In this document: piece by piece, positions 1-64,000 of the stretch
How positions within the stretch are numbered: position 1 is the stretch's first letter
Layout of the letters: each line of letters begins with the position of its first letter
Virus record (IMG/VR): IMGVR_UViG_3300044652_000025
Location: 32,001 to 96,000 of that record
Reading direction: 5' to 3' (one strand)
Origin: a virus
Lineage: Duplodnaviria; Caudoviricetes
DNA: 64,000 bases
The notes under the pieces: generated by a model
The model's database searches: none
What the model saw: the letters and a program-made list of their open reading frames with translations, nothing else
Told to the model about the DNA's origin: nothing
Translations under genes and position numbers: made by a program

Positions 1-321
1 CTGGCGGTAGATGTACCAGGTGACCTCGCCCTCCTCGCCCGTCTTGTAGTACCGGGCGGCCCGCAGGTAGAGGTCGTAGCCACCCAGGAAGCGCCCCTCC
101 TTGTCGAACTCGGCGGCGTAGCCGACGTGGGAGCCGTGGTAGCTGTAGCGGTTCGCGCTGGCGACGTAGGAGTGGTAGAGGTTGGCCACCTCGTCGATGT
201 CGATCACGCTGGCGACGACGTCGGTGCTGTAGCGGTAGCCGTCGGTGCCTTCGGCATAGGTCCAGCCGGTGGTGGCGGGGGCCATGGCCAGAGCGAACTT
301 CTCCAGGGACGTCTGCTTCAT
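1..321 (-). CDS. hypothetical phage protein (partial, runs off window start)
   Basis: Open frame from ATG at 321 (MKQTSLEKFALAM...) to position 1; ATGA overlap with upstream gene; GGGAG RBS. Confidence 0.75.
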   Translation of the reverse strand, partial: MKQTSLEKFALAMAPATTGWTYAEGTDGYRYSTDVVASVIDIDEVANLYHSYVASANRYSYHGSHVGYAAEFDKEGRFLGGYDLYLRAARYYKTGEEGEVTWYIYRQ

Positions 322-506
322 GATGGGCTCCCTGTAGTCGGGGCGGTGAGGGCCAGGAGGGCCTTCTCGACCTCGTCGGCGATGTAGCCCTTCGAGGCGT
401 TGTTGAGGTAGCTCTTGTGGCCGGTGGAGTCGGCACTCAGTTCGTCGCCGTCCAACTCGAAGGTGACCGAGTGGCCGCCGTAGGCCACCGTGACGGTGGC
501 GTTCAT
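318..506 (-). CDS. hypothetical protein, 62 aa
   Basis: ORF track; overlap coupling with neighbours; GC3-rich codons. Confidence 0.7.
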   Translation of the reverse strand: MNATVTVAYGGHSVTFELDGDELSADSTGHKSYLNNASKGYIADEVEKALLALTAPTTGSPS

Positions 507-649
507 ATGGCCCGCACCCGCTTCACGGTGGCGCCGGGGTGGCAGAGAGCGGCCCAGCGCTTGATGTCGCCGTAGGAGCCGGTCACCCCGGCGATCTCCA
601 GGAGGCGGTAGCGCTTGGTCTTGCCGATCGGGACGGCAGTGAAGGTCAT
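503..649 (-). CDS. small hypothetical protein, 48 aa (MTFTAVPIGKTKRY...)
   Basis: Read manually; fills the gap exactly with overlaps at both ends. Confidence 0.65.
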   Translation of the reverse strand: MTFTAVPIGKTKRYRLLEIAGVTGSYGDIKRWAALCHPGATVKRVRAI

Positions 650-951
650 CAGGCAGCCTCCACCTTGCCGGGGTCCACGACAGCGTTGATCTTGAAGCCG
701 CCGTTGGCGTAGGTGGCCACCAGGACCACCAGGTAGTCGTCGTGGATCTCGGTCAGCGTCCCGTAGACCCGGACGGCGAGCTTCTCCTTGCGGGTGGCCT
801 TGACGATCGCCCCGCCTTCGGTGGTGAAGGTGACCCAGGCCCCGCCGGTGCGGACACCGGTGACCTTGCCGCCGTCGACCAGTTCATCGCCGACCTTGAT
901 CTCCTTGGCGGCGGTCTTGGTGACGTAGCTGACCTTGGCGCCGATGTCCAT
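649..951 (-). CDS. hypothetical protein, 100 aa, beta-rich
   Basis: ORF track; TGATG coupling. Confidence 0.75.
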   Translation of the reverse strand: MDIGAKVSYVTKTAAKEIKVGDELVDGGKVTGVRTGGAWVTFTTEGGAIVKATRKEKLAVRVYGTLTEIHDDYLVVLVATYANGGFKINAVVDPGKVEAA

Positions 952-1148
952 CAGTTCACCCGCACCTTCGCCAGCACGGCGGCCATGGCAGCCTCGATCT
1001 CGGCGTCGGTCCCACCGGCCAGGGCGACGACCTCACCGGCCTTGTGGATGGGGATGAGGTCGAAGATGTCGACGACGACACCGTTGCCGACCTTGCCGTA
1101 GGCCGCGTTCAGCTTGGCGGCGAGGGCCTTCTTGCTCAGCTTGGCCAC
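951..1148 (-). CDS. hypothetical protein, 65 aa
   Basis: GTG start after AGGAAAGGAG RBS, downstream of promoter-like motif. Confidence 0.7.
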   Translation of the reverse strand: MAKLSKKALAAKLNAAYGKVGNGVVVDIFDLIPIHKAGEVVALAGGTDAEIEAAMAAVLAKVRVN

Positions 1149-1232
1149 TGCTCTCCTTTCCTGGAGGGGGACCATCCCGCTCCAACTACAGTCTACCCGC
1201 TCTACAAGGATTTTACACATCTTATAAGCAGC

Positions 1233-1733
1233 CTACAGCCCCGCCTTGTCGAGGAGGTCCTCCATGTCGGCGACGTCGAGGTGGTAGCCGCCGCTGGTGG
1301 CGTCGACCTTGAACCCACCGGCCAGGAGACGGCTCTGGATGGCGTGGATCCGGTCGGCGCGCTCCTTGCGCTGGCGGGCGACCTCGGCCTCGGCGGCCTG
1401 GCGGCGGGCCTCGGCCTCGGGGGTGGCCCAGCACTTGGCCTTCGGGCTCACGCCGTAGCCGCCGCGGTTGCGGACCTCCAGGACCAGCCCCTCGGCCTTG
1501 AGGGCCTCCAGCTGGCGCCGGACGGCTCCGGCGGCGATGGGGGAGTTCCGCTCGTAGACCTCGTTGGTGTAGGACAGCCCGACGAGACTGGCGACCTCCT
1601 GCTCCACCCGGCCGGTGTCGGGGGCCTTCAGGGCGTAGAGCAACTCGCCGTTGTACTTGGTGCGGTACTCCTCGGCGGCCCGGAGGGCCTTGAGGACCTC
1701 GTCCTTGGAGGGGCTGTAGCGCTTGGTCGTCAT
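1233..1733 (-). CDS. hypothetical protein, possible winged-helix DNA-binding protein
   Basis: VRRQLEALKAEGLV...GGYG resembles a wHTH wing. Confidence 0.6.
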   Translation of the reverse strand: MTTKRYSPSKDEVLKALRAAEEYRTKYNGELLYALKAPDTGRVEQEVASLVGLSYTNEVYERNSPIAAGAVRRQLEALKAEGLVLEVRNRGGYGVSPKAKCWATPEAEARRQAAEAEVARQRKERADRIHAIQSRLLAGGFKVDATSGGYHLDVADMEDLLDKAGL

Positions 1734-1736
1734 CGA

Positions 1737-2009
1737 TCAATGACCTCCGGAGGTGGCGTAGGGGTCCCAGTTGGTGCCGTCGGCGGCGACGAGGCGGACG
1801 CAGGTCCCCAGGCCGTGGATGGGGTTCGGGGCGCCGCCGAAGAAGTACTTGGGCTCGCCGTTGTCGACGCTGGTGTCCCAGACGCTCCAGTCCTCCTGCG
1901 CCCAGGAGGCCCGGGACTGGCTGGCGGCGAAGGCGATGGCGGACTCCAGCTTGGCGAAGGACCGGCGTCCCCCGCCGAGCTTGGCGACGCGGTACGGGAG
2001 CTTGGCCAT
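1737..2009 (-). CDS. hypothetical protein, 90 aa (MAKLPYRV...)
   Basis: C-terminal part of ORF 1737..2543; TGATG coupling at 2009. Confidence 0.7.
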   Translation of the reverse strand: MAKLPYRVAKLGGGRRSFAKLESAIAFAASQSRASWAQEDWSVWDTSVDNGEPKYFFGGAPNPIHGLGTCVRLVAADGTNWDPYATSGGH

Positions 2010-2404
2010 CAGTGACCCCACCCGTAGGCGGTCTCGTACTTGGGGGCGCCGCTCCAGCGGTGGGCGTTGGCGTAGCTCGCCACCTTGAAGTAGCTGTCCT
2101 TGGCCGGGTCGAAGTCGGCCCGCCACGAGGAGGCCTTGATCGTCTTGGTCATGACCTCGCCGAACTCGCGGGTCTTGTCGGGGCGGACGTAGTCGGTGCC
2201 CGACCCCATCTCGTCGCGGATCTTGCCGATCATCACGACCTTGACCCGGGAGGCCGTCTTGGCGACGACCTTGTAGAAGTCGACGTTGGTCTGGTCGTAG
2301 CCCCAGGAGGAGACGAAGACGTCGCCGACCTTGGTCGCCTCGAAGGCGGCCTTGTCGTTGGCGGCCCTGGCGGCCTTCACCTCGTCCCTTGTCATGTAGG
2401 TCAT
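2009..2404 (-). CDS. conserved phage hypothetical protein (SWGYDQTNVDFY motif)
   Basis: ORF track; GGAAAGGGA RBS; motif familiar from phage proteins. Confidence 0.8.
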   Translation of the reverse strand: MTYMTRDEVKAARAANDKAAFEATKVGDVFVSSWGYDQTNVDFYKVVAKTASRVKVVMIGKIRDEMGSGTDYVRPDKTREFGEVMTKTIKASSWRADFDPAKDSYFKVASYANAHRWSGAPKYETAYGWGH

Positions 2405-2442
2405 GCATCCCTTTCCGGTGGGGGACTCTCCCGCACCCAGTG

Positions 2443-2471
2443 ATCTTATACCCTCTAGGGATTCCTGTCAA
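2443..2471 (-). promoter_or_regulatory. sigma70/SigA-type early promoter TTGACA-N17-TAAGAT
   Basis: Near-consensus hexamers with 17-nt spacer ending CCCTAGAGGGTA; member of a repeated family. Confidence 0.85.
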
Positions 2472-2611
2472 ACCTGTGCTTGCCTGACCGCTTGTAGACC
2501 TTGCCCGAGGGGATCGTCCGCGAGCGCGTCGCCCGGTAGGCATCGATCAGGGCGCCGTCGGCCTTGAGGGCGGCGCGGCGCCCGGCGCGGATCGCCTTGA
2601 TGTCGGCCTTG

Positions 2612-2818
2612 CTAGGCATCGGCCGGGGCGAACATGGTCACGGCCTGGGCAGCCAGATCGAGGGCGGCCTCCAGGGTGTCGGCCTTGAAGAGGGGCCAGG
2701 GGTCACCAGTCACCGGGATAGCAGCCCAAGTGCCGTCCTCCAGGCGACCGATGTTCACGTTGGCGACCCGATAGGTGTCGGCGTCCAGCCGGGTGATGGT
2801 GATCGGCAGTAAGGCCAT
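2612..2818 (-). CDS. hypothetical protein, 68 aa
   Basis: ORF track; CCGACTACAGGAGG leader/RBS. Confidence 0.75.
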   Translation of the reverse strand: MALLPITITRLDADTYRVANVNIGRLEDGTWAAIPVTGDPWPLFKADTLEAALDLAAQAVTMFAPADA

Positions 2819-2866
2819 GGATCCTCCTGTAGTCGGAGCGGATGCCGGGGCGATCTCCCGACACTG

Positions 2867-2895
2867 ATGTTATACCCTCTAGGGTTCCTTGTAAA
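2867..2895 (-). promoter_or_regulatory. early promoter TTTACA-N17-TAACAT
   Basis: Same spacer family (AGGAACCCTAGAGGGTA). Confidence 0.8.
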
Positions 2896-2918
2896 CCTCA
2901 GTCCTCACTTGGCTCCGC

Positions 2919-3281
2919 TTACGCGTCGACCTCGACGTCGTCATGCCCGCACTTGGCGCAGGTCCGGTGGATCTCGGACCAGGCGTGCTGGACCTCGTCG
3001 TGGGGTTCGTGGGGACCGACGTCGAGCCCGCAGTCGGAGTAGTGGACGTCGTAGGTCTTGCCCCGGTACTCCTCGCCCAGGATGGCGATGAGCCCCTCGG
3101 AGTACTCCTCGGGGCTGGTGTGGTCGACCCCGTCGCAGTGGAGGACGTCCTCCTTGTTCTCGACCAGGGTCGGCTTGAGGGGCAGGAAGGCCCCGCAGTG
3201 GCCGCACTTGGGATGGGGCGGCGGCTCCCAGTCCAGGGAGCGGTCGGTGGTGAGCCAGGCATCGAAGCCTCGCAGCGACAT
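2919..3281 (-). CDS. Zn-binding hypothetical protein
   Basis: CGHC and CAKC pairs; GAGGAG RBS. Confidence 0.7.
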   Translation of the reverse strand: MSLRGFDAWLTTDRSLDWEPPPHPKCGHCGAFLPLKPTLVENKEDVLHCDGVDHTSPEEYSEGLIAILGEEYRGKTYDVHYSDCGLDVGPHEPHDEVQHAWSEIHRTCAKCGHDDVEVDA

Positions 3282-3460
3282 CGAAAATCTCCTCAGTGAG
3301 TAAGCCAACCGGAGGTCCGGCGGTAGGGCTCGGGGTCACGTCCCATGCGGACGTCCATCTTGGAGGCCGCCCGGTACGCCTGGTAGTGGGGGTGGCGGAA
3401 CGCCTTCTTCTCCTTGCGGAACCAGGCGGGCGGGTCCGCCTTGTAGGTACGGGCCATGCG

Positions 3461-3685
3461 TTACGCCTCCTTCTTTGCCAGCCAGCGACGGGCCTCTCCG
3501 AGGCTCCTAAAGTCGTGCCAGGCGATGACTGCGCCGTTGGGGTCGGTGACGCTCATCTCCCAGCCAGGAGCGGCGGCGTAGCCGTCGAAGTCATCATCCC
3601 GACTGAGGTGGTAGAGGGTGCCGTCCGTCGCCGTGAAGGTGTAGGCACCGTGCCCGGCCCGCTTCAGCTTGATCACTTGGCCCAC
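3461..3685 (-). CDS. hypothetical protein, 74 aa
   Basis: ORF track; phage-like composition. Confidence 0.65.
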   Translation of the reverse strand: MGQVIKLKRAGHGAYTFTATDGTLYHLSRDDDFDGYAAAPGWEMSVTDPNGAVIAWHDFRSLGEARRWLAKKEA

Positions 3686-3830
3686 CGCCGCTTGCGACCG
3701 GTGCAGCGGGCCGGGGCGCCGTGGGCGTCCTTGCAGTGGGAGTGGTAGCGGCGCTTGGCCGGGCGGCCGGAGCGGGTCATCGACTCGAACACCGGACTCC
3801 TTCCTGAGGAGGCCCTTCCTCCCTCCACCT

Positions 3831-3859
3831 TATTCATACCCTCACAAGAATTCTTGAAA
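3831..3859 (-). promoter_or_regulatory. early promoter family member TTTCAA-N17-TGAATA
   Basis: Spacer GAATTCTTGTGAGGGTA. Confidence 0.65.
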
Positions 3860-3860
3860 C

Positions 3861-4106
3861 CTACTCGGCACCTGCTCCCAGCAGCATGCGGCGGATGGAG
3901 GCGGCGGCCTCTTCGGCCGTGAAGGCGTAGGTGGTCAGGGCGTGGGCCAGGATGCCGTCCTCGGCCGCCTCGGCCTTCCAGGGGGCGTAGAAGCCCCGGC
4001 CATCCGGCGGGGTGTCGTTGTGCTTGAAGACCCGGATCTTGTAGTTGGCCTCCGGGTACTCCTCGCCGTCGTACTCACCGGCCGGGATCGTGACCTCGAA
4101 CTCCAT
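3861..4106 (-). CDS. hypothetical protein, 81 aa
   Basis: ORF track; CCGACTACAGGAG leader. Confidence 0.75.
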   Translation of the reverse strand: MEFEVTIPAGEYDGEEYPEANYKIRVFKHNDTPPDGRGFYAPWKAEAAEDGILAHALTTYAFTAEEAAASIRRMLLGAGAE

Positions 4107-4417
4107 GCGCTCTCCTGTAGTCGGAGTTTGGATGGGCGGCGCCGCTCAGTCGACAGCCGCCCGTCCCCTAGTCAGCCTTTCCGGTCGCTTCCCCCCAGAG
4201 CGTCACCGAGGTGACGAGTACGGGCTGGCAGTTAGTCCGGCGTGACCGTGCAGAGCGGGGAGCCGGGAGGAGGAGTTTCCTGCTCCCCCCGACACTCATA
4301 GATTACCCGCTACAAGAATTCTAACGCACCGATTACTCGGTCATATCGGGGCAGATCTACTGCCTCATCGAAAAATGATGGGTGGCCGAGACGAGGCCCG
4401 GCCACCCTGGTGCGACC

Positions 4418-4543
4418 TCAGCCCTGCGGCTGCGGCTGCGGCTGGTTGGGGTCCGGCTGGTTCGGCTGAGGCTGGTTCGGGTCCGGCTGCTGGGGCTGGT
4501 TCGGGTCAGGCTGGTTCGGCTGGTTCGGCTGCTGGGTGGCCAT
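4418..4543 (-). CDS. 41-aa Q/P/N low-complexity peptide
   Basis: ATG at 4543 with CAGGAGG RBS; QPNQP/DPNQP repeats. Confidence 0.55.
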   Translation of the reverse strand: MATQQPNQPNQPDPNQPQQPDPNQPQPNQPDPNQPQPQPQG

Positions 4544-4616
4544 ATATGCCTCCTGATCGGGGTTTCGCTCCAGGATTCCCCAGCTGACGCCAGTCATCAC
4601 TCCAAGTGATCGCCCG

Positions 4617-4742
4617 TCAATAGCAGTGGCAGTGCGAGGTGATGCTCTCGCTCCGGCACCACATGCAGTTTCCCCGGCCCGCCGGGTAGTAGTACCGCTT
4701 GCAGAACCCACACCAGACCTGTCCGTCCTTCTTCTTGGCCAT
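4617..4742 (-). CDS. 41-aa Cys-rich (Zn-ribbon-like) peptide
   Basis: MAKKKDGQVWCGFCK...CMWC...CHCY; starts 3 nt after thyX stop. Confidence 0.5.
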   Translation of the reverse strand: MAKKKDGQVWCGFCKRYYYPAGRGNCMWCRSESITSHCHCY

Positions 4743-4745
4743 GGC

Positions 4746-5552
4746 TCACACCTTCTTATAGTCGGGAGACCAAACCCCGTCTTCACTGCGCTTGAAATCG
4801 ACCATGAGGGCTGGGGCTTCCTCGGTCATGATGTGGGCCACCTTGTCGAAGACGAGGCGGATCTCCTCCTCGGCCCCGGCGTCGGTGCGCTGCTGGATGA
4901 TCCAGCGGATGGCCCGGATGTTAAAGGTAGCCAGGATCGAGGTTGCGACACCGTCGGGGGCGAAGCGCCGCATGAAGCTGGTCTTGGCCTTCTTCTCGTG
5001 GAAGGGTACCCCAGGCTCGTCGAGGCCGAAGTGCCCGGCCATCCACTGCTGGTGGTCCTCCATCAGCCGCAGGAGGTGTTCGGAGCGGCTCACCAGCTGC
5101 TCATCCTCCAGCGCCCAGTCCGGGAACCAGAAGGGGATGTCGGTAAGGCGCACGAATCTCATTGACTCTTGCGAATACGCGCAGCCCGCTCTATGACGAA
5201 TCAACTCATGCGTTAGAACTCTGGACACATCCTGGAACACGAAGCTGTAGTTGGCGTGCTCCACCACACTGCCGTGGAGGGACCGCAGGATGTTCTCCAG
5301 GTAGTCGTCGTGGTCCTCCCGGACCTTGGTGACGTTGGGGTTGAGGCCGGGCTCCCAGGAGCGGTAGCAGAGCCGTCCCCCAAACTCGGTGAGGTACTCC
5401 CCCGCCCGCCCGTCGATGTCGTGGTCGTCGCCATAGGCCCGGAGCCGGTCCATCCAGGCGTTGCCCCGGATGTCGGTCAGGTACTGGTCCACCGCCACCC
5501 AGTCGATCTGGGGCTTGGCGATGAGCCGGACCTTGGGGTGGACGCGCTTCAT
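4746..5552 (-). CDS. thyX: FAD-dependent thymidylate synthase ThyX
   Basis: HGSVVEH, THELIRHR-x-SQESMRF ThyX motif, AEEEIR; start at ATGA overlap 5552. Confidence 0.95.
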   Translation of the reverse strand: MKRVHPKVRLIAKPQIDWVAVDQYLTDIRGNAWMDRLRAYGDDHDIDGRAGEYLTEFGGRLCYRSWEPGLNPNVTKVREDHDDYLENILRSLHGSVVEHANYSFVFQDVSRVLTHELIRHRAGCAYSQESMRFVRLTDIPFWFPDWALEDEQLVSRSEHLLRLMEDHQQWMAGHFGLDEPGVPFHEKKAKTSFMRRFAPDGVATSILATFNIRAIRWIIQQRTDAGAEEEIRLVFDKVAHIMTEEAPALMVDFKRSEDGVWSPDYKKV

Positions 5553-5815
5553 TCGATCGGCTCCAAGTAGTCGCAACGGTCGAGGCTGCGGCGGGCGCCG
5601 CGCCGGGTGATCCCGAACCCGCAGCGGGTCATCTGGGGGCCGAGACTGGTGATCTTCCACTCGGTGACGTCCCACCGGAAGAGCGGCGCGATCGGGCTCT
5701 GGCCGCGGCGCTCGATGATGAACGACGACCCGGCCGGACGCTTCAGGGCCTGGCGGTACGCCTCGTCATAGGGCGGCTGGACCAGATCGCCCCGGATCCT
5801 GACGACCGCTGTCAC
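5549..5815 (-). CDS. hypothetical protein, 88 aa
   Basis: ORF track; 4-bp overlaps on both sides. Confidence 0.65.
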   Translation of the reverse strand: MTAVVRIRGDLVQPPYDEAYRQALKRPAGSSFIIERRGQSPIAPLFRWDVTEWKITSLGPQMTRCGFGITRRGARRSLDRCDYLEPIE

Positions 5816-6084
5816 TCCACCGCCTCGTAGGTGGCCTCGAAGACATCAGGCTTGCAGGGATACACCTCATCGGCCACTCCCCGGATGATCCAGTCGCCGA
5901 CCTCGGCGTGCATGGTCCCCTCCAGCGTGCGGATGTAGAGGTCGCCCGGGACCTGCCCGAATGACTGGCTGTCGGCGATGTAGCCGCCCCGGGTGCCGTC
6001 GAAGAGTCGCCAGACCTCCTGGCGGTTCTCGCCGGTCCACTGCACGGCCTCGATGACGACCGGCTTCTTGCGGTAGCGGCTCAT
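5812..6084 (-). CDS. conserved phage protein (YRKKPVVIEAVQ / TLEG / YPCKPDVF family)
   Basis: Widely seen phage hypothetical motif set. Confidence 0.85.
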   Translation of the reverse strand: MSRYRKKPVVIEAVQWTGENRQEVWRLFDGTRGGYIADSQSFGQVPGDLYIRTLEGTMHAEVGDWIIRGVADEVYPCKPDVFEATYEAVE

Positions 6085-6569
6085 GATCCATCACCGTCAG
6101 GGTGTGCGGCCTCTGGTCCTTGCCACATGCCGCAGGAGCCGCAGCGGTAGCCGTTCAGGGTCGAGCGTTCCCACTTGTCCGTCGCGCCGCATCTCGGGCA
6201 GGTGATGACCGGTTGCTTGGCCTCGGGGATGTACCAGTCAGCCTTCTCGGCCATGCTCTCTCCCGTCGGTTAGTGCGGGGTCGAAGACGACGTAGTTCCC
6301 ATCCGCCAAGCGGTCCACGACCCTGAACGGGTGGCGAATCTGCACGTCACCACGGCGTTCGATCCAGCCCGCCTCGTACTGGAGCGGCGTGAGGATGAGG
6401 TAGCGGGGTCGCACGTACTCGGCGTCCTGGCGCTCAGTCGGACTCATCCCAGCCCTCCTTGAACAGCTCTCGGGCTTCCTCGCCGCAGAGTCGGCAGACC
6501 GCACCCTCGGCCAGCGACGGGAGCCCCTGCTCGGCGCAGTTCGGGCACACAAACTCGGCGGGGAGTCGC

Positions 6570-6785
6570 TCAGAATCCACGGTCGATCTCCCTGGTCCCG
6601 GCCAAGCGCCGCACCACGGCGATGGCCTCCTCCCACGCCTGCTTCGGGGTGATCGGGAGGGCACCGACAGGCAGGCCGACAGCCTCCCGAAGCTGGGTGA
6701 TGAAGAAGAACTTGTCGGGCTCGTCGGTGTGACCGGGGGAGCGACCGGCGGCGACATCATCGGCGGTCGGTCGCTGCTCACTCAC
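6570..6785 (-). CDS. hypothetical protein
   Basis: ORF track, GTG start overlapping upstream gene end. Confidence 0.55.
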   Translation of the reverse strand: MSEQRPTADDVAAGRSPGHTDEPDKFFFITQLREAVGLPVGALPITPKQAWEEAIAVVRRLAGTREIDRGF

Positions 6786-7017
6786 CAGGGAGCTTCCCAT
6801 CGCGCTCGATCAACACCTGGGCCAGGTACTGGACGGCATCGATCAGTTCCTCGAAGAGGTCCCGCATAGCGTCGCGGCCGTTGTAGGCCTGAAGCGGGGT
6901 GCCGTAGCGCTCGATACCGACCTGCTTGCGACGCTCGATGTAGGCGATGACCTGATCCTGCACCGGCTCGGAGTCGTTCGCCGTCGGGAGGGCCTGGTCG
7001 CCCGGCCGGATCTTCAA
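6778..7017 (-). CDS. small all-alpha protein, possible MazG-like nucleotide pyrophosphohydrolase fold
   Basis: GIERYGTPL...DLFEELIDAVQY (EExxD) motif. Confidence 0.5.
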   Translation of the reverse strand: MKIRPGDQALPTANDSEPVQDQVIAYIERRKQVGIERYGTPLQAYNGRDAMRDLFEELIDAVQYLAQVLIERDGKLPGE

Positions 7018-7340
7018 GTGCGCCTCCTCTTCAGGGCCTTTACCATGACATCCTCGGAGGCGAAAACGCTCTTCTTCGCCCGGCGCACCGCCTCGTCCTT
7101 GAAGTCACCGCGCTTGGTGCCGGGCATGGCGTAGTCCTCGGGCTGGGTGTAGGCGTGCTTGGTCTGCCAGCCCAGGAGAGTGTCGTCACGCTGCATCCGG
7201 CACCGGACACAGCGGACCCTACGCTTCATCACCTGGCCGTGGCTGTCCCGGCCGTAGAAGTAGCCCAGCGTCCTCCAGGCATGGCCGAGATCGCGGCACT
7301 CCAGGTACCGGTCGTCGTAGTCCTCCATGGGGACGGTCAT
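7014..7340 (-). CDS. Zn-binding hypothetical protein
   Basis: CRDLGHAW...CVRC. Confidence 0.7.
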   Translation of the reverse strand: MTVPMEDYDDRYLECRDLGHAWRTLGYFYGRDSHGQVMKRRVRCVRCRMQRDDTLLGWQTKHAYTQPEDYAMPGTKRGDFKDEAVRRAKKSVFASEDVMVKALKRRRT

Positions 7341-7753
7341 GAGGGGAACTCGATCAGCTTCTCGTCTTCGGCCGGGTTGGCGGCCTGCCAGTCGATGAAG
7401 TCGAGGAAGAGCTTGAACTCGGCCTGGAGGTCGGAGCGGACCCGACCGCGCCGGGCCAGATGCTGCTTGAGGGCCGCGCCCCCGAGGTCTTGCTCCTTGG
7501 CCAGTTCGCCCTCGACGATGGCCAGTGCCCAGCTGATGGCCTTGGCCTCGGACTTCCAGTAGCCGTAGCCGGTGGCGTCGGGATCGGCCTTCATCCGGCC
7601 TTCGAGGTAGGCCAAACGGTCCCGCAGGGCCTCGAAGTGCTTGTTGAACGGGACGTACTCCGGCGACGGATGCCGGAGGTGCTCATGCTCGCCTTTCGGC
7701 TTCTCAGGTATCGCAGTCATTTTTCGATCTTCCTTCTCCGCTGGAGCGTTCAT
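7337..7753 (-). CDS. hypothetical protein
   Basis: ATGA overlaps on both sides. Confidence 0.7.
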   Translation of the reverse strand: MNAPAEKEDRKMTAIPEKPKGEHEHLRHPSPEYVPFNKHFEALRDRLAYLEGRMKADPDATGYGYWKSEAKAISWALAIVEGELAKEQDLGGAALKQHLARRGRVRSDLQAEFKLFLDFIDWQAANPAEDEKLIEFPS

Positions 7754-8832
7754 CGGCCCAGCACGATCACGGTGTCCTTCTCGTCGGGATTGCCGCCACC
7801 CTTGACGAAGGCATCGATCCACTTCGGCTTGTGGCGGCCCTCGGAGGGATACCACTGGTTCCGGAGGTGACCCCGGACCCAGAAGCTGTGGCTGTAGCCG
7901 CGGCCCTCTCCGTCGCCTCTGGGGCGGTCCCAGGTGTCGTGGTCGTACTCCCGGCGGAGCATGACGACCTTGATGTCGTTGGCCGGGCCGTTGGCCCGCA
8001 TAGCCCGCTTGCGGACGACGCGGTCGAGCCCCATGGACGGGGTGATGACGATCTTCTGGTTGCAGAGGGTCCAGAAGGTGGCGACGATCCGCAGAAAGGA
8101 CTCCGAGCCCAGAAGGTGGGGGTCATCGGGGTCGGGGATCCGCTGATTGAGCATCCAGGTCTGGACGTGGAAGAGGGACAGCTTGTCGGGACTGGCCGAC
8201 TTGGCCTCCAGGACCGACGCGTCGTCCTCGCCCCAGCCCTCGTCGTTGGGGTCCCACTTGTCGGAGTAGACGAAGAACCGGACGGCCTTGGCCAGGGATG
8301 AGCCGTCCTCCCGGACGACGACCGGCGTCTGGATGACCGCGGCGTCCTCCTCTACGGCCCCCTCCCGCGGCTCGTAGTCCAGGGCGTAGGCCTGCTCGGC
8401 CTCAGCCTGGGAAATGGGCGCCGGTCGGGTGCCCTGCGCCGCCATGATCATCACCTCGGTCTCCCACGAGAACGCGGTGATGTTGCAGCGCTTGCCGTGC
8501 CGGTCGACGATGTAGATGGGGTGGGCCAGGAGGCAGAAGCCCCGGCGCGACGGGATGTCGCTGGCCCGGAGTTCGTAGCTCGGGAGCCGCTGACGTTGCT
8601 CGTCGATCATGTCGACCATGGTCGGGGTGACCCAGTAGGTGTCGGCCCGGTCGAGGTTGTAGGCCTCCCGGGCGGCGAACTGCTCCTTGGTACCCAGATC
8701 GAGCGACGGGCCGCCGTCGTCCTCACCCCTGAGCATGTCGACCCAGTAGGAGGCCAGCGCCGGGCCGTAGCGGCCCTTCCACAGGCGGATGAGATCCAGC
8801 TGGGCGTCGAGAGCCTTCATGTAGGAGCGCAT
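7750..8832 (-). CDS. conserved actinophage hypothetical protein, 360 aa
   Basis: C-terminal WVRGHLRNQWY...WIDAFVKG motif; TGATG start at 8832. Confidence 0.8.
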   Translation of the reverse strand: MRSYMKALDAQLDLIRLWKGRYGPALASYWVDMLRGEDDGGPSLDLGTKEQFAAREAYNLDRADTYWVTPTMVDMIDEQRQRLPSYELRASDIPSRRGFCLLAHPIYIVDRHGKRCNITAFSWETEVMIMAAQGTRPAPISQAEAEQAYALDYEPREGAVEEDAAVIQTPVVVREDGSSLAKAVRFFVYSDKWDPNDEGWGEDDASVLEAKSASPDKLSLFHVQTWMLNQRIPDPDDPHLLGSESFLRIVATFWTLCNQKIVITPSMGLDRVVRKRAMRANGPANDIKVVMLRREYDHDTWDRPRGDGEGRGYSHSFWVRGHLRNQWYPSEGRHKPKWIDAFVKGGGNPDEKDTVIVLGR

Positions 8833-9023
8833 CAGACCTCGCCCCGCCCGACGTGGTACTCCAGGTGCCGGAAGAGCCGCTCCTCCATCTTGTCGAGCTT
8901 GGCCTCCAGCTTCGTCTCGACGCGGTCGATCTTGGAGTCGAGCCGCAGGATCAGCGCGGCCAGGAAGCCGATGGCGGGGACCATGATCACCGCCACGGCT
9001 CCGACCTCGTGCCAGAAGTCCAT
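8832..9023 (-). CDS. small membrane protein with coiled coil
   Basis: One TM helix then heptad repeat. Confidence 0.7.
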   Translation of the reverse strand: MDFWHEVGAVAVIMVPAIGFLAALILRLDSKIDRVETKLEAKLDKMEERLFRHLEYHVGRGEV

Positions 9024-9352
9024 CAGCCCTGGGCCTCGTAGGCCATGAGGGCAGCGGCCATGCGGCGGGTGGCGGCCGGGGTGCTGTCACGCACGCCGCT
9101 CCAGTCGTAGCCCTGCGGCGGGATGGTGCCCGGCTCCCCGTAGCCGTCGGCCAGCGCGTAGATCAGCGCACGCTTGGCCTTGTCACCGGAGAAGTAGGCG
9201 TCGTAGAGCGCCTTCATGAGCGGCCGCGTCTCGCAGTAGCCGCAGCCTGCCACATCACCGTCGGCCGGGTCGTGGTTGAGGTGTGCCAGCAACTCGTCGC
9301 GGTCGAAGTCACTCGACGGCGGGGCGATGGTGATCTCCAGGGGTTCATTCAT
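9023..9352 (-). CDS. hypothetical protein
   Basis: ORF track; AGAGGAG RBS; first gene after promoter. Confidence 0.75.
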   Translation of the reverse strand: MNEPLEITIAPPSSDFDRDELLAHLNHDPADGDVAGCGYCETRPLMKALYDAYFSGDKAKRALIYALADGYGEPGTIPPQGYDWSGVRDSTPAATRRMAAALMAYEAQG

Positions 9353-9391
9353 CGAAGCGGCTCCTCTGGCGGTAGGAGGGGTTCGGACACT

Positions 9392-9421
9392 AGATTACTA
9401 CCCTCTAGGAAAGCTTGTCAA
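9392..9421 (-). promoter_or_regulatory. early promoter TTGACA-N18-TAATCT
   Basis: Spacer contains CCTAGAGGGTA. Confidence 0.8.
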
Positions 9422-9565
9422 ACCGTTCGGTTTCGATACGGTCCGCTATGCGACGGATCTCGTCGGCGTCGTCCTGTCGGCCCTCTTGTTCGAGAACCGT
9501 GGCCGCTGCCCGCAGGTGGGACAGCGCATAGCTGATCTTCACCTGCGGCGGCTTCGGGGTCGCCG

Positions 9566-10024
9566 TCACAGGACGACGGCCTCCTCAGGGCAGCCGCCAT
9601 CCTTGCGGAGGTACACCGGCCGCACGTTGACGGCGGTGTTGCCTCGGTAGTCGACGTAAGCCGGAGCCATCTCCGGAGCCTCGTGGAGGCCCATCTTGGC
9701 CAGCTTCGAGCGCGGACCTTTCTTGAAGGCCCCGACGAACGTCCCGGTGAACTTGCCGTTGGCATCCATCAGCGCCCAGCTGGTGCCGTAGGCGGTGTCG
9801 ATCAGCTTGGCCTTGACGCGGGTCCCGTCGGCAGTGAAGAGCCCGGGGAAGGTCGAGACCCCACCGGCGTCGAGCAGGTCGGCCTTCATGCGCTTCTCGG
9901 CGGCGGTCAGGCCGCTGGCCCACTGCGAGAGGAAGCCGTCGGTGTCACAGCGCTCAAAGGACTCGTAGGCGGCCGCGGCGTGGGCGGCGGCCTCGGCCCG
10001 GAGTTCAGTGGCGGTGGCGGTCAT
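9566..10024 (-). CDS. conserved actinophage protein (SFERCDTDGFLSQWA motif)
   Basis: AAAGGAG RBS before ATG 10024. Confidence 0.8.
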   Translation of the reverse strand: MTATATELRAEAAAHAAAAYESFERCDTDGFLSQWASGLTAAEKRMKADLLDAGGVSTFPGLFTADGTRVKAKLIDTAYGTSWALMDANGKFTGTFVGAFKKGPRSKLAKMGLHEAPEMAPAYVDYRGNTAVNVRPVYLRKDGGCPEEAVVL

Positions 10025-10063
10025 CGGACTCCTTTCCCGGAGGGGGACTCTCCCGCTCCACAT

Positions 10064-10092
10064 CGTTTATACCCGATCAAAAATCCTTGAAA
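10064..10092 (-). promoter_or_regulatory. early promoter family member TTTCAA-N17-TAAACG
   Basis: Spacer ends GGGTA. Confidence 0.65.
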
Positions 10093-10270
10093 CCTAATCC
10101 CAGACGCCGTAGGTGGCGTAATAGGCCGTAGTGCATCCTCCGGTCGGTGATGTGATCGGTCATCCGCTCGATCAGCTTGTCGATTCGGGACATGGTCTGA
10201 AGGTGCAGCCCGACGATCGTCAGCAGGATCGTGAAGGCTGAGATGATGGTGGTGACGACGGCGGCGGTCA

Positions 10271-10612
10271 TCAGTTGCCTCCCAGCACGCGGTTGTCGCT
10301 GTCTTCGCAGGCCCGCTCGTAGCTGTCCACGAACCCTGACGGGGCACCGCCGGGAACGTTGCTGAAGTGCGCCTGGGCGGCCTCGGCGCAGTGGCTGTCG
10401 GGCAATGACGGGCTGGGGTCGAGCCCAGTGGCATGGGCGATGAAGCACACACCGAAGAAAGCGAAGATCGAGAAGACGACGATGGCGCCCTTACGGGCCG
10501 TCCTGCTGTCGGTCGGAGGTCCGTAGTGTCCACCGAGGCAGAGACGCCGGAACCCGAAGGCGGCCCCGGTACCGAGGAGCAAGGTGAGGATTCCAGCGAC
10601 CATCAGTCCCAC
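10271..10612 (-). CDS. membrane protein, 2 TM
   Basis: Two hydrophobic segments; GGAGG RBS. Confidence 0.65.
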   Translation of the reverse strand: MGLMVAGILTLLLGTGAAFGFRRLCLGGHYGPPTDSRTARKGAIVVFSIFAFFGVCFIAHATGLDPSPSLPDSHCAEAAQAHFSNVPGGAPSGFVDSYERACEDSDNRVLGGN

Positions 10613-10636
10613 ACCTCCACAGTGTAAGGTCGTTTC

Positions 10637-11047
10637 ATGTTCGAGTTCCGCTTCTGGTCGAAAGTGCTGATCGGGGACGGGTGCTGGATTTGGACGGCCT
10701 CGCTCGACGGCAAGGGGTACGGGCAGTATTGGCGAGGCGACAGGAAAGTCATCGCCTCACGCCACGCCTACGAGATTTGGTGCGGGCCGTTGTCCTCCGG
10801 CGTACAGGTACTCCACCGATGTGACACGCCAGCTTGTGTGCGCCCGGACCACCTCTTCGAGGGCAGCCAGCGCGACAACGCGCAGGACTGCGTTGAGAAA
10901 GGACGGCACTACCTCACCCAGCGGACTCATTGCCCGGACGGCCATGAGTACGACGAGGAGAATACCTACTGGTACGGCACCAGACGGCGATGCCGGAAGT
11001 GTCTGGCGAAACACCAGCGAGCGAGCTACCGACGACGCCATAGCTAA
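10637..11047 (+). CDS. HNH homing endonuclease
   Basis: RFWSKV..CWIW, GYG, VLHRCDTPACVRPDHL...DN, C-terminal THCPDGHEY..CRKC Zn finger. Confidence 0.92.
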   Translation: MFEFRFWSKVLIGDGCWIWTASLDGKGYGQYWRGDRKVIASRHAYEIWCGPLSSGVQVLHRCDTPACVRPDHLFEGSQRDNAQDCVEKGRHYLTQRTHCPDGHEYDEENTYWYGTRRRCRKCLAKHQRASYRRRHS

Positions 11048-11229
11048 TCCCAGACGCCGTAGGTGGCGTAGAAGGCGGTGCTGCCGCGCTCGCCGCCCAT
11101 CCAGGCGTAGAACCCCGGGATGTGGCCGTAGTGCTCGTTGGCGGCGACGTAGGCGTCGATCGGGGTCTCGGCCTCGACTGTGAAGGTCACCGGCCCGTTG
11201 GCCTCCAGCCGGAACGTGTAGGTGGTCAT
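11044..11229 (-). CDS. hypothetical protein, 61 aa
   Basis: ATGA coupling; GGAGGAG upstream. Confidence 0.65.
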   Translation of the reverse strand: MTTYTFRLEANGPVTFTVEAETPIDAYVAANEHYGHIPGFYAWMGGERGSTAFYATYGVWD

Positions 11230-11573
11230 CGATCCATCTCCTCCTTGCGCTCGATGGCGCAACGCTCGTACTCACTGGCGTTCCGCCAGGACAGGATCCC
11301 GGCCCAGTGACCGGGGCAGGCACCCTCACCGGCCTTGACCAGGCAGCCGCAGCGGCCGTCGGTCGGGCCGTCCTCGGTCCAGATCTCCACGATCTCCCCG
11401 CAGAGCACCGGGACGGAGTGGCCGCCCTTCGGACCGGTCACGTAGGCGTAGCCGCGGGGGCTGGCGTGGGCGAGCATCCCGGCCTCAAGGGCCGTCCCGA
11501 GGTGGTCGACCAGGACGCCGGTGCGCCATGAGGAGCCGTAGGCGCCGGTGAAGTCGTCGAGGGTCTTGGTCAT
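11226..11573 (-). CDS. hypothetical protein
   Basis: AAGGAG RBS before ATG 11573. Confidence 0.7.
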   Translation of the reverse strand: MTKTLDDFTGAYGSSWRTGVLVDHLGTALEAGMLAHASPRGYAYVTGPKGGHSVPVLCGEIVEIWTEDGPTDGRCGCLVKAGEGACPGHWAGILSWRNASEYERCAIERKEEMDR

Positions 11574-11726
11574 CGGAACGACGCTCCTTTGCAGCGGGGG
11601 AGGTGGCGGGCGGCCTCGGCGGCGGCCTTCTCGGCCCTGGCGTTGGCGGTGGTCCGCCATCCGCACTTCGGGCAGCTGACTCGCTCCATCGGTCCTTCCT
11701 GGGGGAGGCACTCCCTCCCTCCACTC

Positions 11727-11755
11727 AATCTATACCCTCTAGGGATTCTTGTAAA
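11727..11755 (-). promoter_or_regulatory. early promoter TTTACA-N17-TAGATT
   Basis: Spacer AGAATCCCTAGAGGGTA. Confidence 0.8.
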
Positions 11756-11756
11756 C

Positions 11757-12110
11757 CTAGATGTCCCAGTAGAAGGCGTCCCGCAGGCCGTACTCGGTGT
11801 TGTACTTCCAGCCCATCTCGTCGCAGATCTCAGCCAGGCGCTGGGCCACCCAGCCGTCGGGCTCGGTGTCGTGAATCTCGTTGTGCTCCTCGGCCACGGC
11901 CTTGAGGATCGGCGAGGCCGCCTTGAGCAGCCCGGCCTTGTTGCGGATGGTCAGGTCGGTCTCCACCTTGGCCTTGATGGCGGCGATGGCGGCGCGCACC
12001 GCGTCGTCGCCCTCGGTGGTGTACATCGAGGGGTTGTTGCCATTGAGGAAGATGTCGTTCTTCTCCTCGTCGGTCAGGCTCTCGAACCAGGCCTCGTCCT
12101 TGTCGGGCAT
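11757..12110 (-). CDS. hypothetical protein, acidic
   Basis: ORF track; GGAGG RBS. Confidence 0.75.
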   Translation of the reverse strand: MPDKDEAWFESLTDEEKNDIFLNGNNPSMYTTEGDDAVRAAIAAIKAKVETDLTIRNKAGLLKAASPILKAVAEEHNEIHDTEPDGWVAQRLAEICDEMGWKYNTEYGLRDAFYWDI

Positions 12111-12111
12111 G

Positions 12112-12381
12112 TCAGTTCACCTCCGGGCAGCGGCACGTCGTCAGGTAGCCGAGGATCTCGTCGTCGTCGCAGTCGGCGACGCGAGCGATGAGGATGGGCT
12201 TGACCTTGTAGGTCGGGTGGGGCGACAGGGTCGAGCGCAGCGTGGTGCGCGCCGTGCCCCCGGTGCCCTCGGCGAGGATCTCCATGATCACCCCGGCGTG
12301 GACGTCGCCGACACAGGCCCGGAAGATGCCATAGCGGCCATTGTCGAAGTCACCACTGGCGAAGCGGGAGGGGGTGGACAT
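12112..12381 (-). CDS. hypothetical protein
   Basis: ORF track; AAAGGAGG RBS. Confidence 0.65.
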   Translation of the reverse strand: MSTPSRFASGDFDNGRYGIFRACVGDVHAGVIMEILAEGTGGTARTTLRSTLSPHPTYKVKPILIARVADCDDDEILGYLTTCRCPEVN

Positions 12382-12523
12382 TGGGTGGCCTCCTTTAGTA
12401 GGGGCGGATGGTGGGCTTGAGCGGCGGCAGTTCCTTCGTCTTCTCGGCAGGCCGCGGCTTACGCACCCGGATCCGCACCTTGTTCATCGGAGTCCCTCCT
12501 GGCGGGGCCTCTCCCCACCAATG

Positions 12524-12552
12524 AGTTTATACCCTCACAAGAGTTCTTGAAA
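12524..12552 (-). promoter_or_regulatory. early promoter TTTCAA-N17-TAAACT
   Basis: Spacer GAACTCTTGTGAGGGTA. Confidence 0.75.
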
Positions 12553-12813
12553 CCGAGCCGGTGAGAGATGCTCGACGCGGGCGCCCAGCAAACCGGCGAC
12601 GCGCTCGGCGGTGGTGACCGATCGCTGCTGGCCCCAAGAGCAGCCGAAGGCGACCGTGGCCTCGGGATGATCCACCAGGTACGCCAGCGCGCGGCTGACC
12701 AGCGACCGGTACACCGGCCTCGGATGGTAGGGCTCCTCCAGCACCCGGCAGTCGACGACGAGGTCGGCCTCCGGCGGGCACTGGAGGTTGTAGGCGAAGG
12801 TCAGGATCCTCAC
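12535..12813 (-). CDS. RapZ C-terminal-domain-like protein
   Basis: ILTFAY..PPEADLVVDCRVL..PY and VAFGCSWGQQRSV echo RapZ-CTD (SFGF..AD.VFDVRFL.NP / IGCTGG.HRSV). Confidence 0.7.
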   Translation of the reverse strand: MRILTFAYNLQCPPEADLVVDCRVLEEPYHPRPVYRSLVSRALAYLVDHPEATVAFGCSWGQQRSVTTAERVAGLLGARVEHLSPARFQELL

Positions 12814-12814
12814 G

Positions 12815-13114
12815 CTATTTGACGGCCATGATGCGGGCCGTGCGCTCCAGATCGGTCAAGCTCTGGCACTCGTTCTCCAGGGCGACGGCTTTGTGGAGGG
12901 CACGCTCAAACAGCGCGTCGGCGGCGGCCTGCGCTTCCGGCGTCGCGTGGTCTTTCACCCGGTCGTAGTTAGCGGCGCTGGCGTCGCTGTCGGCTTGGTG
13001 CATGGCGGCGCAGACGGCGGCCGCGGTCGGCTTGGGATGTCCACCGCACCCGGCGAGGAGGACCGCGGTGACGGCCAGGGCGGCTAGATAGCGGGTCATC
13101 CTGGATGCCATCAC
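12815..13114 (-). CDS. lipoprotein
   Basis: Signal peptide with LAGC lipobox. Confidence 0.75.
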   Translation of the reverse strand: MMASRMTRYLAALAVTAVLLAGCGGHPKPTAAAVCAAMHQADSDASAANYDRVKDHATPEAQAAADALFERALHKAVALENECQSLTDLERTARIMAVK

Positions 13115-13317
13115 GCAGCTTTCCTCTCTCGTTCGATGAAGTTGGCGACCCCGGCGAGGTCGCCGAAGTAGGTGTTGGGCCGACGGGGGTGACTGACCGT
13201 GAAACGGCCCTCCCGGTCGGTCTCGAAGACCTCGAAGCCGTCCTCGGTGACGTGGAACGGCTCCCGCCCGGCAGCGCGGCCGGTGGTGCTCCAGGGCTTG
13301 AGGGGATCGCCGGTCAT
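13111..13317 (-). CDS. hypothetical protein
   Basis: ORF track; overlaps. Confidence 0.65.
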   Translation of the reverse strand: MTGDPLKPWSTTGRAAGREPFHVTEDGFEVFETDREGRFTVSHPRRPNTYFGDLAGVANFIERERKAA

Positions 13318-13667
13318 GCGCGCTCCCCGTCGAACCTGCGTACCTTCCGCAGTTTCTCGATGAGCGTGGTCATGGCCCGGGTGAACGCCCTGGCATCGGC
13401 GCCGTCGTAGGGGTCGTCGAGCATGTGCTCAGACATGACGATGCCGTCTTCGCACTCCTCGATGAAGTCGGCCAGCAAATGCGCCGGGACTGACAGGACG
13501 CCTTCTCGGATCGTGACGCCGACAGCCTCCCAGTCTCCAGTCCCCTGGTCGTGGCCGGGGATTTCCTCGGGGAGTGGTTTGCCCAACATCCAGTCTGCGG
13601 CGTCGAGTTGTCGGGGGCCACGCAGTTTCAGTGTGACCACCTCTCGGGTTTCGGCGGGGGTGCTCAT
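13314..13667 (-). CDS. hypothetical protein
   Basis: ORF track; ATGA overlaps. Confidence 0.7.
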   Translation of the reverse strand: MSTPAETREVVTLKLRGPRQLDAADWMLGKPLPEEIPGHDQGTGDWEAVGVTIREGVLSVPAHLLADFIEECEDGIVMSEHMLDDPYDGADARAFTRAMTTLIEKLRKVRRFDGERA

Positions 13668-13903
13668 CTCGATGTCTCCTCTCGCTTGGCCTTCTTCTCC
13701 AGGTACTCGGCCAGGTCGTTCTCGGCCCGCTTCAGGAGTGCCTGGCGCATCGGCAGGGTCTGCTTGGTGGTCTGCTCGATCTGGGCCTTGGTGGCGGGGA
13801 TCTCGCCCTCCTCGGCCATGTTCAGCCGGTGTTCCACCCAGGCCAGATCGGCCTTGGCTTTCTCGACGTTGGCCCGGAGTCTGTCTTCGAGGCTCATGGT
13901 CAT
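13664..13903 (-). CDS. coiled-coil hypothetical protein
   Basis: TGATG start at 13903. Confidence 0.7.
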   Translation of the reverse strand: MTMSLEDRLRANVEKAKADLAWVEHRLNMAEEGEIPATKAQIEQTTKQTLPMRQALLKRAENDLAEYLEKKAKREETSR

Positions 13904-14160
13904 CACCAAGCGAAGGGGGCAGGGACCCCGTTGAGGGTGGCCTTGCGGCTCATGGTCGAGCCGTAGTAGCCGACCTGCTCCAGGCAGTCGTAGAAGAAGT
14001 GGGGCGTCGCCTCCTCGGCGTACTCCTCGGGAATGGCGGCCTCGAAGGTGACCGTGCGGCCCTTCTGGACGATGTTGGTCTTCCAATGGCCGGGCTCGGC
14101 GATCTTCTCGGCGTAGCGCTTGGCGTCGGCCACGGTGAGGAACTTGGCGGTGTAGGTCAT
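13903..14160 (-). CDS. hypothetical protein
   Basis: ORF track; overlaps. Confidence 0.7.
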   Translation of the reverse strand: MTYTAKFLTVADAKRYAEKIAEPGHWKTNIVQKGRTVTFEAAIPEEYAEEATPHFFYDCLEQVGYYGSTMSRKATLNGVPAPFAW

Positions 14161-14399
14161 CGGTAGTCCTTCCAGTCGCCGTCGCGGGTGTTGACGTAGT
14201 CGCAGCCCTTGCAGGTCCGGTACTCGGTCACCGCGGTCCAGCCGGTGCGGGTGATCTCGCCGTCGAACTCCATCTCGACGTCGACACCGTGTTCGACGGT
14301 CCAGTCATTCGGACCCGTCCTGAGGAAGAGCCCGCAGTTCTCGCAGTGGAAGCGGCCGGTGGCGGCGCTCCCGCCGTCGATGATGGCTCCGGGCTTCAC
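14157..14399 (-). CDS. Zn-ribbon protein
   Basis: CENC...CKGC; AAGGAG RBS. Confidence 0.7.
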   Translation of the reverse strand: MKPGAIIDGGSAATGRFHCENCGLFLRTGPNDWTVEHGVDVEMEFDGEITRTGWTAVTEYRTCKGCDYVNTRDGDWKDYR

Positions 14400-14438
14400 G
14401 GCACTCCTTCCGGGGGAGACCTGCTCTCCCCTCCACCG

Positions 14439-14467
14439 TGTTTATACCCTAACAAGGATTGTTGAAA
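14439..14467 (-). promoter_or_regulatory. early promoter family member TTTCAA-N17-TAAACA
   Basis: Spacer ends AGGGTA. Confidence 0.7.
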
Positions 14468-14479
14468 CAACCCTTGCGG

Positions 14480-14690
14480 TAGCTGAGACGACAGGAATGC
14501 CCGTTTGGTCCAGGGCGTATCCTGTGAGCAGGTGAAACGGATGTCGTCGGGCTAACGTTGACCGTTTCAAGTGATCGTGAGCCGGGTGGCCGACGTCGGA
14601 CGAGACGGATCCACCGGCTCCACAGCGGCAGTGCCCGGTCGGATCCCGGCGGCCAGCTACGGCTCCGACCGGCACTGCCCCTCAAACTTA
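14480..14690. ncRNA. candidate structured non-coding RNA or UTR (four tandem hairpins)
   Basis: Stems 14491-502/14513-525, 14533-540/14562-569, 14579-589/14611-620, 14627-643/14664-679; no convincing ORF. Confidence 0.4.
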
Positions 14691-14719
14691 CCTCGTCGCT
14701 CGACCGATCGAGGCGATAC

Positions 14720-15097
14720 TCAGGCGTCAGCCCAGTAAATCTGAAGCGGATCGCTGAACTCGCTGGTGGCACCCCAGTAGTAGTGAACGATCGTTTCCGG
14801 ATCGAGCCTCTCCGCGGTCCAGTCGAGGGGTCCGAGCTTGGCCTCGACGCGGTCCTTGGCCTCCTGGAGCGAGGGCGCCCGGGTGAAGGGCTTGCCGTCG
14901 ACCCAGACCTCGAAGGTCCGGCGGCTCCCGGCCTTGTCGGTGGCGATGACCGCGTCGTGCTCGGTCCAGAAGAGTCGGCCGTTCTGGTAGGGCCTCCACG
15001 AGGGGAGTGCGGTCTTCCTCCAGGCAGCCCGGAGGTGGTTCACGTCTCGGGGTGGGCCAGGGTCATCGGCGGCGAGTCGTTGGGCCGGTTGGCCCAC
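14720..15097 (-). CDS. hypothetical protein (true start probably ~15043)
   Basis: ORF track; GTGA overlap candidate. Confidence 0.65.
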   Translation of the reverse strand: MGQPAQRLAADDPGPPRDVNHLRAAWRKTALPSWRPYQNGRLFWTEHDAVIATDKAGSRRTFEVWVDGKPFTRAPSLQEAKDRVEAKLGPLDWTAERLDPETIVHYYWGATSEFSDPLQIYWADA

Positions 15098-15351
15098 GCC
15101 TGCTCGGCCAGCTTCTGGATGAGACGCGGGTACTTACGGGTGACGCCCCAGGCGGGCTTGCCACCGGCCCGGACGTAGTGGTTGAGCAGGTCGTGGACGG
15201 CGTCGTGGGCCGTGCCGCAGAGCGGGACGATCTCGGGCTCGACCGGCTTGGCCCCCTGAGCCAGCCAGGACTGGGGGACGACGTGGTGGTGCTGGACGTA
15301 GGCGGGCCTCGGGGCGTGGTTCTTGACGCAGGCGCAGGTCTCGTCGGCCAT
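15040..15351 (-). CDS. HNH-family endonuclease
   Basis: CAC..HHHVVP...IVPLCGTAHDAVH. Confidence 0.7.
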   Translation of the reverse strand: MADETCACVKNHAPRPAYVQHHHVVPQSWLAQGAKPVEPEIVPLCGTAHDAVHDLLNHYVRAGGKPAWGVTRKYPRLIQKLAEQAWANRPNDSPPMTLAHPET

Positions 15352-15354
15352 GGG

Positions 15355-15588
15355 CTACTCCTCGTACTCGACCAGGGACACGCCGGTGGGTTCGTGACCT
15401 CCGGCGGCCACGATCTGCTCGGCGGTGAGCCGGGCGCCAGCGGGGTCATCCGCAGGCCAGTCGACGAAGACCCGGCTGTAGCCGCCCTCGACCTCACCCT
15501 CCTTGAGGGTGTCCTTATCGACGGCCCACATCACATCGAAGACCCAGCGGGCCGCCGCCCTGCGCCACTGACTCCTGAGATGCTCCAT
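15355..15588 (-). CDS. hypothetical protein
   Basis: ORF track. Confidence 0.55.
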   Translation of the reverse strand: MEHLRSQWRRAAARWVFDVMWAVDKDTLKEGEVEGGYSRVFVDWPADDPAGARLTAEQIVAAGGHEPTGVSLVEYEE

Positions 15589-15753
15589 CCCGCCTCACAC
15601 ATGGGCGACCCCGATCCCGGAGGATGGGGCGTCGCGTACGGCCGTGCGCGCCACCCGTTGACTCGACAGGATCGGGGTGCGTAGCCGATCCTTCCCGCTG
15701 GGTGATGCTCTCAACACTTTAAGTGGTCAAAGTGGGGACTGATGTTCCATCCC

Positions 15754-16176
15754 TTAGGGCCGTCTCCAGGCCCTCCAGGCAGCGATCAGCCGGTCCCGGA
15801 CCGTCGGACGGCTGATACGGATACGCGGCTGACCGTCGGGCAGGTACTCACCGCCGGGGCCGTAATGCCAGCAGCGATGGGCATCCGGCCAGTCGTCGTC
15901 ATCGGGGTCGTAGTCGTCGAAGTTCACCGTCCCGAGCCCGGGAAAGCCGTAACAGGCGTGCTGGTTGAACGCCACGACGGTGGCACCGTCCCGCATGGTC
16001 ACCGCGAAGCCGAGCGGGGTGTCGATCGGGCGTTCGTCGACCTCGACCTCGGGGGTGAAGAGCAGGACGACCTCAGCCACCAATTCGACGTTGCAGTGCG
16101 GACAGGCCCTGGTGATGGTGAAGGAGTAAGGCCCAGTATCGCTGTAGGGACCGAGCGGGATCCCGGCGACCTTCAC
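15754..16176 (-). CDS. hypothetical protein
   Basis: GTGA overlap start; CPHC. Confidence 0.6.
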   Translation of the reverse strand: MKVAGIPLGPYSDTGPYSFTITRACPHCNVELVAEVVLLFTPEVEVDERPIDTPLGFAVTMRDGATVVAFNQHACYGFPGLGTVNFDDYDPDDDDWPDAHRCWHYGPGGEYLPDGQPRIRISRPTVRDRLIAAWRAWRRP

Positions 16177-16391
16177 CCGATGATGTCCTCGATGCGCTTG
16201 ACGAATTCGATTGGGGAGCAGTCGGCCTCGATGAGCACCGACTCCAGGCCGACCTCGACCGACAGGAGAGCGAAGCCCTTGTGCTCGGGGTGCTGGCACT
16301 CGGCGATCCGCACGATGTGGTCGAAGCGGATCCACTCCTGACAGCCAGTATCGCGGTTGGTGAAGCCGATAAGGATGGGCTGTTCGCTCAC
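16173..16391 (-). CDS. hypothetical protein
   Basis: ORF track; overlaps. Confidence 0.65.
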   Translation of the reverse strand: MSEQPILIGFTNRDTGCQEWIRFDHIVRIAECQHPEHKGFALLSVEVGLESVLIEADCSPIEFVKRIEDIIG

Positions 16392-16693
16392 GTCGTGGGC
16401 ACCGGGGCGGCGGCGTAGGGATAGTCGGCGATGTAGCGGGCGACGTCTTCCGGGGCGGCGCCGACCGCGAGGGCGACTTCCTGGCCGGTGTGCATGTCAC
16501 CGCCCGGATCGACGCGGGTCCAGGCCCAGCCCTTGGGGTCTCCGGCGTTGGACCAGACGACCGTGGAGCCGTCGACCAGGGAGACCTCGATCCCGGTGTA
16601 GGTGTCGTTGCTGACCACCCTGGCGCCGATGTCCCCCGCGGTCAGGAGATGGGCGACGGCCTGGTAGTGGGGCCGCTCGTAGAAGTGGGGCAT
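16388..16693 (-). CDS. hypothetical protein
   Basis: ORF track; overlaps. Confidence 0.7.
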   Translation of the reverse strand: MPHFYERPHYQAVAHLLTAGDIGARVVSNDTYTGIEVSLVDGSTVVWSNAGDPKGWAWTRVDPGGDMHTGQEVALAVGAAPEDVARYIADYPYAAAPVPTT

Positions 16694-17112
16694 CAGGCGC
16701 GCTCCTTCACCCTCTCGGCCTCGCGTTCGGCGAGGTACTCCGTGTACTCCTCATCCCACTTGTACGGTTTCTCGAAGTAGTACAGGAGGTTGTCGCAGTC
16801 CGTGATGTGGAAGTTCTCGACCAGCCAGGATCCCATCGACCAGACCTCATCGGGGTTCTCCCACCAGTGCTGTCCCGGCGGCAGGGCGCGGGCGCGTTCG
16901 TCGAGGGCCTTACGGGCACGGCTCTCCAGCTGGGAGACGTAGGCCTGGGTCCAGCCCAGGATCCCGGCCACCTCGACCTGAGAGCGGTAGCCGCCCTCTG
17001 GTCGGTCCCAGCCCAGCCGGAGCGCCACCACGGCCCGCTCCTTGGGGTCGAGCTTGGCCAGCTTGCCCTCCCGGGCCAGCCTGGCGAGTTGGTTGAGTTC
17101 AGTGTTGCTCAC
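16693..17112 (-). CDS. sigma-70 region 4 HTH protein
   Basis: LAKLDPKERAVVALRLG...SQVEVAGILGWTQAYVSQLESRARKAL. Confidence 0.85.
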   Translation of the reverse strand: MSNTELNQLARLAREGKLAKLDPKERAVVALRLGWDRPEGGYRSQVEVAGILGWTQAYVSQLESRARKALDERARALPPGQHWWENPDEVWSMGSWLVENFHITDCDNLLYYFEKPYKWDEEYTEYLAEREAERVKERA

Positions 17113-17176
17113 GACCTGTCGTCTCCATCCGTTCTGCGTTCTAACCAGTCCACGGCGTCCCTGATCGTGTGGTCGG

Positions 17177-17389
17177 TCACGCCGCGTCCTCGATCTGACG
17201 TAGACGCAACCCCAGCGATCGCACCTCGTTCAGGAACGACGCCTCCATGACGCGGATCCGGTCCCTGAACTCATCGGAAAAGGCCTCGACCCGACGGTCG
17301 AGTTGAGTGATCCGGCGGTCCTGCTGATCCAGCTTGCCCTCGACAGAGTCGAAGCGGGCCATGATCTCGGCGAACTGCTCCTCGCTCAC
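17177..17389 (-). CDS. coiled-coil hypothetical protein
   Basis: ORF track; heptads. Confidence 0.65.
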   Translation of the reverse strand: MSEEQFAEIMARFDSVEGKLDQQDRRITQLDRRVEAFSDEFRDRIRVMEASFLNEVRSLGLRLRQIEDAA

Positions 17390-17658
17390 ACCGATACCTC
17401 GCAGCCCTCGCAGGCGCCCATGACGGTCTCGATCTCGCCGTGCTGGCGGAAGCGGTCGATGAGGATCTCGACAGCCCGGCCGACGGCCAGGAGCTTGGTC
17501 GCCGCGTCCTCGGCGTCGTCGAAGTGTCCGAAGCTGACCTCGACCGTGGCCTCGGCCTGGTCGCCGTAGCAGCAGGGGTTCTGGCGGTAGACGCGGAGGC
17601 CGTAGTAGGCGGGGTTGTCGGCGATATCCCGAGCCATCTGCTCGACTGCGTCGCTCAT
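17386..17658 (-). CDS. hypothetical protein
   Basis: GAGAGGA RBS before ATG 17658. Confidence 0.65.
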   Translation of the reverse strand: MSDAVEQMARDIADNPAYYGLRVYRQNPCCYGDQAEATVEVSFGHFDDAEDAATKLLAVGRAVEILIDRFRQHGEIETVMGACEGCEVSV

Positions 17659-18035
17659 TGTTCGATGATTCCTCTCACCTGGCGGGGTCGTTGAGAGGAT
17701 CATATCATGATCGCTTATGGTCTGCAACTTTTCTTAGCAGACATAGATGGCATTCGCACCACACCAGCCGTGGATCACATCGCTCGTGTTCCCCAGCCAC
17801 ACAGGCATCACACCAGCGCTTCCTCGGCTTCTGGTTCATCCACCGGAGCGTGCCATACCTCGCACCCACACCCCAGGGCTCGGCAACGGGTCTCGCCGTT
17901 CCCATGAAATGAGCGGGCGTGTCCACACTCGGTACAGCGCGGTTGCAGCTTGCGAGCCATCGCTTCTTCCTCTCGACTGCACTAAAGATCCTTGTAGATC
18001 AAAGTTTACCGGGTGTGTCGAGCCCCTAAACGCGG

Positions 18036-18079
18036 CTCAGCCCCACCAGACCGGTCGTGAGTCGTCTGGTGGGGCTGAG
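18036..18079. terminator. 16-bp perfect inverted repeat (terminator or RNA stem)
   Basis: CTCAGCCCCACCAGAC / GTCTGGTGGGGCTGAG in non-coding region. Confidence 0.5.
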
Positions 18080-18231
18080 AGAGAGGAACCCGATGCCCCA
18101 GGATGCACCTCGGAAAGCTGTCCTAGACCCCGCCAGAGATCAAGGACGGGTGCGTTGGATCGAGAGCCACTCGCTAGGGACACGATAAAGGTAGGCGCAA
18201 GGGTTTTCAAGCTGGGACTTGACAAGGGGCA

Positions 18232-18594
18232 CTATGTCCCAAGCTCTTCCTCGACTCCCGTCGCCTTCCGGAGTGCGGCGATCTCTTCGGCCGTACCCTC
18301 GAACTCCTCCAGGACGTCGGCTAGGGCCTCAGTCATGGCGTTCAATTTGATGTGGACCGCGTCCTCGAAACGCTGAGAGGAGTTCTGGAGCAGGGCTACC
18401 ATGAGGAAGGTGATGATAGTGGTGAGGGTGTTGATGATCAGCTGCCAGGTGTCGACCGTCAGGCCCAGGAAGATGGTCGGCGCCCAGAGGACCACCAGCG
18501 CACAGCAGGCGGCGAAGAACCACGCCCGGCTGGCCTCTCGGCTGGCCACCTCGGCGAAGCCGTCGAAGACACCGCGCTTCTTGGCCTCAGGCAT
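18232..18594 (-). CDS. low-affinity iron permease family (Fet4-like) membrane protein
   Basis: TWQLIINTLTTIITFLMVALLQNSSQR..A.HIKL signature. Confidence 0.85.
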   Translation of the reverse strand: MPEAKKRGVFDGFAEVASREASRAWFFAACCALVVLWAPTIFLGLTVDTWQLIINTLTTIITFLMVALLQNSSQRFEDAVHIKLNAMTEALADVLEEFEGTAEEIAALRKATGVEEELGT

Positions 18595-21500
18595 TGACCG
18601 CCGTCCTCTGCATCCTGACCGTCTTGAACGGCCCCCACTGCCAGCGGACCTGGTACGAACGTGGCCCCTCCCAGTAGCGCTTCCAATCCTCCTCGGTCGC
18701 CGTGTTGCGGTCCGGCTCAGGGTTGGCCTCGACGGCTCGCTGTTGAGCCCGATCGAGGGGGACGGCCTTGGCCTGCTTCCAGCCGGTCATGAGCAGCGGC
18801 GTCCCCTTGGGAATGTCGATCTCCTGCTCCGAGAGGTAGCGCCAGTCGTTCGACGTGTAGAGCGTGGCCGGGCTGTTCATGTCGATCTCGGCCCGGAGGA
18901 CCGTCGGGACGTAGGGCTTGCTGGGGCTGTACTGGCTGGGTCGCCCCGGGACGTTCTGACCCTCGAACCCCGCCATGCCCCGCTCGGCGATGGCCATGGC
19001 CGTCTTCTCGCTGGTCGACCATGAATAGCCGGTCCCGCCGGTGTCGGCGTGGGCCGCCGTCGTGGGATCGGCTCCCGGCGGCAGGCTGATGCCGCGGTAG
19101 ACGATGGCGATGTGCGGCGCGTTCGGCTTGGTCTGGAGCGTCGGCCACCGGTCGAAAGTGCCCGGCGTCTTCTCCGGCACGATGCGGGCCATGTTGACGG
19201 CGATCGAGTACCACATGCCCTCGTTGTCCCGCTGGCGCCAGGCGTCGTAGAACTCACGGAGCGGCTGATCGTGGCCGTAGCCCTTAGGCTGGCCCCACTG
19301 CATGTTGGCGTCGGGCGCGGTCATGAGGATCCACCCCTGATCGCCCCCACCCTTGAGATGGAAGGTGGCGTCGGACCACGCCGGAGGCTTGCCTGCCAGA
19401 TCGCGCTTGGCGGCCTCGGTGACCTCCTGGATCGCCTCCATCGGATCCACCGTGAAGGGGAGCTTGAGGGTAGCCAGCTTGAAGCCCCCGAGACCGCCCC
19501 CGGCGCCAGGTCGGGGCTCGATGATCACCTGGAAACTGGGGTTGGCGTAGTCCCACCTCTTCTCGACGTTCCAGTCGCCCCACTCCTTGACCTTGAAAGG
19601 GGCCGCCGTCTTCGCCGTGACCTCGCTCCAGGCCCGGCCCTGGTCACTGAGCGTCTTGGAGTGGTGGAGGTCCGGCTTGACCTCCTTGGCCCGGCGGAAC
19701 AACTCGGTGGCCAGGCCCATCCTCTGGTACTCCGGCCGGACGTTGATCTGCATGATCTCGCCGTCCGGGTACCAATAGATGCGTCCGATGGCCATCTTGG
19801 ACGCCTCCCGCACCTCAGGGAGGTAGGCCGACACCGTGTTCTTCTTCACCTCGAAGTAGAGGTCGGGGATCGTCTTCCAGGCGTCGGACGCCATGGCCGT
19901 CTTCGAGGCTGCCTTGGTGTAGTCGAAGGACCGCAGGTAGTTCCCAAACTCGGCCCGGGACCCGAAGCGCCGATGGTCGTAGGGCTGGCCGTCCTCGCGG
20001 TTCACGTCGCAGTAGAAGTCCTTGAGGTCGTACTCCTGGATGAGGGTGGCGATGGCCCGGCGCTGATTCGGGGTGGGGATGATGAAGTCCTCGTCCTCCG
20101 ACAGCCGCCACTCCAGGCCCAGGTAAGGGTTCGCATACATCGATCGCCGCGGCTGGACGACGAAACGGATGCTGCCCTCCCGCCAGGCTTGGCTGTAGGC
20201 CGAGCGCCCGGATCCTGAGGCGCCGTAGTCCTCATGGGCATCGACGGCGACGATCTGGCCGTCGGTCTTGATCCAGCCCGGGACGGTGTTCTCGGGGAAA
20301 TCGACCTGGCCATCGGCCCACTCAATCCACTGACGGGCGGGCATGGTGCCGTGGAGCGCCGACGTGAAGCCCTCGGGGTGCTCGTAGGTGTAGAGCTTCC
20401 GCAGCGTCTGGTGGACCTCGGTGGCCAGGTTGTAGAACCGGTCGTCGTGGGTTGTCTCATCCTCGTAGCGGCCTGCGCCACGGAGCACATGGTCGAGGTG
20501 GTGGGCGAACTCGTGGGCGATGAGCCCTTCCAGATTCGAGTCCCGGAAGTTGAAGATCTTGATCTCCGGCACCCGGATCACCCCGCCGGTCGCCGCCTCG
20601 CAGTCGTAGTTGGCGGCCTGGCCGATGTTGCCGAACGACATGGAGATCCGCGGCTCGGGGACGTGGTAGTGGTCGGCCAGCATCTTGACCATCTGGCGGG
20701 CGTACCAGTCGGAGTCCATCTTCTCGTGCCAGGACGGCTCCTCGTAGTCCCCCCAGGTGTCGGCGAAGTTGGTGCCGTGCCACTCCCGGAGCTTGGCCCG
20801 GTCCCATGGCCCGGCCGCGGCCTTGGAGAGCCGGAGCCGTGACGGTGGGATCGGGTCGGTGGTGTACCAGGAGTAACCCTTGATCCCGACGCGGTCGCGC
20901 TCCTTCTGGGCGACGTTGTTGGCCGGGTCGGGCATGAGGGTCAACCCGTTCAGGTCGACCTGCCAGATGTCGACGGGGACGGTGGAGCGGTCGACGACCC
21001 TCTGGGCATCGGCCAGGTCATCGAAGACGTAGTTCCCCGCCGGGAGGAAGTCCTCGTAGAACCCCTTGAAACGATCAGTGCCCCGCGAGCGGTCGAGACC
21101 GTGCTGGAGGATCGAGTCGCGTAGATCGCGGCGGGTGACGTGGTAGCCGACCTGAGCGGCGGCGATCTTGGCGTTCTGGGTCTTGATGTAGGCGGGTTGC
21201 TCCAGCATCTGGACCGACTCGACGTAGCGGACCATGTTGCGGCCCTGGGACGGCGACCATGAGATCCCGTCCTGGGTGATGTACTTGCCGGTGGTCAGCC
21301 ACTTCACCAACTCGTCCCAGGACATCCCGCCCTTGAACTTGTAGTAGCCGCCGTCGCGGGCGATGACCTCGTCGGCCTGGCGCAGCACCGACTCCGGGAC
21401 GTCGAAGGTGATGAGGACCGGCCCGCCGCCGCGCTTGAGGATCTGCTCCTTCAGCCAGGGATGGAGGCCCTCGACCGTGGCCCCGAAGAAGTCCTGCTTC

Positions 21501-23509
21501 ACCCGCTCGGGATAGAGCGTGAGGTAGGCCGCCTTGAGGGCGTCGTAGAGCGGGGCGCTCCCGGCGTAGGCGTAGCCCTCGGCCCGAGCACGGTCGGCGG
21601 TGAGGTAGAGGTTCCTGGTCGTCCCTTCCTTACGACGCTGCTTGGACCAGTTCTGCTTCTTCCAGACCGACCCCCGGGGCAGCTTGAACTCGTCCTCGAT
21701 CTGGTGGCAGAGCTTGAGAGGATCGATCGGCGGCACGAAGCCGTTGCGCTTGATCTGCTCCCAGGCGTTGAGCGTCGTGCCGTGGTACATGACCAGAGAC
21801 GGCTCGTCAGGTGACTCGATGGAGACGGCCTCGACCGATGCAGCCCGCCGGTTGAGGTGCTCGGCCTCGGGGATGTCCGACATCTCCCGCGGTCCCCAGT
21901 CGGAGCGGGCGCCAACCACTCTCGACCAGGCCAGTCCCGCAGGGGTGCGGTCCGACTCGGGGGCGTGCTCGACGTGGCCGAGGTCAGCCCTGGCCCGCTC
22001 CAACATGGCGGTGGCGATCCCCTGACGCTGGTACTGCGGGTCCACCACGGCCCTGTAGATCTCCCAGCCTCCATCGATCTCCCTGAGCCGGAGGGTCCCC
22101 ACCGGCTGATCGCCGATCGAGGCGACGTAGGCAACCCCGCCCTCCCAAGGCTTGGTGGCGATGATGAGGTCGGCGCGGGCGGCCGTCAGCTTCTGGGGCT
22201 TGCGGTACTGACCCCCGAAGCCGTTCGGCCCGCTGTTGACCCGATTCCACGACGGCGGCATCGACTCGGCCAGGCCCTGGCCCTCGGGCGACATGAAGGC
22301 GCTCCAGAGCAAATAGGTGCCCTTGTTGACCTTGGCGTCGGACTGGTCTTTGGCCCACTGCGCCATGGCCTGGGCGATGCCCTGGCCCCGGAGTGAGGGG
22401 TCCACCTGGACGTGGTAGACCGACCAGCCCCACCGGCCCATGTACCACTGCCGCCAGAGGACGAGGTGGCCGATGGCCTGGCCGTCCTTCCACGCCTCGA
22501 CCACCACCTGATCGACCTGTGGGTCGAAGGGCGGGGTGGCCTTGAACGTGACCCCCGCCGGTGCCGTGAGCTTGGCCGCCGCCCGCCGGTTGAGGTGGTG
22601 CTCCTCAGGGATGTCGCTCATCCGCCGCTCGGCCTCGTCGTAGTCATGCTCGGGCAGGACGGCGTAGACATGGAGGGTGCCGTCGACATGGGGGTAGAGC
22701 AGCAGCCGGGACGGCCCTTCCAGGCGCACCCCGTAGGTCCCGGCCAGCGGGCCGGTCTTGGCTTCGAGGTTCGCCCGGCCCGCCTCGATGGCCTCGACAG
22801 CCTGGCGGACCAGCTTCTGGAGGTGGGGGTCGGCCCGCTGGAGATCCTTCAGGCCGACGCGGTCGAAGTTCACCTTCCAGGGCTGGTGCATCTCTCTGGG
22901 CGTGAGAGCGTCGTCCTTGAACTCCCAGGGGATGACGCCAGAGGACGGACCTGCCGTCCTCTGGCTGATTTCCTGCCCGTCCAGACCATGACACGGCCCG
23001 CGTCGCCAGAGCCTGACTGAACTGGCCCCGACTCGCCCAGGCTCCTCCATCATACGGCTTGCCTTTGTAAGATCGATCACATCTACTTCCATCGATCTCA
23101 TTTGGCGCAATATGCACCCTTCTAGCCGATGATGGCCGTCCCACAAAAAGAGCTTGCCGTCCGGGGTTCGGATAGCGATGGGGATGTAGCCGGGCCGGTA
23201 CCAGGCGCTGTCGCGGTCGAGGCCGTGGATCACCGCCGCGACCGATGAGCGCTTGAGGTACTGCTTGGTGGCGATGATCGACTGGGTCGGGACCATCATC
23301 CGCTTGCGGGGTAGCCGGTCGAGTTCGGCCTCGTCGAAGTCGTCCCGGATGTCGTCCTCGAAGGGGGCCGACCCTCGGATCGCGTCGTCGACCCACTCGC
23401 CGTCGACCATCATCCCGCCCATGGTCGGCTTGGACTTGAGCCGGGCCAGAGCCGCGGCCTGCTGGTCGTTTTCGGGCTGCCAGCGGTCGACCTTGGGATT
23501 GGGCGCCAT
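18587..23509 (-). CDS. 1640-aa polyvalent multidomain protein (ParB/Srx, RelE-like, 3 GNAT-like, 3 ART-like, zincin)
   Basis: WDGHHR; VDPSLRGQGIA / VDPQYQRQGIA / VRPEYQRMGLA; YHGT, YHVT, VYRG..SWST..EQEI; AHEFAHHLD. Confidence 0.85.
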   Translation of the reverse strand: MAPNPKVDRWQPENDQQAAALARLKSKPTMGGMMVDGEWVDDAIRGSAPFEDDIRDDFDEAELDRLPRKRMMVPTQSIIATKQYLKRSSVAAVIHGLDRDSAWYRPGYIPIAIRTPDGKLFLWDGHHRLEGCILRQMRSMEVDVIDLTKASRMMEEPGRVGASSVRLWRRGPCHGLDGQEISQRTAGPSSGVIPWEFKDDALTPREMHQPWKVNFDRVGLKDLQRADPHLQKLVRQAVEAIEAGRANLEAKTGPLAGTYGVRLEGPSRLLLYPHVDGTLHVYAVLPEHDYDEAERRMSDIPEEHHLNRRAAAKLTAPAGVTFKATPPFDPQVDQVVVEAWKDGQAIGHLVLWRQWYMGRWGWSVYHVQVDPSLRGQGIAQAMAQWAKDQSDAKVNKGTYLLWSAFMSPEGQGLAESMPPSWNRVNSGPNGFGGQYRKPQKLTAARADLIIATKPWEGGVAYVASIGDQPVGTLRLREIDGGWEIYRAVVDPQYQRQGIATAMLERARADLGHVEHAPESDRTPAGLAWSRVVGARSDWGPREMSDIPEAEHLNRRAASVEAVSIESPDEPSLVMYHGTTLNAWEQIKRNGFVPPIDPLKLCHQIEDEFKLPRGSVWKKQNWSKQRRKEGTTRNLYLTADRARAEGYAYAGSAPLYDALKAAYLTLYPERVKQDFFGATVEGLHPWLKEQILKRGGGPVLITFDVPESVLRQADEVIARDGGYYKFKGGMSWDELVKWLTTGKYITQDGISWSPSQGRNMVRYVESVQMLEQPAYIKTQNAKIAAAQVGYHVTRRDLRDSILQHGLDRSRGTDRFKGFYEDFLPAGNYVFDDLADAQRVVDRSTVPVDIWQVDLNGLTLMPDPANNVAQKERDRVGIKGYSWYTTDPIPPSRLRLSKAAAGPWDRAKLREWHGTNFADTWGDYEEPSWHEKMDSDWYARQMVKMLADHYHVPEPRISMSFGNIGQAANYDCEAATGGVIRVPEIKIFNFRDSNLEGLIAHEFAHHLDHVLRGAGRYEDETTHDDRFYNLATEVHQTLRKLYTYEHPEGFTSALHGTMPARQWIEWADGQVDFPENTVPGWIKTDGQIVAVDAHEDYGASGSGRSAYSQAWREGSIRFVVQPRRSMYANPYLGLEWRLSEDEDFIIPTPNQRRAIATLIQEYDLKDFYCDVNREDGQPYDHRRFGSRAEFGNYLRSFDYTKAASKTAMASDAWKTIPDLYFEVKKNTVSAYLPEVREASKMAIGRIYWYPDGEIMQINVRPEYQRMGLATELFRRAKEVKPDLHHSKTLSDQGRAWSEVTAKTAAPFKVKEWGDWNVEKRWDYANPSFQVIIEPRPGAGGGLGGFKLATLKLPFTVDPMEAIQEVTEAAKRDLAGKPPAWSDATFHLKGGGDQGWILMTAPDANMQWGQPKGYGHDQPLREFYDAWRQRDNEGMWYSIAVNMARIVPEKTPGTFDRWPTLQTKPNAPHIAIVYRGISLPPGADPTTAAHADTGGTGYSWSTSEKTAMAIAERGMAGFEGQNVPGRPSQYSPSKPYVPTVLRAEIDMNSPATLYTSNDWRYLSEQEIDIPKGTPLLMTGWKQAKAVPLDRAQQRAVEANPEPDRNTATEEDWKRYWEGPRSYQVRWQWGPFKTVRMQRTAVNA

Positions 23510-23556
23510 CTCACTCCTTCAGAGGGGCGAGACCGCGTAGGGCAGGCCGTCCGGGA

Positions 23557-24057
23557 TTAAGGCTGGGCGGCCCCGGTTGGTCCATCCCCGGCGTGGAACG
23601 ACGACAGGCTGGATGTCCCGCTCTTGATGAACTCGTTGCAGAGGCTCTTGAGGGCCTGGGCCTGGGCCGGGGTGAGGGGGATCACGTCGGGCTGGTTGAT
23701 CTCGATGTGGTCGAACTCGGCCAGCTTGTCGTGGGCGTACTGGTTGGTGTGGCGGTGATCGTCCAAGTCGGCCAGGAGGCAGGCGATTCCGTCCTTCTGG
23801 ATACGGTCGTCGTGGGTCAGGATCCGACGGTCACTGGCCCGGACGAAGAACAGTGAAAAGATCAGGATCGTGTTGGCGATCAGCAGTCCAATCCCGACCG
23901 GATGACGGTGGGGCTGGGTCCCCGCCGCCGAGGCGCCACTGGCGGCGATCTGAGCCGATGCTTGCTCGATGACCCGGTCAATCATGTCGCTGGGCGGCAG
24001 CCCGGCCACCGGGATCACGACCTCCTTCTCGTCGTCGGGCGGGGGGATGTCGGACAT
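23557..24057 (-). CDS. single-pass membrane protein
   Basis: TM VGIGLLIANTILIFSLFFV; TGATG start. Confidence 0.7.
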   Translation of the reverse strand: MSDIPPPDDEKEVVIPVAGLPPSDMIDRVIEQASAQIAASGASAAGTQPHRHPVGIGLLIANTILIFSLFFVRASDRRILTHDDRIQKDGIACLLADLDDHRHTNQYAHDKLAEFDHIEINQPDVIPLTPAQAQALKSLCNEFIKSGTSSLSSFHAGDGPTGAAQP

Positions 24058-24377
24058 CAATGTCTCCCTGTGGCTTGGAGTACCTGCGTGATGATCGAGA
24101 CCAGCATGGTCAGGAAGGCCGCGATCAACATGAAGGTGAGCTTCGAGTTGGAAGATTCGAGCTTCGAGATGCGCTTCTCCTGAGCCTGGAGATTGGCGGC
24201 CACCGTCAACTCCCGCGCCTCGGTCAGCTTCTCGGTGGCGATCACTCGGTCCATGCAATTGCGCTCGACCGTCCTTACCTGCTCGACGGTGGCGATCCGT
24301 TCGTCCATCAGGTCTTCGACCCGCTGGACCCGGCGGGTGAGTTCACTGAGACTGGGGGATCCGTCGGGCGTGACCAT
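24057..24377 (-). CDS. coiled-coil protein with C-terminal TM helix
   Basis: Heptads plus LTFMLIAAFLTMLVSII. Confidence 0.7.
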   Translation of the reverse strand: MVTPDGSPSLSELTRRVQRVEDLMDERIATVEQVRTVERNCMDRVIATEKLTEARELTVAANLQAQEKRISKLESSNSKLTFMLIAAFLTMLVSIITQVLQATGRH

Positions 24378-24379
24378 GG

Positions 24380-24883
24380 CTACTGCTTCGGCGGGCTGGC
24401 CGCTGCCACGGCCTTGGTGACGCAGGCGTCGAGCTTGGCCTGGGTCCGCTGATCCACCGGCAGCGGGAAGACGCAGTTGAGGTAGGTGATGAAGAAGGCC
24501 GACTGGTTGAGGACGTCCCCGCACTCGGCGGTGATCTCGGCCGCCGTCATGCCATCCGTTCGTTTCTGGAGGCAGACCTTGACGTACTGGGCGCTAGTGC
24601 TGGCGTCCTGGGACAGCTTGATGATTGTCTTGTTCTGGTCGTGGTTCGCCCGGGACTGGGCCAGCCCGAAGGCACTGACGATAGCGGCCACCAGCACCGG
24701 GCCGATGACGGCGGCCAGGATCTTGATCCGGTCCCGCTTCTGCTCGTTGGCCACGATGGAGGTGAGCCGCTCCTCCGACAGGTTGGTATCCAGCCGCTCG
24801 GTCAACCGGTCGATGCTCTCGACGACGGCGGCCAGGACGGTGGGGTCAGGCTTGCGGCGCTCCGGTCCCTGGTAGGTCATCAA
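24380..24883 (-). CDS. single-pass membrane protein with Cys pairs
   Basis: YQGPERR N-terminus, TM helix, 4 Cys. Confidence 0.7.
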   Translation of the reverse strand: MMTYQGPERRKPDPTVLAAVVESIDRLTERLDTNLSEERLTSIVANEQKRDRIKILAAVIGPVLVAAIVSAFGLAQSRANHDQNKTIIKLSQDASTSAQYVKVCLQKRTDGMTAAEITAECGDVLNQSAFFITYLNCVFPLPVDQRTQAKLDACVTKAVAAASPPKQ

Positions 24884-25130
24884 CGCCCTCCTGTGGTGGC
24901 TCGGGCATCGCCTCGATCACTTGCTCCAACTCCTCGACGTCGCCGTAGATGTCATGGAGAGCCTCCTTCAGGCGCCGGGCCGCCGCCTGGGCCTGCGCCT
25001 TGACCGACGCCACCTCGATCGCCGTGGAAAGGGTCAGATCGACCGGGTCGATAGGTTGGCGGACCGAAGGCTTCGTAGCGGCCGACTTCTTCCGACGCAA
25101 ACGCACCTCGGCCCCTCCGTTCGTACTCAC
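24846..25130 (-). CDS. hypothetical protein
   Basis: ORF track; overlaps neighbours. Confidence 0.5.
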   Translation of the reverse strand: MSTNGGAEVRLRRKKSAATKPSVRQPIDPVDLTLSTAIEVASVKAQAQAAARRLKEALHDIYGDVEELEQVIEAMPEPPQEGVDDLPGTGAPQA

Positions 25131-25512
25131 CGATGATCCACTCCTGTCTCTTCATGACATCCTCGACCCGGGCGAGCGCCGGAGCGAGCCGCTTCTCGTA
25201 GTCGCCCAGGGTGGGCAGGATCTCGGTGTGGTAGACGGCCAGGAGGGTGTCGACCAGCGCCCGGAGCCGGGCCAGTTCGGCCTCGGTGCGTTGGCGTTCG
25301 GCCTCCAGGACGCCCTGAAGGCGGATCAGTTCTTCTTCGGCCTGCTGGCGCTCGAACTCGACCGACTTGTCGGAATGAATTCTGCCCGCCAGGAACATGA
25401 TGACCCAGATCCCGGCCACCCCCGCGCCACCGATGAGGGTCTGGGTGGGGTCGAAGCTGGAGAGATCGGCGAGCACCATCACCCCTTCAAGGGGCGATGC
25501 CCGATGCGGCAC
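24952..25512 (-). CDS. membrane protein with coiled coil (true start ~25480)
   Basis: N-terminal TM then coiled coil; C-terminus overlaps next gene. Confidence 0.55.
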   Translation of the reverse strand: MPHRASPLEGVMVLADLSSFDPTQTLIGGAGVAGIWVIMFLAGRIHSDKSVEFERQQAEEELIRLQGVLEAERQRTEAELARLRALVDTLLAVYHTEILPTLGDYEKRLAPALARVEDVMKRQEWIIGEYERRGRGAFASEEVGRYEAFGPPTYRPGRSDPFHGDRGGVGQGAGPGGGPAPEGGSP

Positions 25513-25530
25513 AGGTGATTTCGGTGTGCC

Positions 25531-25794
25531 CTACGATGCCCGGCGGCGCAGCCGTTTGCGCTCCCGCTCCGACAGGCCGCCCCAGATCCCGAAGTTCTCG
25601 GGCTTGGTGAGGGCGTAGTCGAGACACTGGGGCCGCACGGAGCATTCGCGGCACAGCGCCTTGGGGATCTCCAGATCCTCGCCGCGGGTGGGATAGAACA
25701 ACTCGGTCTGGCCGAGGCAGGCGGCCTCCCGCTGCCAGACGTTGAAGCCCGCTTCGAGGTGGTGGTTGAAGCGCAGGACCTGCCCCATCACCAC
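25531..25794 (-). CDS. whiB: WhiB-family transcription regulator
   Basis: WQREAAC...LFYP...CRECSVRPQCLDYAL...GIWGGLSERER. Confidence 0.95.
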   Translation of the reverse strand: MVMGQVLRFNHHLEAGFNVWQREAACLGQTELFYPTRGEDLEIPKALCRECSVRPQCLDYALTKPENFGIWGGLSERERKRLRRRAS

Positions 25795-25993
25795 TTCAAG
25801 CGGCGTCAGGGCGAGTTCGACAGGCCCCGGTCAGCCGCTGCGCTTCTGGTTCTTGTTGTTGCCGTAGATCCGTTGCGGCGCGGCCCGGGACCGGCGCTTG
25901 GCCTCGTTGTGGTACTGGCGCTTCTCCTCCGGGGTCATCTCGGAGTACTTCTTGCCCATCGCCATCATCCCCTCGTCCTGACTTCAAACAAGC

Positions 25994-26701
25994 TTATCGG
26001 GCAAAGATGAGGAGCACCTCCGCCTCGGCCCGGGACTCGTGGTTGGCACCGCGCCTCATCCTGGGGGTGACGATCTCGTGGCGGGCGATGAGCGTGAAGC
26101 CGATCGACTCGCAGATCGATCGATGGGTCTCGACGACGGGCTCTCTCCGGCGCTGACCGCGGTGGGTCCGGTAGCAGTCGCTGACGTTGAGGACGAACGT
26201 CCCCGACCGGGTGAGGGGATCGTAGGGCCGCAGTACCCGATAGACCTCCTGCCAGGCGGCGTCGTGGAAGCGCCAGTAGGCGGGCTGCCAGCAGTAGAGG
26301 GTGCCGCTGTTGGCGGGATCCAGGAGCCGGGTCTCGTCGCCGGTCATCCGCCGGAGGTCGTGGGTGTAGCTCCGGCGGTGGGAGCCGTCCTTGGCCATGT
26401 GGGAGTCGGACATCCTGTTGCCGAACACCGGGCTCACCATGACCGCGTCGATGCTCTCGTCCTCGAAGGGGAGGGCCAGGGCGTTGCCCACCCGGGTGTG
26501 GGGGTGACAGGCCGCCCACTCCGGCTCGATCTCGATACCGATGGTCTCCCGCCCGGCCTGGGCCAGGTCATGGACGCGTCCGATGCCCGCCATGGGGTCG
26601 AGGACGACGCCGGTGTCGGGGAGGATCTGGTGGTTCGCGATGAAGCGGAGGATGGCCTGGCTGTACGGCGCCGGGTGGATGGGCTTGGTGGCGGTCGTCA
26701 T
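25994..26701 (-). CDS. SAM-dependent DNA amino-methyltransferase-like protein
   Basis: VLDPMAGIG, GIEIE, GNALALPF, SPVF in place of SPPY. Confidence 0.75.
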   Translation of the reverse strand: MTTATKPIHPAPYSQAILRFIANHQILPDTGVVLDPMAGIGRVHDLAQAGRETIGIEIEPEWAACHPHTRVGNALALPFEDESIDAVMVSPVFGNRMSDSHMAKDGSHRRSYTHDLRRMTGDETRLLDPANSGTLYCWQPAYWRFHDAAWQEVYRVLRPYDPLTRSGTFVLNVSDCYRTHRGQRRREPVVETHRSICESIGFTLIARHEIVTPRMRRGANHESRAEAEVLLIFAR

Positions 26702-28719
26702 CGTCTCCTCCGGGCCGGTGACGTCGGCATCCCGGGCCTGCGCCTGCCCTTGCCGAAGCCCGAGAGGGCATCGTGGGTCTCGGTCTGCTGGCCACTGTGG
26801 GGCAGGCCACCCTGGGCGGTCCCTCCCACCGGTAGCTCGGCCAGGGTCTTGCCCAGGAAGGCCGCGATCTCGGTGCCGATGAGTTCGTAGGTGCAGATGG
26901 CCAGGCAGTCACTCACGTCTTTCGTTTGTACCGGTCCTGAGGTGGGGTGGTCAACCTTGTTTGTTCCCGCCTCCTGGAGGAAGGTCAACTCCAGGTCCGC
27001 CAGTTCGTGATACGGAGCATGGACGAGTCCCAATCCCAAGGCCGTTTTAAATGTTTCATACGTCTTCCAGTTCAAAGGACCAGTAGCGTCCCGCTCGTAG
27101 ATGGTAACCCGCTTCGGGTAGTTAGCGCTACGGGCGTGCTTACGGAGACGCTGGATCAAAGCCACAGAGTTCCACTGGTCGAAGGACAATTCGTTCGGCA
27201 TGAAGGCGTCCATGTCGACGATGATGTCGTCGGCGATGGCGTCGTAGTCGATCTCGTGGTTCTCGTAGTCACCCGGCAGCCAGGCGTGGATCTTGTCGAA
27301 GACGACGTGCGGGAGACCGCGGTCGTCGTGCCCGGCGACGTGGGCGATGGCCCAGCCGAAGTTGGCGCCGCTCTTGGACGGGTCGCCGTGGGCTCGGTAG
27401 GTCCGACTCAGGATCCCTTGGTGCTGCATCGTCAGGACGTCGCTCTCGGTCGGCCAGGGCTTCCACATGTCAGCGATCCGGTCCGGCCGGAGGTACGCGT
27501 CCAAGACGCTGGCCCAATGAGCGCGCCGCTCGACGGCGAACGTTTCAGGATTGGCAGCTTCTAACCGCTGCATCTCGGCGTCGAAGGTCTGGACCGCGTT
27601 GCGCAGGGCCGGGAAGAAGATCGGCCGCGACACCTGGGGGACGGCGTCGCGGATGTGGGCCGGGGGTGGGATCACCCGCTCCGGCCGGGCCTCCAGCCGG
27701 TGGTGAGGATCCGCGGTGCGCTCCCAGTCAACGTAGGTGTCCCAGCTTGCCAACTGGGCCATGAAGAGGGCCGGGAAGCTCGGCTTGCCGTCCTCATCGT
27801 GCTGGAGCGCCTTGCTGTAGTTGTCGAAGAACGCCCCCAGCCGCTGCCACGGCGACGACGCCTCCCACAGGAAGCCCCACTGCTGGAACTGGTCGAGGGA
27901 CGGGACGGCCGACTCGTAGACCTCGCTGGCGTCGGCCTTGGCCACGGCCCGGACGACGTGCGCCATCTCATCGAAGAACAACATCGCGCTGGCCGGGCCT
28001 CGGGCGGCCATCGTCGTTGCCTCTCTGGCCTCGATGATGAAGGTGGCCATGTCGGCCTCGGTCCCGATGCCTCGGTCGTGGCGGTCGAGCATCCTGATGA
28101 AGTCGTGCGGGGCGTAGACGGTGAAGCTCTCCCCCAGGACCCGGCTGATGTAGGGAGCGAAGCACGGCGCCCCGACGATGACGTTGTTCAAGTCCTTCCA
28201 CTGATGCGCTCGGGCCTGCTCCCGCTTACCGGCGAAGGCCATGGTGGCGATCTGCTTGTCGCGGTCGATTCCGAAGTGACCTTGCGGGTCTCCGAGCGAC
28301 AGGTAGTTCCACAAGACGTACGACCCGGCCAGGGCACCGAGGTAGCCCTTGCCGCCACGTCGACCGATGGGCAGGACCACCTCTCTGAACCACTTCCGGC
28401 CCTCGGCCTTGTTGATCTCGATCCGCTCGAAAATGTCAACAACGAGACCGTTGTTGCCCTCGCCCCGTTCGTCAGCCGACTCCCGGAACTTCGTCGTCCA
28501 TTCGTCAACGACCTCGTAGTCGTAGTCGGTCAGCAGGTCGTCACGAAGGAAAATCAACTTCAACAATGTGGCTTGCCTCGGGTACAGCGTCCGGCCCAAA
28601 TATGCGTCCGAGAGAATGAACTCAATCGGGTCCGGGACCTGAGCCTCAAATCCCGCGACGAGTTCAAAGACCCGCAGGGGGTCGAGGTCGGGCATGAATC
28701 GTCGGGTCCTGGCGGGCAT
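26698..28719 (-). CDS. terL: terminase large subunit
   Basis: YPRQ, GRRGGKG Walker A, LFFDE Walker B, HGDP / FDQWN / KDVSD RNaseH-type nuclease residues. Confidence 0.88.
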   Translation of the reverse strand: MPARTRRFMPDLDPLRVFELVAGFEAQVPDPIEFILSDAYLGRTLYPRQATLLKLIFLRDDLLTDYDYEVVDEWTTKFRESADERGEGNNGLVVDIFERIEINKAEGRKWFREVVLPIGRRGGKGYLGALAGSYVLWNYLSLGDPQGHFGIDRDKQIATMAFAGKREQARAHQWKDLNNVIVGAPCFAPYISRVLGESFTVYAPHDFIRMLDRHDRGIGTEADMATFIIEAREATTMAARGPASAMLFFDEMAHVVRAVAKADASEVYESAVPSLDQFQQWGFLWEASSPWQRLGAFFDNYSKALQHDEDGKPSFPALFMAQLASWDTYVDWERTADPHHRLEARPERVIPPPAHIRDAVPQVSRPIFFPALRNAVQTFDAEMQRLEAANPETFAVERRAHWASVLDAYLRPDRIADMWKPWPTESDVLTMQHQGILSRTYRAHGDPSKSGANFGWAIAHVAGHDDRGLPHVVFDKIHAWLPGDYENHEIDYDAIADDIIVDMDAFMPNELSFDQWNSVALIQRLRKHARSANYPKRVTIYERDATGPLNWKTYETFKTALGLGLVHAPYHELADLELTFLQEAGTNKVDHPTSGPVQTKDVSDCLAICTYELIGTEIAAFLGKTLAELPVGGTAQGGLPHSGQQTETHDALSGFGKGRRRPGMPTSPARRRR

Positions 28720-28740
28720 CGTTATCCACTCTAAGTGAAA

Positions 28741-28767
28741 CGGTCGAGGGCTTCATACCCTCGACCG
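28741..28767 (-). terminator. intrinsic terminator closing the RAMP-array operon
   Basis: 10-bp perfect stem CGGTCGAGGG/CCCTCGACCG followed by TTTCACTT on minus strand. Confidence 0.85.
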
Positions 28768-28778
28768 CTCCACCCATG

Positions 28779-29333
28779 ACTGCCATGCCGAACTCGAACC
28801 TGACGAGCATCGCCGCGCCAAGCCCCGCCGACCCACGCCTTGACTGCCGAGTCGAGACCAGCCTACGCCCGCCTAACCGCGGCGAACCCAGCCCTGACTG
28901 CCGAGCCATTCCACGTCCAGACACGCCGTGCCATGACTGCCGCGGCACGACCCGCCTCTCCTAGCCTACGCGTGCCTCACCTCTCCGAGGCTGCCGGGCC
29001 AGGCCCAACCATCGCTGGTCAAGCCCAGCCAAGCCGCACCCTGACTGCCTCGCCCTAACGGGCCATGCCTGTCCATGCACCTCCTCAACGGGCCGTACCT
29101 TGCCACTGCTGCCAGGCCAACGCCTGCCGTGATGTACCAAGCCCTGCCGAGACGAGACCGTCCCCTCCACACCGCTACTGCCCTGACCTACCGGGCCTAG
29201 CCTCTACACGCCCGTCCTAGCCATTGCTGGCGAGCCGAGCCGAACCGCTCCATGACCTTGCGCACTTGCCCTGCCATACCAAGACTGCCGAGCCTTGCCG
29301 CGGCCTGCCTAGCCTCACCAAACCGAGGCTGCC
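28779..29333 (-). ncRNA. guide-RNA array 2: 10 units of GGCA+(GGY-like NN)n
   Basis: Delimiter spacings (+ strand order) 64,54,39,54,54,64,69,49,58,44; 5-nt periodicity; no credible ORF. Confidence 0.85.
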
Positions 29334-29337
29334 ATTC

Positions 29338-29364
29338 ACCGGGGCCGGTGGCTCCGACCCCGGT
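29338..29364 (-). other. RNA hairpin between accessory gene and array 2
   Basis: 11-bp stem whose one mismatch is a G-U pair only on the minus-strand transcript. Confidence 0.7.
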
Positions 29365-29370
29365 CGCTGG

Positions 29371-29871
29371 CTAGACCGCCTCGGCCTCTCCGTCGTCGTC
29401 GTCGCGGTCGATGTCATCGAGCGCGGCCCAGACTCCGGCCAGAGCACTGAGGTGCCGGTACCGGCGCCGCAGAGCCTGGAGGGCGACCAACGCATCTTTG
29501 AGCATCTGATTTCTCAGATCCTCGCGGTCGACCACCGTCTGAGTGTTGGTGTAGCCACGGTCACCGTCCTTCCGGACCGAGACGAAGGCGACGATGGGTT
29601 CGTCACTGCCCTCGACCACGATGCGGATGTCTCTGATGATCCGGCGAGCCTGACTCAGCCAATACTGCTCGGCGGCGTGGTTTTTGTCCCACCCACGCCA
29701 GTCGGCCATGTTGTGCAACGGCGAGTTGCGCTTCTTGGCCTCGGCTACCAACGCGTGCGGGGTGCAGACACCGTCGCGGTCCTCGATCTTCTTGATCTCG
29801 CCGTAGACGATGTTGGCGTCGACACCATGGCTCTGCTTCCACGACACGAACGCTGTCGGTTCTCCACTCAT
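29371..29871 (-). CDS. accessory protein of the RAMP-array system, 166 aa
   Basis: AAAGGAGG RBS; TP..LV..A...SPLH...W....AAEQY.L.QARRII motif; sits between the two arrays. Confidence 0.85.
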   Translation of the reverse strand: MSGEPTAFVSWKQSHGVDANIVYGEIKKIEDRDGVCTPHALVAEAKKRNSPLHNMADWRGWDKNHAAEQYWLSQARRIIRDIRIVVEGSDEPIVAFVSVRKDGDRGYTNTQTVVDREDLRNQMLKDALVALQALRRRYRHLSALAGVWAALDDIDRDDDDGEAEAV

Positions 29872-29893
29872 TTTTCAATCACCTCCTTTCGAT

Positions 29894-30929
29894 CCTGCCG
29901 TGACAAGCCAAACCGATCCGGGCCAAGCCCAAACGGGCCTAACCGCGCCAAGCCACGACTGCCGTTACCAACCCGGACCTGCCTGGCCGAACCTGACCGG
30001 GACGAGCCTTGCCTGGACTGGCGAGGCTTGCCGGGCCGTAACACGACTAGACCGGCCTATCCCTGCCCTGACTGCCATGCCTAAACCTGCCCTGGCTTGC
30101 CATGACGACCTAGCCCTACCACTGCTGCCGTGACCAGCCTGGCCGGTCCACGACGCTCCTAGCCGAGCCGTACCTTGCCTCGTCTGCCACGCCCTGCGAA
30201 GCCATCGCTTGCCCATCCTGACCATGGCTGCCGAGCCGGGACCGTCCCAAGCCGGGCACACCTAGCCACTCCATGACTGCCAAACCGGGACCTGCCTGGC
30301 CTGGACACACCTGGCCGAGCCGACCCGCACCTTGCCACTGCTGCCATGACGAACCGCTCCATGCCGTTGCGTGCCGCGACCTGCCAAGCCTTGGCGAGGC
30401 TGCCGAGACCTGACTGGCGACGCCAAGCCGGGCCTGGACATCCCGCGCAACGCCCTGACTCGACTGCCCTGCCAAACCCATCCGGGCCGTGACATGCCAC
30501 CCGAGCCGTGCCTGGGCTGCCGTGCCGCACCTGACCTCGACGGGACCAGACCATCCTGGCCCAGCCAAGCGCAGACCCGCCTCGACTGCCCTACCTCGCC
30601 AAGCCCTGCCTCGGCCCGACCCGGAGATCCAGGCCGAGGCTGGCTGGCCACACCGTGCCTCGACGCTGCGAGACATGCACCGCCTAGCCCATCCTCTACT
30701 GCCATGACCGGCCATGCGTTGCCACGGCGAGCCTTGGCCGGACCGGACCTGACGATCCAAGCCCAACCATGGCTGCCGCTCCACTGCTGCCCTGACAAGC
30801 CTTGGCTCGACGTGCCCCTGCGGGAGTCGCCGGGCCAAGCCACTGCTGCCATGCCGTGACCCGCCATGACATACCGGGGCGCACACCGCCCATACATGAC
30901 CGGGCGAGCCGAGCCATGCCGTGTCTGCC
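29894..30929 (-). ncRNA. guide-RNA array 1: 18 units of GGCA+(GGY-like NN)n
   Basis: Delimiter spacings (+ strand order) 64,59,54,53,59,44,49,64,59,64,53,69,54,59,74,14,59,79. Confidence 0.88.
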
Positions 30930-30954
30930 AAGGGGTCACTTACTGCTCCGGGTC

Positions 30955-31593
30955 CTAGTTGCTGACCTGGAACATTCCGTACGAACCGGACGCCGACTTC
31001 GGCGCCGACGGCCGCCACTCACCAACCCCACCGAGACCGGCGGCGTCGACCAGAGCGAAGACCGACGAGGCGTCGAGCATGTGCGGCAGGTACGTGACCT
31101 TGAGGATGGCCGACCACGGCCAGAAGCCAGCCCGGTAGCGGATGTCAGCGACACCCGACTCCAACCTGACCATGTCCTCACGCATGTGAGGCTCGGCCGA
31201 AATCGCCACCAGGTCGGTCCCCTCCTCGGGGTTGATGAAGAGGGCGGCCTTGGCCTGGACCATGGTCAAGCCGTCGAAGTGCCTCACGGCGCCGACGAGA
31301 GCGGCCTTGAAGGCGGTGGCGGGGATGGCGCAGCGGCCGTCGGGGAGCCGGTAGATGGACGACTCGTAGTCGGCCTGCGGGTCCTTCGGCTCCTTCTTCG
31401 GCTTGGTGCCGCGAGCCATCTGGCTCTCCAACATCATTCTCTTGGCCTTCTCGGACCAGCGGTGGGTGATCAACTCGGAGGTGCCCTCGATCGGGACCTC
31501 GATGGTGACGCGCTCCAGGCGCTTCAGGACGACGGTGGGACCCTCGGTGACGCCAGCGACCTTCCCGGCGCCATTGGTTTTGGTCATTGCCAT
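30955..31593 (-). CDS. Cas7/RAMP-like RNA-binding protein (Vipr-like), 212 aa
   Basis: IEGTSELITH first strand, IPATAFKAAL helix, C-terminal Gly loop GLGGVGEWRP...GSYGMF; ATG 31593 with CAGGAG RBS. Confidence 0.8.
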   Translation of the reverse strand: MAMTKTNGAGKVAGVTEGPTVVLKRLERVTIEVPIEGTSELITHRWSEKAKRMMLESQMARGTKPKKEPKDPQADYESSIYRLPDGRCAIPATAFKAALVGAVRHFDGLTMVQAKAALFINPEEGTDLVAISAEPHMREDMVRLESGVADIRYRAGFWPWSAILKVTYLPHMLDASSVFALVDAAGLGGVGEWRPSAPKSASGSYGMFQVSN

Positions 31594-31633
31594 TGGTTCT
31601 GCTCCTGTAGTCGGAAGTGAACTGTTGCAAGTA

Positions 31634-31661
31634 ACCTTAGCACGTATAACGGGTCCGTCAA
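31634..31661 (-). promoter_or_regulatory. promoter of RAMP-array operon TTGACG-N16-TAAGGT with extended -10 TG
   Basis: 40 nt upstream of start codon; TGCTAAGGT shared with promoter at 37207. Confidence 0.7.
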
Positions 31662-31735
31662 CCGGGGTCCTTCGGACATATGGGCGCGAAAATGCCCCCT
31701 CCACTGGGGAAGGGGGCGAGATCCTGTCTTCTCTG

Positions 31736-32104
31736 CTAGGCGGCGTCAGCGAAGGCGGTGGCCATCGGGGTCCCGGCGTAGGCGGCGTTGGCGTCGTCGG
31801 TGCCGACCGTCACCCGGGGCGGATCGATCCCGCACGGCCACTCGGCGGTGATCCCCCAGGGGCGGCAGTCGCAGCCGCCGCAGCGGTAGTCGCCGTCCTC
31901 CCAGCCGCCGGTGTTGATGAAGTAGTGGGTCTTGCGGTTGGCCTCGATCTCCTCGGCGGTCCCGGGGAACGACATCGGCATGTTGACGGCCACAAGGCTC
32001 CTTTCGAGCGGGGAAGAGAAGGAAACCCCGGGACGCTTCTGATCCGAGCAGGAACGGGCGGCTTGGCCCGCACTTCCCCGGAGCTTCCTTCTCCCCTCCG
32101 ACAC
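31736..32104 (-). CDS. Cys-containing hypothetical protein (true start ~31990)
   Basis: CGGCDC..WPC; AAGGAG RBS. Confidence 0.65.
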   Translation of the reverse strand: MSEGRRKLRGSAGQAARSCSDQKRPGVSFSSPLERSLVAVNMPMSFPGTAEEIEANRKTHYFINTGGWEDGDYRCGGCDCRPWGITAEWPCGIDPPRVTVGTDDANAAYAGTPMATAFADAA

Positions 32105-32106
32105 TT

Positions 32107-32135
32107 GACTTATACCCGCTCAGGGATCTTTGAAA
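32107..32135 (-). promoter_or_regulatory. early promoter family member TTTCAA-N17-TAAGTC
   Basis: Spacer AGATCCCTGAGCGGGTA. Confidence 0.7.
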
Positions 32136-32194
32136 CACGCGTCGGAGCCCTCCCCCGAGGAAGTTGAAGGGGGAGGGCTCCGGGCGCCTGGCGG

Positions 32195-33175
32195 TTACTT
32201 CTTCTTGCGGCTCTTCGGGATCGGGAGCTTCTTGACGTCGCTCCCGGCGATGATCCCGGCGTTGTAGTGCTTGGCCAGGGCGTCGGCGATGGCCCGCGGC
32301 TTGCTGGTGTAGTGCTCCTTCGAGTTGCGGATCGGGTCGGCCAGCGCCGATGGCGGCCACTGCCGGAGCGTCACGATGAGGTGACCCTCGTCGAACAGCG
32401 GGGTCTTGACCAGGCCGCCCTGCTCGTCGACCGACAGCTTGGTGTAGCGCCGGACGAACTCCCCGACGGACTGGAGCGTGAGGTACGCCCAGGCGTCCGG
32501 ATACTGCTGCTGGACCCAGGACTTGTTGATGACCCGGAAGACCGTGGCCAGCCCGTCCTCGCCGATGGTGGCGTACATCTTGCGGAGCGCCTTGACGGCG
32601 GTGATGCCACCGAGACCCACGGTCAGGCCGTTGTCGGAGGCGATCCGGTCGACGGCCACCGCCTCGGGGTCACCGGCCTTGAGGTCGGTCTTGTAGAGGT
32701 CCGTCGGCGAGAAGCTCGTCCGGCCCCGGTGGATGGTGCCGGTCTGGTTGGCCTCGGCACCGACGCTCATACCCTTGTGGACCCAGCAGGGCACCTGCAT
32801 GTCCGGGTTGATGATCTGGGCCACGATGGTCCGGTGCTGGCCCTCGGGCGACCAGAGGCTGGCGTCGGGACGCTCGTTGACGTCGATGGGCTCGAAGGCG
32901 TAGGGGTCGAAGTTCCTGATCAGATCCTTGGCCTTCTTCAGGTTGATTCGCCGCTGGTAGCTCTTGTCGACGTTGATGTCCCCGGCCCGGACGTAGCGGA
33001 GTTCGCCGGTGAGCTTCATCTCCGCCAGTTCCTGGCGGCGCTCCTCGGGGATCTCCTTCTCGTACCAGTCGCGCAGGGCCTTGAGCTTGTCCTCCTCGGA
33101 CAGTTCGGTCCGGGGGCGCCTCGGGGTGGGAGTCTCCTCCTCGTCCGCGAGGTCGAGGTCGTCGTCTTCACTCAT
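32195..33175 (-). CDS. ParB/Srx-like N-terminal domain protein
   Basis: VDKSYQR..., IDVNER, EGQHR motif. Confidence 0.8.
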   Translation of the reverse strand: MSEDDDLDLADEEETPTPRRPRTELSEEDKLKALRDWYEKEIPEERRQELAEMKLTGELRYVRAGDINVDKSYQRRINLKKAKDLIRNFDPYAFEPIDVNERPDASLWSPEGQHRTIVAQIINPDMQVPCWVHKGMSVGAEANQTGTIHRGRTSFSPTDLYKTDLKAGDPEAVAVDRIASDNGLTVGLGGITAVKALRKMYATIGEDGLATVFRVINKSWVQQQYPDAWAYLTLQSVGEFVRRYTKLSVDEQGGLVKTPLFDEGHLIVTLRQWPPSALADPIRNSKEHYTSKPRAIADALAKHYNAGIIAGSDVKKLPIPKSRKKK

Positions 33176-33479
33176 TTTTCTATCCTTTGTTAGCGGTTGC
33201 TCTATCGATCAGATGACGGGTCGTCCCCTGGCGTGGAATCCACCGTCGGTCTGGGGCATCGGATGAACCGGTGCTGCAAAACTTTATACGGCACGCGCCG
33301 CCGCGATTGCAAGCACTACGAGGCTCGTGGCGTTCAAAAATTTTTCTAGGCGTACACCGTAACGATCGTTTGAAGATTGGTGGCGGGGAAACAGCCTCTG
33401 ACCTGCACTTTTAGCAATCTGGATAACCGAGGAGGCCGAGATAATTTTATCTCGGGGCATGTCAGGGCACTCCCAGCGG

Positions 33480-33827
33480 TCAGTGATGGTGGTGATGTGT
33501 CTGTATCGCGGTGGTGTCAGTCGAGATTACACCAGCCTCACCAAGCTCAAGAACATCGTGGGTCGCCTCCCACACGGCCTTGTCCTGGTCGAATTCCCCG
33601 GCCAAGCGGTCGACGATGTCGATGTCGAAGGCGACGACGCCCTCCTGGTCGGTCTCGTAGGCCCGGACGGCCACCTTGAAGCCGATGGCCGCGAACCGGT
33701 CCATCGCCTCCTGGCGAAACCCTTCGAGGTTCACCCCGGCCTGGCCCTGACGTCGGCGCAATATCTCCAGGACTTTTTCGATGCCGATGATCTCGGAGTC
33801 ATGGATCTCGATGAGGGCTTCAGCCAT
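33480..33827 (-). CDS. hypothetical protein, acidic
   Basis: ORF track from MAEALIE. Confidence 0.7.
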   Translation of the reverse strand: MAEALIEIHDSEIIGIEKVLEILRRRQGQAGVNLEGFRQEAMDRFAAIGFKVAVRAYETDQEGVVAFDIDIVDRLAGEFDQDKAVWEATHDVLELGEAGVISTDTTAIQTHHHHH

Positions 33828-33873
33828 AGGTATGATCCTCGCCTTAGATGGGACGAACGATGAGGAGACGATC

Positions 33874-34239
33874 ATGAAGAAGATCTTGGTTGCCGTCGGG
33901 CTCTTCGTCCTGGGGACGGCCCCAGCCTACGGCACGGCGGCGATGTACCACCACGGCCACCGCCACCGCGGCGAGACCCCTCGCTGCTACCGCGACGACA
34001 ACGGCTGCAACGACAACGACGGCACCCAGGGCGGCGGCAACGGGAACAAGGGCCGGGACGGGGACGAGCAGCGGGGCGACAGGAACTGCCACTCGTTCTG
34101 CGGCAACACGATCATCGTCCCGACTCCGTTCGGATCGTCGACGACGACCACGACGCGCCCGAAGGGGGCCGAGGACGAGGAGGCGGATTCGATCGCCTGC
34201 CTCGTCCCGGTCCCCTACCACTGCGACCCCCGCCGCTAG
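33874..34239 (+). CDS. secreted low-complexity protein
   Basis: MKKILVAVGLFVLGTAPAYG signal peptide; GAGGAG RBS. Confidence 0.65.
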   Translation: MKKILVAVGLFVLGTAPAYGTAAMYHHGHRHRGETPRCYRDDNGCNDNDGTQGGGNGNKGRDGDEQRGDRNCHSFCGNTIIVPTPFGSSTTTTTRPKGAEDEEADSIACLVPVPYHCDPRR

Positions 34240-34496
34240 GGCATCAACCCCCGGGCGAGGACGATCCCCGCCTCCTCCAACGCGGTGAGGACGAGATCGG
34301 CCATCTGCATGCCCATCGAGGTGAAGATCTGCGCCAACTCGATGGGCATCTGGAGGAACTGCTCGATCTGGGTGCCGAGCGAACCGGCCAGGCCACCCAG
34401 CGGATCAGTCGTCTGCCCCTGGATGGCGTGGCCGAGGTTCCCGAAGGTCTGGCCGAGGACGGCTCGGGCCTCGTCACGGACCCCTGAATCGCTCAT
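34236..34496 (-). CDS. hypothetical helical protein
   Basis: ORF track; ATGA overlap. Confidence 0.65.
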   Translation of the reverse strand: MSDSGVRDEARAVLGQTFGNLGHAIQGQTTDPLGGLAGSLGTQIEQFLQMPIELAQIFTSMGMQMADLVLTALEEAGIVLARGLMP

Positions 34497-34699
34497 TGAC
34501 CGCCGCCGCCGCCGATCCGGTTCCGGAGGTCGTTGACCTTGGCGGCCAGCTGCTCCTCCAGGGAGCCCAGCCGCTCAACCTGCTCACCGGCCCAGCCGGT
34601 GCCGTCGCCGATGGCGTCGAGGACCATGGAGAGGGCCTGGAGAACCACGTCGGGTCCGGCCTCTGCCAGGTTGCCGAGTTCGCCGAGGACGTTCGTCAC
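34493..34699 (-). CDS. hypothetical helical protein
   Basis: ORF track; GGAGG RBS. Confidence 0.65.
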   Translation of the reverse strand: MTNVLGELGNLAEAGPDVVLQALSMVLDAIGDGTGWAGEQVERLGSLEEQLAAKVNDLRNRIGGGGGQ

Positions 34700-35004
34700 G
34701 GCGTACCTCCCGGAGCCGGAGCCGGGGCCGGTCCAGCGCCACCACCCGACTGGGCCTGGAGGATGTCCCGGATCTGGGTCAGGAGGTCGATCAGCTGCTG
34801 GAAGTCCTGGCGCATCTCGGCCTGCATCCCGCTGAAGTCGGGGAACATCCCGCCCCGGGCCGGGTCGTTGGGGTTCGCCGCACCCATGGCCGGGGCGTTG
34901 GGGGTCGTACCCTGCGGCTGGGCGTTGGGATCATTCGGATTCGGCTGCGGCTGACCGGCCTGATTGGCCTGCTGCTGAGCCTGAGCCTCCTGAGGATTGG
35001 CCAT
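34696..35004 (-). CDS. Q/P/N-rich hypothetical protein (MANPQEAQ...)
   Basis: AAGGAGG RBS before ATG 35004. Confidence 0.7.
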   Translation of the reverse strand: MANPQEAQAQQQANQAGQPQPNPNDPNAQPQGTTPNAPAMGAANPNDPARGGMFPDFSGMQAEMRQDFQQLIDLLTQIRDILQAQSGGGAGPAPAPAPGGTP

Positions 35005-35398
35005 CGTTGCCTCCTTGTCCGTCCTGATATCCATCTCGGTAACCGTCGCGGTAGCCCTGTCGGTAGTCGCCACCCTGGTCGGATACCGTGTCTCCGTCGC
35101 TCGGACTGGTCGTCGTCGTACTGCCTTCGTCGTATCTCGGGGAGGGGGCGGGGTAGTAGTAGTACCGGTCTCCGCCTTGGTAGGAGTGGTGACCACGGCT
35201 CTGACCACTATTCCCAGACCGACCAGACCCGCGACCACCGCTGCCAGACCGACCGTGATGGCCTGCGTTTGATCCGTCGTGGCCGCTATGAGCGCCGCTG
35301 TGACCGCCACTGTGGCCTCCTCCGCTCCGGCTGGCCGCCAGGGCCGGGGTGGGGGCCAGGACCATCAGGAAGGCCACCAGGGCCGCTCTACGCCTCAT
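34931..35398 (-). CDS. secreted Gly/Ser-rich protein
   Basis: Signal peptide; GGHS and GYRD repeats; GGGAGG RBS. Confidence 0.6.
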   Translation of the reverse strand: MRRRAALVAFLMVLAPTPALAASRSGGGHSGGHSGAHSGHDGSNAGHHGRSGSGGRGSGRSGNSGQSRGHHSYQGGDRYYYYPAPSPRYDEGSTTTTSPSDGDTVSDQGGDYRQGYRDGYRDGYQDGQGGNDGQSSGGSGSAAGQSGRSAAAESE

Positions 35399-35618
35399 CG
35401 GATTCGCCCTCCCTGATCATCACGTAGAGGTGGACGCCACGGCGCTTCTGGTGCAGCCGCTGGTACCGCACCATCGGGTGATGCGGTTCACCGGTGTTCG
35501 GATCGACGGTGGGGACCGGCATCACAGGGCGTTCGATCTGATCGGGCAGATCCCGGATGTCGATCTGTTCGCCGTCGAGGGCTCCGCCCCAAAGCTCGAC
35601 CTTCGGCATGACCATCAC
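35388..35618 (-). CDS. hypothetical protein (GGALDG motif)
   Basis: ORF track; GGAGG RBS. Confidence 0.65.
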   Translation of the reverse strand: MMVMPKVELWGGALDGEQIDIRDLPDQIERPVMPVPTVDPNTGEPHHPMVRYQRLHQKRRGVHLYVMIREGESDEA

Positions 35619-35761
35619 CTCCCACCCCTTCGAGGTGCTCCGAGGGTCTGTGGCAGGGCCTTACCCGCAGGTCAGCGGCCTGATCCTTTGAAACGGTCTT
35701 CGTCCCTTTTGGGGCATTGTCTGGAGCGATGAGGTGGGAGTTCCTGGGGTAAGCCAGGACC

Positions 35762-35929
35762 ATGGTCATCGGACTGATTCCCCTGATCCTCATCATCCTG
35801 CTGGTCCTCTGGCTCACCGGCTACGCCCGGCCCTACGCCATTGGGCCGCTCGGGATCATCCTGGTGATCCTGATCATCCTGTGGCTGGCCGGGGCCTTCA
35901 GCGGCAGCTGTAGCGGTCCGAACTGCTAA
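35762..35929 (+). CDS. small 2-TM membrane protein, 55 aa
   Basis: Read manually: MVIGLIPLILIILLVLW...GIILVILIILWLAG. Confidence 0.6.
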   Translation: MVIGLIPLILIILLVLWLTGYARPYAIGPLGIILVILIILWLAGAFSGSCSGPNC

Positions 35930-36136
35930 GGCCGGTAGCCCCGCAGCCAGTACCAGGCCCGGACGACGCGGTTCGGGCGGGGATGACGTCCCCAGACCCA
36001 GGGCGGCACCTTGAACGTCCGGGCCAGCCGGTCTGCTTCGCGCTGGCGCTGGTAGTCGTGCATGGCCCCCTCAGGAACAGCCCCGGCCCGCTCGACCGGT
36101 GGCTGGGGACACCGGGAGCGGGCCGGGGGACTTGGG

Positions 36137-37162
36137 TTAGTTCAACCTCGACTGGCAGTGGGCGCAGCGGGTGGCGTGCTCGTGGATCAGCGATCCGCCC
36201 GTCTGCTCCAGGATCCGCCGCGCACCGGACCGGCGGACGGCGGGGTTGTTGGCCTCGTTGGTGATCAGGTTGGTGAGGTCGAACATGGTGGTCGTCCCGT
36301 CGTCGCCGGTGATCTCCGGCACCCGGCGGACCAGGCCCATGAGGATCCGGTCCGAGAGGCCCTGCTCCTGGCCCATCCGCAGGAGAGCCTGCTCGGGGTG
36401 TTCGACCCGCTCCTGGCGCATGGCGTAGAACGCCTCGATCTCGGCCTCGGCCCGAGCGAACATCCGGTCGGCGATCCCCTCGAACTCGGTGAGGATCTCG
36501 TCGACGGTCTGACCCCGGGCGTCGATCCGCTCGCCCTCGTTCAGCCGCTCGTAGCCGTTGGTGCAGGCCAGGCGGTAGAGGAGGAGGCTGGCTGAGGGGG
36601 CGTAGAACTGCGTCCCCTGCTTGAGATTCTGGGTGAAGCGCAGCCCGGCGCCGGTGAGGTCACCGACCTGACGGTCGCCACCCCAGCCGCGGTCGAAGTC
36701 CGTGGGGACCAGCACGTCGAGGCGGAACTCCCGGGACGGCTCGTTCCAGAAGTCGATGACCGGGGCCTCGGGGTCGATGACCCGGGCGGCGACGTCGACG
36801 AGGCGACGGGGGTCGATGTGGCGGGACTGCTGGCTCCGGATGTCGAGCAGCCCGGAGTCGGAGAGCTTGACGGCGTGGACGTCGGCCGCGTTGGTGGTCT
36901 GGAGCATCCGCTGGAGGATGGTCTCGGTGAGGTCGTCCGGGGTCCGCTCCAGGAACTTGGCCGGGATGTCGAGGCGGGCGGCCAGGGCGGCGATGCCGTC
37001 CTTGGTGGCGGGAACCTCGCGGTCCTTGACCCGGATGCTGGGGACGTCGGCGGTGAGGTTCACGGTGATCTCGGACGACCGGGCCGAGATGACCTCACCG
37101 CCGACGTCCAGCCGCTCCCTTACGTCAGGGAGAGTCAGTGTCGGGGGTTCACGAAGGAACAT
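36137..37162 (-). CDS. DUF932-like phage protein
   Basis: LYRLACTNG motif; TMFDLTNLIT; CAGGAGG RBS. Confidence 0.8.
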   Translation of the reverse strand: MFLREPPTLTLPDVRERLDVGGEVISARSSEITVNLTADVPSIRVKDREVPATKDGIAALAARLDIPAKFLERTPDDLTETILQRMLQTTNAADVHAVKLSDSGLLDIRSQQSRHIDPRRLVDVAARVIDPEAPVIDFWNEPSREFRLDVLVPTDFDRGWGGDRQVGDLTGAGLRFTQNLKQGTQFYAPSASLLLYRLACTNGYERLNEGERIDARGQTVDEILTEFEGIADRMFARAEAEIEAFYAMRQERVEHPEQALLRMGQEQGLSDRILMGLVRRVPEITGDDGTTTMFDLTNLITNEANNPAVRRSGARRILEQTGGSLIHEHATRCAHCQSRLN

Positions 37163-37206
37163 GCTGGCGGGTACCTCCTGGGTAGATGCTGCGGGCTACG
37201 AGTTGT

Positions 37207-37235
37207 ACCTTAGCAAGGTTCCTTGATGAAGGCAA
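37207..37235 (-). promoter_or_regulatory. promoter TTGCCT-N17-TAAGGT with extended -10
   Basis: Upstream of DUF932-like gene. Confidence 0.65.
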
Positions 37236-37254
37236 GTAGTTTCACGAGATTTTT

Positions 37255-37536
37255 CTATGATCCTCTTCCTTGGCTCCAGAACCAGTCGTGAGCGCACTCG
37301 ATGAGGAGGATGGCGATCGAATGGTCGATGGCGAAGCGGAGCCGCTCGTCGTCAGGTCCGACGGCGACGTGCTCGCAGGCGAAGCTGCCGTCCTCGAAGA
37401 AGGACAGCTGGCCGGTGCAGGTCAGGGGATGGTGCGGGGCCGGGGTATGGGCGTCGTACCCGCCCGGCCCGTAGGACGACGCCGACAGCGTCGCCTGGAG
37501 GCTGATCTCGCTCCGGTTGTGAATGGGACCGTTCAC
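37255..37536 (-). CDS. hypothetical protein
   Basis: ORF track. Confidence 0.55.
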   Translation of the reverse strand: MNGPIHNRSEISLQATLSASSYGPGGYDAHTPAPHHPLTCTGQLSFFEDGSFACEHVAVGPDDERLRFAIDHSIAILLIECAHDWFWSQGRGS

Positions 37537-37733
37537 GAAGCGATAGGGGCGCCGGGGACTAGTGGTCGTGGGGCTCCAGCTTGTCGCTGGCGTCGGGGAG
37601 GGCCGACCTCGGCAGCGTCAGGATGCTCTTGCCGTGGAGGCAGACGTGGGGGAACCACCAGTTGTCGGCGTCCCACTCGCAGTAGAGGAAGTCCTTCTTG
37701 CAGAGCGGGCAGGTGGCCGTGCGCTCCCCGGGC

Positions 37734-38894
37734 TCAGATGTCATACGATTCGAGTTTGTTCGAGACCCAGGAGTACCTCCAAGAACTTGGGTCACTCGGG
37801 TTACCACGGAAGTAGGCCCCGGCGACGCGGTGGATCCCGGCCTTGTACTCGTCGGCGAACTTCGCGTACGTCCCGTTGAAGGGGGCGTCCCCGAAGGCGA
37901 ACACTCCGCCGTCCTCCCCGAAGAGCCAGTAGCCCTTGCCGGTCGGCGTCGGCAGGAAGGCGGCGATGGGAGCGTTGAGTTGGATCCCACCCAGGCTGCC
38001 GTAGAAGTTGGACGGCGCCTTGGTGTAGATGCCGCCGGACTTGGTGACCAGCCAGCCGCCGTCGGACGTCGGGTCGTCGATGAAGCCGATGGCGTCGGGG
38101 AGCGCGGTGGTGAGCACGACACCTCCATTGGGGCTGGGCTGGGGAGCGATAGGCGACGGGGCCGGGCTGTAACCCGCCGGAGGAGCCAGACCGGCCCGGA
38201 CCCAGTTACGGACGATGTCCCCGGGACAGGCCGTGGCGAACCAGTCGGAGTGGACGTGGGTCTCCTGGGTGGCCCCGGCGTGCTGGGTCATGAGCAGCCG
38301 GGCGTCGAGGAGCCCGGCCTTGGCGGCGTCGGAGAGCGGGTCGCCCACACCGGCGATGAAGCAGACGGCGTAGGACGAGCCGTTGGAGGCGTTGGTGCCG
38401 TTGGCCGCGGAGCGGTTCCAGTAGCCCCGGCCCTCGTAGATCGAGCCGTGGATGCAGACCAGCAGGTTGTAGGCGATGTCGATCCAGCCGTTGTGATCCA
38501 TGTGGTACGCCTGGATCCCCTGGACGATGCCGACGCACCTGGAATGGTCGTAGGCGCCCATCGTCGGCCCCTCGTAGTGGAAGGTGACCGAGCACCCCGC
38601 TGGCATCTTGAGGTAGGCCGAAGTCGGCTGGCGGGCACCCCACTGGGCTCGGGTGATGAAGGGCGATGCCCCGGCCACCTTCATCGGGCCGGTCAGCGCC
38701 AACCTCTGCTTGGCCTCCCGCTTGAGGCGGGTGACGTGGGGCATGACCTTGTGCAGCACCTCGCCGACGAGGCCCTCGCCCGCCGGGCTGTGGTCGTTCC
38801 CGGCGTCGACCGGTTCGGTGGGCATGGTAAAGACCGCCGGAGTGATGCCGTCGGCGGGCGGGTCCATGTTGGGGGTGAAGGTCTGGTCAGCCAT
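37734..38894 (-). CDS. endolysin, N-acetylmuramoyl-L-alanine amidase (PGRP-like)
   Basis: ITRAQWGA, GWIDIAYN, IYEGRG, HSD..TACPG; C-terminal GYWLFGEDGGVFAFGDAPF repeat domain. Confidence 0.92.
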   Translation of the reverse strand: MADQTFTPNMDPPADGITPAVFTMPTEPVDAGNDHSPAGEGLVGEVLHKVMPHVTRLKREAKQRLALTGPMKVAGASPFITRAQWGARQPTSAYLKMPAGCSVTFHYEGPTMGAYDHSRCVGIVQGIQAYHMDHNGWIDIAYNLLVCIHGSIYEGRGYWNRSAANGTNASNGSSYAVCFIAGVGDPLSDAAKAGLLDARLLMTQHAGATQETHVHSDWFATACPGDIVRNWVRAGLAPPAGYSPAPSPIAPQPSPNGGVVLTTALPDAIGFIDDPTSDGGWLVTKSGGIYTKAPSNFYGSLGGIQLNAPIAAFLPTPTGKGYWLFGEDGGVFAFGDAPFNGTYAKFADEYKAGIHRVAGAYFRGNPSDPSSWRYSWVSNKLESYDI

Positions 38895-39567
38895 GGGCGG
38901 CCTCCTCGTCGACGTCGATGGCGCTGGCCTTCTGGAGGTAGCCCTTCACCACCGGGTTGGAGGAGATGAGGGCGCCGATCTCCTTGACCTGAGCGGGCGT
39001 ACAGACCTTGGCGACGGCCTGCATGTACGAGAGGAAGCCCCGGAGGACGACCTGGTGGTCGAGGTTGCCGCCGTCCCCGGCCAGTTCCTCGGCCTTCATG
39101 ATGAGCTTGGCGAACTCGATCCCATCCTTGATGTCGGGCTGGATCTCGCCGGTGGCGACGCGCTCCAGCACCCGCTGGAGGCCGATCCGGGCGAAGCCGA
39201 GGTAGTCGATGATGCTGGTCTCGGCCTCTTCGATGCTCTTGCCGACCTGACGGGCGTGCTCCTCCATGATCCCCCGTCGGACGGCGAGATCCATGGGGAG
39301 GTGCTGGTTGCGGACGTGCTCAGCGACGTTCTGGGTGGTGAGGCCCTCTTCCTCGCCGTAGTTGCGGGCTACCGGGGCGTAGCCGTAGCCCTTGAGGAGG
39401 GCCTCCTCGATCTGCGCCCGGTGCCGGGAATTGCACACCCGGCAGTGGGTCGCCATTCGCATGGGGTACTCCCTACCCCCGACGCGGTAGACGATGGTCG
39501 AGGTGGGGCTCGTCCCAGGCCGGGTGATCGAGACCACCTCGGCGACGCGGTCGTCGTCGTTAGGCAC
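38887..39567 (-). CDS. Zn/HTH DNA-binding phage protein
   Basis: CRVC..HRAQIEEALLKG...EHVRNQH. Confidence 0.7.
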   Translation of the reverse strand: MPNDDDRVAEVVSITRPGTSPTSTIVYRVGGREYPMRMATHCRVCNSRHRAQIEEALLKGYGYAPVARNYGEEEGLTTQNVAEHVRNQHLPMDLAVRRGIMEEHARQVGKSIEEAETSIIDYLGFARIGLQRVLERVATGEIQPDIKDGIEFAKLIMKAEELAGDGGNLDHQVVLRGFLSYMQAVAKVCTPAQVKEIGALISSNPVVKGYLQKASAIDVDEEAAHG

Positions 39568-39888
39568 CTAGTCCTCGATCTCGCCGCCATGCTCGGCCAG
39601 GAAGCCCGACAGGCTCCCCATACCGTGGCGGGCTCGGGCGATCCCCTCGCGGCTGTTCAATTCCGGGCGGACGGGGTTGAGCGCCCGATGGAACATGCCC
39701 CGCCGCACCGCCGGGTCGGGGGAGCCGGACGCGGTGTAGACCTCGCGGCGATGCCGGTCGGCCTCTTTCCAGGGGGTCAGGATGTCAGCCTTGGCCGAGT
39801 GCTTGGTGACTCCCTGGAGTGACTCTCGGATCAGGCGGTTCGCTTCATCTTCAAGTGGCCGGTGGACTCCTCGTCGAATTGGCGGCAC
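39568..39888 (-). CDS. hypothetical protein (start uncertain)
   Basis: ORF track; fills gap. Confidence 0.55.
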   Translation of the reverse strand: MPPIRRGVHRPLEDEANRLIRESLQGVTKHSAKADILTPWKEADRHRREVYTASGSPDPAVRRGMFHRALNPVRPELNSREGIARARHGMGSLSGFLAEHGGEIED

Positions 39889-40298
39889 GGCTGCTCCTCT
39901 GTCACATCCACCAGGTGAGGTTCGACGGTGACGTCGATCGTGATTTCCATTCCAGCTTCGTAATCGGGCCTGAATCGGGGAAACCGCCCGGCCTGGATCA
40001 TAGAGATCAATTTGGTCAAACCATTGTTGGCGTAGATGGAGACAGGATTGGTGAACGACACACCCATCGCCACAGCAGCCTCTGCCTCTTTCATATTTTG
40101 GACGAAGCAGAGTTCAATGGCCTGATGCTGGCGTATCGGTAAGAGCGGCAGTTGCTCGTACAGGTACTCCAGATCCCAGAGCGTCCACTCGACCCCGTCA
40201 GGGTCGGTGAGTGTATCGATGCCCTCGGTCTCGTAACAGGCCCGAAAGGCCTGGAGGTTCCTGAGGAGCGACCTCAGCGTCGCCACGTCGAGCGCCAC
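39831..40298 (-). CDS. sigma-factor region 4-like HTH protein
   Basis: LPIRQHQAIELCFVQNMKEAEAAVAMGVS. Confidence 0.75.
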   Translation of the reverse strand: MALDVATLRSLLRNLQAFRACYETEGIDTLTDPDGVEWTLWDLEYLYEQLPLLPIRQHQAIELCFVQNMKEAEAAVAMGVSFTNPVSIYANNGLTKLISMIQAGRFPRFRPDYEAGMEITIDVTVEPHLVDVTEEQPCRQFDEESTGHLKMKRTA

Positions 40299-40433
40299 GG
40301 ACCACCTTCCCGCTGGCCTCCGCATGGCGCCCTGTAACCGGACGGCCGGGAAGAAGCGGCCCGGCTCCGCAGGGTCATACCCTACATTGTCTCCACCGAA
40401 CCACTTGGAGTGATGGTCGTCAAGAGGATCGTG

Positions 40434-41120
40434 TCACTGGTACCCGGTGAGCGAGTCCTTCAGTCTCTGACCGAGCCTCTCCATGGCCTTCACGAGAGCG
40501 TCGGCACGGTGACTCAAGGCGCTGAGGTAGATGGCGAAGTAACGCTCTTCGCGAGCCTCCAGATTGCCAGCTGCCCTGCGGTCATCGACGGTGCCCGTCA
40601 CCGGGGCATCGAACCCGATGGCAAACTGCTCCTCGAATTGGCCCCGGGCCATGGTGGCTTCCATGCGGATGTCAGCGGCGCGCTGATCCCAGTCGAAGAG
40701 GCGGTGGGTGATCGCGAACAACAGGTGCTCGCGCTGGGTCCGGGACAGGCGCGTGAAGTCCTCGTCGAACTGGCCATTTGGCAATCTCTTCCAGATGACG
40801 AAGCCGTGCTGGTTCCGTTTGATCTCACCGGTGATCTCGTCGACCTCCGGCGTTCGGACGGCTTCGAGAATCTCGTTCATGACCTCAAAAGCGTCCGGGA
40901 ACTCCATCAGGATCTTGCCCTCGACCGCGGCCTTGGCCCGCTGGATGACCGGGCGATCCTCGGAACGCCAGTCGAGGCGCATTCGGGCGAATCCCGGCGA
41001 CCGCATGGGGTGTTCCGTGGGCACATCGGCGGGCTGATCGATGGTCTTGCTCTCCTCGTCGGCTACCGCGTCGGCGGCGGGTTCCTGGCCGTACTGATGG
41101 CCTTGCGGGATGCCCTTCAC
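40434..41120 (-). CDS. helical hypothetical protein
   Basis: GTGA overlap with ruvC; GGAGG RBS. Confidence 0.75.
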   Translation of the reverse strand: MKGIPQGHQYGQEPAADAVADEESKTIDQPADVPTEHPMRSPGFARMRLDWRSEDRPVIQRAKAAVEGKILMEFPDAFEVMNEILEAVRTPEVDEITGEIKRNQHGFVIWKRLPNGQFDEDFTRLSRTQREHLLFAITHRLFDWDQRAADIRMEATMARGQFEEQFAIGFDAPVTGTVDDRRAAGNLEAREERYFAIYLSALSHRADALVKAMERLGQRLKDSLTGYQ

Positions 41121-41683
41121 GTCGCCTCCCTGGCGGCGACCCAGGCCAGGGCCACCGCGTCGATGATCGCCTCGTTGAGCGGTTTGAGCAGCGCCAGACC
41201 GGGGACGAGGTGGAGCAGGCACGTCTTGACGTCGTACTTCTTGGCGTTGCCGTTACCGGTGATGACCTTCTTGGCGTGCTGCGCCCCCACCATTTTGATC
41301 GGTATCTCCCGGGCGTGGGCCGCGGTCCGCAACGCCGTCGCCGAGACGAGCGACGACTCCGGCCGGGCCATGTGGTTCCCAACGGGCGGTAGCTCGTGGA
41401 CGATCACGTCGGGGCGGTACTCACCCAGCAGACGCATGTACTGCCGGAAACACTCGACGGCGCGCTGGAGGGTGTCCTCGTGGCCCTTGTCGATCGGATC
41501 GGTCTTGAGGTTGCCACCTGCCTCGACGCGGAAGGTGTCCCGGTCGCTCCAGACGTAGGCCCAGCCACTGTTGGCGATCGACTGGTCGACGGCCAGGATC
41601 CAGCCCTCGTAGCGGTACTCCTCCTCGATGTTGCGGAGGGGCTTCGGTTCCTCCCGGAACTGGGCCAGCGCATCGAGGCTCAC
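41117..41683 (-). CDS. ruvC: RuvC-like Holliday junction resolvase
   Basis: ILAVDQS..SGW, IVHE, KKVITGNGNAKK, DAVALA. Confidence 0.88.
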   Translation of the reverse strand: MSLDALAQFREEPKPLRNIEEEYRYEGWILAVDQSIANSGWAYVWSDRDTFRVEAGGNLKTDPIDKGHEDTLQRAVECFRQYMRLLGEYRPDVIVHELPPVGNHMARPESSLVSATALRTAAHAREIPIKMVGAQHAKKVITGNGNAKKYDVKTCLLHLVPGLALLKPLNEAIIDAVALAWVAAREAT

Positions 41684-41922
41684 GGTTCGGAGACCAAGGG
41701 TCGCAGCAACAATCCGGTACCGGTGCAGGGACGACACGGCCACGGACCACAGGACGTGGACACGAAGGTGGGCTGGTCACCTGCAACTCCCGGCGGGCGG
41801 CTGACGAGGCCGGTGCCGTCGCAGATGGGGCACCGCTGCCAGAGCCCGTAGTCGGCTGTCACTTTCTCCCGGAACCACACCTTACCCTCACCGATGAGGA
41901 AGTCCTGCGGACGACCACTCAT
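41680..41922 (-). CDS. Zn-finger protein with CxxCxGxG repeats
   Basis: CPICDGTG...CRPCTGTG. Confidence 0.7.
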   Translation of the reverse strand: MSGRPQDFLIGEGKVWFREKVTADYGLWQRCPICDGTGLVSRPPGVAGDQPTFVSTSCGPWPCRPCTGTGLLLRPLVSEP

Positions 41923-42222
41923 TTCTGGACCAGCATGTGGTAGCAGAACGCCGAGATGGTGCCGCCGATCAAGAAGGTCACGACCGCGGCCCAGGCCGGG
42001 GACCGGAGGGCCTCCCGGACCTCGGTGGTCAGGAACTCATGACCGTGGCGATCGAGCCATAGGTCCATCAGGATCCACTCCACGTTCGTCTGGACGATCA
42101 GGATGACCCAGAGCCAGATCCCGATGTTGGACTCGTCGGGCGGCTTGCTCACGGCCGGTGCCACCTCCACACCATCAGGCAACCCATGAGGAGCAGGACG
42201 AGGATCCAGAACAGCAGAGTCT

Positions 42223-42987
42223 TCATGCCGAAAGTCCCGCACCCATGGGACAGACCAGCCTGGCAGGGCAGGCCTGCGATTCCTTGGAGCCCGGACCGCA
42301 GCACGGCAGCGGCGGGACGAGGTCGGCGGCGGCCTGACGGACCCGGAGGTACTTCTCCCGGACAGCATGGGCGAAGTAGTCGTCGGCGTTGAGGACGATC
42401 TCCCGCATCTCGTAGGGCCAGTCGAGGGACAGCAGGAGCGTCCGGTGGCGCCGATAGCCCGAGAGTCGCATGTACTCCTGGGCCTGGGCGACGTAGACCG
42501 GCTGGAAGAGCCGGTACCACTCGGCCAACTCCGGATCCTCCGGAGAGAGCCGCGGCACCTTGGCCACCTTGGCGGGGCGCATCGTCTTGAACTCGAAGAC
42601 CTCGTCGGAGAGCGTGCCGTCCATGTGGCCGCGGGCGCCGGTCTCCTTGTCCTCGACGGCGACCTCGGTTCCGGTAAAGAGCCCACAGTCGGTGCCGACC
42701 TTCTCGATGAAGCTGTGCCAGAACTTCCCCTGGGTGACAGCCATGACGCCGTGGGGATCGAAGTCCTCGCCGACGAGACGCTCAGGCTCGGTGAGGTACC
42801 AGTAGAGCATCCGCTCTTCCCAGAGCGGGTGGGTGGAGGGGTGGAAGTAGCCGTCCGGCGGCCGGGCCTGGAAGCCCCCGACCTTGACCTGGAACGACTT
42901 GAAGCTGGGGTCGAAGAGAGCGGCCCGGATCACCGGGATGACGACCTCTCCTTTGTCGACCGCCGACAGCACCTTCCTGAAGTTCAC
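42223..42987 (-). CDS. Cas4/RecB-like PD-(D/E)xK exonuclease
   Basis: HPS, GKFWH, GHMDG, EFKT, QAQEY, C-terminal Cys cluster. Confidence 0.8.
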   Translation of the reverse strand: MNFRKVLSAVDKGEVVIPVIRAALFDPSFKSFQVKVGGFQARPPDGYFHPSTHPLWEERMLYWYLTEPERLVGEDFDPHGVMAVTQGKFWHSFIEKVGTDCGLFTGTEVAVEDKETGARGHMDGTLSDEVFEFKTMRPAKVAKVPRLSPEDPELAEWYRLFQPVYVAQAQEYMRLSGYRRHRTLLLSLDWPYEMREIVLNADDYFAHAVREKYLRVRQAAADLVPPLPCCGPGSKESQACPARLVCPMGAGLSA

Positions 42988-43442
42988 GGAATGCCGGGCT
43001 CTGGGAGACAGGGGGATCCACCTGGATCCTTTCCCTGGCCGTAGAACAACTCGTGGGCTCGCCTGTATGCGGCGAGTTCCTCGGTGAGGGTCTCGATCGT
43101 GTCGAGCATTTCCTGGAGGTCGGCCATCTCGATGACCACCAGATCGGGATCCACCTCGGTCAACCGGTCGTTGCGGTAGAAGCGGATCGGGATACAGGGG
43201 CGTTCGCCACCGGCCTGATGGACCGCCTTGGCCCACATCCGTCGGCCCACCCCGATGCTCTCGCCGCGGGTGGCCTTACAGTCCCAAGCAAATGCAATTG
43301 CGGTTGATTCGCAATAACGATCTTGGCGCCCATCCATGGGACCGTTCCACTGGTTGCCGGAGCCGCGACTCTGGCGGCCCCCGAGACGGTCGGTGACATC
43401 AGCCTCATGGTGCTTGCTCATAGCCCGGTTGAGGTCAGCCAT
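42984..43442 (-). CDS. PD-(D/E)xK nuclease, Hjc-like resolvase
   Basis: HE...GSGNQW..DG...DCKAT. Confidence 0.7.
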   Translation of the reverse strand: MADLNRAMSKHHEADVTDRLGGRQSRGSGNQWNGPMDGRQDRYCESTAIAFAWDCKATRGESIGVGRRMWAKAVHQAGGERPCIPIRFYRNDRLTEVDPDLVVIEMADLQEMLDTIETLTEELAAYRRAHELFYGQGKDPGGSPCLPEPGIP

Positions 43443-43769
43443 CGCACGCGGTCCCGTCGGACTGTCGCCACCAGTGGACCCGGTACATGCCGTCCCAGTA
43501 CATGAACTTCCAGTGCCAGCCAAGGATCTTGCCCTGGCGAACCCGGATCGTCGTTCGCACAGGATCGGCGTCCCGTAGCGGCTGGTCCGTCATTTGGCAC
43601 ACCCTTGCCGTAGGAACCAAGCTCGTAGGCCGCCCACCGTTTTGCGGCTCACGGATTTCCCGCATCGGCACATGCCGTACCACCCGGACTTGGGTCCGTA
43701 ATACGTCGCCCAGATGGCATGGTCGCCCGCGACAGTATCGGCGACCTGTCGCTCAGGCATGGACGACCC

Positions 43770-44054
43770 TCATGTGCTCGAAGAGCCGTCGCTGGAGGAC
43801 GGCAAAGACGATGGGCTCCCGGCCTCGGAGGACGGCCGACCACTCGCACTGCTGACATCCGATGCGTGCGCCCCGAACGGGCGGCCCTCCAGGACGTCGC
43901 GCGCCGACATCAGATAGCCCTGGGCTTCCTGAAGCATGGACCGGGCGTGCTCCCCATCCATCAGCGTGGTCCGGTCGTGATCCCGTTTTGCCACCTCCAG
44001 CATGTTCGAGCAGGCCGACAGCACCTGCTCGGCCGTCGTAAGGATGCCGCTCAC
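43770..44054 (-). CDS. hypothetical protein
   Basis: GTGA overlap with recA. Confidence 0.55.
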   Translation of the reverse strand: MSGILTTAEQVLSACSNMLEVAKRDHDRTTLMDGEHARSMLQEAQGYLMSARDVLEGRPFGAHASDVSSASGRPSSEAGSPSSLPSSSDGSSST

Positions 44055-45148
44055 GCGATCTCTCCCTCCCGGCCGGTCCGGAACTGCGGTCCCTCCGGGT
44101 CGGGCCGCTCCTCGGCGTAGACCTCCGACGCCCGAGTGGCCAAGACGGCGGTCCGGACGGCGTCGACGGTGTCGGGCTGGGTCCGCATGGCCTCGACCAT
44201 CTTGTCCCGGCCGTTGAACCGCTCGCCGGTGCCCGGCACGGTGTACCAGGCGCCGTCCCGGGAGATGACGCCCAGCTTGAGGCCCAGTGTCACCGCTTCG
44301 TCGACCTTGTCGACCCCGAGCGGACCGTACTTCTCCGTCGACTGGTTGAACAGGGAGATGAAAGCGGCCCGTCCCGGCGGGGCCACGTTGTTGCGCTCCA
44401 GCTTGATGGCCAGTTCGTGGCCGACGAGCACCTTGTTCTCACCGGAGCCGAGCGTGAAGGGCTCCCGGCTGGTCCGCTTGAACTCCATCTTCATGGTGGT
44501 GACGTGCTTGAGGGCGAAGCCGCCGCCGGTGGTGGTGGCCTTGCCGTAGCCGGAGACATTGGCCCGGACCTGGTTGATGACGATGACCGCGGTCCGGGAC
44601 CGGTCGGCCGCCGGGGCGGCCATCTTCACCATGCGGGTGACCACCTTGGCCTGGGCGGCGACCACGGCCTCGTCGGCGTCCTTGTCGATCTCCTTCTGGG
44701 GGATCATCGCCCCGATGGAGTCCAGCACCACCATGGAGAATTGCGGCAGAAGCATGTCCTTCAAGATGTCGGCCGTCTCCTCGGCGACGTCGGGCTGGAT
44801 GATGTAGCACCGCGTCATGTCGACACCGTGGTCCCGGACCCAGGCCAGGTCGATCTTGTGTTCGACGTCGATGTAGCCGACGACCTTGTCGGGATGCTTC
44901 TTCTGGGCCTCGGCCAGCCCAAGGATCGCCATGGTCGACTTCCCGATCCCATCGGCGCCCCAGTACTCGTGGAGGCGGCCCTCCACCAGCCCGCCGACGC
45001 CAGTGGCGTAGTCCAGAGCCAGCGACCCGGTCGAGATCACTTTATAGGGGGTAATCTCCGGCGACTTGATCAGCGCGGCGGCGCCGTATTTCTTTTGAAA
45101 TTTTTCCTCAAACGCTTTGAGGGCTTTGACATCCGGTCGTTCGGCCAT
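44051..45148 (-). CDS. recA: RecA/UvsX recombinase
   Basis: ISTGSLALD, GADGIGKST, YIDVEH, VVLDS, INQVR, TTGGG.ALK. Confidence 0.95.
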   Translation of the reverse strand: MAERPDVKALKAFEEKFQKKYGAAALIKSPEITPYKVISTGSLALDYATGVGGLVEGRLHEYWGADGIGKSTMAILGLAEAQKKHPDKVVGYIDVEHKIDLAWVRDHGVDMTRCYIIQPDVAEETADILKDMLLPQFSMVVLDSIGAMIPQKEIDKDADEAVVAAQAKVVTRMVKMAAPAADRSRTAVIVINQVRANVSGYGKATTTGGGFALKHVTTMKMEFKRTSREPFTLGSGENKVLVGHELAIKLERNNVAPPGRAAFISLFNQSTEKYGPLGVDKVDEAVTLGLKLGVISRDGAWYTVPGTGERFNGRDKMVEAMRTQPDTVDAVRTAVLATRASEVYAEERPDPEGPQFRTGREGEIA

Positions 45149-45166
45149 TGGCTCCCCTGGGATGAG

Positions 45167-48100
45167 TCAGCATGGCTGGTACTTCTTGAGTTGGCATCCT
45201 CGCTCGTTCTTGGCCAGTAAGGCGAGGGCCATCTCGTTCTGGCGGATATCCCGATGGTACTTCTCCCACGCCTCGTGGAACACGACCACGTCGATGTCGC
45301 CGTCGCGGGCGTAGAGCGTCATGAAGGCCATCTTGCGTCCGTACCTGTCCTGGGTAGGGCGCAGCCGTGACACCACCGCTAGGACGAGGTATTCCCCGTC
45401 GTCTCCGTTGCCGACTTCCTCGGCGGTGTGGCAGTCCTCCAGGATCGAGGGGTGGACGGTGTCGAACGGGGTCGACGAGAGGGCGATCCCGAGTAGCCGC
45501 TCTTCGATGGTCCGGATCTCGGCGTCGCTGTAGCGCGCTCCGACGGCCACACCCTCCCGGGGGGCGTACTGACGGCAGGCCCGAGAGCACTTGGCCGGGA
45601 GACCGGGCTGGTTCTTGAGGGGTCTGCCACTCTTGCCGAGCTTGGGCGGCTCCGTGAACCAGTCGAAGGTGCAGGGCAGCCCGGGGACATCGGCCCACCA
45701 CCGGCAGTCGGCCGAGGGGATCGGTTTGTTGGCCTGGAAGTCGAGATGGTCCACCAGAGCGCGGCGGTTCTCGATGAGCCGGTCGAAGGCTCCGACCTCG
45801 ACCAGGGTCCGGGTGACCCCGGAGTTGGCGGCGCGGCCTTTCCTGGCCAGGTAGTCGTCCCAGGAGGTATAGGGCTGCCCGGCGACGATGTCCTTGACCG
45901 CGGCGTCGCCGATGCCCTTGATCTGGTCGAGCCCGTAGCGGATGCCCCGGGGTGTGACCTTGAAGCCCACCCCGCTCTCGTTGATGTCCGGCGGCAGGAT
46001 CCGCAGCCCCATCCGCCGGGCCTCCTGGATCACCTCCGGGAGACGGCCCTTCTCCTCTGTGGACAATAGTGCGGTGAAGAATTGCAAGGGATAGTGGAAC
46101 TTTAAGTAGGCTGTCCAAACGCCCAAGATTGCATAGGCCCATGCGTGGCTTCTATTGAAACTATATTTTGCAAATTCGGCCAGCTGCTCCCAGAGCGCCG
46201 CCATGGCCTGACGGTCGTGACCGCGTGCGAGACAGCGGGTGATGAACCGCTGGCCCTCCTCGGGTATCCGGCTGGTCTTCTTCTTGCCGAGGATCCGGCG
46301 GACCTCGTCGGCCTCCTCCGAGGTGTAGCCGCCGAGGATCATGCAGGTCTGCATGACCTGCTCTTGGTACAAGATGCAGCCGAACGTGTCGCCGAGGTAG
46401 TGCTCCAGCGACGGATGGGGGTAGGTCACCGGCTCCAGCCCGGCCCGACGCTGGAGGTACATCTTCATCAGCCCGGAGTTCTTGGGGCCGGGTCGGCCGA
46501 TGGTGATGAGGTCGGCCAACTCCCGGAGTGACCGCGGTCTGAACTCCTTGGCGATCTTGGTGTTGGCCTTGGTCTCGATCTGGAAGATGCCGAGGGTGTG
46601 GCCCTTTCCGATCTCCTCCCACATCAACGGATCGTCGTACTCATTTTTCCATGAGTAGACGTCGATCTCGACGCCCTCCTGCTCCCGGATGAGATCGACG
46701 GTCTTCTGGATCGTGTCCAGATTCCGAAGATTCAAAAGATCGAACTTGACCAGACCCAGGGACTCCAGGGCCTCCATGTCGAACTCGGCCACCAGCTGGC
46801 CGTCCTTGGCGGCCCACAGCGGCAGCCGGTCGATGAGCGGCTCGTCGGGGGAGATCACGAACCCGGCGGCGTGACGTCCGTAGGACTTGAGACGGCCCAC
46901 CATCCGGTCGGCGTAGGCGAAGAGCGTGGGGTACTTCTCCCGGTAGGGGTTCAAGGTCTCGGCGTGGGCCTCCCACATCTCGTCCCATGGCATCCCGAGG
47001 CCCGCGGTGCTGGCCTCGATATCGTCGATGTGCTTCGCCACCAGGTCCATGTCGGGGTAGAGCCGGGGGTTGTCGATGGCCTTGTTGAGCACCCTGGTCA
47101 GATCCCGGATGACGCCCTTGTTCTTGAGCCGGAGGTGGGTGCCGACCCGGACGACGCGGTCGGCGCCCCAGCGCTCGACGGCGTAGGCGGCCATCCGGTC
47201 TTTCTCCGAGGACGGATAGTCGACGTCGAAGTCGGGCAGGGCGGCCCGGCCCTCGGTCAGAAAGCGCTCGAAGAGCAGGCCGGTATCGACGGGGTCGATC
47301 TCCGTGATGCCCATGAGGTAGGCGACCAGCGAACCCGACCCCGAGCCCCGGCCCGGCCCCACCAGGATCCGGTTGCGCTTGGCGTAGTCGACCTGGTCGT
47401 GGACCATCAGGTAGTAGCCGCAGAACCCCTTGTCGATGAGGAGCTTCATCTCCCGCTCGAAGCGGGCCTCGTAGACCTCCTGGCCGCTGCTCTTACCCAG
47501 CGTCTTGGCCCAGTTGCCGAGGCAGATCCGCAGCAGCCGGTCGACATCGGCCGCCGGACCACCACTGCGCGAGAACACCGGCGGGTCGGCCCGTCCGACC
47601 ATGGAGGCGGTGCAGCGCTCGGCCACGGCGACGGTATTGGCCATGGCCTCGTCGATCACCGCGGCCGGGAGGTAGCCGAGGGCTTTGGTGACTTCACCGG
47701 CGGTCATCAGGTGGTAGTCGTGACCGCCGGAGAACAATCCGGTGTCCTCGGCGATGCCGTCCTTCTTGGGGATCTGGACAGCCAGCCAGGTGGCGTGGGC
47801 GTCCTTGTCGTCGGGACAGGCATAGTGGCTGTCCACCGCGGCCACCAGGGGCAGAGAGTACTGGCGGGCCAGATCGACCAGGAGGTCGTTGACCTTGCGC
47901 TGCTCGTCAAGGGCGTTGGTGTGGATCTCCACATAGAGTCGGTCCCGGAAGATGTCGTTCAGCCGGGCGAGGTTGGCCACCGCCAGGTCGTAGGCTTCGT
48001 GCTTGAGCAAGGGGTGGGCCAGCGGGCCGCGGAGGCAGGCAGTGGAGGCAATGACGCCGTCGCTGAGCCGCGACAGGGTGTCCCAGTCCATCCGAGGCTT

Positions 48101-48727
48101 GCCGTAGAAGCCATCACGGTAAGCCTCGGTGCTCATGGCCCAGAGGTTGCGGAGTCCGGCGTCGGTCTCGGCCAGCAGGATCAGGTGGTAGTAGTCGAGG
48201 CTCTCCCGGTCGAAGCGGTCGTGGACGAGATAGGCCTCGATCCCGAAGAGGGGCTTGATCCCGGCCTTGGCCGCCTTGGCCGCCAGGTGAGGGTGAGCGG
48301 CGCAGGCACCGTGGTCGGTGACGGCCAGGGCGGGCTGTCCGTCGGCCACCACCGCGGCGATCATCTCGTCGATGGTCGAGTAGCCGTCCAGGGCCGAGTG
48401 TTCGCTGTGGGCGTGGAGGTGAACGAAGCCGGTCGTCCGTTCGGCCTTGGCCGCCCGGCGTAGCTGCCGGTAGGACGGCGTCGGATGCGGGCAGGGCCGG
48501 AGGTCAGGGATCTCCACCTCGGCCCCACCGAAACGCGACGGCGGGTCGCCGTCCACCAGCCAGTAGCTGTCGCCGACGATGACCGCGGCGATCGAGTGGT
48601 TCATGGCGTTGTCGTAGACCCAGGACGGGAACCGCGCCTCGGGGACGAGGAGCATCCGGATGCCGTCATCATCCTCGACGACCGTGACCCCCGGGAAGTA
48701 CTCCTCTGCTATTCGATATTGGCCCAC
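45167..48727 (-). CDS. dnaE: DNA polymerase III alpha subunit
   Basis: PHP FVHLHAHSEHS, GRGSGSGSLVAY, PDFDVD, KFDLL, ILYQEQ, FNRSH, C-terminal OB fold. Confidence 0.97.
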   Translation of the reverse strand: MGQYRIAEEYFPGVTVVEDDDGIRMLLVPEARFPSWVYDNAMNHSIAAVIVGDSYWLVDGDPPSRFGGAEVEIPDLRPCPHPTPSYRQLRRAAKAERTTGFVHLHAHSEHSALDGYSTIDEMIAAVVADGQPALAVTDHGACAAHPHLAAKAAKAGIKPLFGIEAYLVHDRFDRESLDYYHLILLAETDAGLRNLWAMSTEAYRDGFYGKPRMDWDTLSRLSDGVIASTACLRGPLAHPLLKHEAYDLAVANLARLNDIFRDRLYVEIHTNALDEQRKVNDLLVDLARQYSLPLVAAVDSHYACPDDKDAHATWLAVQIPKKDGIAEDTGLFSGGHDYHLMTAGEVTKALGYLPAAVIDEAMANTVAVAERCTASMVGRADPPVFSRSGGPAADVDRLLRICLGNWAKTLGKSSGQEVYEARFEREMKLLIDKGFCGYYLMVHDQVDYAKRNRILVGPGRGSGSGSLVAYLMGITEIDPVDTGLLFERFLTEGRAALPDFDVDYPSSEKDRMAAYAVERWGADRVVRVGTHLRLKNKGVIRDLTRVLNKAIDNPRLYPDMDLVAKHIDDIEASTAGLGMPWDEMWEAHAETLNPYREKYPTLFAYADRMVGRLKSYGRHAAGFVISPDEPLIDRLPLWAAKDGQLVAEFDMEALESLGLVKFDLLNLRNLDTIQKTVDLIREQEGVEIDVYSWKNEYDDPLMWEEIGKGHTLGIFQIETKANTKIAKEFRPRSLRELADLITIGRPGPKNSGLMKMYLQRRAGLEPVTYPHPSLEHYLGDTFGCILYQEQVMQTCMILGGYTSEEADEVRRILGKKKTSRIPEEGQRFITRCLARGHDRQAMAALWEQLAEFAKYSFNRSHAWAYAILGVWTAYLKFHYPLQFFTALLSTEEKGRLPEVIQEARRMGLRILPPDINESGVGFKVTPRGIRYGLDQIKGIGDAAVKDIVAGQPYTSWDDYLARKGRAANSGVTRTLVEVGAFDRLIENRRALVDHLDFQANKPIPSADCRWWADVPGLPCTFDWFTEPPKLGKSGRPLKNQPGLPAKCSRACRQYAPREGVAVGARYSDAEIRTIEERLLGIALSSTPFDTVHPSILEDCHTAEEVGNGDDGEYLVLAVVSRLRPTQDRYGRKMAFMTLYARDGDIDVVVFHEAWEKYHRDIRQNEMALALLAKNERGCQLKKYQPC

Positions 48728-49002
48728 CGACGCTCCCCCGTCAGGATGTCCCGCGCCTGCTGCAACCGTCGCATGTCCTCCTCGATGGAGGCGATGCACT
48801 GCTTGATCTCCTCCGGCCCGGCCAACCGCCACCGGCTCACGTCGAGCGGTTGGGTGACCTCGTCGCACACCAGGCACTTCGTCAGCTGAAGGCCACCGGG
48901 GTCGGGGTCGGAGAGCACCTCATAGATATGCTCCCGACAAGCGAGACGGTGAGGAGCCAGCAATCGACTCCCCACCGTCCAGGTCCGCCGATTAACGGAC
49001 AT
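48709..49002 (-). CDS. hypothetical protein
   Basis: ORF track. Confidence 0.55.
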   Translation of the reverse strand: MSVNRRTWTVGSRLLAPHRLACREHIYEVLSDPDPGGLQLTKCLVCDEVTQPLDVSRWRLAGPEEIKQCIASIEEDMRRLQQARDILTGERRWANIE

Positions 49003-49007
49003 CGCTG

Positions 49008-49979
49008 TCAGTCGTAGTTTTTGATCCCTCCGGACGTTGCCTCATTGGCGTGCTCGCCCGGCGTCTCACCACCGGTGCTGTAGCTCCGGACGCGGCTGGC
49101 GAGATCCTTGAGGCGCTCTTCGTCGACGTCGTTCTGGGCCTTCGGCTCGGGAGCGGCGCCGGTCTCTTCGACCTTGCCCTCCTTGCCGACCTTGATCCGG
49201 GGATCGAAGAACAGGCCGTAGAACCGGTCCGACGCCTGGTCGGTGATGATTTCGGCGAGGTCGTAGACGCCGTCGTAGCGCTTCCCCCACTCGGTGAAGG
49301 AACCGTCCGGGGTGGTCACGGCCAGCTTCTCGTTGCTGCGGTCGTCTTTGATCGGGTCCAGCGGGATGATCCGGTACTCGGTGTCCGTCGTGGACCCCTT
49401 CCGAGTGATCTTGTAGTCCCGGTCGGTGATGGTGCCGTAGTGCCCGGCGAAGCCCTGGAGCGCGCCCCAGAAGTTCTTCCAGCCCTGGGAGACGACGACG
49501 ATGTCCTTCTCCTTGACGACCTCGGTCTGGTCCGAGTCCGGCCGCTTGCGCTCGACCTCACGGATCTTGTCGCGGATCCCCACGACCTTGCCGTCTTCGA
49601 TGACCTGCTCCCGGAGGCAGGCGAGCGCCCAGGTCCGGGGACTGGCCTTCTTCACCTGCTTGTCCTTGCCGACGAGGAACTCGCAGATGTAGCAGTCGGG
49701 AAACATCCGCTTGCCGGTGGGCTCGACGAAGGCGGGGTCGTTACGGCAGATGGCACCCATCCGCTCGGGCCAGTTACCAGTGTGACCGTCGGGCTTGCCC
49801 TTGGTCGGCACCTGGGTGTGCTGGTCGACAGTGATCCAGTCGGTCGCCTCGGTGATGAAGCGGAGGATGGCAGTCTCGCCATCCTTGATGCCGAACCACT
49901 GGGTGCGAGCGAAGTTGGGGGATGCCTTCTTGGCAGCCTCCTCCGCGACGTCGCCACCCTTACGGAATGCAGGACTCAT
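49008..49979 (-). CDS. ssDNA-binding protein, gp32-like
   Basis: IKDGETAILRFI, C..CYIC Zn site, DRDYKITRKG...TEY, location in replication module. Confidence 0.75.
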   Translation of the reverse strand: MSPAFRKGGDVAEEAAKKASPNFARTQWFGIKDGETAILRFITEATDWITVDQHTQVPTKGKPDGHTGNWPERMGAICRNDPAFVEPTGKRMFPDCYICEFLVGKDKQVKKASPRTWALACLREQVIEDGKVVGIRDKIREVERKRPDSDQTEVVKEKDIVVVSQGWKNFWGALQGFAGHYGTITDRDYKITRKGSTTDTEYRIIPLDPIKDDRSNEKLAVTTPDGSFTEWGKRYDGVYDLAEIITDQASDRFYGLFFDPRIKVGKEGKVEETGAAPEPKAQNDVDEERLKDLASRVRSYSTGGETPGEHANEATSGGIKNYD

Positions 49980-49997
49980 GGCTCTCTCCGTTCTCAG

Positions 49998-50855
49998 TCA
50001 TTGAAAAATGTTGGCGATCTGATCTGCTGTCAATGGGTTAGGGATGTTCAGCGGGTTCAGGAAAATGACGGTCCGGCGGCCGACGGACTTGACCATCCAC
50101 GGCTCAGGCTGGTTGTACCACCCGACGGCGAGCCGCCGCGTGATACCTCGGTCGGAGAAGGCCTTGGCCAGCAGGCCTCTCCATTCGTCGAGGCGGTACC
50201 GACCCGACACCGCGGTGCCCCATCGGTACCAACCCCAACGACCCTCGGGTAGGGTACGTCCATCCTCACCGCTACAAGATCTCTTGTCAAGAGAAAACTC
50301 TCGATTGATGAGGTGCGTCAGGTCGACCTCTACCAAAGGTTGAGCGTCATCCACCGCCGCCAGACGGGACTGGCGGACCTCCTCGGCGATCCGGCGGCGG
50401 ACCTCGGCCTCCACCTCGGCGTCGAAAAACACCGAGCCCACCGGCGTGGCGTCGTAGCGGGCGCGGATCTCGTCATTGAGCAGCTGCTTGAGGACGTAGG
50501 TCAGCCGCGGCGACTCCGGGCCACCTCGGGCAATGTAGGCCTCGCGCAGCTGGGCCTTCGTGGCCCAATGGTGGACCCCGAGATCACGGTAGTAACGGTT
50601 GACGTCCCACACGACAGGACGGTACGGCTCGACCGTGACAGAGGTCGTGAACTCCGGCCAGCTGGGATCGCCCTCCAGGCGCGGGTCGTTGGCCCTGGGC
50701 AGGAGGACATGCCAAGCCTCCCAGGAATCGCACCGGCTGCACGGCGCCTCCTGGTCGAGCGCGCCGACGTACCACCGCCGGTCGGTCTCGACCAGGCAGG
50801 CGTCACACAAACGGACGGAGTCGAGGTCAGTCCTCGGAGCCGTCTTCGTCGGCAT
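49998..50855 (-). CDS. protein with degenerate J-domain
   Basis: YYRDLGV..ATKAQLREAY...LLNDEIRARYD; lacks HPD. Confidence 0.65.
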   Translation of the reverse strand: MPTKTAPRTDLDSVRLCDACLVETDRRWYVGALDQEAPCSRCDSWEAWHVLLPRANDPRLEGDPSWPEFTTSVTVEPYRPVVWDVNRYYRDLGVHHWATKAQLREAYIARGGPESPRLTYVLKQLLNDEIRARYDATPVGSVFFDAEVEAEVRRRIAEEVRQSRLAAVDDAQPLVEVDLTHLINREFSLDKRSCSGEDGRTLPEGRWGWYRWGTAVSGRYRLDEWRGLLAKAFSDRGITRRLAVGWYNQPEPWMVKSVGRRTVIFLNPLNIPNPLTADQIANIFQ

Positions 50856-50965
50856 CGGACTGTTCGGCCGCCAGTTCGTCCTTGTCCTGGTCGGTCCACT
50901 CGCTGTCGGTCTTCTTGTCCCGCAGGATCCGGCCATCGCCGGAGCCATACTTAGTCAGTCCCATA

Positions 50966-51973
50966 TCAGGCTGCCCTCCAGATCTTGACCTGCTTCGGCC
51001 GTGACCACAGCGACCACGGTATTGCGGTGCGGACGAGTTCGGCGACCACCTCATCCGGTAGCCCGGCCACGTCCTCGTTCCAGGGGTTGTCGGCGACGCG
51101 CACATCGCAGTAGGCCTGGAGGGCCTCGCCGACCTTCTCGGTGGCCGTCCAGCCCGCCTCGTCGTTGTCGAAAAACAGGGTCACCCGGGGATGATGACTG
51201 AGGTAGCGGATCTGCTTGGGTGTCACCGCGTTCCCGAAGGTGGCCTCCAGCGGGAGGACATGAGACTTGGCCACCACGCTCATGGGGGACTCGACGATCA
51301 CGGCGTAGTCCCGGGCCGGGTCGTAGTCGAAGATGGTCGACTCCCGCGGCAGGTCCGGGCTGGCCTTGTACTTCGGGCTGCCGTCCTTGAGGAGCCGCCG
51401 GGTCTGCCAACCGACGAGGCTGCCCTTCCAGAAGTGGGGGATGACGATGCGGTTGGCGTCGGGATCCCAGCCGACGCGGTAGCGGACGACGTTGGCTTCG
51501 GGGATGCCGCGGATTTCGGTCAGGTAGGGATGGATGTACGCCCACCGGTCGAGGACCGCGACCGACATCTTGGGCATCGGCGGCGCGGTGCAGAGCTTCG
51601 GGCTGTAGATGGCGTCGAAGTAGGAGAGCAGTGCCGACAGGCTCATGCCGTCGGCCCCCATCCCGGTCTCGGAGTCGAGCCACTTCCGAGCTTCATTCCC
51701 CGACGTCCCACGGCAAAGCCCGATGAACCACAGGAGCCCGCCCCCGGCGTCACAGGAGCCCAAGCACTTGTAGACGAGCTTCTTCCAGTTGAGGCTGGCG
51801 GTCGGCTCGGCATCCTGGTGCTGGTGCTTCCCGAAGGGCAGGACGCAGCCGTGGATCAGTTCCTCGCCATCGCCGCCGACCCGGATCCGGGTGACTCCGA
51901 ACTCGGCCAGGAGCGACCGACACAGCCGCTCCTTGTCGGCGTCGGGCAGGAGGGCCGCTTCAAAGGCTGGCAT
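50966..51973 (-). CDS. dnaG: DNA primase (Zn-binding + TOPRIM)
   Basis: C..H..YKCL..C Zn motif, RIVIP, PKY, IVES, FDNDEAG. Confidence 0.88.
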   Translation of the reverse strand: MPAFEAALLPDADKERLCRSLLAEFGVTRIRVGGDGEELIHGCVLPFGKHQHQDAEPTASLNWKKLVYKCLGSCDAGGGLLWFIGLCRGTSGNEARKWLDSETGMGADGMSLSALLSYFDAIYSPKLCTAPPMPKMSVAVLDRWAYIHPYLTEIRGIPEANVVRYRVGWDPDANRIVIPHFWKGSLVGWQTRRLLKDGSPKYKASPDLPRESTIFDYDPARDYAVIVESPMSVVAKSHVLPLEATFGNAVTPKQIRYLSHHPRVTLFFDNDEAGWTATEKVGEALQAYCDVRVADNPWNEDVAGLPDEVVAELVRTAIPWSLWSRPKQVKIWRAA

Positions 51974-52391
51974 CGCACACCCCGCCGTCGATCTGTATCG
52001 AGGCAAGTAGGGCGCTGTAGATCTGGAAGAGCTGGTCGGGGCTGAGGTGTCCTGGTGGCATGCTCTCTCGAAGAGCCGTCTCGGCAACCACCTGGACGGT
52101 CGTGCCCTTCAGGATTCCTTGATCGGCCAAGACCACTCTCCAGAGGGCATCTCTCAGCCGCGCGATCTCCTCATTCCGCTGCCAAATCTCGGAGCAGAGG
52201 AACTTCTCCTGCGCCTCCATGATCTTGAACACAACATCCGCCACCCTCAGCGTGTCAGCGTTCACTCGTCCCTCCTCGAAGTGGTCCTCACCACCCATTA
52301 TCGAGACGGAAGCCGGAAACTGACACTTGGCCAGATTCGGCGACCTGTCGCTCAGGGTCAGCCATCGAGAGCATCCTGACGAGCCCACCAT
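51960..52391 (-). CDS. hypothetical protein (start probably ~52265)
   Basis: ORF track. Confidence 0.5.
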   Translation of the reverse strand: MVGSSGCSRWLTLSDRSPNLAKCQFPASVSIMGGEDHFEEGRVNADTLRVADVVFKIMEAQEKFLCSEIWQRNEEIARLRDALWRVVLADQGILKGTTVQVVAETALRESMPPGHLSPDQLFQIYSALLASIQIDGGVCDASL

Positions 52392-52410
52392 CCCAGGGCC
52401 TCCACGGTGT

Positions 52411-52917
52411 TCATGAGCGTCTCCTCGCCATCGCCGCCTCGAACGCCTCGTTATGGGCGTGCTTATCGAAGTCGGTCAGGGTGCCGTCGCGGTCCATGTA
52501 CTGCCACACCCGCTGGCGGCGGCCGACGAAGACCAGGGTCCAGGTCGGGGTTCGGTGGAGCCGCTCGATCCAGTGGAGGGCGTCCATCGGCATCCAGTTC
52601 AGGAACCGCACCCGGTGGCGGTAGGCATAGCCGATGATCTTCCGGTCGGCGTCCCACCACTCCTCGCTGATGTCGTGGGTACGGCGGCGCATCTCGTCGT
52701 AGCCGCCGCGCAGCACGATGCTCACAAAGGGCCAGGGATGATCGTGAAGCGTGTCCCTGGGGTCAGGCGTGCCCAGCTTGTGGAGGTAAACCCCGAAGAG
52801 CGGAGTCTGGACGATCCGCAGGCGCCAGAGGTAGGTGTCGTCGGAGTCGTAGTCCGGGACGGCGAACGGCTGCAAGAACGCCCAGTTGGGGGAGCGGTTC
52901 CCGGCCAGCTTCTTCAC
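52411..52917 (-). CDS. cupin-fold protein
   Basis: LHDHPW.F.SIVL.GGY.E...HWI...WTLVF.G. Confidence 0.8.
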   Translation of the reverse strand: MKKLAGNRSPNWAFLQPFAVPDYDSDDTYLWRLRIVQTPLFGVYLHKLGTPDPRDTLHDHPWPFVSIVLRGGYDEMRRRTHDISEEWWDADRKIIGYAYRHRVRFLNWMPMDALHWIERLHRTPTWTLVFVGRRQRVWQYMDRDGTLTDFDKHAHNEAFEAAMARRRS

Positions 52918-53228
52918 GTCCGCACCACCCCGTCGTGAGGGTTGCGGATGGCCTCACCGTCCCGCTTGAGCCACTCCCGGACCTCATGGGTCTCGATCCG
53001 GCTGAGGCGCCAGATCAGCCACTCCTCGATGGCCGTCTCGTCGGCGAAGGGCGGCAGCGGCGACTCGATCTGGAGGTCGGTCATCTCGCCCGGCCGGTAG
53101 GCGTTCTCCAGGCGGCAGCGGATGTGGAGATGGGTGCCCTCGTAGGGGGTCCAGACGACGACGAACTCCCACCCCGGCTTGTAGGTGAACCGGGCGAAGG
53201 CGTTGGCCACCTGGGCGTGGGTCAGCAC
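52914..53228 (-). CDS. conserved actinophage hypothetical protein
   Basis: YKPGW...ETHEVREW...NPH. Confidence 0.75.
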   Translation of the reverse strand: MLTHAQVANAFARFTYKPGWEFVVVWTPYEGTHLHIRCRLENAYRPGEMTDLQIESPLPPFADETAIEEWLIWRLSRIETHEVREWLKRDGEAIRNPHDGVVRT

Positions 53229-53441
53229 TCAGCCCCCTCGCTCCCGGTCGTGGGTCAAGGCCGCCTGCATGGCATTGGCGAACCAGCTGATCATGAGACT
53301 CTGGTCGACCACACCCGCCGGGCCGTCATTCTCGTTGACCACGGTCCAGCCATCGAAAGTCCGACAGAACTCCTCAGCCCAGATCACGACGTCTGTCGTC
53401 GAATGGAGCTTGCGGGCGACCGAGTCGGGCTGGTCAGTCAT
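53229..53441 (-). CDS. hypothetical protein (WAEEF / WFANAM motif)
   Basis: ORF track; ATGA overlap. Confidence 0.7.
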   Translation of the reverse strand: MTDQPDSVARKLHSTTDVVIWAEEFCRTFDGWTVVNENDGPAGVVDQSLMISWFANAMQAALTHDRERGG

Positions 53442-55453
53442 CGGAGTTCCGTCGGCCGGGGCATCTCACACACATCGTTGCTACAGAAACGATCGCCCTC
53501 GGGATCGACTCCATTCTGGTAGATGGGAGCCCACTCGATGCGTCTTACACCCTGGGTCGCCACCTCGAAGGCATCGGCGGTGATGGCCTCGTAGGGCATC
53601 TGGGGATAGGCCCCACCGTCATGCATGGGCAGAAAGGACATCGTCTTCAGCTGGCCGTCGAAGGCGTGGAGCAGCGGCCCGATCTGGTCCTTCTCATGGG
53701 CCTGGAAAGTGAAGGTGGCGCTGACCATGTTGTCGGCCCAGTGGTTCTGGAGAGTGGCCGCCAGGGCCACCTTCTCCCAGACGACGACCTCGCGGGTCGA
53801 ACGCACCTGCGGACCCATGGTGGGGAAGCTGACGACCACGGAGTTGGTGTCGGCCACGTCGGGCTCGACCCAGTAGCCCGCCTCCTCGAAGACCTGGACC
53901 ATCGGGTCGGCCTGCCGGAAGCGCATCCGGCGGATGTACGTGTCGTGCTCCGGCCAGTGGGCGCCGGGGGTGACCCCGGCCAGCAGGCTCACCGTACCGG
54001 AGGGCTTGACCGACGTCTTCTTGATGGACTCCCGGACCCCGAGCCACTCGGAGTACTGCCGGTCGCGGCGAGTGATCTCGGCGTAGCCCATGTCCAGCCA
54101 GTCCCGGAGCTTCGTCCAGCCGTGGCGCTCCACGAACTGGGCGACCCCCGACACCGAGCAGCCGATGCGCCGGTTGCGGGTCATGACCTCATTGGACTCC
54201 GGCCAGTGGGTACTCATGAGGGTCACGGCCTTGCCGTAGAGGTAGGCGCACTTGAGCGTCCGCAGGAAGTCCTCGACGGTGTCGTGGTGGATCGGGTACG
54301 TCTCGACCAGGGTGCAGAGTTCGTTGTCCTCCAGGGTCTGCTCGGCGCATGGGTTGCAGCCCTTGGCCCGGTAGTCCCGGTTGTTGGGCGGGTCACCCAG
54401 ACGGCCGTGGGAGCGCATGAGGTCGAGGTACACCAGCCCCGGCTCGCCGTTGACGGCGATCTGCTCCACAAGGTCGTCGTAGTTACCGCCGACCTCGGCC
54501 TGGATGGAGTTGTTCGACATCCAGCCCCAGCCGTCGTGACCCATCCGGTCCGCGTTCACCGCCGGGTCCTTGAGGAGGAGGAACGCCTTGTCGTCGGGCT
54601 GGCCGAGAGCAAGCTCGGCGCTCCGGCGGACGTTCCCGGCCACCACGCAGCGGCCGATGAGGTTCATGATGTCCACGATGTCGGTCGACGTGATCGGCTG
54701 GCCGCCGCGGTCGGCCAGGAGACCCCGGAGGCTGCCGTGGAGCTTCCGGAGTGGACCTGGTCCGGCCGCGGTGCCCCCGAAGCGCTTGATGGGCTCCCCG
54801 GCCGGGCGGATCTCGTCATAGAGGAAACGGACGGAGCGCTGGCCGGGGAGGAGGTAGGACCGCAGCAGCCGATCGACGGAGTCGCACCAGCCCTCTCGGC
54901 TGTCGTGGATCATGACCTCATCGAAGGCGCTCTGGGGGTGGTGGATGGTCAGCCGTCCGGCGCCCAGGGTGTCGAAGCCGACGCCGACGCCCAGCATGGA
55001 CATCTCCATCAGCCGGGCGAAAGGCAGGGCGGGGTTACGCGGTCCCAGGCTCTCGGTGCTCAAAAAGGCGCAATTCTGAAGGGCAGCTGAACCTTCCTCC
55101 CAGACGAAGGGCACGCCCATCATCCAGATGCCTCGGCCGGGCGGGGTCCACTTGAAGGTGAACATCCGCTCGTACATCTCCTCGGCGGCCCGGTGGGCCT
55201 TGGGGTGGTACCACGGCGTCCGCTGGCGCTGGCAGTGGTCCTTGAGGATCGAGTAGGTCCCCTCGACGACGCGGCGGCAGGCTTCGTGCCAGCGCTCCTT
55301 GGTGCCGTCGGGCTTGACCCGGGAGTACTTGGTCAGGAACGTAAGCTCCCCGAGGGAGTTACCACCGCCGCAGTCGAAGCCCCAGGGGACGGGCCGGTCG
55401 ACGTAGGTCGCCACGAACTCGTCGGCCAGTCTGAAGCTCAGATGGTCAGTCAC
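53438..55453 (-). CDS. nrdJ: class II (B12-dependent) ribonucleotide reductase
   Basis: KYSR, PPGRG, ALQNC, GNVRRSA, NPCAEQ..ELCTL, VKPSGT, C-terminal CSNDVC. Confidence 0.95.
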   Translation of the reverse strand: MTDHLSFRLADEFVATYVDRPVPWGFDCGGGNSLGELTFLTKYSRVKPDGTKERWHEACRRVVEGTYSILKDHCQRQRTPWYHPKAHRAAEEMYERMFTFKWTPPGRGIWMMGVPFVWEEGSAALQNCAFLSTESLGPRNPALPFARLMEMSMLGVGVGFDTLGAGRLTIHHPQSAFDEVMIHDSREGWCDSVDRLLRSYLLPGQRSVRFLYDEIRPAGEPIKRFGGTAAGPGPLRKLHGSLRGLLADRGGQPITSTDIVDIMNLIGRCVVAGNVRRSAELALGQPDDKAFLLLKDPAVNADRMGHDGWGWMSNNSIQAEVGGNYDDLVEQIAVNGEPGLVYLDLMRSHGRLGDPPNNRDYRAKGCNPCAEQTLEDNELCTLVETYPIHHDTVEDFLRTLKCAYLYGKAVTLMSTHWPESNEVMTRNRRIGCSVSGVAQFVERHGWTKLRDWLDMGYAEITRRDRQYSEWLGVRESIKKTSVKPSGTVSLLAGVTPGAHWPEHDTYIRRMRFRQADPMVQVFEEAGYWVEPDVADTNSVVVSFPTMGPQVRSTREVVVWEKVALAATLQNHWADNMVSATFTFQAHEKDQIGPLLHAFDGQLKTMSFLPMHDGGAYPQMPYEAITADAFEVATQGVRRIEWAPIYQNGVDPEGDRFCSNDVCEMPRPTELR

Positions 55454-57762
55454 GATCCTCCCAGTTGGGTCTCGCCCCGGACGATGAAGTGAGCACTCTC
55501 AACTTCCCAGATCATCGAAAAATGTTTGAAGTCTTCCCGGCGGGCGGCGAGGGTATGGAACAGCGCCTGCGGTGGTATGGCGGCGCGCTGATCCATCGAC
55601 TGGTAGAGACCGAACACCCAGTCAGCCCCTCGCTCCACTCCGGCGGAATCAGCCAGGTCGCTCATCTCGTAGTAGCCGCGTCGGAAGGCGGCTTTCACCC
55701 CTTCTCGGTTGATCTGGTGAGCGAGCAGGCAGGGTATGCGGCGACGGCCGGTGCCAATGAGGTCACTGAGCGTCCGGATCGAGTCCGAGATCTGGAGGTC
55801 GTAGCGCAGCTTCGGGTTCTCGTGGACGACGTGGCTCAGCTGGTCGATCAGCAGGCTCTCGGTGTCGCGGACCTGGGCGTCCCGGACGAGAGCGGCGACG
55901 CGGCGCTTCTCGATCGGAGGGTGCAACACATGGAATGGCGCCCCGGCACCCGGCAGATCATTGATCCATGACCTGACACGGTCGACCTCGACGTCGGAGC
56001 ACGTCCCGCACTGCCAGCCGCGGTAGGACACCCCAGTCGCCAGGCAGGCGATCCGGTCGAGGGTCATCTCGACCGAGTTCTCCAGGGTGTAGAGCGTCAC
56101 GCACTTGCCCCGCTCCCACTCCCGGAGGGCGACGAGGTCGAGGAAGAAGCTGTTGTGCGTGACAAGGAAGTCCTCTGTCACATAGAGGCCATCTGCCGCC
56201 GCGACTTGGATGCAGACGGTATCTCCCCGTCCTGCCGGAGTGACCTCCACGATGCGCCTAGAAGGACGGCGGGCACGCAAGCTCGGACGCTCGTCGTAAT
56301 CCCGGCGCTTTCGCGGAAGACGGAATGGGCACTCAGGCAATCTCAGTCTGATGATCCAGGCCGGACGCCCGGCGCCGCCTTGATGCGATGGCTCCGGCTT
56401 GTACTTGACCCGGGCCGTGCCCCCCAGAGAGAGCACAAGTTCCCTCACGGCCAAAGCCAACCGCTCCGAAGTGGAGCAGAAGGTGATGCCCTTGCCATCC
56501 ACACCGCCCTCGGTGTCCAGCAGGCCGGAAAGGAGTTGACGACGCTCGTTGATAGTGGCCCGCAGGTACCGATCAGGGATGAACTTCTCCCAGGACCGGC
56601 ATCCCATGAGGCCCATCTCCCGAAGTGCCGCCGTGGTCCGGCCTCCGACGATGGATGCCAATCCACGGCGCTCCTTGATCCAATGCCGCTCGTCACCCTG
56701 GGGAAGCAGCCGGTCGATCTCACCATGAAGCCATGGCTCCGGCTTACAAAAGGTCGGCGTACAGACCGTCAGCGAACCGTCTCCGAGCAACAGCCCGAGC
56801 AAGTAGGGATGGAGCGGGAGCGGACCGAGATCCTCATAGCGCACCGGGGCCACCATGGGCAGGTAGGCGAAGCGCCGATTGGTCTGGATCTTTCGGGCCA
56901 GCGTCTCGGTGTCCACCGTCTGCACCTTCCCGCCGTGACTGTGGGGATGCACCGTCCAATCATGAGCGACATCGACCACCACCGACCCGCCGTCGTCGGT
57001 CGTCACCCTCATGAGGGGACGATCCGACCATCTCCGCATGGCGATGACGGCCGTGGCGCGACCATCACTTCCGATCACCGCGTCCCCGGGCCGGAGCGAG
57101 CCGATCTGACGCCATCCTCCAGGCGTGAGTACCAGACTGGTCACCGCCTCGGCCTTCCCCACCTTCGGCCCGGCGGCCAGGACGGCAAGCTCCCCCGGCT
57201 TGATGCCGTTGGTGTAGGCGTCGATCGGGGTGAGCCCGAAGGTCATGCCCTCGATGACACCGCGGTTGGCGGCGCGGGCGTCGTAGCTCCGCATCCTGTC
57301 GGCCAGCGCTTCCCGGGCGTCGACGGCGTCATCCTTACGGGTGACCTTCATGGCCAGTGTGACCAGCTGGTCGGCGGCTTCGGAGACCACGGCCGGGCGC
57401 TCCTCGAACGTCGCCTCACGCACCGACATGGCGAACTGCCGGTTGAAGTGGTCGGCCTCCTTGATGAGGTAGGTGCCCTTCAGATCCTGGAGCGCCCACT
57501 CGATGGAGTCGTCGGGCTCCTCGTCGATGTCGATCTCGGCGTCGTTGAGGGCGTCGGCGTAGATCGGCTCGGCCAGGAAGGCGGCGACGGATGGGGCCTT
57601 GGTCTGGCCGCTCTGGTGCCAATAGTCGACCGCGAAGGCCACCAGGGGACGGAGGGCCTCGTCGGGGACGATCTCGGGCTCCAGCCCCTGACGGGCGATG
57701 ACCGCCACCGAGTCGGCGTCGGTCAGATGCTTGATGAGGCAGGCCAGCCCGGCGGCGCTCAT
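55450..57762 (-). CDS. dnaB: DnaB-like replicative helicase containing an intein
   Basis: GIKPGELAVLAAGPKVGK|S split P-loop, TLEN, LLIDQL, HQINR, LADS..VER.AD. Confidence 0.9.
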   Translation of the reverse strand: MSAAGLACLIKHLTDADSVAVIARQGLEPEIVPDEALRPLVAFAVDYWHQSGQTKAPSVAAFLAEPIYADALNDAEIDIDEEPDDSIEWALQDLKGTYLIKEADHFNRQFAMSVREATFEERPAVVSEAADQLVTLAMKVTRKDDAVDAREALADRMRSYDARAANRGVIEGMTFGLTPIDAYTNGIKPGELAVLAAGPKVGKAEAVTSLVLTPGGWRQIGSLRPGDAVIGSDGRATAVIAMRRWSDRPLMRVTTDDGGSVVVDVAHDWTVHPHSHGGKVQTVDTETLARKIQTNRRFAYLPMVAPVRYEDLGPLPLHPYLLGLLLGDGSLTVCTPTFCKPEPWLHGEIDRLLPQGDERHWIKERRGLASIVGGRTTAALREMGLMGCRSWEKFIPDRYLRATINERRQLLSGLLDTEGGVDGKGITFCSTSERLALAVRELVLSLGGTARVKYKPEPSHQGGAGRPAWIIRLRLPECPFRLPRKRRDYDERPSLRARRPSRRIVEVTPAGRGDTVCIQVAAADGLYVTEDFLVTHNSFFLDLVALREWERGKCVTLYTLENSVEMTLDRIACLATGVSYRGWQCGTCSDVEVDRVRSWINDLPGAGAPFHVLHPPIEKRRVAALVRDAQVRDTESLLIDQLSHVVHENPKLRYDLQISDSIRTLSDLIGTGRRRIPCLLAHQINREGVKAAFRRGYYEMSDLADSAGVERGADWVFGLYQSMDQRAAIPPQALFHTLAARREDFKHFSMIWEVESAHFIVRGETQLGGS
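56152..57153 (-). mobile_element. class 3 intein with LAGLIDADG homing endonuclease, 334 aa
   Basis: Starts Ala (AEAVTSLVLTPGGW), HDW, TVCIQV, ends VTHN|S; LLGLLLGDG and LSGLLDTEG. Confidence 0.92.
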
Positions 57763-58589
57763 CCGATCATCACCGGCCGCGTGAGTCCCAGATCCTCCTC
57801 CTCGTCGAGGCGGTCCTGGAGGCGGGCACGGAAGCTCTCGGCCACGAACTCGATGCCCCGGGACCGCTCGCCGAGCAGATCGAGGATGCTGTCGCCGTAG
57901 CTCTCCCTGGCCTCTGAGGGCATCAGGTTGGTGGTGACGATGGTCGGCTTCGCCGATGCCACCCGGTGTCGCAGGACGGCGTCGAAGGCCGCTCCGGCCA
58001 GCCCCGAGCCGCGGGCACCGCCGTGCTCCTTGCCGGGGTCGTCCAGGACGAGGAAGGTGACGTTTCTGATCCGGGCGTCGAACCAGGCCCGCTCCTCGTC
58101 GTCCCGCCAGGTCTGGGTGTAGACGGCGATGAGGTCGATGAAGGAGGTGAAGTAGCCGCTGTAGCCCTCGGCCAGGAGGGCCTTGAGCAGGAGGGCGGCC
58201 AGCATCGTCTTGCCGGTGCCCTTGTCGCCGTAGAGGATCAGCCCCCGGCCGTTGTGGACCTTGGCCGCCGCCCGCTCCAGGTACGTGGAGACGGCATCCC
58301 GGGTGGAGGGGGCGACGTTGGTGACGTCGTCCCAGCCGAGTTGCTGGTAGCCGATGGGGATCCCGGCGTTGAGCAGGTAGCGGTGGAGGATCCACTGGTC
58401 GCCGCAGTTGCACTTCCAGTCGGCGGGCTCGGTGCGGTCCTGGTTCCACCACCGGAAGGCGCCGGTACCGCCGCAGGTGATGCAGTCGGTCGGCGAGCGC
58501 GGCAGGTCGGGGTGCTTGGCCTGGAGCCGGATGACCTCGGGGTTGGTGAGCAGCCGGATACCCGGCGGCAGGGGTGGCATCTCGATCAT
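57759..58589 (-). CDS. DnaC/IstB-like AAA+ helicase loader
   Basis: CITCGGTG..CNC, GDKGTGKT, LVLDD, TIVTTN. Confidence 0.9.
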   Translation of the reverse strand: MIEMPPLPPGIRLLTNPEVIRLQAKHPDLPRSPTDCITCGGTGAFRWWNQDRTEPADWKCNCGDQWILHRYLLNAGIPIGYQQLGWDDVTNVAPSTRDAVSTYLERAAAKVHNGRGLILYGDKGTGKTMLAALLLKALLAEGYSGYFTSFIDLIAVYTQTWRDDEERAWFDARIRNVTFLVLDDPGKEHGGARGSGLAGAAFDAVLRHRVASAKPTIVTTNLMPSEARESYGDSILDLLGERSRGIEFVAESFRARLQDRLDEEEDLGLTRPVMIG

Positions 58590-58639
58590 CGGTATGTCCT
58601 GGGGCAGGGGTCGGCCGCTGGCGGGCGGCCCTTGGACGT

Positions 58640-59029
58640 CTAGACGAGCCGGTCGGCGATCGGCTGGGCGAACCAGGAGTCGCAACCGCGGCAGAAGCTC
58701 TCCACGGTCACCGGGCGACCGTGCCATTCCCCGCCACAGACCTCGAAGGCATGACGGGCGATGGCCGGACCCCGCGATCCCCAGCGGGACATGAAGGACT
58801 TGAAGATGCCGTACTCCTTGGTCACCGTGCGGGCGAACGATCCACGCTTCGATTCGATCTGATGGACGACGTAGTCCTGCAAGTCATTCCAGGACCATTC
58901 CTCGTCGGACTTCCCGACATAGGACATGCGCTGCGATCGAGGTGTCGGATGGGGAGTGACTGTGACCGTTTGTGTGATGACCAGGCGGCTCACGCCCGCC
59001 AGGTCGAGTTCGTCGTCGATGTTCCTCAC
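58640..59029 (-). CDS. hypothetical replication-module protein
   Basis: ORF track; GTGA overlap. Confidence 0.7.
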   Translation of the reverse strand: MRNIDDELDLAGVSRLVITQTVTVTPHPTPRSQRMSYVGKSDEEWSWNDLQDYVVHQIESKRGSFARTVTKEYGIFKSFMSRWGSRGPAIARHAFEVCGGEWHGRPVTVESFCRGCDSWFAQPIADRLV

Positions 59030-59379
59030 GCTGTTGCCCTTTCACTGCTGGCGGACGCGGGTCGCCGTCCGAAGTACGCCTCGGACACGAACCGCCGGAA
59101 AGGACCGATGACCTCCTCCATCTCGTCGCGGCGGGGCTCGGAGTCGTAGGAGTCCGTATCGGCCAGGGTGATGACGCTGGCGCTTCCTTTGTGGATCAGG
59201 TGTTTCTGGCAGTCGGCAGTGACGACCATCCAGTGGAAGTCGTCCATCCCGCACAGGTAGCCGGTGATGTCCTCGCCAGAGGGGAACCGGAAGGTGATGG
59301 CGCGGCCGTGCATCACGGTCCGGGCCAGTTGCTTGCTGCTCATGTCCGAACCGCGGGCTCGGTCGTCCCGTCGGGACAT
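59026..59379 (-). CDS. Hfq/Sm-like RNA-binding protein
   Basis: ITFRFPSGEDITGYLCGMDDF...HLIHKGS resembles Sm1/Sm2 motifs. Confidence 0.6.
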   Translation of the reverse strand: MSRRDDRARGSDMSSKQLARTVMHGRAITFRFPSGEDITGYLCGMDDFHWMVVTADCQKHLIHKGSASVITLADTDSYDSEPRRDEMEEVIGPFRRFVSEAYFGRRPASASSERATA

Positions 59380-59482
59380 GGATCGACCCCCTGTAGGCGA
59401 GGAAAGCCCCCGCCCGCTACTGGCCAGTAGGTAGCGGGACGGGGGTGACGGATCGTGTGAAGCGATCCAAAGGTTCACCAGG

Positions 59483-59511
59483 AGGGTACGCCGGGCACCT
59501 CACTGGGTCAA
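59483..59511 (-). promoter_or_regulatory. promoter TTGACC-N17-TACCCT for replication operon
   Basis: Hexamers with 17-nt spacer in intergenic region. Confidence 0.55.
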
Positions 59512-59551
59512 GTGATGAAACCCTTGCCATATATAGAGGGTTGGTATGGCT

Positions 59552-59953
59552 TCAGGCCCGCAACATGGCCCGGATCATGCTGAGGGCGCTGCGGGCCTCC
59601 AGCGCCGAGTCCGGGATCCCGTTCTCGATCTCGTCCAGAAGCAGACCGATCTCCGTCCTGGCCGACATCAACGCGTCGATCTGGTTCAGGGCGTCGGCCA
59701 GCGCCTGGCGGGCGTCGTGCAGGGTGTCGTTGGGGAGCGGAACCTTCAGGTCGACCTCGATCTCCCTCGGCGGGATCGTCAGCACGGTGGCTTCGGTCGC
59801 CGCCTGCGACGGATGCTGCGTCTCCTCCCATATCCGGCGCTGTCGGACGCTGGGGGCGTTCTCCTGGGCCATACAGGGGCCGTCGTGGCCCTTCTCAAGG
59901 GTGCAAGGGTAAACCACGAACGACTTGCCGACATGCGAGCCGCACTCGCCCAT
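59552..59953 (-). CDS. hypothetical protein
   Basis: ORF track; CTLEKGHDGPC motif. Confidence 0.65.
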   Translation of the reverse strand: MGECGSHVGKSFVVYPCTLEKGHDGPCMAQENAPSVRQRRIWEETQHPSQAATEATVLTIPPREIEVDLKVPLPNDTLHDARQALADALNQIDALMSARTEIGLLLDEIENGIPDSALEARSALSMIRAMLRA

Positions 59954-59954
59954 C

Positions 59955-60446
59955 TCAGGCGACCTGGGTCTTGCGGTGGCTGTGCTCGCCGATGAGGTGG
60001 GTCACCAGCGCGTCACTGGAACTGAAGACCTGGCGACAGTCGGGGCACTGGGCGCCGCTCTCTTCTTCGTAGACCTCGAACTCCGGCGCCAGGTGGCCGT
60101 AGATCCGGCCCTGGACCTGGACGATGCGAAGGGCGTTGAGTAGCTGCTCGCCGGTGATGCCGCCGTTCATAGCCAGAGCGTGGGCCATCCGCTCGACGTC
60201 GACCAGGGAGTAGGTCCTGGCGCCGGACTTGGACCGGGACGCCCCCACCGGCTCGCCATCGAGGATGAGCCTGCCCTTGCGCTCGTTCCACCGGATCCAA
60301 TGGCTCGACCGGCCGAAGAAGACCTTGGCCAGTTCGCCGACGGAGAAGCGCGGCTCTTCTTCGATGGCGGCGGGATCCACGTCGTCGAAGAGATAGCCGT
60401 CGGTAGGCAGATCGTCGCTGATCACGACGCGGGCGGGGGAGTCCAT
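59955..60446 (-). CDS. MerR-type HTH regulator with C2H2 zinc finger
   Basis: FSVGELAK...IRWNERKG...GARTYSLVDV; CPDCRQVF...LVTHLIGEH. Confidence 0.85.
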   Translation of the reverse strand: MDSPARVVISDDLPTDGYLFDDVDPAAIEEEPRFSVGELAKVFFGRSSHWIRWNERKGRLILDGEPVGASRSKSGARTYSLVDVERMAHALAMNGGITGEQLLNALRIVQVQGRIYGHLAPEFEVYEEESGAQCPDCRQVFSSSDALVTHLIGEHSHRKTQVA

Positions 60447-60545
60447 GGGTGTCCTTTGCTCAGTGGTAGTGGTTGCGGAACAGGCCGCTGGCACCGGTCC
60501 AAACGAGACAGCCCCCCTGACGCTCTCCTCGACCCCAGAGCCGAT

Positions 60546-61286
60546 TCACCGGTTGTACGCGTTCCGGAGGTAGAGCGCGGCCGACGGTTCGGAGCGCTCG
60601 GTCGCTTCTCGGATGGCGTTGATCAGGGAGGGCTTGCGCTTGAGGGCCAGCATGACCTTGTGTTCGTCCACCACGCGGGTCTGGGTCGTCATCTCCAGGT
60701 AGTCCTCGTTGGTGAAGTCCAGGTCGGGCCGGTCGATCAGACTCTTGAGGGTGTCGGCGTTGAGGGTGCAGCTACCCTCCCGGACCTCCCGGGTGAACTT
60801 CTTGCCGGTGCCCGGTGCCCCGAGGCATTCGCCCCGCACGATGAAGTGACCGCGCTTGTCGAGGTGGGCGGTAGCCGTCAGCCCGGCCTCTTCGGCCTCG
60901 ATGTCGAGGTGGGTGAAGATCGTGGTCCGCATCCCCTCGTGGCGGTCCTCCACGAGCTTCTTCAGCTGATCGAGGACCTGCTTCTCCTCGACGAGCGCGG
61001 TCACCTCGACCGGCTGGAGCTTGCGCCGCTCGGTCGGCACCACCTTGCCGAACACCTCGGGCAGACGCTCGATGGCCTGGCGCTGGGCGTGGGTGATGAC
61101 CGCCACCGACGGCTCCGGCCGGGGCTGGTCGAGCGGCACCGGCTCCTGCGGGGTGATGGTGCGGAGCAGGTCAGTGAAGGCGATGGCGCCGGTGTTGATC
61201 TTGCCGACGACGAGCCGGACGATCTCGTCGAGGGCGGCGGGCTGCTGGTCCTGTGCCGGGTCTTCCCGAGTCAGGTCTTCAGTCAT
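60546..61286 (-). CDS. conserved actinophage hypothetical protein
   Basis: ATG 61286; long open frame with typical codon usage. Confidence 0.75.
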   Translation of the reverse strand: MTEDLTREDPAQDQQPAALDEIVRLVVGKINTGAIAFTDLLRTITPQEPVPLDQPRPEPSVAVITHAQRQAIERLPEVFGKVVPTERRKLQPVEVTALVEEKQVLDQLKKLVEDRHEGMRTTIFTHLDIEAEEAGLTATAHLDKRGHFIVRGECLGAPGTGKKFTREVREGSCTLNADTLKSLIDRPDLDFTNEDYLEMTTQTRVVDEHKVMLALKRKPSLINAIREATERSEPSAALYLRNAYNR

Positions 61287-61340
61287 TTTTCGATCTATCC
61301 CCCGGGTGCGTGTGTCAACAATTCTTGAGACAGAATAGCA

Positions 61341-61374
61341 GAGGCCCCCAGGCCTTGGGAACCCTGGGGGCCTC
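61341..61374 (-). terminator. terminator hairpin after dinG
   Basis: GAGGCCCCCAGG / CCTGGGGGCCTC 12-bp stem then TGCTATTCT. Confidence 0.7.
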
Positions 61375-61398
61375 GCCTCCACCCGGTGCATGACGCCA

Positions 61399-63378
61399 TC
61401 ACGGCCGGGCGAAGAACTCCTCGACGTCGTCGAGGTTGCTGGTCAGCGGCGCCGGGGGCAGCGACCGGACGATCGCCTTCCCGTAGCCCTTGGTCTTGAC
61501 CCGGGGGTCGAGCAGGGCGAACACCCCGGTGTCGTTACGGTGGCGGATCAGCCGCCCGAAGCCCTGCTTGAGCACCAGGCTCATCTCCGGGATGGTGTAC
61601 TCGGCGAAATCGTTCCGGCCCGCCCGCTTGATGGCGTCGGTCCGGGCCTCCACGATCGGGTCGCTCGGCACCGGGAAGGGCAGCTTGTCGATCACCACCA
61701 GGGAGCAGGTCTCGCCCTGGAAGTCCACCCCGGTGAAGAACGACGCCGTGGCGAAGAGCACGCTGTGGACGTCGGCCTTGAACTCCTCCATGAGGGCCTT
61801 GTTGGGACGCTCGCCCTGGATCATCGTCCGGTGGGGGATCCGGTCGGCGATGGCCTCGTAGCACGCCTTCATCTCCCGGTTGGAGGTGAAGAGCAACAGC
61901 GCCCGGCCGTCGGAGTGCGTCACCAGTTCCAGCGCCCGAGCCGCCATCAGGGAGGACCAGGCCGCCCGGTTGGCCGGAGTCGGCTCCGGCAGGTCGGTCG
62001 GGACGTAGAACCGGGCCTGCGAGGCGTAGTCGAACGGGGTGCCCACGTCGATCGAGTCGAAGGCGTCGATGCCCAGCCGACCGGCGATGTAGTCGAACTT
62101 CCCGCCCACCGCCAGGGTGGCCGAGACCAGGACCGCCGTGACCCCCGCCTCGAAGAGATTCTCCCGCAGGTACGGGGCCACCGTCACCGGGGCGGTCTTG
62201 AGGACCAGGTTGCCGCGGTTGTCACGCTCGATCCAGCGGACCAGGTCGTCGAAGCTGGCCAGGATCATGGCCTTGAAACGGGCCACGGTGGAGGCCGTCC
62301 GCCGGGAGAGCCGCGTCCGGCGCTTGGCCACGTCGCCGTAGGAGTCGACCGGCACGCTCTGGAGGAGCGTGACGTCGGCCACCGCGGCGTGGAGGTCGTC
62401 GAGAGCGTTGGCCATGCCGACGAAGGCGTCGCCGTGCTCCAGGAGCACCGCCTCCCGGATCCGTAGCTTGTCGGTACGGGCGGCCTCGAAGGTCCGCTCC
62501 AGGTCCGAGAAGAGAACCGTCATCGCCGTGAGCACCGCGTTCCCGGCGGCCTCCAGGTCGTCGGCCCGAGCCGGGACGTGACGGCGACCGAAGTTGCGGA
62601 CCTCGCTCACCAGGTGGCTCACGCCACCGGTCTTGAACTCCGACCCGAGCGTCGAGGAGGCGTACTTCTCCACCTCGTGAGCTTCGTCGAAGATCACCAC
62701 GGAGTACTCGTCCAGCATGCTGGCGGCCCCGCCGGTGACCTCCCGGACGACCAGGTCGGTCAGCAGGAGGGCGTGGTTGACGACCACGACCTGCGCCGCC
62801 TTGGCCCGGACCCGAGCCCGCTGGGCGAAGCACAGGCCGACCTTGGAGCACTCAGCCGCCGTGCAGTCCTCGGAGTCGGCCGCCACCCGGCGCCACTCGG
62901 CGTCGGTGAGGGAGAACGGGAAGGACTCCCGGTCGCCGATGAACTCGGGATCGGTGGCCAGGTCAGTGGCCCGAGCGATGAACCCGGCGATCCCGGGGAA
63001 GTCCGCCGGGTCGACCGTCGCCGCCCGGTTGAGGCAGGCGTAGTTCGAGCGGCCCTTGAGGAGGGCGAAGGCGAAGGGGACGCCCAGGTGGTCCTGGAGG
63101 AACGGGACGTCAAAATTGGCCACCTGGTCCTGGAGGGCCTTGGTGGCCGTCGAGACGACGACCCGCTTGCCAGCCAGGATGGCGGGGATGAGGTAGCCGA
63201 GGCTCTTGCCGGTGCCACAGCCAGCCTCACCGAGGAGGTGACGGCCGGAGAGCACGGCGGCCTCGACGGCCGCGGCGAGCGCCTGCTGGGGCGGACGGCT
63301 CTCGTAGCCGGGGAGCGTCGCGGCGAGGACGGCCTCGGCCTCCGCGAACGTCCTGGGTCGTACTGCCGAGTCGGGCAA
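61399..63378 (-). CDS. dinG: DinG/YoaA-family helicase
   Basis: ESRPPQ, EAGCGTGKS, KGRSNYAC Fe-S Cys, DEAH, SATL, LFTS, GVD, QGFGRLIR. Confidence 0.95.
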   Translation of the reverse strand: MPDSAVRPRTFAEAEAVLAATLPGYESRPPQQALAAAVEAAVLSGRHLLGEAGCGTGKSLGYLIPAILAGKRVVVSTATKALQDQVANFDVPFLQDHLGVPFAFALLKGRSNYACLNRAATVDPADFPGIAGFIARATDLATDPEFIGDRESFPFSLTDAEWRRVAADSEDCTAAECSKVGLCFAQRARVRAKAAQVVVVNHALLLTDLVVREVTGGAASMLDEYSVVIFDEAHEVEKYASSTLGSEFKTGGVSHLVSEVRNFGRRHVPARADDLEAAGNAVLTAMTVLFSDLERTFEAARTDKLRIREAVLLEHGDAFVGMANALDDLHAAVADVTLLQSVPVDSYGDVAKRRTRLSRRTASTVARFKAMILASFDDLVRWIERDNRGNLVLKTAPVTVAPYLRENLFEAGVTAVLVSATLAVGGKFDYIAGRLGIDAFDSIDVGTPFDYASQARFYVPTDLPEPTPANRAAWSSLMAARALELVTHSDGRALLLFTSNREMKACYEAIADRIPHRTMIQGERPNKALMEEFKADVHSVLFATASFFTGVDFQGETCSLVVIDKLPFPVPSDPIVEARTDAIKRAGRNDFAEYTIPEMSLVLKQGFGRLIRHRNDTGVFALLDPRVKTKGYGKAIVRSLPPAPLTSNLDDVEEFFARP

Positions 63379-63464
63379 AGGATCCTCCTGGTCGGGAGAG
63401 AGATGGAGCGGCGGGACGGGGGACTGGGGATCCCCCGCCCGCCACTTATAGCTTACCCTATCTC

Positions 63465-63565
63465 TTAGAAAGTATTACAGTCCATCTGGGCAAATCTGTC
63501 AAGGTAAGCGATAGCCCCTCGAAGCCGTTCGGGATCATCACGGCACTGCCGACAGGCGATCTGCT
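63465..63565 (-). pseudogene. possible endonuclease VII C-terminal remnant
   Basis: RDDPERLRGAIAYL resembles the Endo VII tail; no upstream catalytic part in frame. Confidence 0.35.
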
Positions 63566-63877
63566 TCACCCAGTCTTCTCCCAGAGGACGTAGGGGCTCG
63601 CACCCCGCATCTGCCGGAGGCGATTCTTCTCGTCCAGCCAGTGCCGCGGCTCGCGCTCGTGGTAGCCCGGATCGGTCTGCACGATGGTGATGACCACCCG
63701 GTCCCTGGCGTGAGCCCGCACGATGATCCCGCCGCGGCGGTAGCAGTCCATCCCGTCCTTCTGGGTCCACGTCGCCTCGGGATCCTCCAGGGCCTCGACG
63801 ACCGCGGCCCGGGTCAGACCCATCTCCAGCATCCGGAGGTAGGCGTGCCGGTGAATGAACCAGGGGGCCTCACCCAT
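63566..63877 (-). CDS. hypothetical protein, RelE/DUF4258-like
   Basis: HAYLRMLEMGLT...EALEDPE...VVITI. Confidence 0.65.
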   Translation of the reverse strand: MGEAPWFIHRHAYLRMLEMGLTRAAVVEALEDPEATWTQKDGMDCYRRGGIIVRAHARDRVVITIVQTDPGYHEREPRHWLDEKNRLRQMRGASPYVLWEKTG

Positions 63878-64000
63878 CGAGCGCCCCCTCCCGCATCAGC
63901 TTCTCGGCCAGAGCCGCCCCGGCAGCCGTGAAACGCTGCTGGGTGATGTCGATCCGGTAGCGAGCGATGGCCTCCCTGGCCAGCATGGTGCCGATGCCCT

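Follow-up and report, generated by a model that had tools for sequence, protein, structure and literature searches.

The sequence analysed here (the window, 64,000 nucleotides) comprises bases 32001-96000 of a 151,490-bp IMG/VR phage record (IMGVR_UViG_3300044652_000025; 66% GC). The phage is a high-GC soil phage that carries almost all of its genes on the minus strand and has intein-free copies of thyX, dnaE, nrdJ and terL; thyX, recA, dnaE, nrdJ and dnaB were identified through Pfam, and terL through homology (Table 1). The ordinary codons of this genome end in G or C (GC3), and the fraction of A/T third codon positions (AT3) is about 0.12 genome-wide. Against this background, the genes contain short patches of rare codons. 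In addition, the window encodes a resident dnaB intein, the boundaries of which were placed by alignment with the intein-free DnaB of the relative G001, a free-standing gene resembling HNH homing endonucleases, and an array with pentamer periodicity.

Table 1. Genes, recoded patches and associated elements in the window. A slash within a peptide or site marks an intein insertion point; fractions give codons ending in A or T.
Feature	Position	Strand	Remarks
thyX (flavin-dependent thymidylate synthase)	4746-5552	-	Pfam Thy1, E=1e-33; start refined
thyX patch, codons 108-130 (DVSRVL/THELIRHR...)	5163-5231	-	12/23 AT3; three AGA and one TTG; site 113/114 between bases 5214 and 5213
Free-standing HNH homing-endonuclease-like gene	10637-11047	+	Pfam HNH_3, E=5e-8; zf-His_Me_endon
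terL (large terminase)	26698-28695	-	Homology to actinophage terminases, 30% identity
terL patch, codons 581-595 (VDHPTSGPVQTKDVS)	26911-26955	-	7/15 AT3; GC3 in L022
terL patch, codons 537-564	27004-27087	-	15/28 AT3 plus three TTG; site 559/560 at bases 27019/27018
Small terL patch (LEAANPE)	27544-27564	-	6/7 AT3, including rare TTA; within 36-nt array-unit match
terL box-swap patch, codons 38-51 (YPRQATLLKLIFL)	28543-28584	-	AGG, CAA, ACA, three TTG, ATT, CTT
Last unit of pentamer-periodic array	28785-28848	-	Variable dinucleotides match terL
recA	44051-45148	-	Pfam
recA N-terminal patch, codons 3-20	45089-45142	-	11/18 AT3 vs 3/18 in L017
dnaE (DNA polymerase III alpha)	45167-48727	-	Pfam PHP, DNA_pol3_alpha, finger and HHH_6 domains
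dnaE patch, codons 851-880 (EFAKY/SFNRSHAWAYAILGVW/TAYLKFHYP)	46088-46177	-	11/16 AT3 in 46130-46177; sites 855/856 (bases 46163/46162) and 871/872 (bases 46115/46114)
Weaker dnaE patch, codons 658-669 (GLVKFDLLNLRN)	46721-46756	-	6/12 AT3; GC3 in relatives
nrdJ (class II ribonucleotide reductase)	53438-55453	-	Pfam RNR_Alpha, RNR-II_ins_dom
nrdJ patch, codons 120-130 (EGSAALQN/CAF)	55064-55096	-	7/11 AT3; site near 127/128, about base 55073
dnaB	55450-57762	-	Pfam
dnaB C-terminal patch	55492-55536	-	8/15 AT3; 40-85 nt upstream of nrdJ start codon
Resident dnaB intein, in P-loop GK/S	56152-57153	-	334 residues; LAGLIDADG (Pfam LAGLIDADG_3)

The original prediction placed AT-rich, synonymously recoded patches on conserved motifs of essential genes. 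The patches themselves are real and lie at the coordinates given: codon clustering in the named genes exceeds that obtained when synonymous codons are shuffled within amino acid and gene (autocorrelation P<0.002), and when 14-codon windows are scored for codon rarity, those of the thyX and dnaE patches rank as the second and the sixth rarest genome-wide. Their restriction to conserved motifs of essential genes did not hold, given that 85 such patches occur genome-wide, tail-fibre and hypothetical genes among them, and that AT3 is flat with respect to conservation (in the comparison with G001, 12.2% where residues differ and 12.1% where they are identical). Many of the 85 have no known link to inteins, for instance those in recA, a resolvase and a head-protease domain protein, as well as dnaE 658-669 (intein in none of 13 intein-bearing homologues), terL 38-51 (no intein in 120 homologues) and terL 581-595 (no mapped intein site). 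AT3 is also mildly raised at gene ends (0.18-0.19 in the first five and last five codons vs 0.113), and this general rise may partly account for the patches at the recA N-terminus and the dnaB C-terminus, the latter of which probably belongs to the translation-initiation region of nrdJ. The patches are lineage-specific, the syntenic relative L017/L022 encoding the same residues with GC3 codons; at terL 38-51, for example, L022 has CGC, CAG, ACG, CTC/CTG, ATC and CTC. They look A/T-rich because the preferred codons end in G or C, so that nearly any synonymous departure adds A or T.

What sets four of these genes apart is the position of their patches relative to intein insertion points mapped in homologues from related phages and bacteria: in thyX, dnaE and nrdJ such a point falls within the strongest internal patch, and a terL patch spans one. 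The most AT3-rich window of thyX (codons 110-121) includes the point between residues 113 and 114 at which 80 of about 99 intein-bearing ThyX homologues have their intein exactly, the other sites lying after residues 61 (10 homologues) and 94 (7) in the numbering of the present phage. The nearest phage ThyX homologues, with 57% amino-acid identity, come from Streptomyces phages; relatives, these included, have GC3 codons in the patch columns. In nrdJ, where insertions of at least 90 residues are present in 118 of 150 cluster representatives, homologue inteins map to 125-128 (about 17), 277 (18) and 368-370 (71); the top AT3 window, 119-130, covers the first of these, and L017 has GC3 codons in the columns of the patch. 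The terL patch at codons 537-564, with the top window at 545-556, is near-identical in amino acids to L022. Homologues of terL have inteins after residues 177, 239, 260, 391, 441, 508 and 559, and phage Cali near 291-316; site 559 is occupied in one homologue (P0356), and with seven to eight sites and a 28-codon patch the terL coincidence alone is weak. The residue following the site is Cys, Ser or Thr, as splicing demands, in thyX (T114), dnaE (S856 and T872) and nrdJ (C128); terL residue 560 is Ala, and is Cys in the intein-bearing homologue.

The dnaE patch offers the most detailed view of a single site. Homologue inteins lie after residues 110, 435, 445, 783, 855 and 871, site 855 being used by 4 of the 13 intein-bearing homologues and site 871 by one, and the top AT3 window (851-862) falls on the former. 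There the present phage reads GAA TTT GCA AAA TAT/AGT TTC AAT AGA, whereas the intein-bearing L015 and L016 and the intein-free L017 read GAG TTC GCC AAG TAC/TCC TTC AAC CGS; the intein-free L018 likewise has GC3 codons, with Arg and Lys at two positions. Of 30 bases, 11 set the allele of the present phage apart from that of L015, with TCC>AGT and CGS>AGA among the changes, compared with about 4 of 30 for L017, which over the eight codons closest to the site departs from L015 at 1 base of 24 (hand counts). At this one site, with two intein-bearing alleles, the DNA is unlike both the intein flanks and the empty alleles regarded as susceptible, as would be expected of a resistant allele. An independent soil contig contains the patch unaltered.

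The coincidence recurs in four other sequences, each time at a different site. The top thyX window of L022 (86-97) is at site 94, the top dnaE window of L015 (107-118) is at site 110, and the top terL window of G001 (262-273) is beside site 260; the fourth case, a tract in the thyX of the sister strain L023, is described below. Pooled over 17 gene sequences, which are a convenience set and not a designed sample, the summed maximal z at intein sites is 38.4, compared with 22.1±4.4 under a circular-shift null (P=2.5e-4) and 18.1±3.6 for conservation-matched windows (P<5e-5). Most mapped sites are unrecoded in the present phage, among them dnaE 110, 435, 445 and 783, six terL sites, and the commoner nrdJ sites 277 and 368-370, a point against reading the patches as resistant sites.

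These distributions bear on the view that no conflict is involved and that the patches are ordinary rare-codon clusters or lapses of codon bias, caused by folding pauses, unstructured mRNA near starts or chance, with an overlap that is coincidental inasmuch as both favour conserved functional motifs. Rare-codon clusters have been proposed to slow translation for co-translational folding and are reported to be position-conserved among homologues. The phage patches resemble such clusters in being short rare-codon runs inside highly expressed, conserved genes; the many patches in genes without known inteins, the rise of AT3 at gene starts and ends, and the modest coincidence P of single genes (0.03-0.25) are all compatible with this view. 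However, conserved positions show no enrichment of AT3, and conservation-matched windows have below-average AT3 and provide the very null that the intein sites beat. Furthermore, a folding pause would be conserved, whereas the phage patches are lineage-specific and shift between intein sites, relatives having patches of their own at other sites; a conserved pause cluster was rejected because the columns of the present patches are occupied by GC3 codons in L017, L018, L022 and the Streptomyces phages. Neither does pausing predict the excess of codon-box swaps described next, and we regard an origin without conflict as improbable.

Box swaps beyond what lowered GC3 alone would give had been predicted for Arg, Leu and Ser, and in the four intein-site patches this proved correct for the first two residues and not for Ser. 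Among Arg codons ending in A or T, AGA accounts for 4 of 5 in these patches vs 61 of 497 (p=0.0012); for Leu, TTR makes up 7 of 10 vs 215 of 3296 (p=6e-7). Together with the location of the strongest patches on homologue intein sites, this enrichment supports homing endonucleases, among the three attackers envisaged in the original prediction (gapped guides, CRISPR and homing endonucleases), as the source of the pressure.

The L023 thyX adds information on how such patches might travel. It differs from the thyX of the present phage by a discrete tract of about 50 bp (codons 54-70, centred on intein site 61) in which 17 bases differ and two amino acids are changed, and is identical on either side, which suggests that patches move as recombination tracts. 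The changes are of mixed direction (G<->C, AT>GC and GC>AT), so the tract reflects difference in any direction and not A/T-ward decay. Recombination from a lower-GC donor with non-synonymous divergence, which had been named as an outcome that would count against escape from attack, is seen in part in this tract. The residues common in the 119-120 homologues, with or without intein, do not include A67 and Q69 of L023; given this and the centring on an intein site, we take the tract to represent exchange of site variants, which would not argue against conflict.

The main rival to resistance is that the patches are footprints of past occupancy, an intein having homed in from a donor that was of lower GC or already recoded, bringing a short co-converted flank with it, and later having been lost precisely, without any selection for resistance. 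The positional coincidence fits this account equally well, and the L023 tract, with its amino-acid changes, resembles a single imported piece rather than stepwise escape mutations, which counts against the resistance reading. Moreover, the C-extein flank of the bacterial thyX L019, which bears an intein, is rich in A/T (ACG CAT GAA CTA GTT AGG CAT; 6 of 12 codons after the site AT3), and the intein-bearing dnaE-871 allele L031 has TAT, GTT, TAT/TTG, TTT, AAT around the site and shares a TTR Leu codon at column 875 with the present phage; such somewhat A/T-rich flanks are what a co-conversion footprint predicts. On the other hand, the dnaE-855 flanks of L015 and L016 consist of ordinary GC3 codons, unlike the patch. 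Among the few donor alleles compared, none has flanks that match the patches, L015 and L016 being dissimilar and L019 and L031 bearing a loose resemblance. The resident dnaB intein has ordinary flanks as well (1 of 30 and 0 of 30 AT3 codons, compared with an AT3 of 0.26 in the intein), an observation that we count in favour of resistance. Furthermore, dnaE V870 and Y874, at near-invariant columns, do not match any residue common in 119 homologues, whether these bear an intein or not, a situation that also applies to A67 and Q69 of L023; a search of IMG/VR for the exact 26-mer from the dnaE patch gives no further match; and precise loss that retains a 25-bp foreign flank on each side is a rare event that would have been needed at several genes. 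We therefore deem a footprint of past occupancy unlikely, although it deserves to be taken seriously.

The original prediction further envisaged gapped guides as attackers and held that one patch coincides with the target of an array unit. The coincidence is confirmed: the last array unit matches terL at 27538-27573, around the LEAANPE patch, with 21 of 24 bases at codon positions 1-2. This is the best single array match in the genome and is in frame, and none of 300 order-shuffles reaches 21. As to attack by such guides, an all-offset scan yields no match of at least 21/24 on the thyX, dnaE or nrdJ patches, which leaves at most this one small terL patch; intein site 391 of terL lies 7 codons downstream of it. 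Conceivably, the array units read codon positions 1-2 of the conserved motifs of competitors, and the phage's own copies were box-swapped to avoid self-targeting. In accord with this, one of the mismatches to terL is the rare TTA set against CTN, and the homologue of the adjacent gene in the sister strain agrees in frame with the first array unit at 22 of the 24 bases. Nevertheless, matches of at least 21/24 are about as numerous for the reversed array (36) as for the real one (39) and are mostly low-complexity GC strings, a code of this kind would take no account of third-position changes, the bulk of each patch, and no known mechanism pairs a 5-nt guide with a 3-nt target. Self-immunity is thus a very improbable explanation of the patches.

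Taking these comparisons together, we propose that the oddest rare-codon runs in the four essential genes are probably marks of conflict with the DNA-cutting enzymes that spread inteins. More specifically, the patches would be empty homing sites that have been recoded to resist intein endonucleases and are exchanged as short conversion tracts, a reading to which we give about an even chance. Inteins of related phages, and for thyX also of actinobacterial hosts, would encode endonucleases recognising some 20-40 bp across the insertion point of intein-free alleles, such that an allele with the common GC3 sequence would be cut and then converted or lost. Variants differing at many bases would escape cutting and be favoured with the protein motif kept, the differences reaching codon positions 1 and 2 via Arg, Leu and Ser box swaps and an occasional tolerated residue change, and could then pass from strain to strain in conversion tracts of about 50 bp with the site at their centre. 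The analysis shows the positional coincidence, its repetition in other genomes, the codon contrast with relatives and the surplus of box swaps; that common sites are cleaved while recoded ones escape, and that the patches owe their existence to selection and not to history, is what we infer.

The principle of such an arms race is already known and would here be extended to phage empty intein sites. In yeast, the target of a homing endonuclease in FBA1 is under positive selection to evade cleavage, and 33% of synonymous single changes gave resistance (Osborne, Monnin and Wolfe, 2026; bioRxiv 10.64898/2026.08.13.744650), following the earlier description of a target-site arms race between WHO homing elements and FBA1 (Coughlan et al., 2020; PMC7282813). 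The parallels include a LAGLIDADG-type endonuclease acting on a conserved coding stretch, a fast-evolving target, synonymous resistance and spread by gene conversion. However, the WHO element adjoins the gene and brings along a resistant version of the 3' half of that gene, whereas the phage patches have no attached element; the putative phage targets are empty intein sites inside four genes, deduced from sequence, whereas cleavage was assayed for WHO/FBA1.

In the intein homing cycle, as in the present proposal, empty sites differ from lineage to lineage and certain variants keep the intein out. The degenerate targets of VDE in yeast are one example. At the haloarchaeal MCM-d site, proline at +1 defines an invasion-resistant empty allele (PMC10643990, the reference list of which includes SegG and mobE). 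That resistance acts at the protein level, the residue preventing splicing, whereas the phage patches consist of dense, mostly synonymous DNA recoding over 10-30 codons.

T-even phages show marker exclusion and intronless homing by the free-standing endonucleases SegF, SegG and MobE, and the gene 60 insert protects against MobA. As in the system proposed here, an endonuclease cuts a conserved gene of a competitor, co-conversion takes in neighbouring markers, and sequence differences shield the copy of the producer. However, the T-even endonuclease gene adjoins its target, and none is found beside thyX, dnaE, nrdJ or terL, the only free-standing HNH gene being that at 10637-11047. Inteins have been documented to spread among actinophages in the same gene families (terminase, ThyX, Pol III alpha, RNR and helicase; PMC5050341; bioRxiv 10.1101/2025.01.02.630785), and a literature search found no report of dense, mostly synonymous recoding at phage intein sites.

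A broader picture, which we offer tentatively as a possibility short of an even chance, is that high-GC phages and intein homing endonucleases, among them those of host thyX inteins, are locked in an arms race across several genes, in which empty sites are repeatedly recoded, mostly synonymously and with box swaps, and resistant cassettes of about 50 bp are traded by short-patch conversion; the pentamer array would perhaps be a second, unrelated system reading codon positions 1-2 of conserved motifs. Surveys of inteins usually record whether they are present or absent, and models of the homing cycle take empty sites as susceptible or, rarely, resistant. If phage empty sites are routinely recoded, intein dynamics would include resistance as a major state that has so far gone uncounted, and host intein endonucleases could be accidental restriction enzymes against phages with homologous genes. 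Rare-codon patches would then be a cheap marker for endonuclease targets, and those of GC-rich genomes could serve as a sequence-only readout of the endonucleases that a lineage recently faced. Intein and homing endonucleases are also used as tools, and natural resistant variants would show which target positions matter. Furthermore, synonymous sites in the most conserved motifs of these phages would not be neutral.

The window spans bases 32001–96000 of a 151,490-bp phage contig in IMG/VR. The contig has a GC content of 66%, with about 88% of third codon positions occupied by G or C, and nearly all of its genes are encoded on the minus strand. The terminase and polymerase show approximately 30% identity to their counterparts in cluster-C mycobacteriophages and in Gordonia and Rhodococcus myophages; one distant IMG/VR relative (G001) shows about 45% amino acid identity, and soil metagenomes contain a syntenic relative at 55–79% identity (contigs L017 and L022, from one sample) as well as the near-identical strains L023 and L030. 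Genes were called from codon statistics, with thyX, recA, dnaE, nrdJ and dnaB confirmed by Pfam, and the scoring used first AT3, the fraction of codons with A or T in the third position, in windows of 12 codons, and later codon rarity. The rare-codon patches of the original prediction are all present where it had placed them, on the minus strand. Shuffling of synonymous codons within amino acid and gene indicates clustering far beyond chance in thyX, terL, recA, dnaE, nrdJ and several other genes. With refined gene models, 85 patches are found genome-wide, tail-fibre repeats and hypothetical genes included, and the phenomenon is wider than had been supposed. By codon rarity, the thyX window ranks second and the dnaE window sixth in the whole genome. 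At every patch examined, the same amino acids are encoded by ordinary G/C-ending codons in L017/L022 and in the Streptomyces phages; on these comparisons, the patches are lineage-specific.

Coordinates of features in the window
Feature	Coordinates	Strand	Remarks
Free-standing HNH_3 endonuclease gene	10637–11047	+	strand opposite to almost all other genes
Non-coding array, 5-nt periodicity	28779–29333 and 29894–30929		between terL and 212-residue gene, upstream of terL
Holliday-junction-resolvase-like gene (PHROG 2002)	42984–43442		window at codons 39–52 (RQDRYCESTAIAFA) ranks third in the genome by codon rarity
Resident intein, dnaB P-loop (GK/S)	56152–57153		334 residues, LAGLIDADG domain

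The expectation that the patches as a rule sit on conserved motifs is not borne out, AT3 being 12.1% at residues conserved in G001 and 12.2% elsewhere; nor does AT3 rise with local conservation, and a general link was rejected. Nor are the patches simple A/T islands, in which A/T-rich amino acid codons would drag third positions along, because AT3 drops where the neighbouring first and second positions are A/T-richer (logit coefficient, −1.8). Towards gene ends AT3 is higher, at 0.18–0.19 over the first five and the last five codons versus 0.113 in gene interiors, a rise that may contribute to the N-terminal patch of recA; this patch is nevertheless much stronger than its counterpart in the relative (11 of 18 codons versus 3 of 18). 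The same effect may also apply to the C-terminal patch of dnaB because the nrdJ start lies 40–85 nt downstream. The dnaE and thyX patches were also inspected by eye for internal sigma-70-like promoters, an idea rejected because of unsuitable hexamer spacing.

The pentamer-periodic array is real, each pentamer combining two variable bases with a semi-constant GGC-like triplet. The idea that a patch coincides with the target of an array unit stands for one small terL patch but not for those of thyX, dnaE and nrdJ, on which an all-offset scan found no match of at least 21/24. The variable dinucleotides of the last unit agree in frame with positions 1–2 of terL codons 375–386 at 21 of 24 bases; no other match in the genome is as good, and 300 order-shuffles all stayed below 21. 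Those of the first unit agree in frame at 22 of 24 bases with the sister strain's homologue of the gene at 30955–31593 (20 of 24 in the phage's own copy). The crude all-offset scan yielded 39 matches of at least 21/24 for the real array versus 36 for the reversed one, mostly low-complexity GC strings. The array may be relevant to a single small patch in terL; the main patches are not explained by it.

In actinophages, all the named genes are classically known to host inteins (PMC5050341; bioRxiv 10.1101/2025.01.02.630785), and therefore we collected homologues and mapped intein sites as large insertions located by global alignment (sites are numbered by the residue of our phage that precedes the insertion, marked below by a slash). 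Among some 99 intein-bearing thyX homologues, 80 are interrupted at site 113 (SRVL/THELIRHR), 10 at site 61 and 7 at site 94. Thirteen long dnaE homologues define sites 110, 435, 445, 783, 855 and 871; site 855 (EFAKY/SFNRSH) is used by four proteins, and, no literature match for CFNKSH, the classic DnaE split-intein junction, having been found, this junction is documented from the homologues directly. The NrdJ family is unusually intein-rich: among the best 150 cluster representatives, 118 have one to three insertions of at least 90 residues, mainly at sites 368–370 (71), 277 (18) and 125–128 (about 17). In terL, sites 177, 239, 260, 391, 441, 508 and 559 were mapped, and the mycobacteriophage Cali protein carries an intein near 291–316.

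The top AT3 windows of thyX (codons 110–121), dnaE (851–862) and nrdJ (119–130) fall on sites 113, 855 and 125–128, respectively, the dnaE patch continuing over site 871; that of terL (545–556) belongs to a merged patch, 537–564, which includes site 559. Similar coincidences occur in other genomes at different sites. The top thyX window of L022 (86–97) lies on site 94 (AAC ATA CTT TCA TCT CTA CAT GGC/TCG), that of the L015 dnaE, which has an intein at 855, is on the empty site 110 (107–118), and that of the G001 terL (262–273) adjoins site 260. A fourth case is the thyX tract of the sister strain L023 on site 61, described below. In a pooled test on 17 gene sequences, maximal standardised AT3 at intein sites summed to 38.4 versus 22.1±4.4 for circularly shifted sites (P=2.5e-4) and 18.1±3.6 for conservation-matched windows (P<5e-5), values that are only indicative because the 17 sequences are the fetchable ones and not a designed sample. 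Most mapped sites in our phage, including the commonest nrdJ site, are without recoding. The robust claim, which we consider highly probable, is an association of these patches with the homing sites of inteins.

Patches without a mapped intein are found at dnaE 658–669 and terL 38–51 and 581–595, in recA, in the resolvase-like gene, and in the genes for a head-protease-domain protein and a giant GNAT protein; introns, different endonucleases or unrelated factors could play a part. The dnaE 658–669 patch was also considered as a gene-split point and rejected, because the splits of actinophages (Wollypog, Anakin, ChewyVIII, Send513) fall elsewhere, near residue 400–415 of our protein, within the non-conserved linker that joins the PHP and polymerase domains. 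Several actinophages (L024, which is Wollypog, L025, L026 and L027) have dnaE divided into PHP and polymerase parts at this linker, and in the Arthrobacter phage Wollypog an HNH endonuclease gene lies between the halves.

With respect to the origin of the patches, we propose, at about even chances, that they are recoded intein target sites that resist the endonucleases. The endonuclease target would be the common sequence with G/C-ending codons, and recoded alleles would escape; since G or C is the final base of the preferred codons, nearly any departure looks A/T-rich. At dnaE site 855, both intein-bearing alleles with available DNA (L015, L016) read GAG TTC GCC AAG TAC/TCC TTC AAC CGC around the intein, and the intein-free L017 has the same sequence minus the intein. 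The intein-free L018 also uses G/C-ending codons, but with Arg (CGC) in place of Lys, AGC as the Ser codon and Lys (AAG) in place of Arg. Our phage has GAA TTT GCA AAA TAT/AGT TTC AAT AGA, with 11 of 30 bases different and the amino acids unchanged; two differences are codon-box swaps. Near site 871 its residues are Val and Tyr; among 119 homologues, those commonly found at the two positions are Tyr/Phe/His/Leu and Trp/Phe, respectively. The dnaE patch is unchanged on an 8.9-kb contig from another soil run; contigs of three further runs lie outside 46040–46243, which is no evidence either way.

The predicted box swaps are in excess in the four intein-site patches for Arg and Leu but not for Ser. 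AGR accounts for 4 of 5 Arg codons versus 9% elsewhere (p=3.6e-4), AGA for 4 of 5 A/T-ending Arg codons versus 12% (p=0.0012), and TTR for 7 of 10 Leu codons versus 6.5% (p=6e-7). The resident dnaB intein, absent from L017 and G001, begins with Ala, ends with HN and contains a VCI block besides the LAGLIDADG domain, features that make a class 3-like intein possible. Within the intein AT3 is 0.26, versus 0.07 in the N-extein, and the flanks are ordinary.

Alternatively, the patches could be co-converted flanks left by inteins that were later lost, which we regard as rather unlikely. Two intein-bearing alleles, the bacterial thyX L019 and the dnaE-871 allele L031, do have somewhat A/T-rich flanks; these, like the single-event look of the L023 tract, fail to separate the two readings cleanly because an arms race, too, would put inteins into already recoded sites. 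No donor was found for the dnaE region: a near-identity DNA search of the phage collection gave a single 53-bp match, and an exact 26-mer of the patch had no match in IMG/VR, a search that near-identical records may escape. In L031:2865–2912 (dnaE of P0020), with the intein at site 871, the empty site 855 has Gly, not Ser/Cys/Thr, at +1, which may prevent a second invasion at the level of the protein, and a nearby Arg is coded AGG.

Comparison of thyX in our phage (4746–5552) with that of L023 (1584–2390) bears on both explanations. Codons 1–53 and 71–117 are identical, codons 54–70, centred on site 61, contain 17 base differences (33% of bases), including TCC>AGT, CTC>TTG, E67A and G69Q, and in codons 118–268 about 13% of bases differ. 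The tract looks like a single event, as co-conversion would leave; its changes are of mixed direction. Such mosaic divergence suggests that strains often recombine over short tracts. The L030 terL is uninformative because its 79 base differences are scattered, with no tract at any mapped intein site, and both 3′ patches are identical to ours. In L023, a 119-bp segment (757–875) that is 99% identical to window 43452–43570 precedes the thyX block by a few hundred bases, about 38 kb away from its place in our phage, and could be a small piece of DNA that is mobile or has been duplicated.

Resistance is supported by the contrast between alleles at dnaE site 855, by rare residues next to intein sites, by the ordinary flanks of the dnaB intein, by the excess of box swaps and by the mixed direction of the L023 changes. 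We found no report in the literature of dense synonymous recoding at empty phage intein sites. The principle of target evasion is already established in other systems, with yeast WHO/FBA1 as the tested precedent.

What the first reader, a model, noticed from the sequence alone, without database searches (positions are those of the whole stretch)
28741..31661. Phage RNA-guided system: Cas7/RAMP-like protein, accessory gene and two arrays of 5-nt-periodic guide units
Seen: one minus-strand operon of promoter (31634-61), 212-aa RAMP-like gene, array (30929-29894, 18 units), 166-aa gene, hairpin, array (29333-28779, 10 units) and terminator. Each unit in RNA sense is GGCA (occasionally GCCA) followed by n pentamers of a semi-constant triplet (mostly GGC/GGU, also GUC, GGA, GCC) plus a variable NN. 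25 of 28 unit lengths are exactly 5n+4; the other three (53, 53, 58) are one base short. There are no CRISPR direct repeats, and no cas1/cas2 or nuclease in the operon. Established: Cas7/RAMP proteins polymerise on guide RNA with a fixed nucleotide step. Inference: each subunit binds one pentamer and displays NN for target pairing. From memory this architecture matches the recently reported VIPR (GGY/NN) phage systems; I cannot verify that, and this split-array locus may be a new variant.
Basis: partly seen in the sequence, partly recalled or inferred. Interest (0 to 1): 0.98.

Follow-up and report, generated by a model that had tools for sequence, protein, structure and literature searches.

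The report
Phage VIPR system with 28 guides
This uncultured high-GC phage carries a VIPR locus, a recently described phage RNA-guided gene-silencing system, with an unusually large set of 28 guide RNAs; it is a clear new member of a known family rather than a new kind of system.

Summary
Two minus-strand intergenic tracts (30929-29894 and 29333-28779) consist of YNNGG (= GGY/NN) pentamers. They fall into 18 + 10 units, and 25 of the 28 are 5n+4 nt long. Nothing else in the 64-kb window shows this 5-nt period.

The 212-aa protein has a Cas7/Csm3 fold (Foldseek E 3e-6; VIA Z 10.4). Its only sequence match in the PDB is the SUSP1 Vipr protein (profile E 1.9e-6), and it keeps that protein's RNA-contact residues.

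VIPR is real and published in 2026 bioRxiv preprints, which also mention "staggered" arrays whose guides overlap by 1 nt. That equals the 5n+4 rule.

Of 164 homologous loci, 147 carry a co-oriented pentamer array, mostly with 5n+4 units. A homolog of the 166-aa accessory gene sits beside vipr in 72 of them. Split arrays are common, so the "new variant" idea is not supported.

Under the published skip-one-base rule, two guides and one solo guide elsewhere in the genome nearly match, in frame, the phage's own vipr, terminase and a virion gene. This points to related rival phages as targets. No perfect target was found.

Earlier scan notes cover this same stretch only, not other DNA.

The parts
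31634..31661 (-). Putative promoter of the VIPR operon (TTGACG, 16 nt, TAAGGT). It lies just downstream of a terminator-like hairpin that closes the preceding gene.
   Evidence: Read from the sequence. It was not found by the strict sigma-70 consensus scan. The upstream hairpin at 31690-31745 folds at -22 kcal/mol, z -1.8. Unverified.
30955..31593 (-). vipr: a 212-aa minimal RAMP (Cas7-like) protein and the presumed filament-forming vrRNA-binding subunit.
   Evidence: The AlphaFold2 model has pLDDT 83. Foldseek PDB top hits are Csm3/Cas7 at E 3e-6, with 85 hits at E<=1e-3. VIA-align gives Z 10.4 to Csm3 and 10.3 to Cmr4. Profile A1 matches only one PDB sequence, SUSP1 Vipr 36pp_D, at E 1.9e-6. 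The protein hits phrog_4652 at 1.9e-35. It has relatives in 2875 clusters at 50% identity.
29894..30929 (-). vrRNA array 1: 18 head-to-tail ('staggered') guide units of YNNGG pentamers delimited by GGCA|G[C/T].
   Evidence: parse and unit lengths; specificity; no Rfam or ribozyme match.
30847..30925 (-). Guide 1 (15 NN). Read antisense it spells [IM]VP[IM][IM]GAP[HQ][IM]R[DE][DE][IM]V, the most conserved Vipr motif.
   Evidence: It matches the phage's own vipr at 24/30 nt (0 of 500 permuted guides reach this). The best match in other phages' vipr genes is 26/30 nt.
29371..29871 (-). vap-type accessory gene of 166 aa. The N-terminal domain looks weakly winged-helix-like and is followed by a long helical hairpin.
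   Evidence: Homologs sit beside vipr in Donkeykong gp50, ODay gp20, UmaThurman gp41 and Cy-LDV1 g33, and in 72 of 164 loci overall. It hits phrog_15946 at 3.7e-23. The model has pLDDT 93. Fold matches are only weak winged-helix hits (Foldseek E>=0.25, VIA Z 5-5.9). It is not homologous to SUSP1 vap1.
29340..29366 (-). Strong hairpin between vap and array 2. It has no U tract and its role is unknown (a stabiliser, a processing site or a partial terminator).
   Evidence: -31.8 kcal/mol, z -5.3.
28779..29333 (-). vrRNA array 2: 10 staggered guide units.
28785..28848 (-). Last guide (12 NN). Read antisense it spells [IM][DE]RL[DE]SA[KN]P[DE]T[FL], a terminase motif.
   Evidence: It matches the phage's own terL at 21/24 nt (0 of 500 permutations reach this).
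28741..28779 (-). Terminator-like hairpin (17-bp stem followed by UUUC) that closes the operon just before terL.
   Evidence: -33.8 kcal/mol, z -6.5. The strict terminator scan did not call it.
31169..31213 (-). Near-cognate site of guide 1 in the phage's own vipr (LVAISAEPHMREDMV). 10 of 15 NN match, with the skipped base at the wobble position.
27539..27574 (-). Near-cognate site of the last guide in the phage's own terL (MQRLEAANPETF). 9 of 12 NN match, and one mismatch is a rare synonymous TTA Leu codon.
   Evidence: TTA makes up 0.67% of Leu codons, and local GC3 is 0.5 against 0.85 for the whole gene.

Best explanation
This is a VIPR (Viral Interference Programmable Repeat) locus of the staggered-array kind, carried by an uncultured ~151-kb high-GC phage.

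Proposed mechanism:
1. One minus-strand operon expresses Vipr (a minimal Cas7-like RAMP), a small accessory protein (vap-type, possibly DNA-binding) and two long precursor RNAs.
2. Each precursor is a head-to-tail chain of guide units built from GGY/NN pentamers.
3. Vipr protomers polymerise one per pentamer. They bury each GGY and expose each NN.
4. At every unit boundary (GGCA|G-Y) the pentamer register slips by -1. This ends one filament and starts the next, so each unit of roughly 39-79 nt becomes one guide of 7-15 NN.
5. The RNP binds double-stranded DNA whose sequence reads NNxNNx..., skipping one base that is usually the codon wobble position, and silences transcription.
6. The targets are genes of competing mobile elements, including closely related phages. 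Guide 1 is aimed at the conserved MREDMV motif of vipr genes and the last guide at a terminase motif. The phage's own copies differ at 25-33% of the NN and so should escape.

Shown here: the anatomy, the fold, the homology to SUSP1 Vipr, the conserved vipr-vap-array synteny and the significant in-frame near-self matches.
Inferred from the preprints by homology: filament assembly, DNA binding and silencing.
My inference: the frame slip as the guide delimiter, and rival relatives as the targets.
For: Fold: Foldseek top hits are all Csm3/Cas7 (E 3e-6), and VIA-align gives Z 10.4 with nearly all of the top 35 being CRISPR RAMPs.

Sequence: the only PDB match is SUSP1 Vipr, at E 2 with the single sequence and 1.9e-6 with profile A1. 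The alignment pairs R154 with thumb R138, and E192-W193-R194 (in GVGEWRP) with G-loop D177-W178-R179. The cryo-EM preprint says these residues hold G1, G2 and Y3. R154, W193 and R194 are invariant in A1.

Comparative evidence:
- 147 of 164 homolog loci have a 5-periodic tract.
- All 191 tracts lie on the vipr strand.
- 734 of 1124 inner units are 5n+4, most commonly 54, 49 and 59 nt.
- A vap homolog is adjacent in 72 loci.

Literature: VIPR, the GGY/NN code, the 1-nt skip rule, staggered arrays, guides that target vipr and solo vrRNAs are all described.

Target rule: with a 1-nt skip, guide 1 hits the phage's own vipr at 24/30 nt, against 18-20 for skips of 0, 2 or 3. The last guide hits the phage's own terL at 21/24 nt. 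For both, 0 of 500 permuted guides score as high, and both sites are in frame with the skipped base at the wobble position.
Against: - No expression, processing or binding data exist for this locus or for any staggered array. The preprint states that only the ribozyme-type and single-vrRNA architectures were confirmed by sRNA-seq.
- No target with >=80% NN match was found for any of the 27 guides tested: own genome, ~850 kb of homolog loci, six exact-pattern scans of IMG/VR and one of genome contigs.
- The second G of GGY is only 63% conserved here, against 75-85% in the four phage-record homologs parsed.
- The homology to SUSP1 Vipr covers only the C-terminal quarter at sequence level.
- The vap is not homologous to SUSP1 vap1 and has no significant fold match.
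- I could not see the preprint's figures or supplementary tables, so the type assignment (I-VII) is unknown.
Confidence: 0.85

Rival explanations
1. This is a VIPR relative, but of a type or variant that the published seven-type scheme does not cover. The guides have no tail and are delimited only by a -1 register slip with a degenerate first pentamer (G-Y-N-N-N). The vap family differs from vap1, and the guide repertoire is unusually large.
For: SUSP1 (type II) vrRNAs have a leader, a pentamer tract and a structured tail of about 40 nt, with no staggering, and SUSP1 vap1 is unrelated to this vap. The boundary GGCA|G[C/T] differs from the commoner GGCA|GG. The 28 units exceed the maximum of 24 seen in the other 164 loci. 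The main texts of the preprints never mention actinobacteria or their phages, and the library search returned no listed paper that pairs the VIPR phrase with those terms.
Against: The preprint explicitly describes staggered arrays with a 1-nt overlap, six vap families and degenerate repeat consensuses. Its PSI-BLAST on NR (8 iterations) very likely captured the GenBank mycobacteriophage homologs. The window-type boundary is shared by at least 27 other loci, so it is a subclade habit and not unique to this locus.
Confidence: 0.12
2. The guides act mainly on the phage's own genes. Partial matches would tune vipr, terL and virion-gene expression (autoregulation or timing) rather than attack rivals.
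For: The only significant matches found are to the phage's own vipr, its own terL and, for the solo unit, its own virion gene.
Against: These matches reach only 67-75% of NN, below the >=80% the preprint used for natural targets, and the preprint found no self-targeting. Disturbing NN pairing abolished silencing in SUSP1. The phage's own terL site carries a very rare synonymous TTA exactly at a guide position, which looks more like avoidance than like use. The other 25 guides have no self-match above chance.
Confidence: 0.08
3. The system targets RNA (mRNA) rather than DNA in this clade.
For: The NN composition of the window's guides fits the reverse complement of codon positions 1-2 better than the sense orientation (summed log-likelihood ratio +48 nats; 23 of 27 guides). 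All three decoded near-matches are antisense to the coding strand.
Against: Guides in the other 164 loci look sense-oriented overall (GA>TC, AA>TT, GG>CC). So the family uses both strands, as expected for dsDNA binding and as shown for SUSP1. The composition test is indirect and could reflect constraints on the RNA itself.
Confidence: 0.04
4. The tracts are not guides at all. They would be DNA-level repeats (for example a binding array for the neighbouring ParB-like protein, or G-rich structural DNA) or odd coding sequence.
For: A ParB-like / DUF6551 gene lies just upstream at 32195-33175. Long ORFs run through the arrays, and GenBank annotators called such arrays as CDS in Donkeykong and UmaThurman.
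Against: A period of 5 is incompatible with coding, and lag-3 identity is low at 0.21. The arrays track vipr, not ParB, across 147 loci and always lie on the vipr strand, which argues for an RNA-level role. The same motif is the proven Vipr ligand in SUSP1.
Confidence: 0.01

Closest known systems
VIPR systems with staggered vrRNA arrays (bioRxiv 10.64898/2026.04.26.720920, fig. S18 legend)
   Same: A minimal RAMP gene and a small accessory gene with no cas genes, in a viral genome. GGY/NN pentamer guides are arranged head to tail, so that the end of one guide is the start of the next with a 1-nt overlap. That overlap is exactly the 5n+4 unit rule found here and in most homolog loci.
   Different: In this locus and about 27 related loci, the base after the shared G is C/T rather than G, so the first pentamer of each unit is degenerate. 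I could not see the figure, the type assignment or the member list. Staggered arrays had not been confirmed experimentally in the preprint.
Type II VIPR of Escherichia phage SUSP1 (PDB 36pp; KT454805 28031-29061)
   Same: The Vipr proteins are homologous (profile E 1.9e-6) with conserved thumb Arg and G-loop [D/E]-W-R. The gene order is vipr then vap, with vrRNAs on both sides. Guides that target vipr and solo vrRNAs are known in this clade.
   Different: SUSP1 has 4 vrRNAs, each with its own leader and a structured 3' tail of about 40 nt (with a pseudoknot), and they are not staggered. Its vap1 is unrelated to the vap here. The host phylum and GC content also differ.
CRISPR-Cas class 1 backbone subunits (Csm3/Cmr4/Cas7)
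   Same: The RRM/RAMP fold with G-loop and thumb (Foldseek E 3e-6; VIA Z 10.4), and polymerisation along a guide RNA with a fixed step (established knowledge for Cas7).
   Different: There are no direct repeats or spacers, and no Cas5, Cas6, Cas10, Cas3, Cas1 or Cas2. The step is 5 nt rather than 6 nt, the guide is discontiguous (2 of every 5 nt), and the system is encoded by a phage.

Membership tests
VIPR | A Vipr protein: a minimal single-RRM RAMP with a glycine-rich loop and a thumb. | tested here: met
   The model has pLDDT 83. Top structural matches are Csm3/Cas7/Cmr4. A Gly-rich C-terminal loop GLGGVGEWRP is present.
VIPR | Sequence homology to an experimentally characterised Vipr, including the residues that hold GGY. 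| tested here: met
   Profile A1 against the PDB returns a single hit, SUSP1 Vipr 36pp_D, at E 1.9e-6. R154 aligns with R138, and E192/W193/R194 with D177/W178/R179. The aligned stretch covers only about 50 residues.
VIPR | Adjacent non-coding tracts of tandem GGY/NN (YNNGG) pentamers with conserved GGY and hypervariable NN. | tested here: met
   Position frequencies are G .93, G .63 and C/T .84, with NN close to uniform. There are 28 units. The second G is more degenerate than in the relatives.
VIPR | A small vipr-accessory (vap) gene in the operon, with no cas genes and no CRISPR array. | tested here: met
   The 166-aa gene is syntenic with vipr in 72 loci. The neighbours are a ParB-like gene, a 122-aa ORF and terL. 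Which of vap1-6 it corresponds to could not be determined.
VIPR | Encoded by a virus or provirus. | tested here: met
   G000 is a virus record of 151,490 bp. terL is adjacent. Homologs occur in Mycobacterium and Gordonia phages and in a cyanophage.
VIPR | vrRNAs are expressed, processed to unit length and co-purify with Vipr. | not testable with these tools
   This needs sRNA-seq or a pull-down. The only indirect support is that all 191 arrays are co-oriented with vipr.
VIPR | Target recognition by the 1-nt skip (NNx) rule on DNA. | tested here: inconclusive
   Two guides and one solo guide give significant in-frame near-matches only under the 1-nt skip. No target with >=80% NN match was found anywhere I could search.
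VIPR, staggered-array architecture | Consecutive vrRNAs share 1 nt, so the pentamer register shifts by -1 at each boundary (units of 5n+4). | tested here: met
   25 of 28 units here are 5n+4, as are 734 of 1124 inner units in the homolog loci. The feature is defined only from the fig. S18 legend.
VIPR type II (SUSP1-like) | Separate vrRNAs, each with a conserved structured 3' tail, and a vap1 accessory gene. | tested here: not met
   There is no tail between units. No Rfam or structured element was found. vap1 is not homologous to this vap.
CRISPR-Cas | A repeat-spacer array plus cas genes (Cas1/Cas2, Cas5/6, an effector nuclease). | tested here: not met
   Tandem-repeat and phase analyses find no direct repeats of CRISPR size. 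None of the five genes scanned in or next to the operon matches a Cas family in Pfam or PHROGs.

The most novel reading that the evidence does not exclude
This actinophage clade may be a VIPR lineage that the published types do not cover, with three features of its own. First, guides have no tail and no ribozyme, and are delimited purely by a -1 slip of the pentamer register. Second, large repertoires (up to 28 guides here) are aimed at the most conserved protein motifs of close relatives' essential genes: vipr, terminase and a virion protein. Third, the carrier recodes its own copies to stay immune, for example with the rare TTA Leu codon in terL. If so, this would be a kin-exclusion system among related lytic phages.
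Probability: 0.15. Interest if true: 0.6.

Novelty: new member of a known kind. Interest (0 to 1): 0.4.

Why it matters
VIPR was described only in 2026, and its staggered-array form has not been confirmed experimentally. This locus and its relatives give that form a well-resolved anatomy:
- the unit rule is 5n+4;
- the boundary is GGCA|G;
- there is no tail and no ribozyme;
- typical guides are 44-64 nt.

The same vipr-vap-array module sits in isolated, lab-tractable phages of Mycobacterium smegmatis and Gordonia terrae. There the arrays are currently annotated as hypothetical proteins. The staggered architecture and its processing could therefore be tested directly in standard hosts, and those genome annotations can be corrected.

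The near-self matches also suggest that VIPR is used between close relatives, with recoding of the phage's own genes as the immunity mechanism.

None of this changes the known picture of VIPR. It extends that picture to high-GC actinophages.

Tried and rejected
**Closest relatives.**
- Megablast of the locus against the phage collection found no match.
- terL as a query for related viral contigs found nothing.
- The large vipr-bearing contigs L047, L019, L060 and L069 have no detectable terL homolog, so they are not kin of this phage.
- The metagenome scan gave no vipr above 58% identity.

**Target hunting.**
- Exact 1-nt-skip patterns for six guides in IMG/VR gave five empty scans. The sixth gave one hit that matches only the 9 NN demanded and none of the remaining 5 fully, in an unannotatable ORF, so I treat it as chance.
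- The 10-NN core of guide 1 in 185k prokaryote genomes gave 3 hits, about the number I estimate by chance, in a glycosyltransferase-like ORF and two short ORFs. None is a vipr.
- A search among 'relatives' is not possible for a virus record.

**vap function.** Pfam had no match above its cut-offs, a PDB profile search gave nothing below E 0.07, and a word-based homolog search found only the protein itself.

**Rejected readings.** The arrays are neither coding sequence nor CRISPR (period 5, no repeats). A hammerhead-interspersed array is also rejected (no Rfam hit). The idea that the antisense NN bias is a family-wide property was rejected by the 550 guides from other loci.
Full report
**1. The observation**

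On the minus strand the region reads as follows:
- a terminator-like hairpin closing the previous gene;
- a possible promoter;
- a 212-aa ORF (30955-31593) with an AGGAG ribosome-binding site;
- a 1-kb non-coding tract;
- a 166-aa ORF (29371-29871) with an AAGGAGG site;
- a strong hairpin;
- a 0.55-kb non-coding tract;
- a 17-bp hairpin followed by UUUC, just before the terminase large-subunit gene (26698-28719).

Both tracts have a strong 5-nt period. Identity at lag 5 is 0.45 and 0.41, against 0.17-0.30 at lags that are not 5n or 5n-1. The signal at lags 9, 14, 19 and so on rises with distance, which betrays regular -1 register slips.

A phase-tracking (Viterbi) parse gives the pentamer Y-N-N-G-G. 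G1 is 93% conserved, G2 63% and Y 84% C/T, while NN is near-uniform. The parse breaks the tracts into 18 + 10 units. Each unit ends '...GG CA' and is followed by 'G[C/T]NNNGG'. Twenty-five of the 28 unit lengths are 5n+4.

Nothing else in the 64-kb window passes the periodicity threshold. The hairpins are real: -31.8 and -33.8 kcal/mol, z -5.3 and -6.5. The promoter is not verified. No Rfam family matches, so there are no hammerhead ribozymes.

**2. What it is**

A discovery preprint (bioRxiv 10.64898/2026.04.26.720920) describes phage-encoded Vipr proteins, which are minimal RAMPs, together with vrRNAs made of GGY/NN pentamers. These recognise dsDNA by pairing only the NN and skipping one target base between pairs, which silences transcription of competing mobile elements. 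A structural preprint (.720927) shows one protomer per repeat, and names thumb R138 and G-loop D177-W178-R179 as the residues holding the GGY.

The discovery preprint lists seven types and six vap families. It also lists several array architectures, among them 'staggered arrays' in which successive vrRNAs overlap by 1 nt.

The 212-aa protein fits this description.
- Its AlphaFold2 model (pLDDT 83) matches Csm3/Cas7/Cmr4 backbone subunits first and almost exclusively. Foldseek gives E 3e-6 with 85 hits at E<=1e-3. VIA-align gives Z 10.4 and 10.3.
- By sequence, its only PDB match is 'SUSP1 Vipr protein' (36pp), at E 2 alone and 1.9e-6 with a 25-member profile.
- The alignment puts invariant R154 on R138, and E192-W193-R194 (GVGEWRP) on D177-W178-R179 (GVGDWRP).

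The family is large: 2875 clusters at 50% identity and phrog_4652.

**3. Comparative evidence**

tblastn finds homologs at 45-56% identity in 27 Mycobacterium phage records (for example Donkeykong gp49, genus Cheoctovirus) and 5 Gordonia phage records. It also finds one cyanophage homolog, Cy-LDV1, at 32%.

Each of the four loci I parsed has a pentamer array next to the gene, with 5n+4 units and a GGCA|GG boundary. That boundary is literally a 1-nt overlap of 'GGCAG' with the next 'GGYNN'. In Donkeykong and UmaThurman the array is annotated as a hypothetical protein, gp48 and gp40 respectively.

I added 80 IMG/VR loci and 80 metagenome loci, for 164 in all.
- 147 of the 164 loci carry a 5-periodic tract.
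- All 191 tracts are on the vipr strand.
- 734 of 1124 inner units are 5n+4, most often 54, 49, 59, 44 and 64 nt.
- Units per locus have a median of 3 and a maximum of 24, so the 28 here are the most I saw.
- The window's boundary variant, GGCA|G[C/T], recurs in 27 loci, including the closest homologs.
- The 166-aa protein has homologs directly beside vipr in 72 loci.
- Arrays occur upstream, between the two genes, downstream, or on two sides. Cy-LDV1 has the same vipr-array-vap-array order as this locus.

The accessory protein folds confidently (pLDDT 93) but has no significant structural match. The weak hits are dominated by winged-helix DNA-binding domains, followed by a helical hairpin. 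This is compatible with the preprint's 'predicted DNA-binding' vaps, but it is not proof.

A direct look at SUSP1 (KT454805) shows how different type II is. It has four separate vrRNAs, each with a leader and a structured tail of about 40 nt, and its vap1 is unrelated. The locus is therefore VIPR but not type II. It matches the staggered architecture, and I cannot tell which numbered type that belongs to.

**4. Targets**

I extracted the NN of each unit and applied the published rule.

Against the phage's own 151-kb genome, only two of the 27 guides tested stand out.
- Guide 1 matches the phage's own vipr at 31169-31213 with 24/30 nt, against 18-20 for skips of 0, 2 or 3. None of 500 permuted guides scores as high.
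- The last guide matches the phage's own terL at 27539-27574 with 21/24 nt, and again none of 500 permuted guides scores as high.

Both matches are in frame, with the skipped base at the wobble position.
- Guide 1 spells IVPIIGAPHMREDMV, and the family consensus is LVPIxGEPxMREDMV.
- The last guide spells MERLESANPETF, and the phage's own terL reads MQRLEAANPETF.

The phage's own copies match only 67% and 75% of the NN, below the 80% threshold used in the preprint, which likewise found no self-targeting. One of the terL mismatches is a synonymous CTN-to-TTA change. TTA accounts for 0.67% of Leu codons in this genome.

In other phages' vipr genes, guide 1 reaches at most 26/30 nt and 11/15 NN.

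These two leads came from earlier first-reader notes. I re-derived and tested both. They fit what the October preprint reports for SUSP1-family phages: wobble-aligned guides, often aimed at rivals' vipr genes.

For the other 25 guides I found no target. This covers the homolog loci, six exact-pattern scans of IMG/VR and one scan of prokaryote genomes. The few hits behave as chance matches.

**5. Mechanism**

By homology I take the SUSP1 mechanism as the working model. Vipr protomers assemble one per pentamer, bury each GGY and present each NN. The RNP then binds NNx-patterned dsDNA and blocks transcription.

Two points are specific to this architecture, and both are my inference.
- With no tail and no ribozyme, the -1 register slip at 'GGCA|G' is probably what ends one filament and starts the next. 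Cellular RNases, or Vipr itself, would trim the unprotected junction.
- The degenerate first pentamer (G-Y-N-N-N) in this subclade may mark the 5' end of each guide.

The 14-nt mini-unit and the three units with an internal 1-nt loss look like decayed guides.

**6. Novelty and score**

The system is known. Staggered arrays, vipr-targeting guides, wobble alignment and solo vrRNAs are all described already. This locus is a new, large and well-resolved member in an uncultured actinophage.

The useful additions are these:
- the quantitative unit grammar across 165 loci;
- the link to cultivable mycobacteriophages and Gordonia phages, where arrays are mis-annotated as genes;
- the near-self matches, with a rare-codon change at a guide position in the phage's own terL.

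Interest is moderate at 0.4. The residual chance that the clade is a type outside the published scheme is about 0.15.

Noticed in passing
G000:C1:137242-137313 (+ strand; L170:1743-1814), about 41 kb beyond the window's end: A solo vrRNA-like unit of 14 YNNGG pentamers. It starts GTCGT CATGG and ends CATGG CT|GTCATGG, followed by a hairpin and TTTCG, much like the 3' end of array 2. It lies antisense inside a long minus-strand virion-protein ORF, in a stretch where that ORF's GC3 drops from about 0.9 to 0.5-0.7. Under the 1-nt skip its NN match the same gene 220 nt away (MHADYGYDTGFGQG) at 22/28 nt, in frame; the best of 200 permuted guides was 21.
   Followed up: partly
window 27539-27574 (terL codons 383-394): The terminase site that the last guide nearly matches uses the very rare Leu codon TTA (0.67% of Leu codons). 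Its local GC3 is 0.5 against 0.85 for the whole gene. The TTA fits escape from a CT-reading guide, but the low GC3 at the skipped positions is not explained by VIPR.
   Followed up: partly
L001:3480-3866 (Mycobacterium phage Donkeykong gp48); L002:4598-4921 (Gordonia phage UmaThurman gp40): These published phage records annotate staggered vrRNA arrays as hypothetical protein genes. The real vipr-vap pairs are gp49-gp50 in Donkeykong and gp39/gp41 in UmaThurman. Such lab-tractable phages could serve as models for staggered arrays.
   Followed up: partly
window 28779-30929 (all guides): The NN composition of this phage's guides fits the antisense of codon positions 1-2 (AG 26 against CT 3; TC 34 against GA 18; 23 of 27 guides). 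By contrast, 550 guides from other loci look sense-oriented. The cause is unknown; it could be a strand preference of this phage's targets or of its guide acquisition.
   Followed up: partly
window 30774-30787; 30465-30517; 30073-30125; 29228-29285: A 14-nt mini-unit with only two pentamers, and three units that each contain one 4-nt 'pentamer' (lengths 53, 53, 58). They look like decayed or recombined guides. Several units also share the same start, GCAGTGG.
   Followed up: no
window 32195-33175 (-) and 31736-32104 (-): Directly upstream of the VIPR operon lie a ParB-like / DUF6551 protein (phrog_1033, 7e-13) and a 122-aa ORF with no family match, closed by a terminator-like hairpin. The ParB-like gene is not part of the conserved vipr-vap-array module seen elsewhere.
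   Followed up: no
L047/L049:7121-8720; L060:7241-8550: Other uncultured phages, including contigs of 104-159 kb, carry staggered arrays of 21-24 units downstream of vipr-vap. Very large guide repertoires are therefore not unique to this phage.
   Followed up: no

What the first reader, a model, noticed from the sequence alone, without database searches (positions are those of the whole stretch)
28785..28848. Last guide unit decodes to a terminase motif, and the phage's own copy is recoded
Seen: NN on the + strand = AT GA CG CT GA TC GC AA CC GA AC TT. As codon positions 1-2 this is M-E-R-L-E-S-A-N-P-E-T-F. The neighbouring terL reads MQRLEAANPETF at 27538-27573 (ATG CAG CGG TTA GAA GCT GCC AAT CCT GAA ACG TTC): 9/12 dinucleotides, 21/24 nt. 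One mismatch is a synonymous CTN-to-TTA swap, a very rare codon in this genome. A rough uniform-base estimate puts the chance over this window and 28 units near 1e-3. Inference: the guide targets terL of a related competitor phage while self has escaped, or it tunes the phage's own late expression.
Basis: partly seen in the sequence, partly recalled or inferred. Interest (0 to 1): 0.93.

Follow-up and report, generated by a model that had tools for sequence, protein, structure and literature searches.

The report
VIPR guide RNA matching phage terminase
This 64-base stretch is one guide RNA of a phage-borne VIPR system, a CRISPR-related silencer first described in 2026 that reads two of every three target bases. 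It nearly matches the phage's own terminase gene and fits the terminase genes of some other phages slightly better, which fits phage-against-phage competition.

Summary
Window 28785-28848 is 12 pentamers (NN plus a C-ending triplet) closed by TGCC. Its NN string matches codon positions 1-2 of terL at 27538-27573 (minus strand, in frame) at 21/24 bases and 9/12 dinucleotides. The next best site in the 151-kb genome scores 17. None of 3000 order shuffles and 1 of 3000 random units reach 21.

VIPR combines a small RAMP protein (Vipr), GGY/NN-repeat vrRNAs and a "1-nt skip" rule that skips the wobble base. Here the 212-aa protein folds like Cas7/Csm3, and its family profile hits the solved SUSP1 Vipr chain.

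Only three units exceed the shuffle null in the phage's own genome. All three are array-end units, and each hits the gene next to it (vipr, the vap-like gene, terL). Other phages' terL alleles fit the guide at 22/24. No perfect target was found. A near-identical metagenome variant carries a different end unit that also matches terL, together with a divergent terL.

Verdict: a new member of a known kind. The near-self hits and the guide-allele linkage are modest new points. This scan has already reported VIPR loci in at least 17 other genomes.

The parts
30955..31593 (-). vipr gene (212 aa, phrog_4652), a small Cas7-like RAMP protein
   Evidence: AF2 model has pLDDT 84.5. Foldseek top hits are Csm3/Cas7/Cmr4 at probability 1.0, E about 1e-5. 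The family profile hits only PDB 36pp_D 'SUSP1 Vipr protein', E 3.3e-6. The C-terminal glycine-rich loop is conserved.
29900..30929 (-). vrRNA array 1: 19 units of GGY-like/NN pentamers joined by 4-nt GGCA junctions (RNA sense)
   Evidence: Period-5 signal and Viterbi parse. About 94% of the parsed pentamers in the two arrays end in C on the + strand.
30851..30929 (-). First unit of array 1 (15 pentamers). It has a near-cognate site in the phage's own vipr gene at 31168-31212.
   Evidence: 24/30 bases overall; the 8 dinucleotides nearest the RNA 5' end match 16/16. Vipr homologs in L036/L037 match better, at 26/30. The decoded peptide fits homologs at 13/15 against 10/15 for self.
29900..29963 (-). 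Last unit of array 1 (12 pentamers). It has a near-cognate site in the adjacent vap-like gene at 29542-29577.
   Evidence: 19/24 bases, above all 100 shuffles. The amino-acid-level score is 49 against a null of 32.9 +/- 2.4.
29371..29871 (-). vap-like accessory gene (166 aa, phrog_15946)
   Evidence: It is the conserved neighbour of vipr homologs in Mycobacterium and Gordonia phages and in L050/L056. AF2 pLDDT is 93. Only weak winged-helix-type fold hits were found.
29334..29370 (-). Hairpin between the vap-like gene and array 2
   Evidence: dG -35 kcal/mol, z -3.5 for the 56-nt stretch 29325-29380.
28785..29333 (-). vrRNA array 2: 11 units
28785..28848 (-). The unit in question: the last vrRNA of array 2, 12 pentamers plus the GGCA junction
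   Evidence: On its own the RNA has no significant fold (z -0.36), as expected for a protein-bound guide.
28736..28778 (-). Long hairpin directly after the last unit, upstream of the terL start codon. It is a probable array 3' end or terminator.
   Evidence: About 20-bp stem, dG -46 kcal/mol, z -8.5. It did not meet the simple terminator scan.
26698..28719 (-). terL (673 aa), large terminase subunit
   Evidence: Weak hit to phrog_9, terminase large subunit. There are 702 homologs, several carrying inteins.
27538..27573 (-). Near-cognate self site of unit 28785-28848, at terL codons 383-394
   Evidence: 21/24 bases, in frame, with the skip base at the wobble position. It holds the only TTA codon in terL. 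Local GC3 is 0.50 against 0.846 for the gene.
28177..28212 (-). Second terL site (codons 170-181). It is matched by the alternative end unit carried by variant contig L004.
   Evidence: 19/24 here, 16/24 on L004's own terL, and 20-21/24 on relatives' terL with the last 10 dinucleotides perfect.

Best explanation
The locus is a VIPR system in a 151-kb, 66% GC virus, probably an actinophage. On the minus strand it reads vipr, vrRNA array 1, a vap-like gene, vrRNA array 2, a hairpin, then terL. Window 28785-28848 encodes the last vrRNA of array 2.

By analogy with the published mechanism (not shown here), one Vipr protomer binds each GGY-like triplet. This builds a filament of about 12 subunits that presents the 12 NN dinucleotides. 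The filament pairs with double-stranded DNA, two bases paired and one skipped, with the skip on the codon wobble base. Binding blocks transcription.

This guide pairs with the sense strand of terL codons 383-394. Its most likely natural targets are terL alleles of related phages that compete for the same host. The phage's own allele is near-cognate: 3 of 12 dinucleotides are mismatched, all in the half nearer the RNA 3' end. I presume, without evidence, that these mismatches spare it.

The guide sits directly beside the allele it tolerates, and the two appear to be exchanged together between phage variants.

Confidence that this is a VIPR vrRNA is about 0.9. Confidence in the competitor-targeting, self-sparing reading for this unit is about 0.55.
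For: System identity.
- The RAMP fold and the profile hit to the solved SUSP1 Vipr chain.
- Period-5 arrays with G-rich triplets on the same strand as vipr.
- 70 of 75 IMG/VR loci with a homolog of this protein also carry a period-5 tract within the fetched flanks, mostly close to the gene. Mycobacterium phage Donkeykong is one of them.
- Only the 1-nt skip rule gives matches.
- The published description fits point by point.

Function of this unit.
- 21/24 bases to the phage's own terL, in frame, p about 3e-4.
- Non-self terL alleles reach 22/24 and 11/12 dinucleotides.
- All 3 exact hits to the 11-dinucleotide pattern in JGI metagenomes lie at the homologous site of terL homologs.
- The only three units that exceed the shuffle null in the phage's own genome are array-end units, and each hits its flanking gene.
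- The vipr-directed unit fits foreign vipr genes better than self, 26/30 against 24/30.
- Independent replicate: variant L004 has a different end unit that again matches terL at another site. It is perfect over 10 dinucleotides on relatives but only 16/24 on L004's own divergent terL.
- Locus L056 shows the same habit. Its three vrRNAs match the adjacent small ORF and portal gene at 75-85%, each with p < 1/2000.
Against: - No perfect target was found in IMG/VR, JGI metagenomes or GTDB genomes.
- The best non-self alleles beat self by only one base, and they belong to fairly distant TerL proteins (48-57% amino-acid identity).
- The self site scores 87.5%, above the 80% cut-off the preprints use. 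Those preprints report no self hit at that level in the clades they examined. Self-sparing is therefore an assumption.
- L004 lacks the guide yet keeps the identical site.
- No expression or processing data could be obtained.
- The 26 internal units have no significant match in this genome or in 1.5 Mb of related loci.
Confidence: 0.6

Rival explanations
1. Self-regulation. The near-cognate vrRNAs bind the phage's own vipr, vap-like and terL genes. They act as built-in repressors or timers of the VIPR operon and of late packaging genes.
For: Self matches are 87.5%, 80% and 79% NN identity, at or near the published 80% target cut-off. All three targets are the immediate neighbours of the arrays. 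L056 shows the same pattern on its portal gene. VIPR represses transcription from either strand within genes.
Against: Foreign alleles fit better than self for the terL and vipr units. L004's end unit fits its own terL poorly, at 16/24, yet is perfect over 10 dinucleotides on relatives. The preprints report that self scores are systematically lower than non-self scores, which they read as avoidance of autoimmunity.
Confidence: 0.17
2. Relic of origin. End units arise by some copying or recombination process from flanking DNA, or from a sibling phage's flank. They then decay, so the self-similarity is historical and this unit has no present target.
For: Only array-end units resemble neighbouring genes. 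Units turn over between near-identical variants. At codon 388 the guide (TC) is one base from the phage's own GC but two from the family-typical CG. No perfect target was found.
Against: No mechanism is known that would rewrite a 3-nt register into a 5-nt one. The mismatches to self are conservative or synonymous at the protein level, and foreign homologs match as well or better. That looks like selection on real targets. The triplet scaffold of the unit is intact.
Confidence: 0.15
3. Chance resemblance between an NN string and terL.
For: Out-of-phase, low-complexity strings reach 20-22/24. A single chance hit to the 11-dinucleotide pattern occurs in 596 Gb of genomes, in frame in a Sphingobium gene that has no significant similarity to terL.
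Against: 0 of 3000 and 1 of 3000 composition-matched controls reach 21. The hit is in frame and in the adjacent gene. Two other end units and the L004 replacement unit behave the same way. All metagenome hits fall at the homologous terL site.
Confidence: 0.02
4. The tract is protein-coding. Gene callers place ORFs in it, and in Donkeykong the equivalent tract is annotated as gp48.
For: Open frames of 199-300 aa cross the arrays. Donkeykong gp48 is annotated as a CDS over the array.
Against: There is a strict 5-nt period with a one-base phase slip at each junction, and lag-3 autocorrelation stays low, 0.15-0.29, in these tracts. All frames are open simply because the strand is G-rich. Units are gained and lost without regard to frame.
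Confidence: 0.01

Closest known systems
VIPR systems (Vipr + vrRNA + vap), type II of Escherichia phage SUSP1 and the Pseudomonas fulva prophage (bioRxiv 10.64898/2026.04.26.720920; structures in 10.64898/2026.04.26.720927)
   Same: A small RAMP protein, an adjacent accessory gene, and guides made of GGY/NN pentamers with 9-16 repeats. Targets follow the 1-nt skip rule, with the skip on the wobble base of coding sequence. The system is phage-borne and its targets are genes of competing elements.
   Different: Protein similarity to SUSP1 Vipr is remote (profile E 3.3e-6 over about 45 residues). About 30 guides sit in two long arrays. No conserved 3' tail or pseudoknot follows each guide. The triplet is looser: GGC 38%, GUC 18%, GGU 12%, GGA 8%. 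The host is probably an actinobacterium. Self hits reach or exceed 80% NN identity, which the preprint did not see in its clades.
'Staggered' VIPR arrays with vrRNAs overlapping by 1 nt (same preprint, fig. S18 legend)
   Same: Units abut directly. The 4-nt GGCA junction can be read as two pentamers sharing one G, so the end of one guide marks the start of the next.
   Different: Only the figure legend could be read, not the figure or data S4. Identity of architecture and VIPR type is inferred, not checked. The preprint notes that staggered arrays were not confirmed by sRNA-seq.
vrRNAs that target relatives' VIPR genes (bioRxiv 10.64898/2026.10.15.759431)
   Same: Guides are directed at vipr coding sequence. 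Self-match scores are lower than non-self scores. The reading is warfare between related phages.
   Different: In that work the guides are Enterobacteriaceae SUSP1-family solo vrRNAs in vipr-null phages. Here they belong to an intact system, sit at array ends next to the gene they resemble, and one is directed at terL, an essential packaging gene.
Class 1 CRISPR Cas7 backbones (Csm3, Cmr4, type VII Cas7)
   Same: Closest solved folds to the 212-aa protein. A thumb interrupts guide-target pairing at regular intervals.
   Different: There is no CRISPR repeat-spacer array, no cas1/cas2 and no other cas genes. Pairing is 2 of 5 guide bases to 2 of 3 target bases, rather than 5 of 6.
Virus-borne mini-CRISPR arrays in inter-viral conflict, and free-standing homing endonucleases that cut relatives' alleles of the neighbouring gene (recalled from memory, not checked here)
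   Same: A weapon aimed at a close relative's version of a gene while the carrier's own version is mismatched. In the homing case the weapon lies next to the resistant allele and is inherited with it.
   Different: VIPR is reported to repress, not cut. No gene conversion has been shown. This is a functional analogy only.

Membership tests
VIPR | Vipr protein: a small (about 20 kDa), single-RRM RAMP with a glycine-rich loop and a thumb | tested here: met
   212 aa. AF2 pLDDT 84.5. Foldseek finds Csm3/Cas7/Cmr4 at probability 1.0. The profile's only PDB hit is the SUSP1 Vipr protein, E 3.3e-6. Glycines at 186, 189 and 191 are invariant and 188 is nearly invariant.
VIPR | vrRNA genes made of tandem pentamers with a conserved GGY-like triplet and hypervariable NN, flanking vipr on the same strand | tested here: met
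   Two arrays on the vipr strand. About 94% of pentamers carry the conserved G (C on the + strand). NN is near-uniform in a 66% GC genome. The same association holds in 70 of 75 related loci.
VIPR | 9-16 repeats per vrRNA | tested here: met
   This unit has 12 pentamers. Most units have 7-15, and four are short at 1-3.
VIPR | Targets follow the 1-nt skip rule, with the skipped base on the codon wobble position | tested here: met
   Best matches under 0-, 1- and 2-nt skip are 16, 21 and 17 for this unit, 17/19/15 for unit 29900, and 18/24/20 for unit 30851. All three hits start on a codon boundary.
VIPR | Adjacent vap accessory gene, one of vap1-6, predicted to interact with DNA | tested here: inconclusive
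   A conserved 150-170-aa partner gene follows vipr here and in the Mycobacterium and Gordonia phages, L050 and L056. Fold search gives only weak winged-helix-type hits.
VIPR | Invariant structured 3' tail after each repeat tract (type II architecture) | tested here: not met
   Units are separated only by GGCA. One long hairpin follows the whole array. This matches the 'staggered array' variant named in the preprint, so it does not exclude VIPR membership. It does exclude the type II layout.
VIPR | vrRNAs are expressed, processed and bound by Vipr; the RNP binds dsDNA and represses transcription | not testable with these tools
VIPR | Reported property, not defining: no self hit at 80% NN identity or above | tested here: not met
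   Self hits are 87.5% (terL), 80% (vipr) and 79% (vap-like gene).
CRISPR-Cas | Direct repeats of 25-40 nt separating contiguous spacers, plus cas1/cas2 or an effector module | tested here: not met
   The only tandem repeats found in 25000-33000 are short: periods of 6-49 nt, with at most about 3 copies. There was no Rfam hit. No Pfam family passed threshold for the three proteins tested (vipr, the vap-like protein, TerL).

The most novel reading that the evidence does not exclude
In this Vipr clade, array-end vrRNAs and the adjacent resistant alleles of essential genes (terL, portal, vipr, the vap-like gene) form linked cassettes.

In mixed infection, the guide silences the rival's allele of the very gene next to it. 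Recombinants that keep guide and tolerated allele together would then be favoured, and the pair would spread as a unit. That would be an RNA-guided analogue of marker exclusion by homing endonucleases.

The swap in L004 of the end unit together with a divergent terL would be one such event. A variant of this reading is that the near-cognate self sites also give weak self-repression that times late genes.
Probability: 0.25. Interest if true: 0.65.

Novelty: new member of a known kind. Interest (0 to 1): 0.38.

Why it matters
However, VIPR preprints from April to October 2026 already describe the system, its structures and its role in conflict between phages. This scan has also logged VIPR loci in at least 17 other genomes.

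This locus adds four points.
- It is a large example with 30 guides and no per-guide tail, in a probable actinophage. Relatives include well-known Mycobacterium phages, where the array is annotated as a hypothetical protein.
- One guide is aimed at the large terminase, an essential packaging gene.
- Self sites reach 79-88% identity. This tests the 80% rule of thumb used to call targets and raises the question of how autoimmunity is avoided.
- Guide and neighbouring target allele lie side by side and are exchanged together between near-identical phages.

The last two points can be tested directly with binding and reporter assays. They would inform mismatch-tolerance rules for VIPR as a tool.

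Tried and rejected
- Exact search for a perfect 12-dinucleotide target found nothing in IMG/VR, JGI metagenomes or GTDB genomes.
- The 11-dinucleotide pattern gave 0 hits in IMG/VR and 1 hit in GTDB genomes. That hit is a chance match in a Sphingobium gene with no significant similarity to terL.
- A Walker-A-like internal unit (30792-30850) has no exact target in IMG/VR. It also has no significant match in this genome or in related loci.
- The 10-dinucleotide core of L004's unit gave 0 hits in IMG/VR. TerL relatives of this phage are absent from IMG/VR.
- Out-of-phase array strings were rejected as a control because they are low-complexity.
- Rfam found no family. The simple promoter and terminator scans found nothing.
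- DNA similarity search of the locus against GenBank phages found no match.
- The word-based homolog search for the 166-aa protein found only itself. The exhaustive HMMER search found 7147 relatives.
- The fold of the 166-aa protein has no significant PDB match.
- The VIPR type (I-VII) could not be assigned, because the preprint's supplementary data are not held.
- A survey of 357 units in 75 related loci for near-self hits gave 15 candidates against about 9 expected by chance. Only a few, L056 above all, are convincing.

Full report
What is there. The window belongs to a single 151,490-bp virus contig of 66% GC. Two tracts, 28785-29333 and 29900-30929, have a strong 5-nt period and are the only clear ones in the genome. 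On the + strand, each tract is a chain of pentamers made of a variable dinucleotide (NN) and a triplet ending in C. The commonest triplets are GCC, GAC, ACC and TCC. TGCC or TGGC cuts the chain into units and shifts the phase by one base. A Viterbi parse gives 30 clean units, mostly of 7-15 pentamers. NN is close to uniform in composition although the genome is GC-rich. All neighbouring genes lie on the minus strand. In RNA sense the order is: a 212-aa gene, array 1, a 166-aa gene, a hairpin, array 2, a long hairpin, then terL. In that sense the units read as GGY-like triplets followed by NN.

The observation. With one base skipped after each dinucleotide, its best match in the whole genome is 27538-27573 on the minus strand, at 21/24 bases and 9/12 dinucleotides. 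That site starts exactly at terL codon 383 (peptide MQRLEAANPETF). The runner-up scores 17 in the genome. No order shuffle (0/1000, 0/3000) and 1 of 3000 random units reach 21. Skip lengths of 0 and 2 give only background. TTA is indeed very rare, at 0.44 per 1000 codons. The only TTA in terL sits in this site.

The match is not isolated. I scanned all units against the whole genome, at both nucleotide and amino-acid level. Exactly three units exceeded the shuffle null. All three are array-end units, and each hits the gene next to it, in frame and on the sense strand. This unit hits terL. Unit 29900-29963 hits the 166-aa gene at 19/24. Unit 30851-30929 hits the 212-aa gene at 24/30, with 16/16 at the RNA 5' side. 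The fourth end unit and all internal units have no significant self match.

What it is. A literature search found the June 2026 preprint on VIPR systems and two companion papers. VIPR consists of three parts: Vipr, a roughly 20-kDa ancestral RAMP; a vap accessory gene; and vrRNAs made of 9-16 GGY/NN pentamers. Vipr protomers bind the GGY triplets and present the NN dinucleotides. These pair with double-stranded DNA with one base skipped per unit, and the skipped base usually falls on the wobble position. Binding represses transcription. Natural targets are competing phages, satellites and other VIPR systems.

The locus meets the testable criteria.
- The 212-aa protein models with pLDDT 84.5, and its best structural matches are Csm3, Cas7 and Cmr4.
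- Its family profile has one PDB hit, the SUSP1 Vipr protein.
- 70 of 75 IMG/VR loci that encode a homolog also carry a period-5 tract within the fetched flanks, mostly close to the gene.
- In Mycobacterium phage Donkeykong the array is annotated as the hypothetical protein gp48.
- The 166-aa protein is the conserved neighbour of vipr homologs. It has a confident model but only weak winged-helix-like matches.
- The arrays lack a per-guide 3' tail. The GGCA junction can be read as two pentamers sharing one base, which fits the 'staggered' arrays mentioned in the preprint.

What this unit most likely does. The guide pairs with the sense strand of terL. Other phages' terL alleles fit it slightly better than self. 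L086 (MERLERANPETF) matches 22/24 bases and 11/12 dinucleotides. A search of JGI metagenomes with the 11-dinucleotide pattern returned three hits. All three are in terL homologs at the same site and in frame. The same pattern in 596 Gb of bacterial genomes gave a single unrelated hit.

At the protein level, E at codon 384 and S at codon 388 both occur in the family. CTN is the usual Leu codon in the relatives sampled. The vipr-directed unit behaves alike, at 26/30 on foreign vipr genes against 24/30 on self.

A near-identical metagenome contig, L004, is an independent replicate. It is 99.4% identical across the VIPR locus. However, it carries a patchily divergent terL (86% identity) and, in place of units 1-2, a single different unit. 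That unit's best hit is again terL, at codons 170-181. It matches relatives' terL perfectly over 10 dinucleotides, our terL at 19/24, and L004's own terL at only 16/24. Locus L056, from another phage, has three vrRNAs that match its adjacent small ORF and portal gene at 75-85%, each with p < 1/2000.

Taken together, these guides look like weapons against relatives' versions of the genes next to which they sit. This agrees with the published finding that self scores stay below non-self scores.

Limits. No perfect target was found in IMG/VR, JGI metagenomes or GTDB genomes. The self site scores 87.5%, above the 80% threshold the preprints use. Those preprints report no self hits at that level in their clades. 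Whether the three mismatched dinucleotides protect self is unknown. They all lie toward the RNA 3' end, the side from which the filament is reported to grow. L004 keeps the identical site although it lacks the guide. The TTA and the local low GC3 (0.50 against 0.846) therefore cannot be tied to carrying this guide. Wobble changes would not affect a guide that skips wobble bases anyway. Self-regulation of terL and a historical-relic reading remain possible. Expression could not be checked.

Verdict. This is a new member of a known kind. Its modest new points are a terminase-directed guide, near-self hits at or above the usual target threshold, and physical linkage and joint exchange of guide and neighbouring allele.

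Noticed in passing
L001:3480-3866 (Mycobacterium phage Donkeykong, NC_051648.1 36870-37256): The annotated gene 48 'hypothetical protein' is a GGCNN pentamer array lying directly upstream of the vipr homolog gp49. It is probably a vrRNA array, not a CDS. Other listed Mycobacterium and Gordonia phages carry the same gene pair. Gene callers also placed 199-225-aa ORFs inside the arrays of L003 and L004.
   Followed up: partly
L050:6100-7720 (IMGVR_UViG_3300047089_000307); also L051 and L056:2325-2360: Arrays here are built of several modules. Each module is preceded by a conserved leader of about 36 nt (GGGAGCAGCAGCATCCGGCG.AAAGGGATGGAC). This differs from the leaderless arrays in the window. 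The leader may be a promoter or a processing site.
   Followed up: no
window 30405-30644 versus L003: Near-identical contig L003 (98.6% identity) has units 21-25 of array 1 replaced or rearranged, and single NN changes in two other units. vrRNA arrays therefore turn over by whole units between very close phages.
   Followed up: partly
window 27544-27579 and 27052-27087 (terL); L056:3762-3794 (portal): Local patches of AT-ending codons occur in otherwise high-GC3 genes. Two of them coincide with near-self vrRNA sites: GC3 is 0.50 in the terL site and 3/11 in the L056 portal site. Wobble bases are skipped by VIPR, so the cause is unclear. Imported patches or pressure from contiguous-guide systems are possibilities. 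The vipr self site does not show the effect.
   Followed up: partly
window 28736-28778, minus strand: A very stable hairpin of about 20 bp (dG -46 kcal/mol, z -8.5) lies between the last vrRNA and the terL start codon. It has only a short U run. It could be a terminator, a processing signal or an array-level 3' handle.
   Followed up: partly
TerL homologs P0136, P0152, P0163, P0195, P0198, P0237: Several homologs of this terminase are 900-1100 aa long and carry intein or LAGLIDADG domains (PF14528, PF14890). This terL family is thus also a target of selfish protein-level elements.
   Followed up: no
window 4417-4496: A tRNA-Pro (GGG) gene is the only tRNA in the window.
   Followed up: no
window 29290-29333: The fourth array-end unit (first of array 2, next to the 3' end of the 166-aa gene) is the only end unit with no match to a neighbouring gene.
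   Followed up: partly
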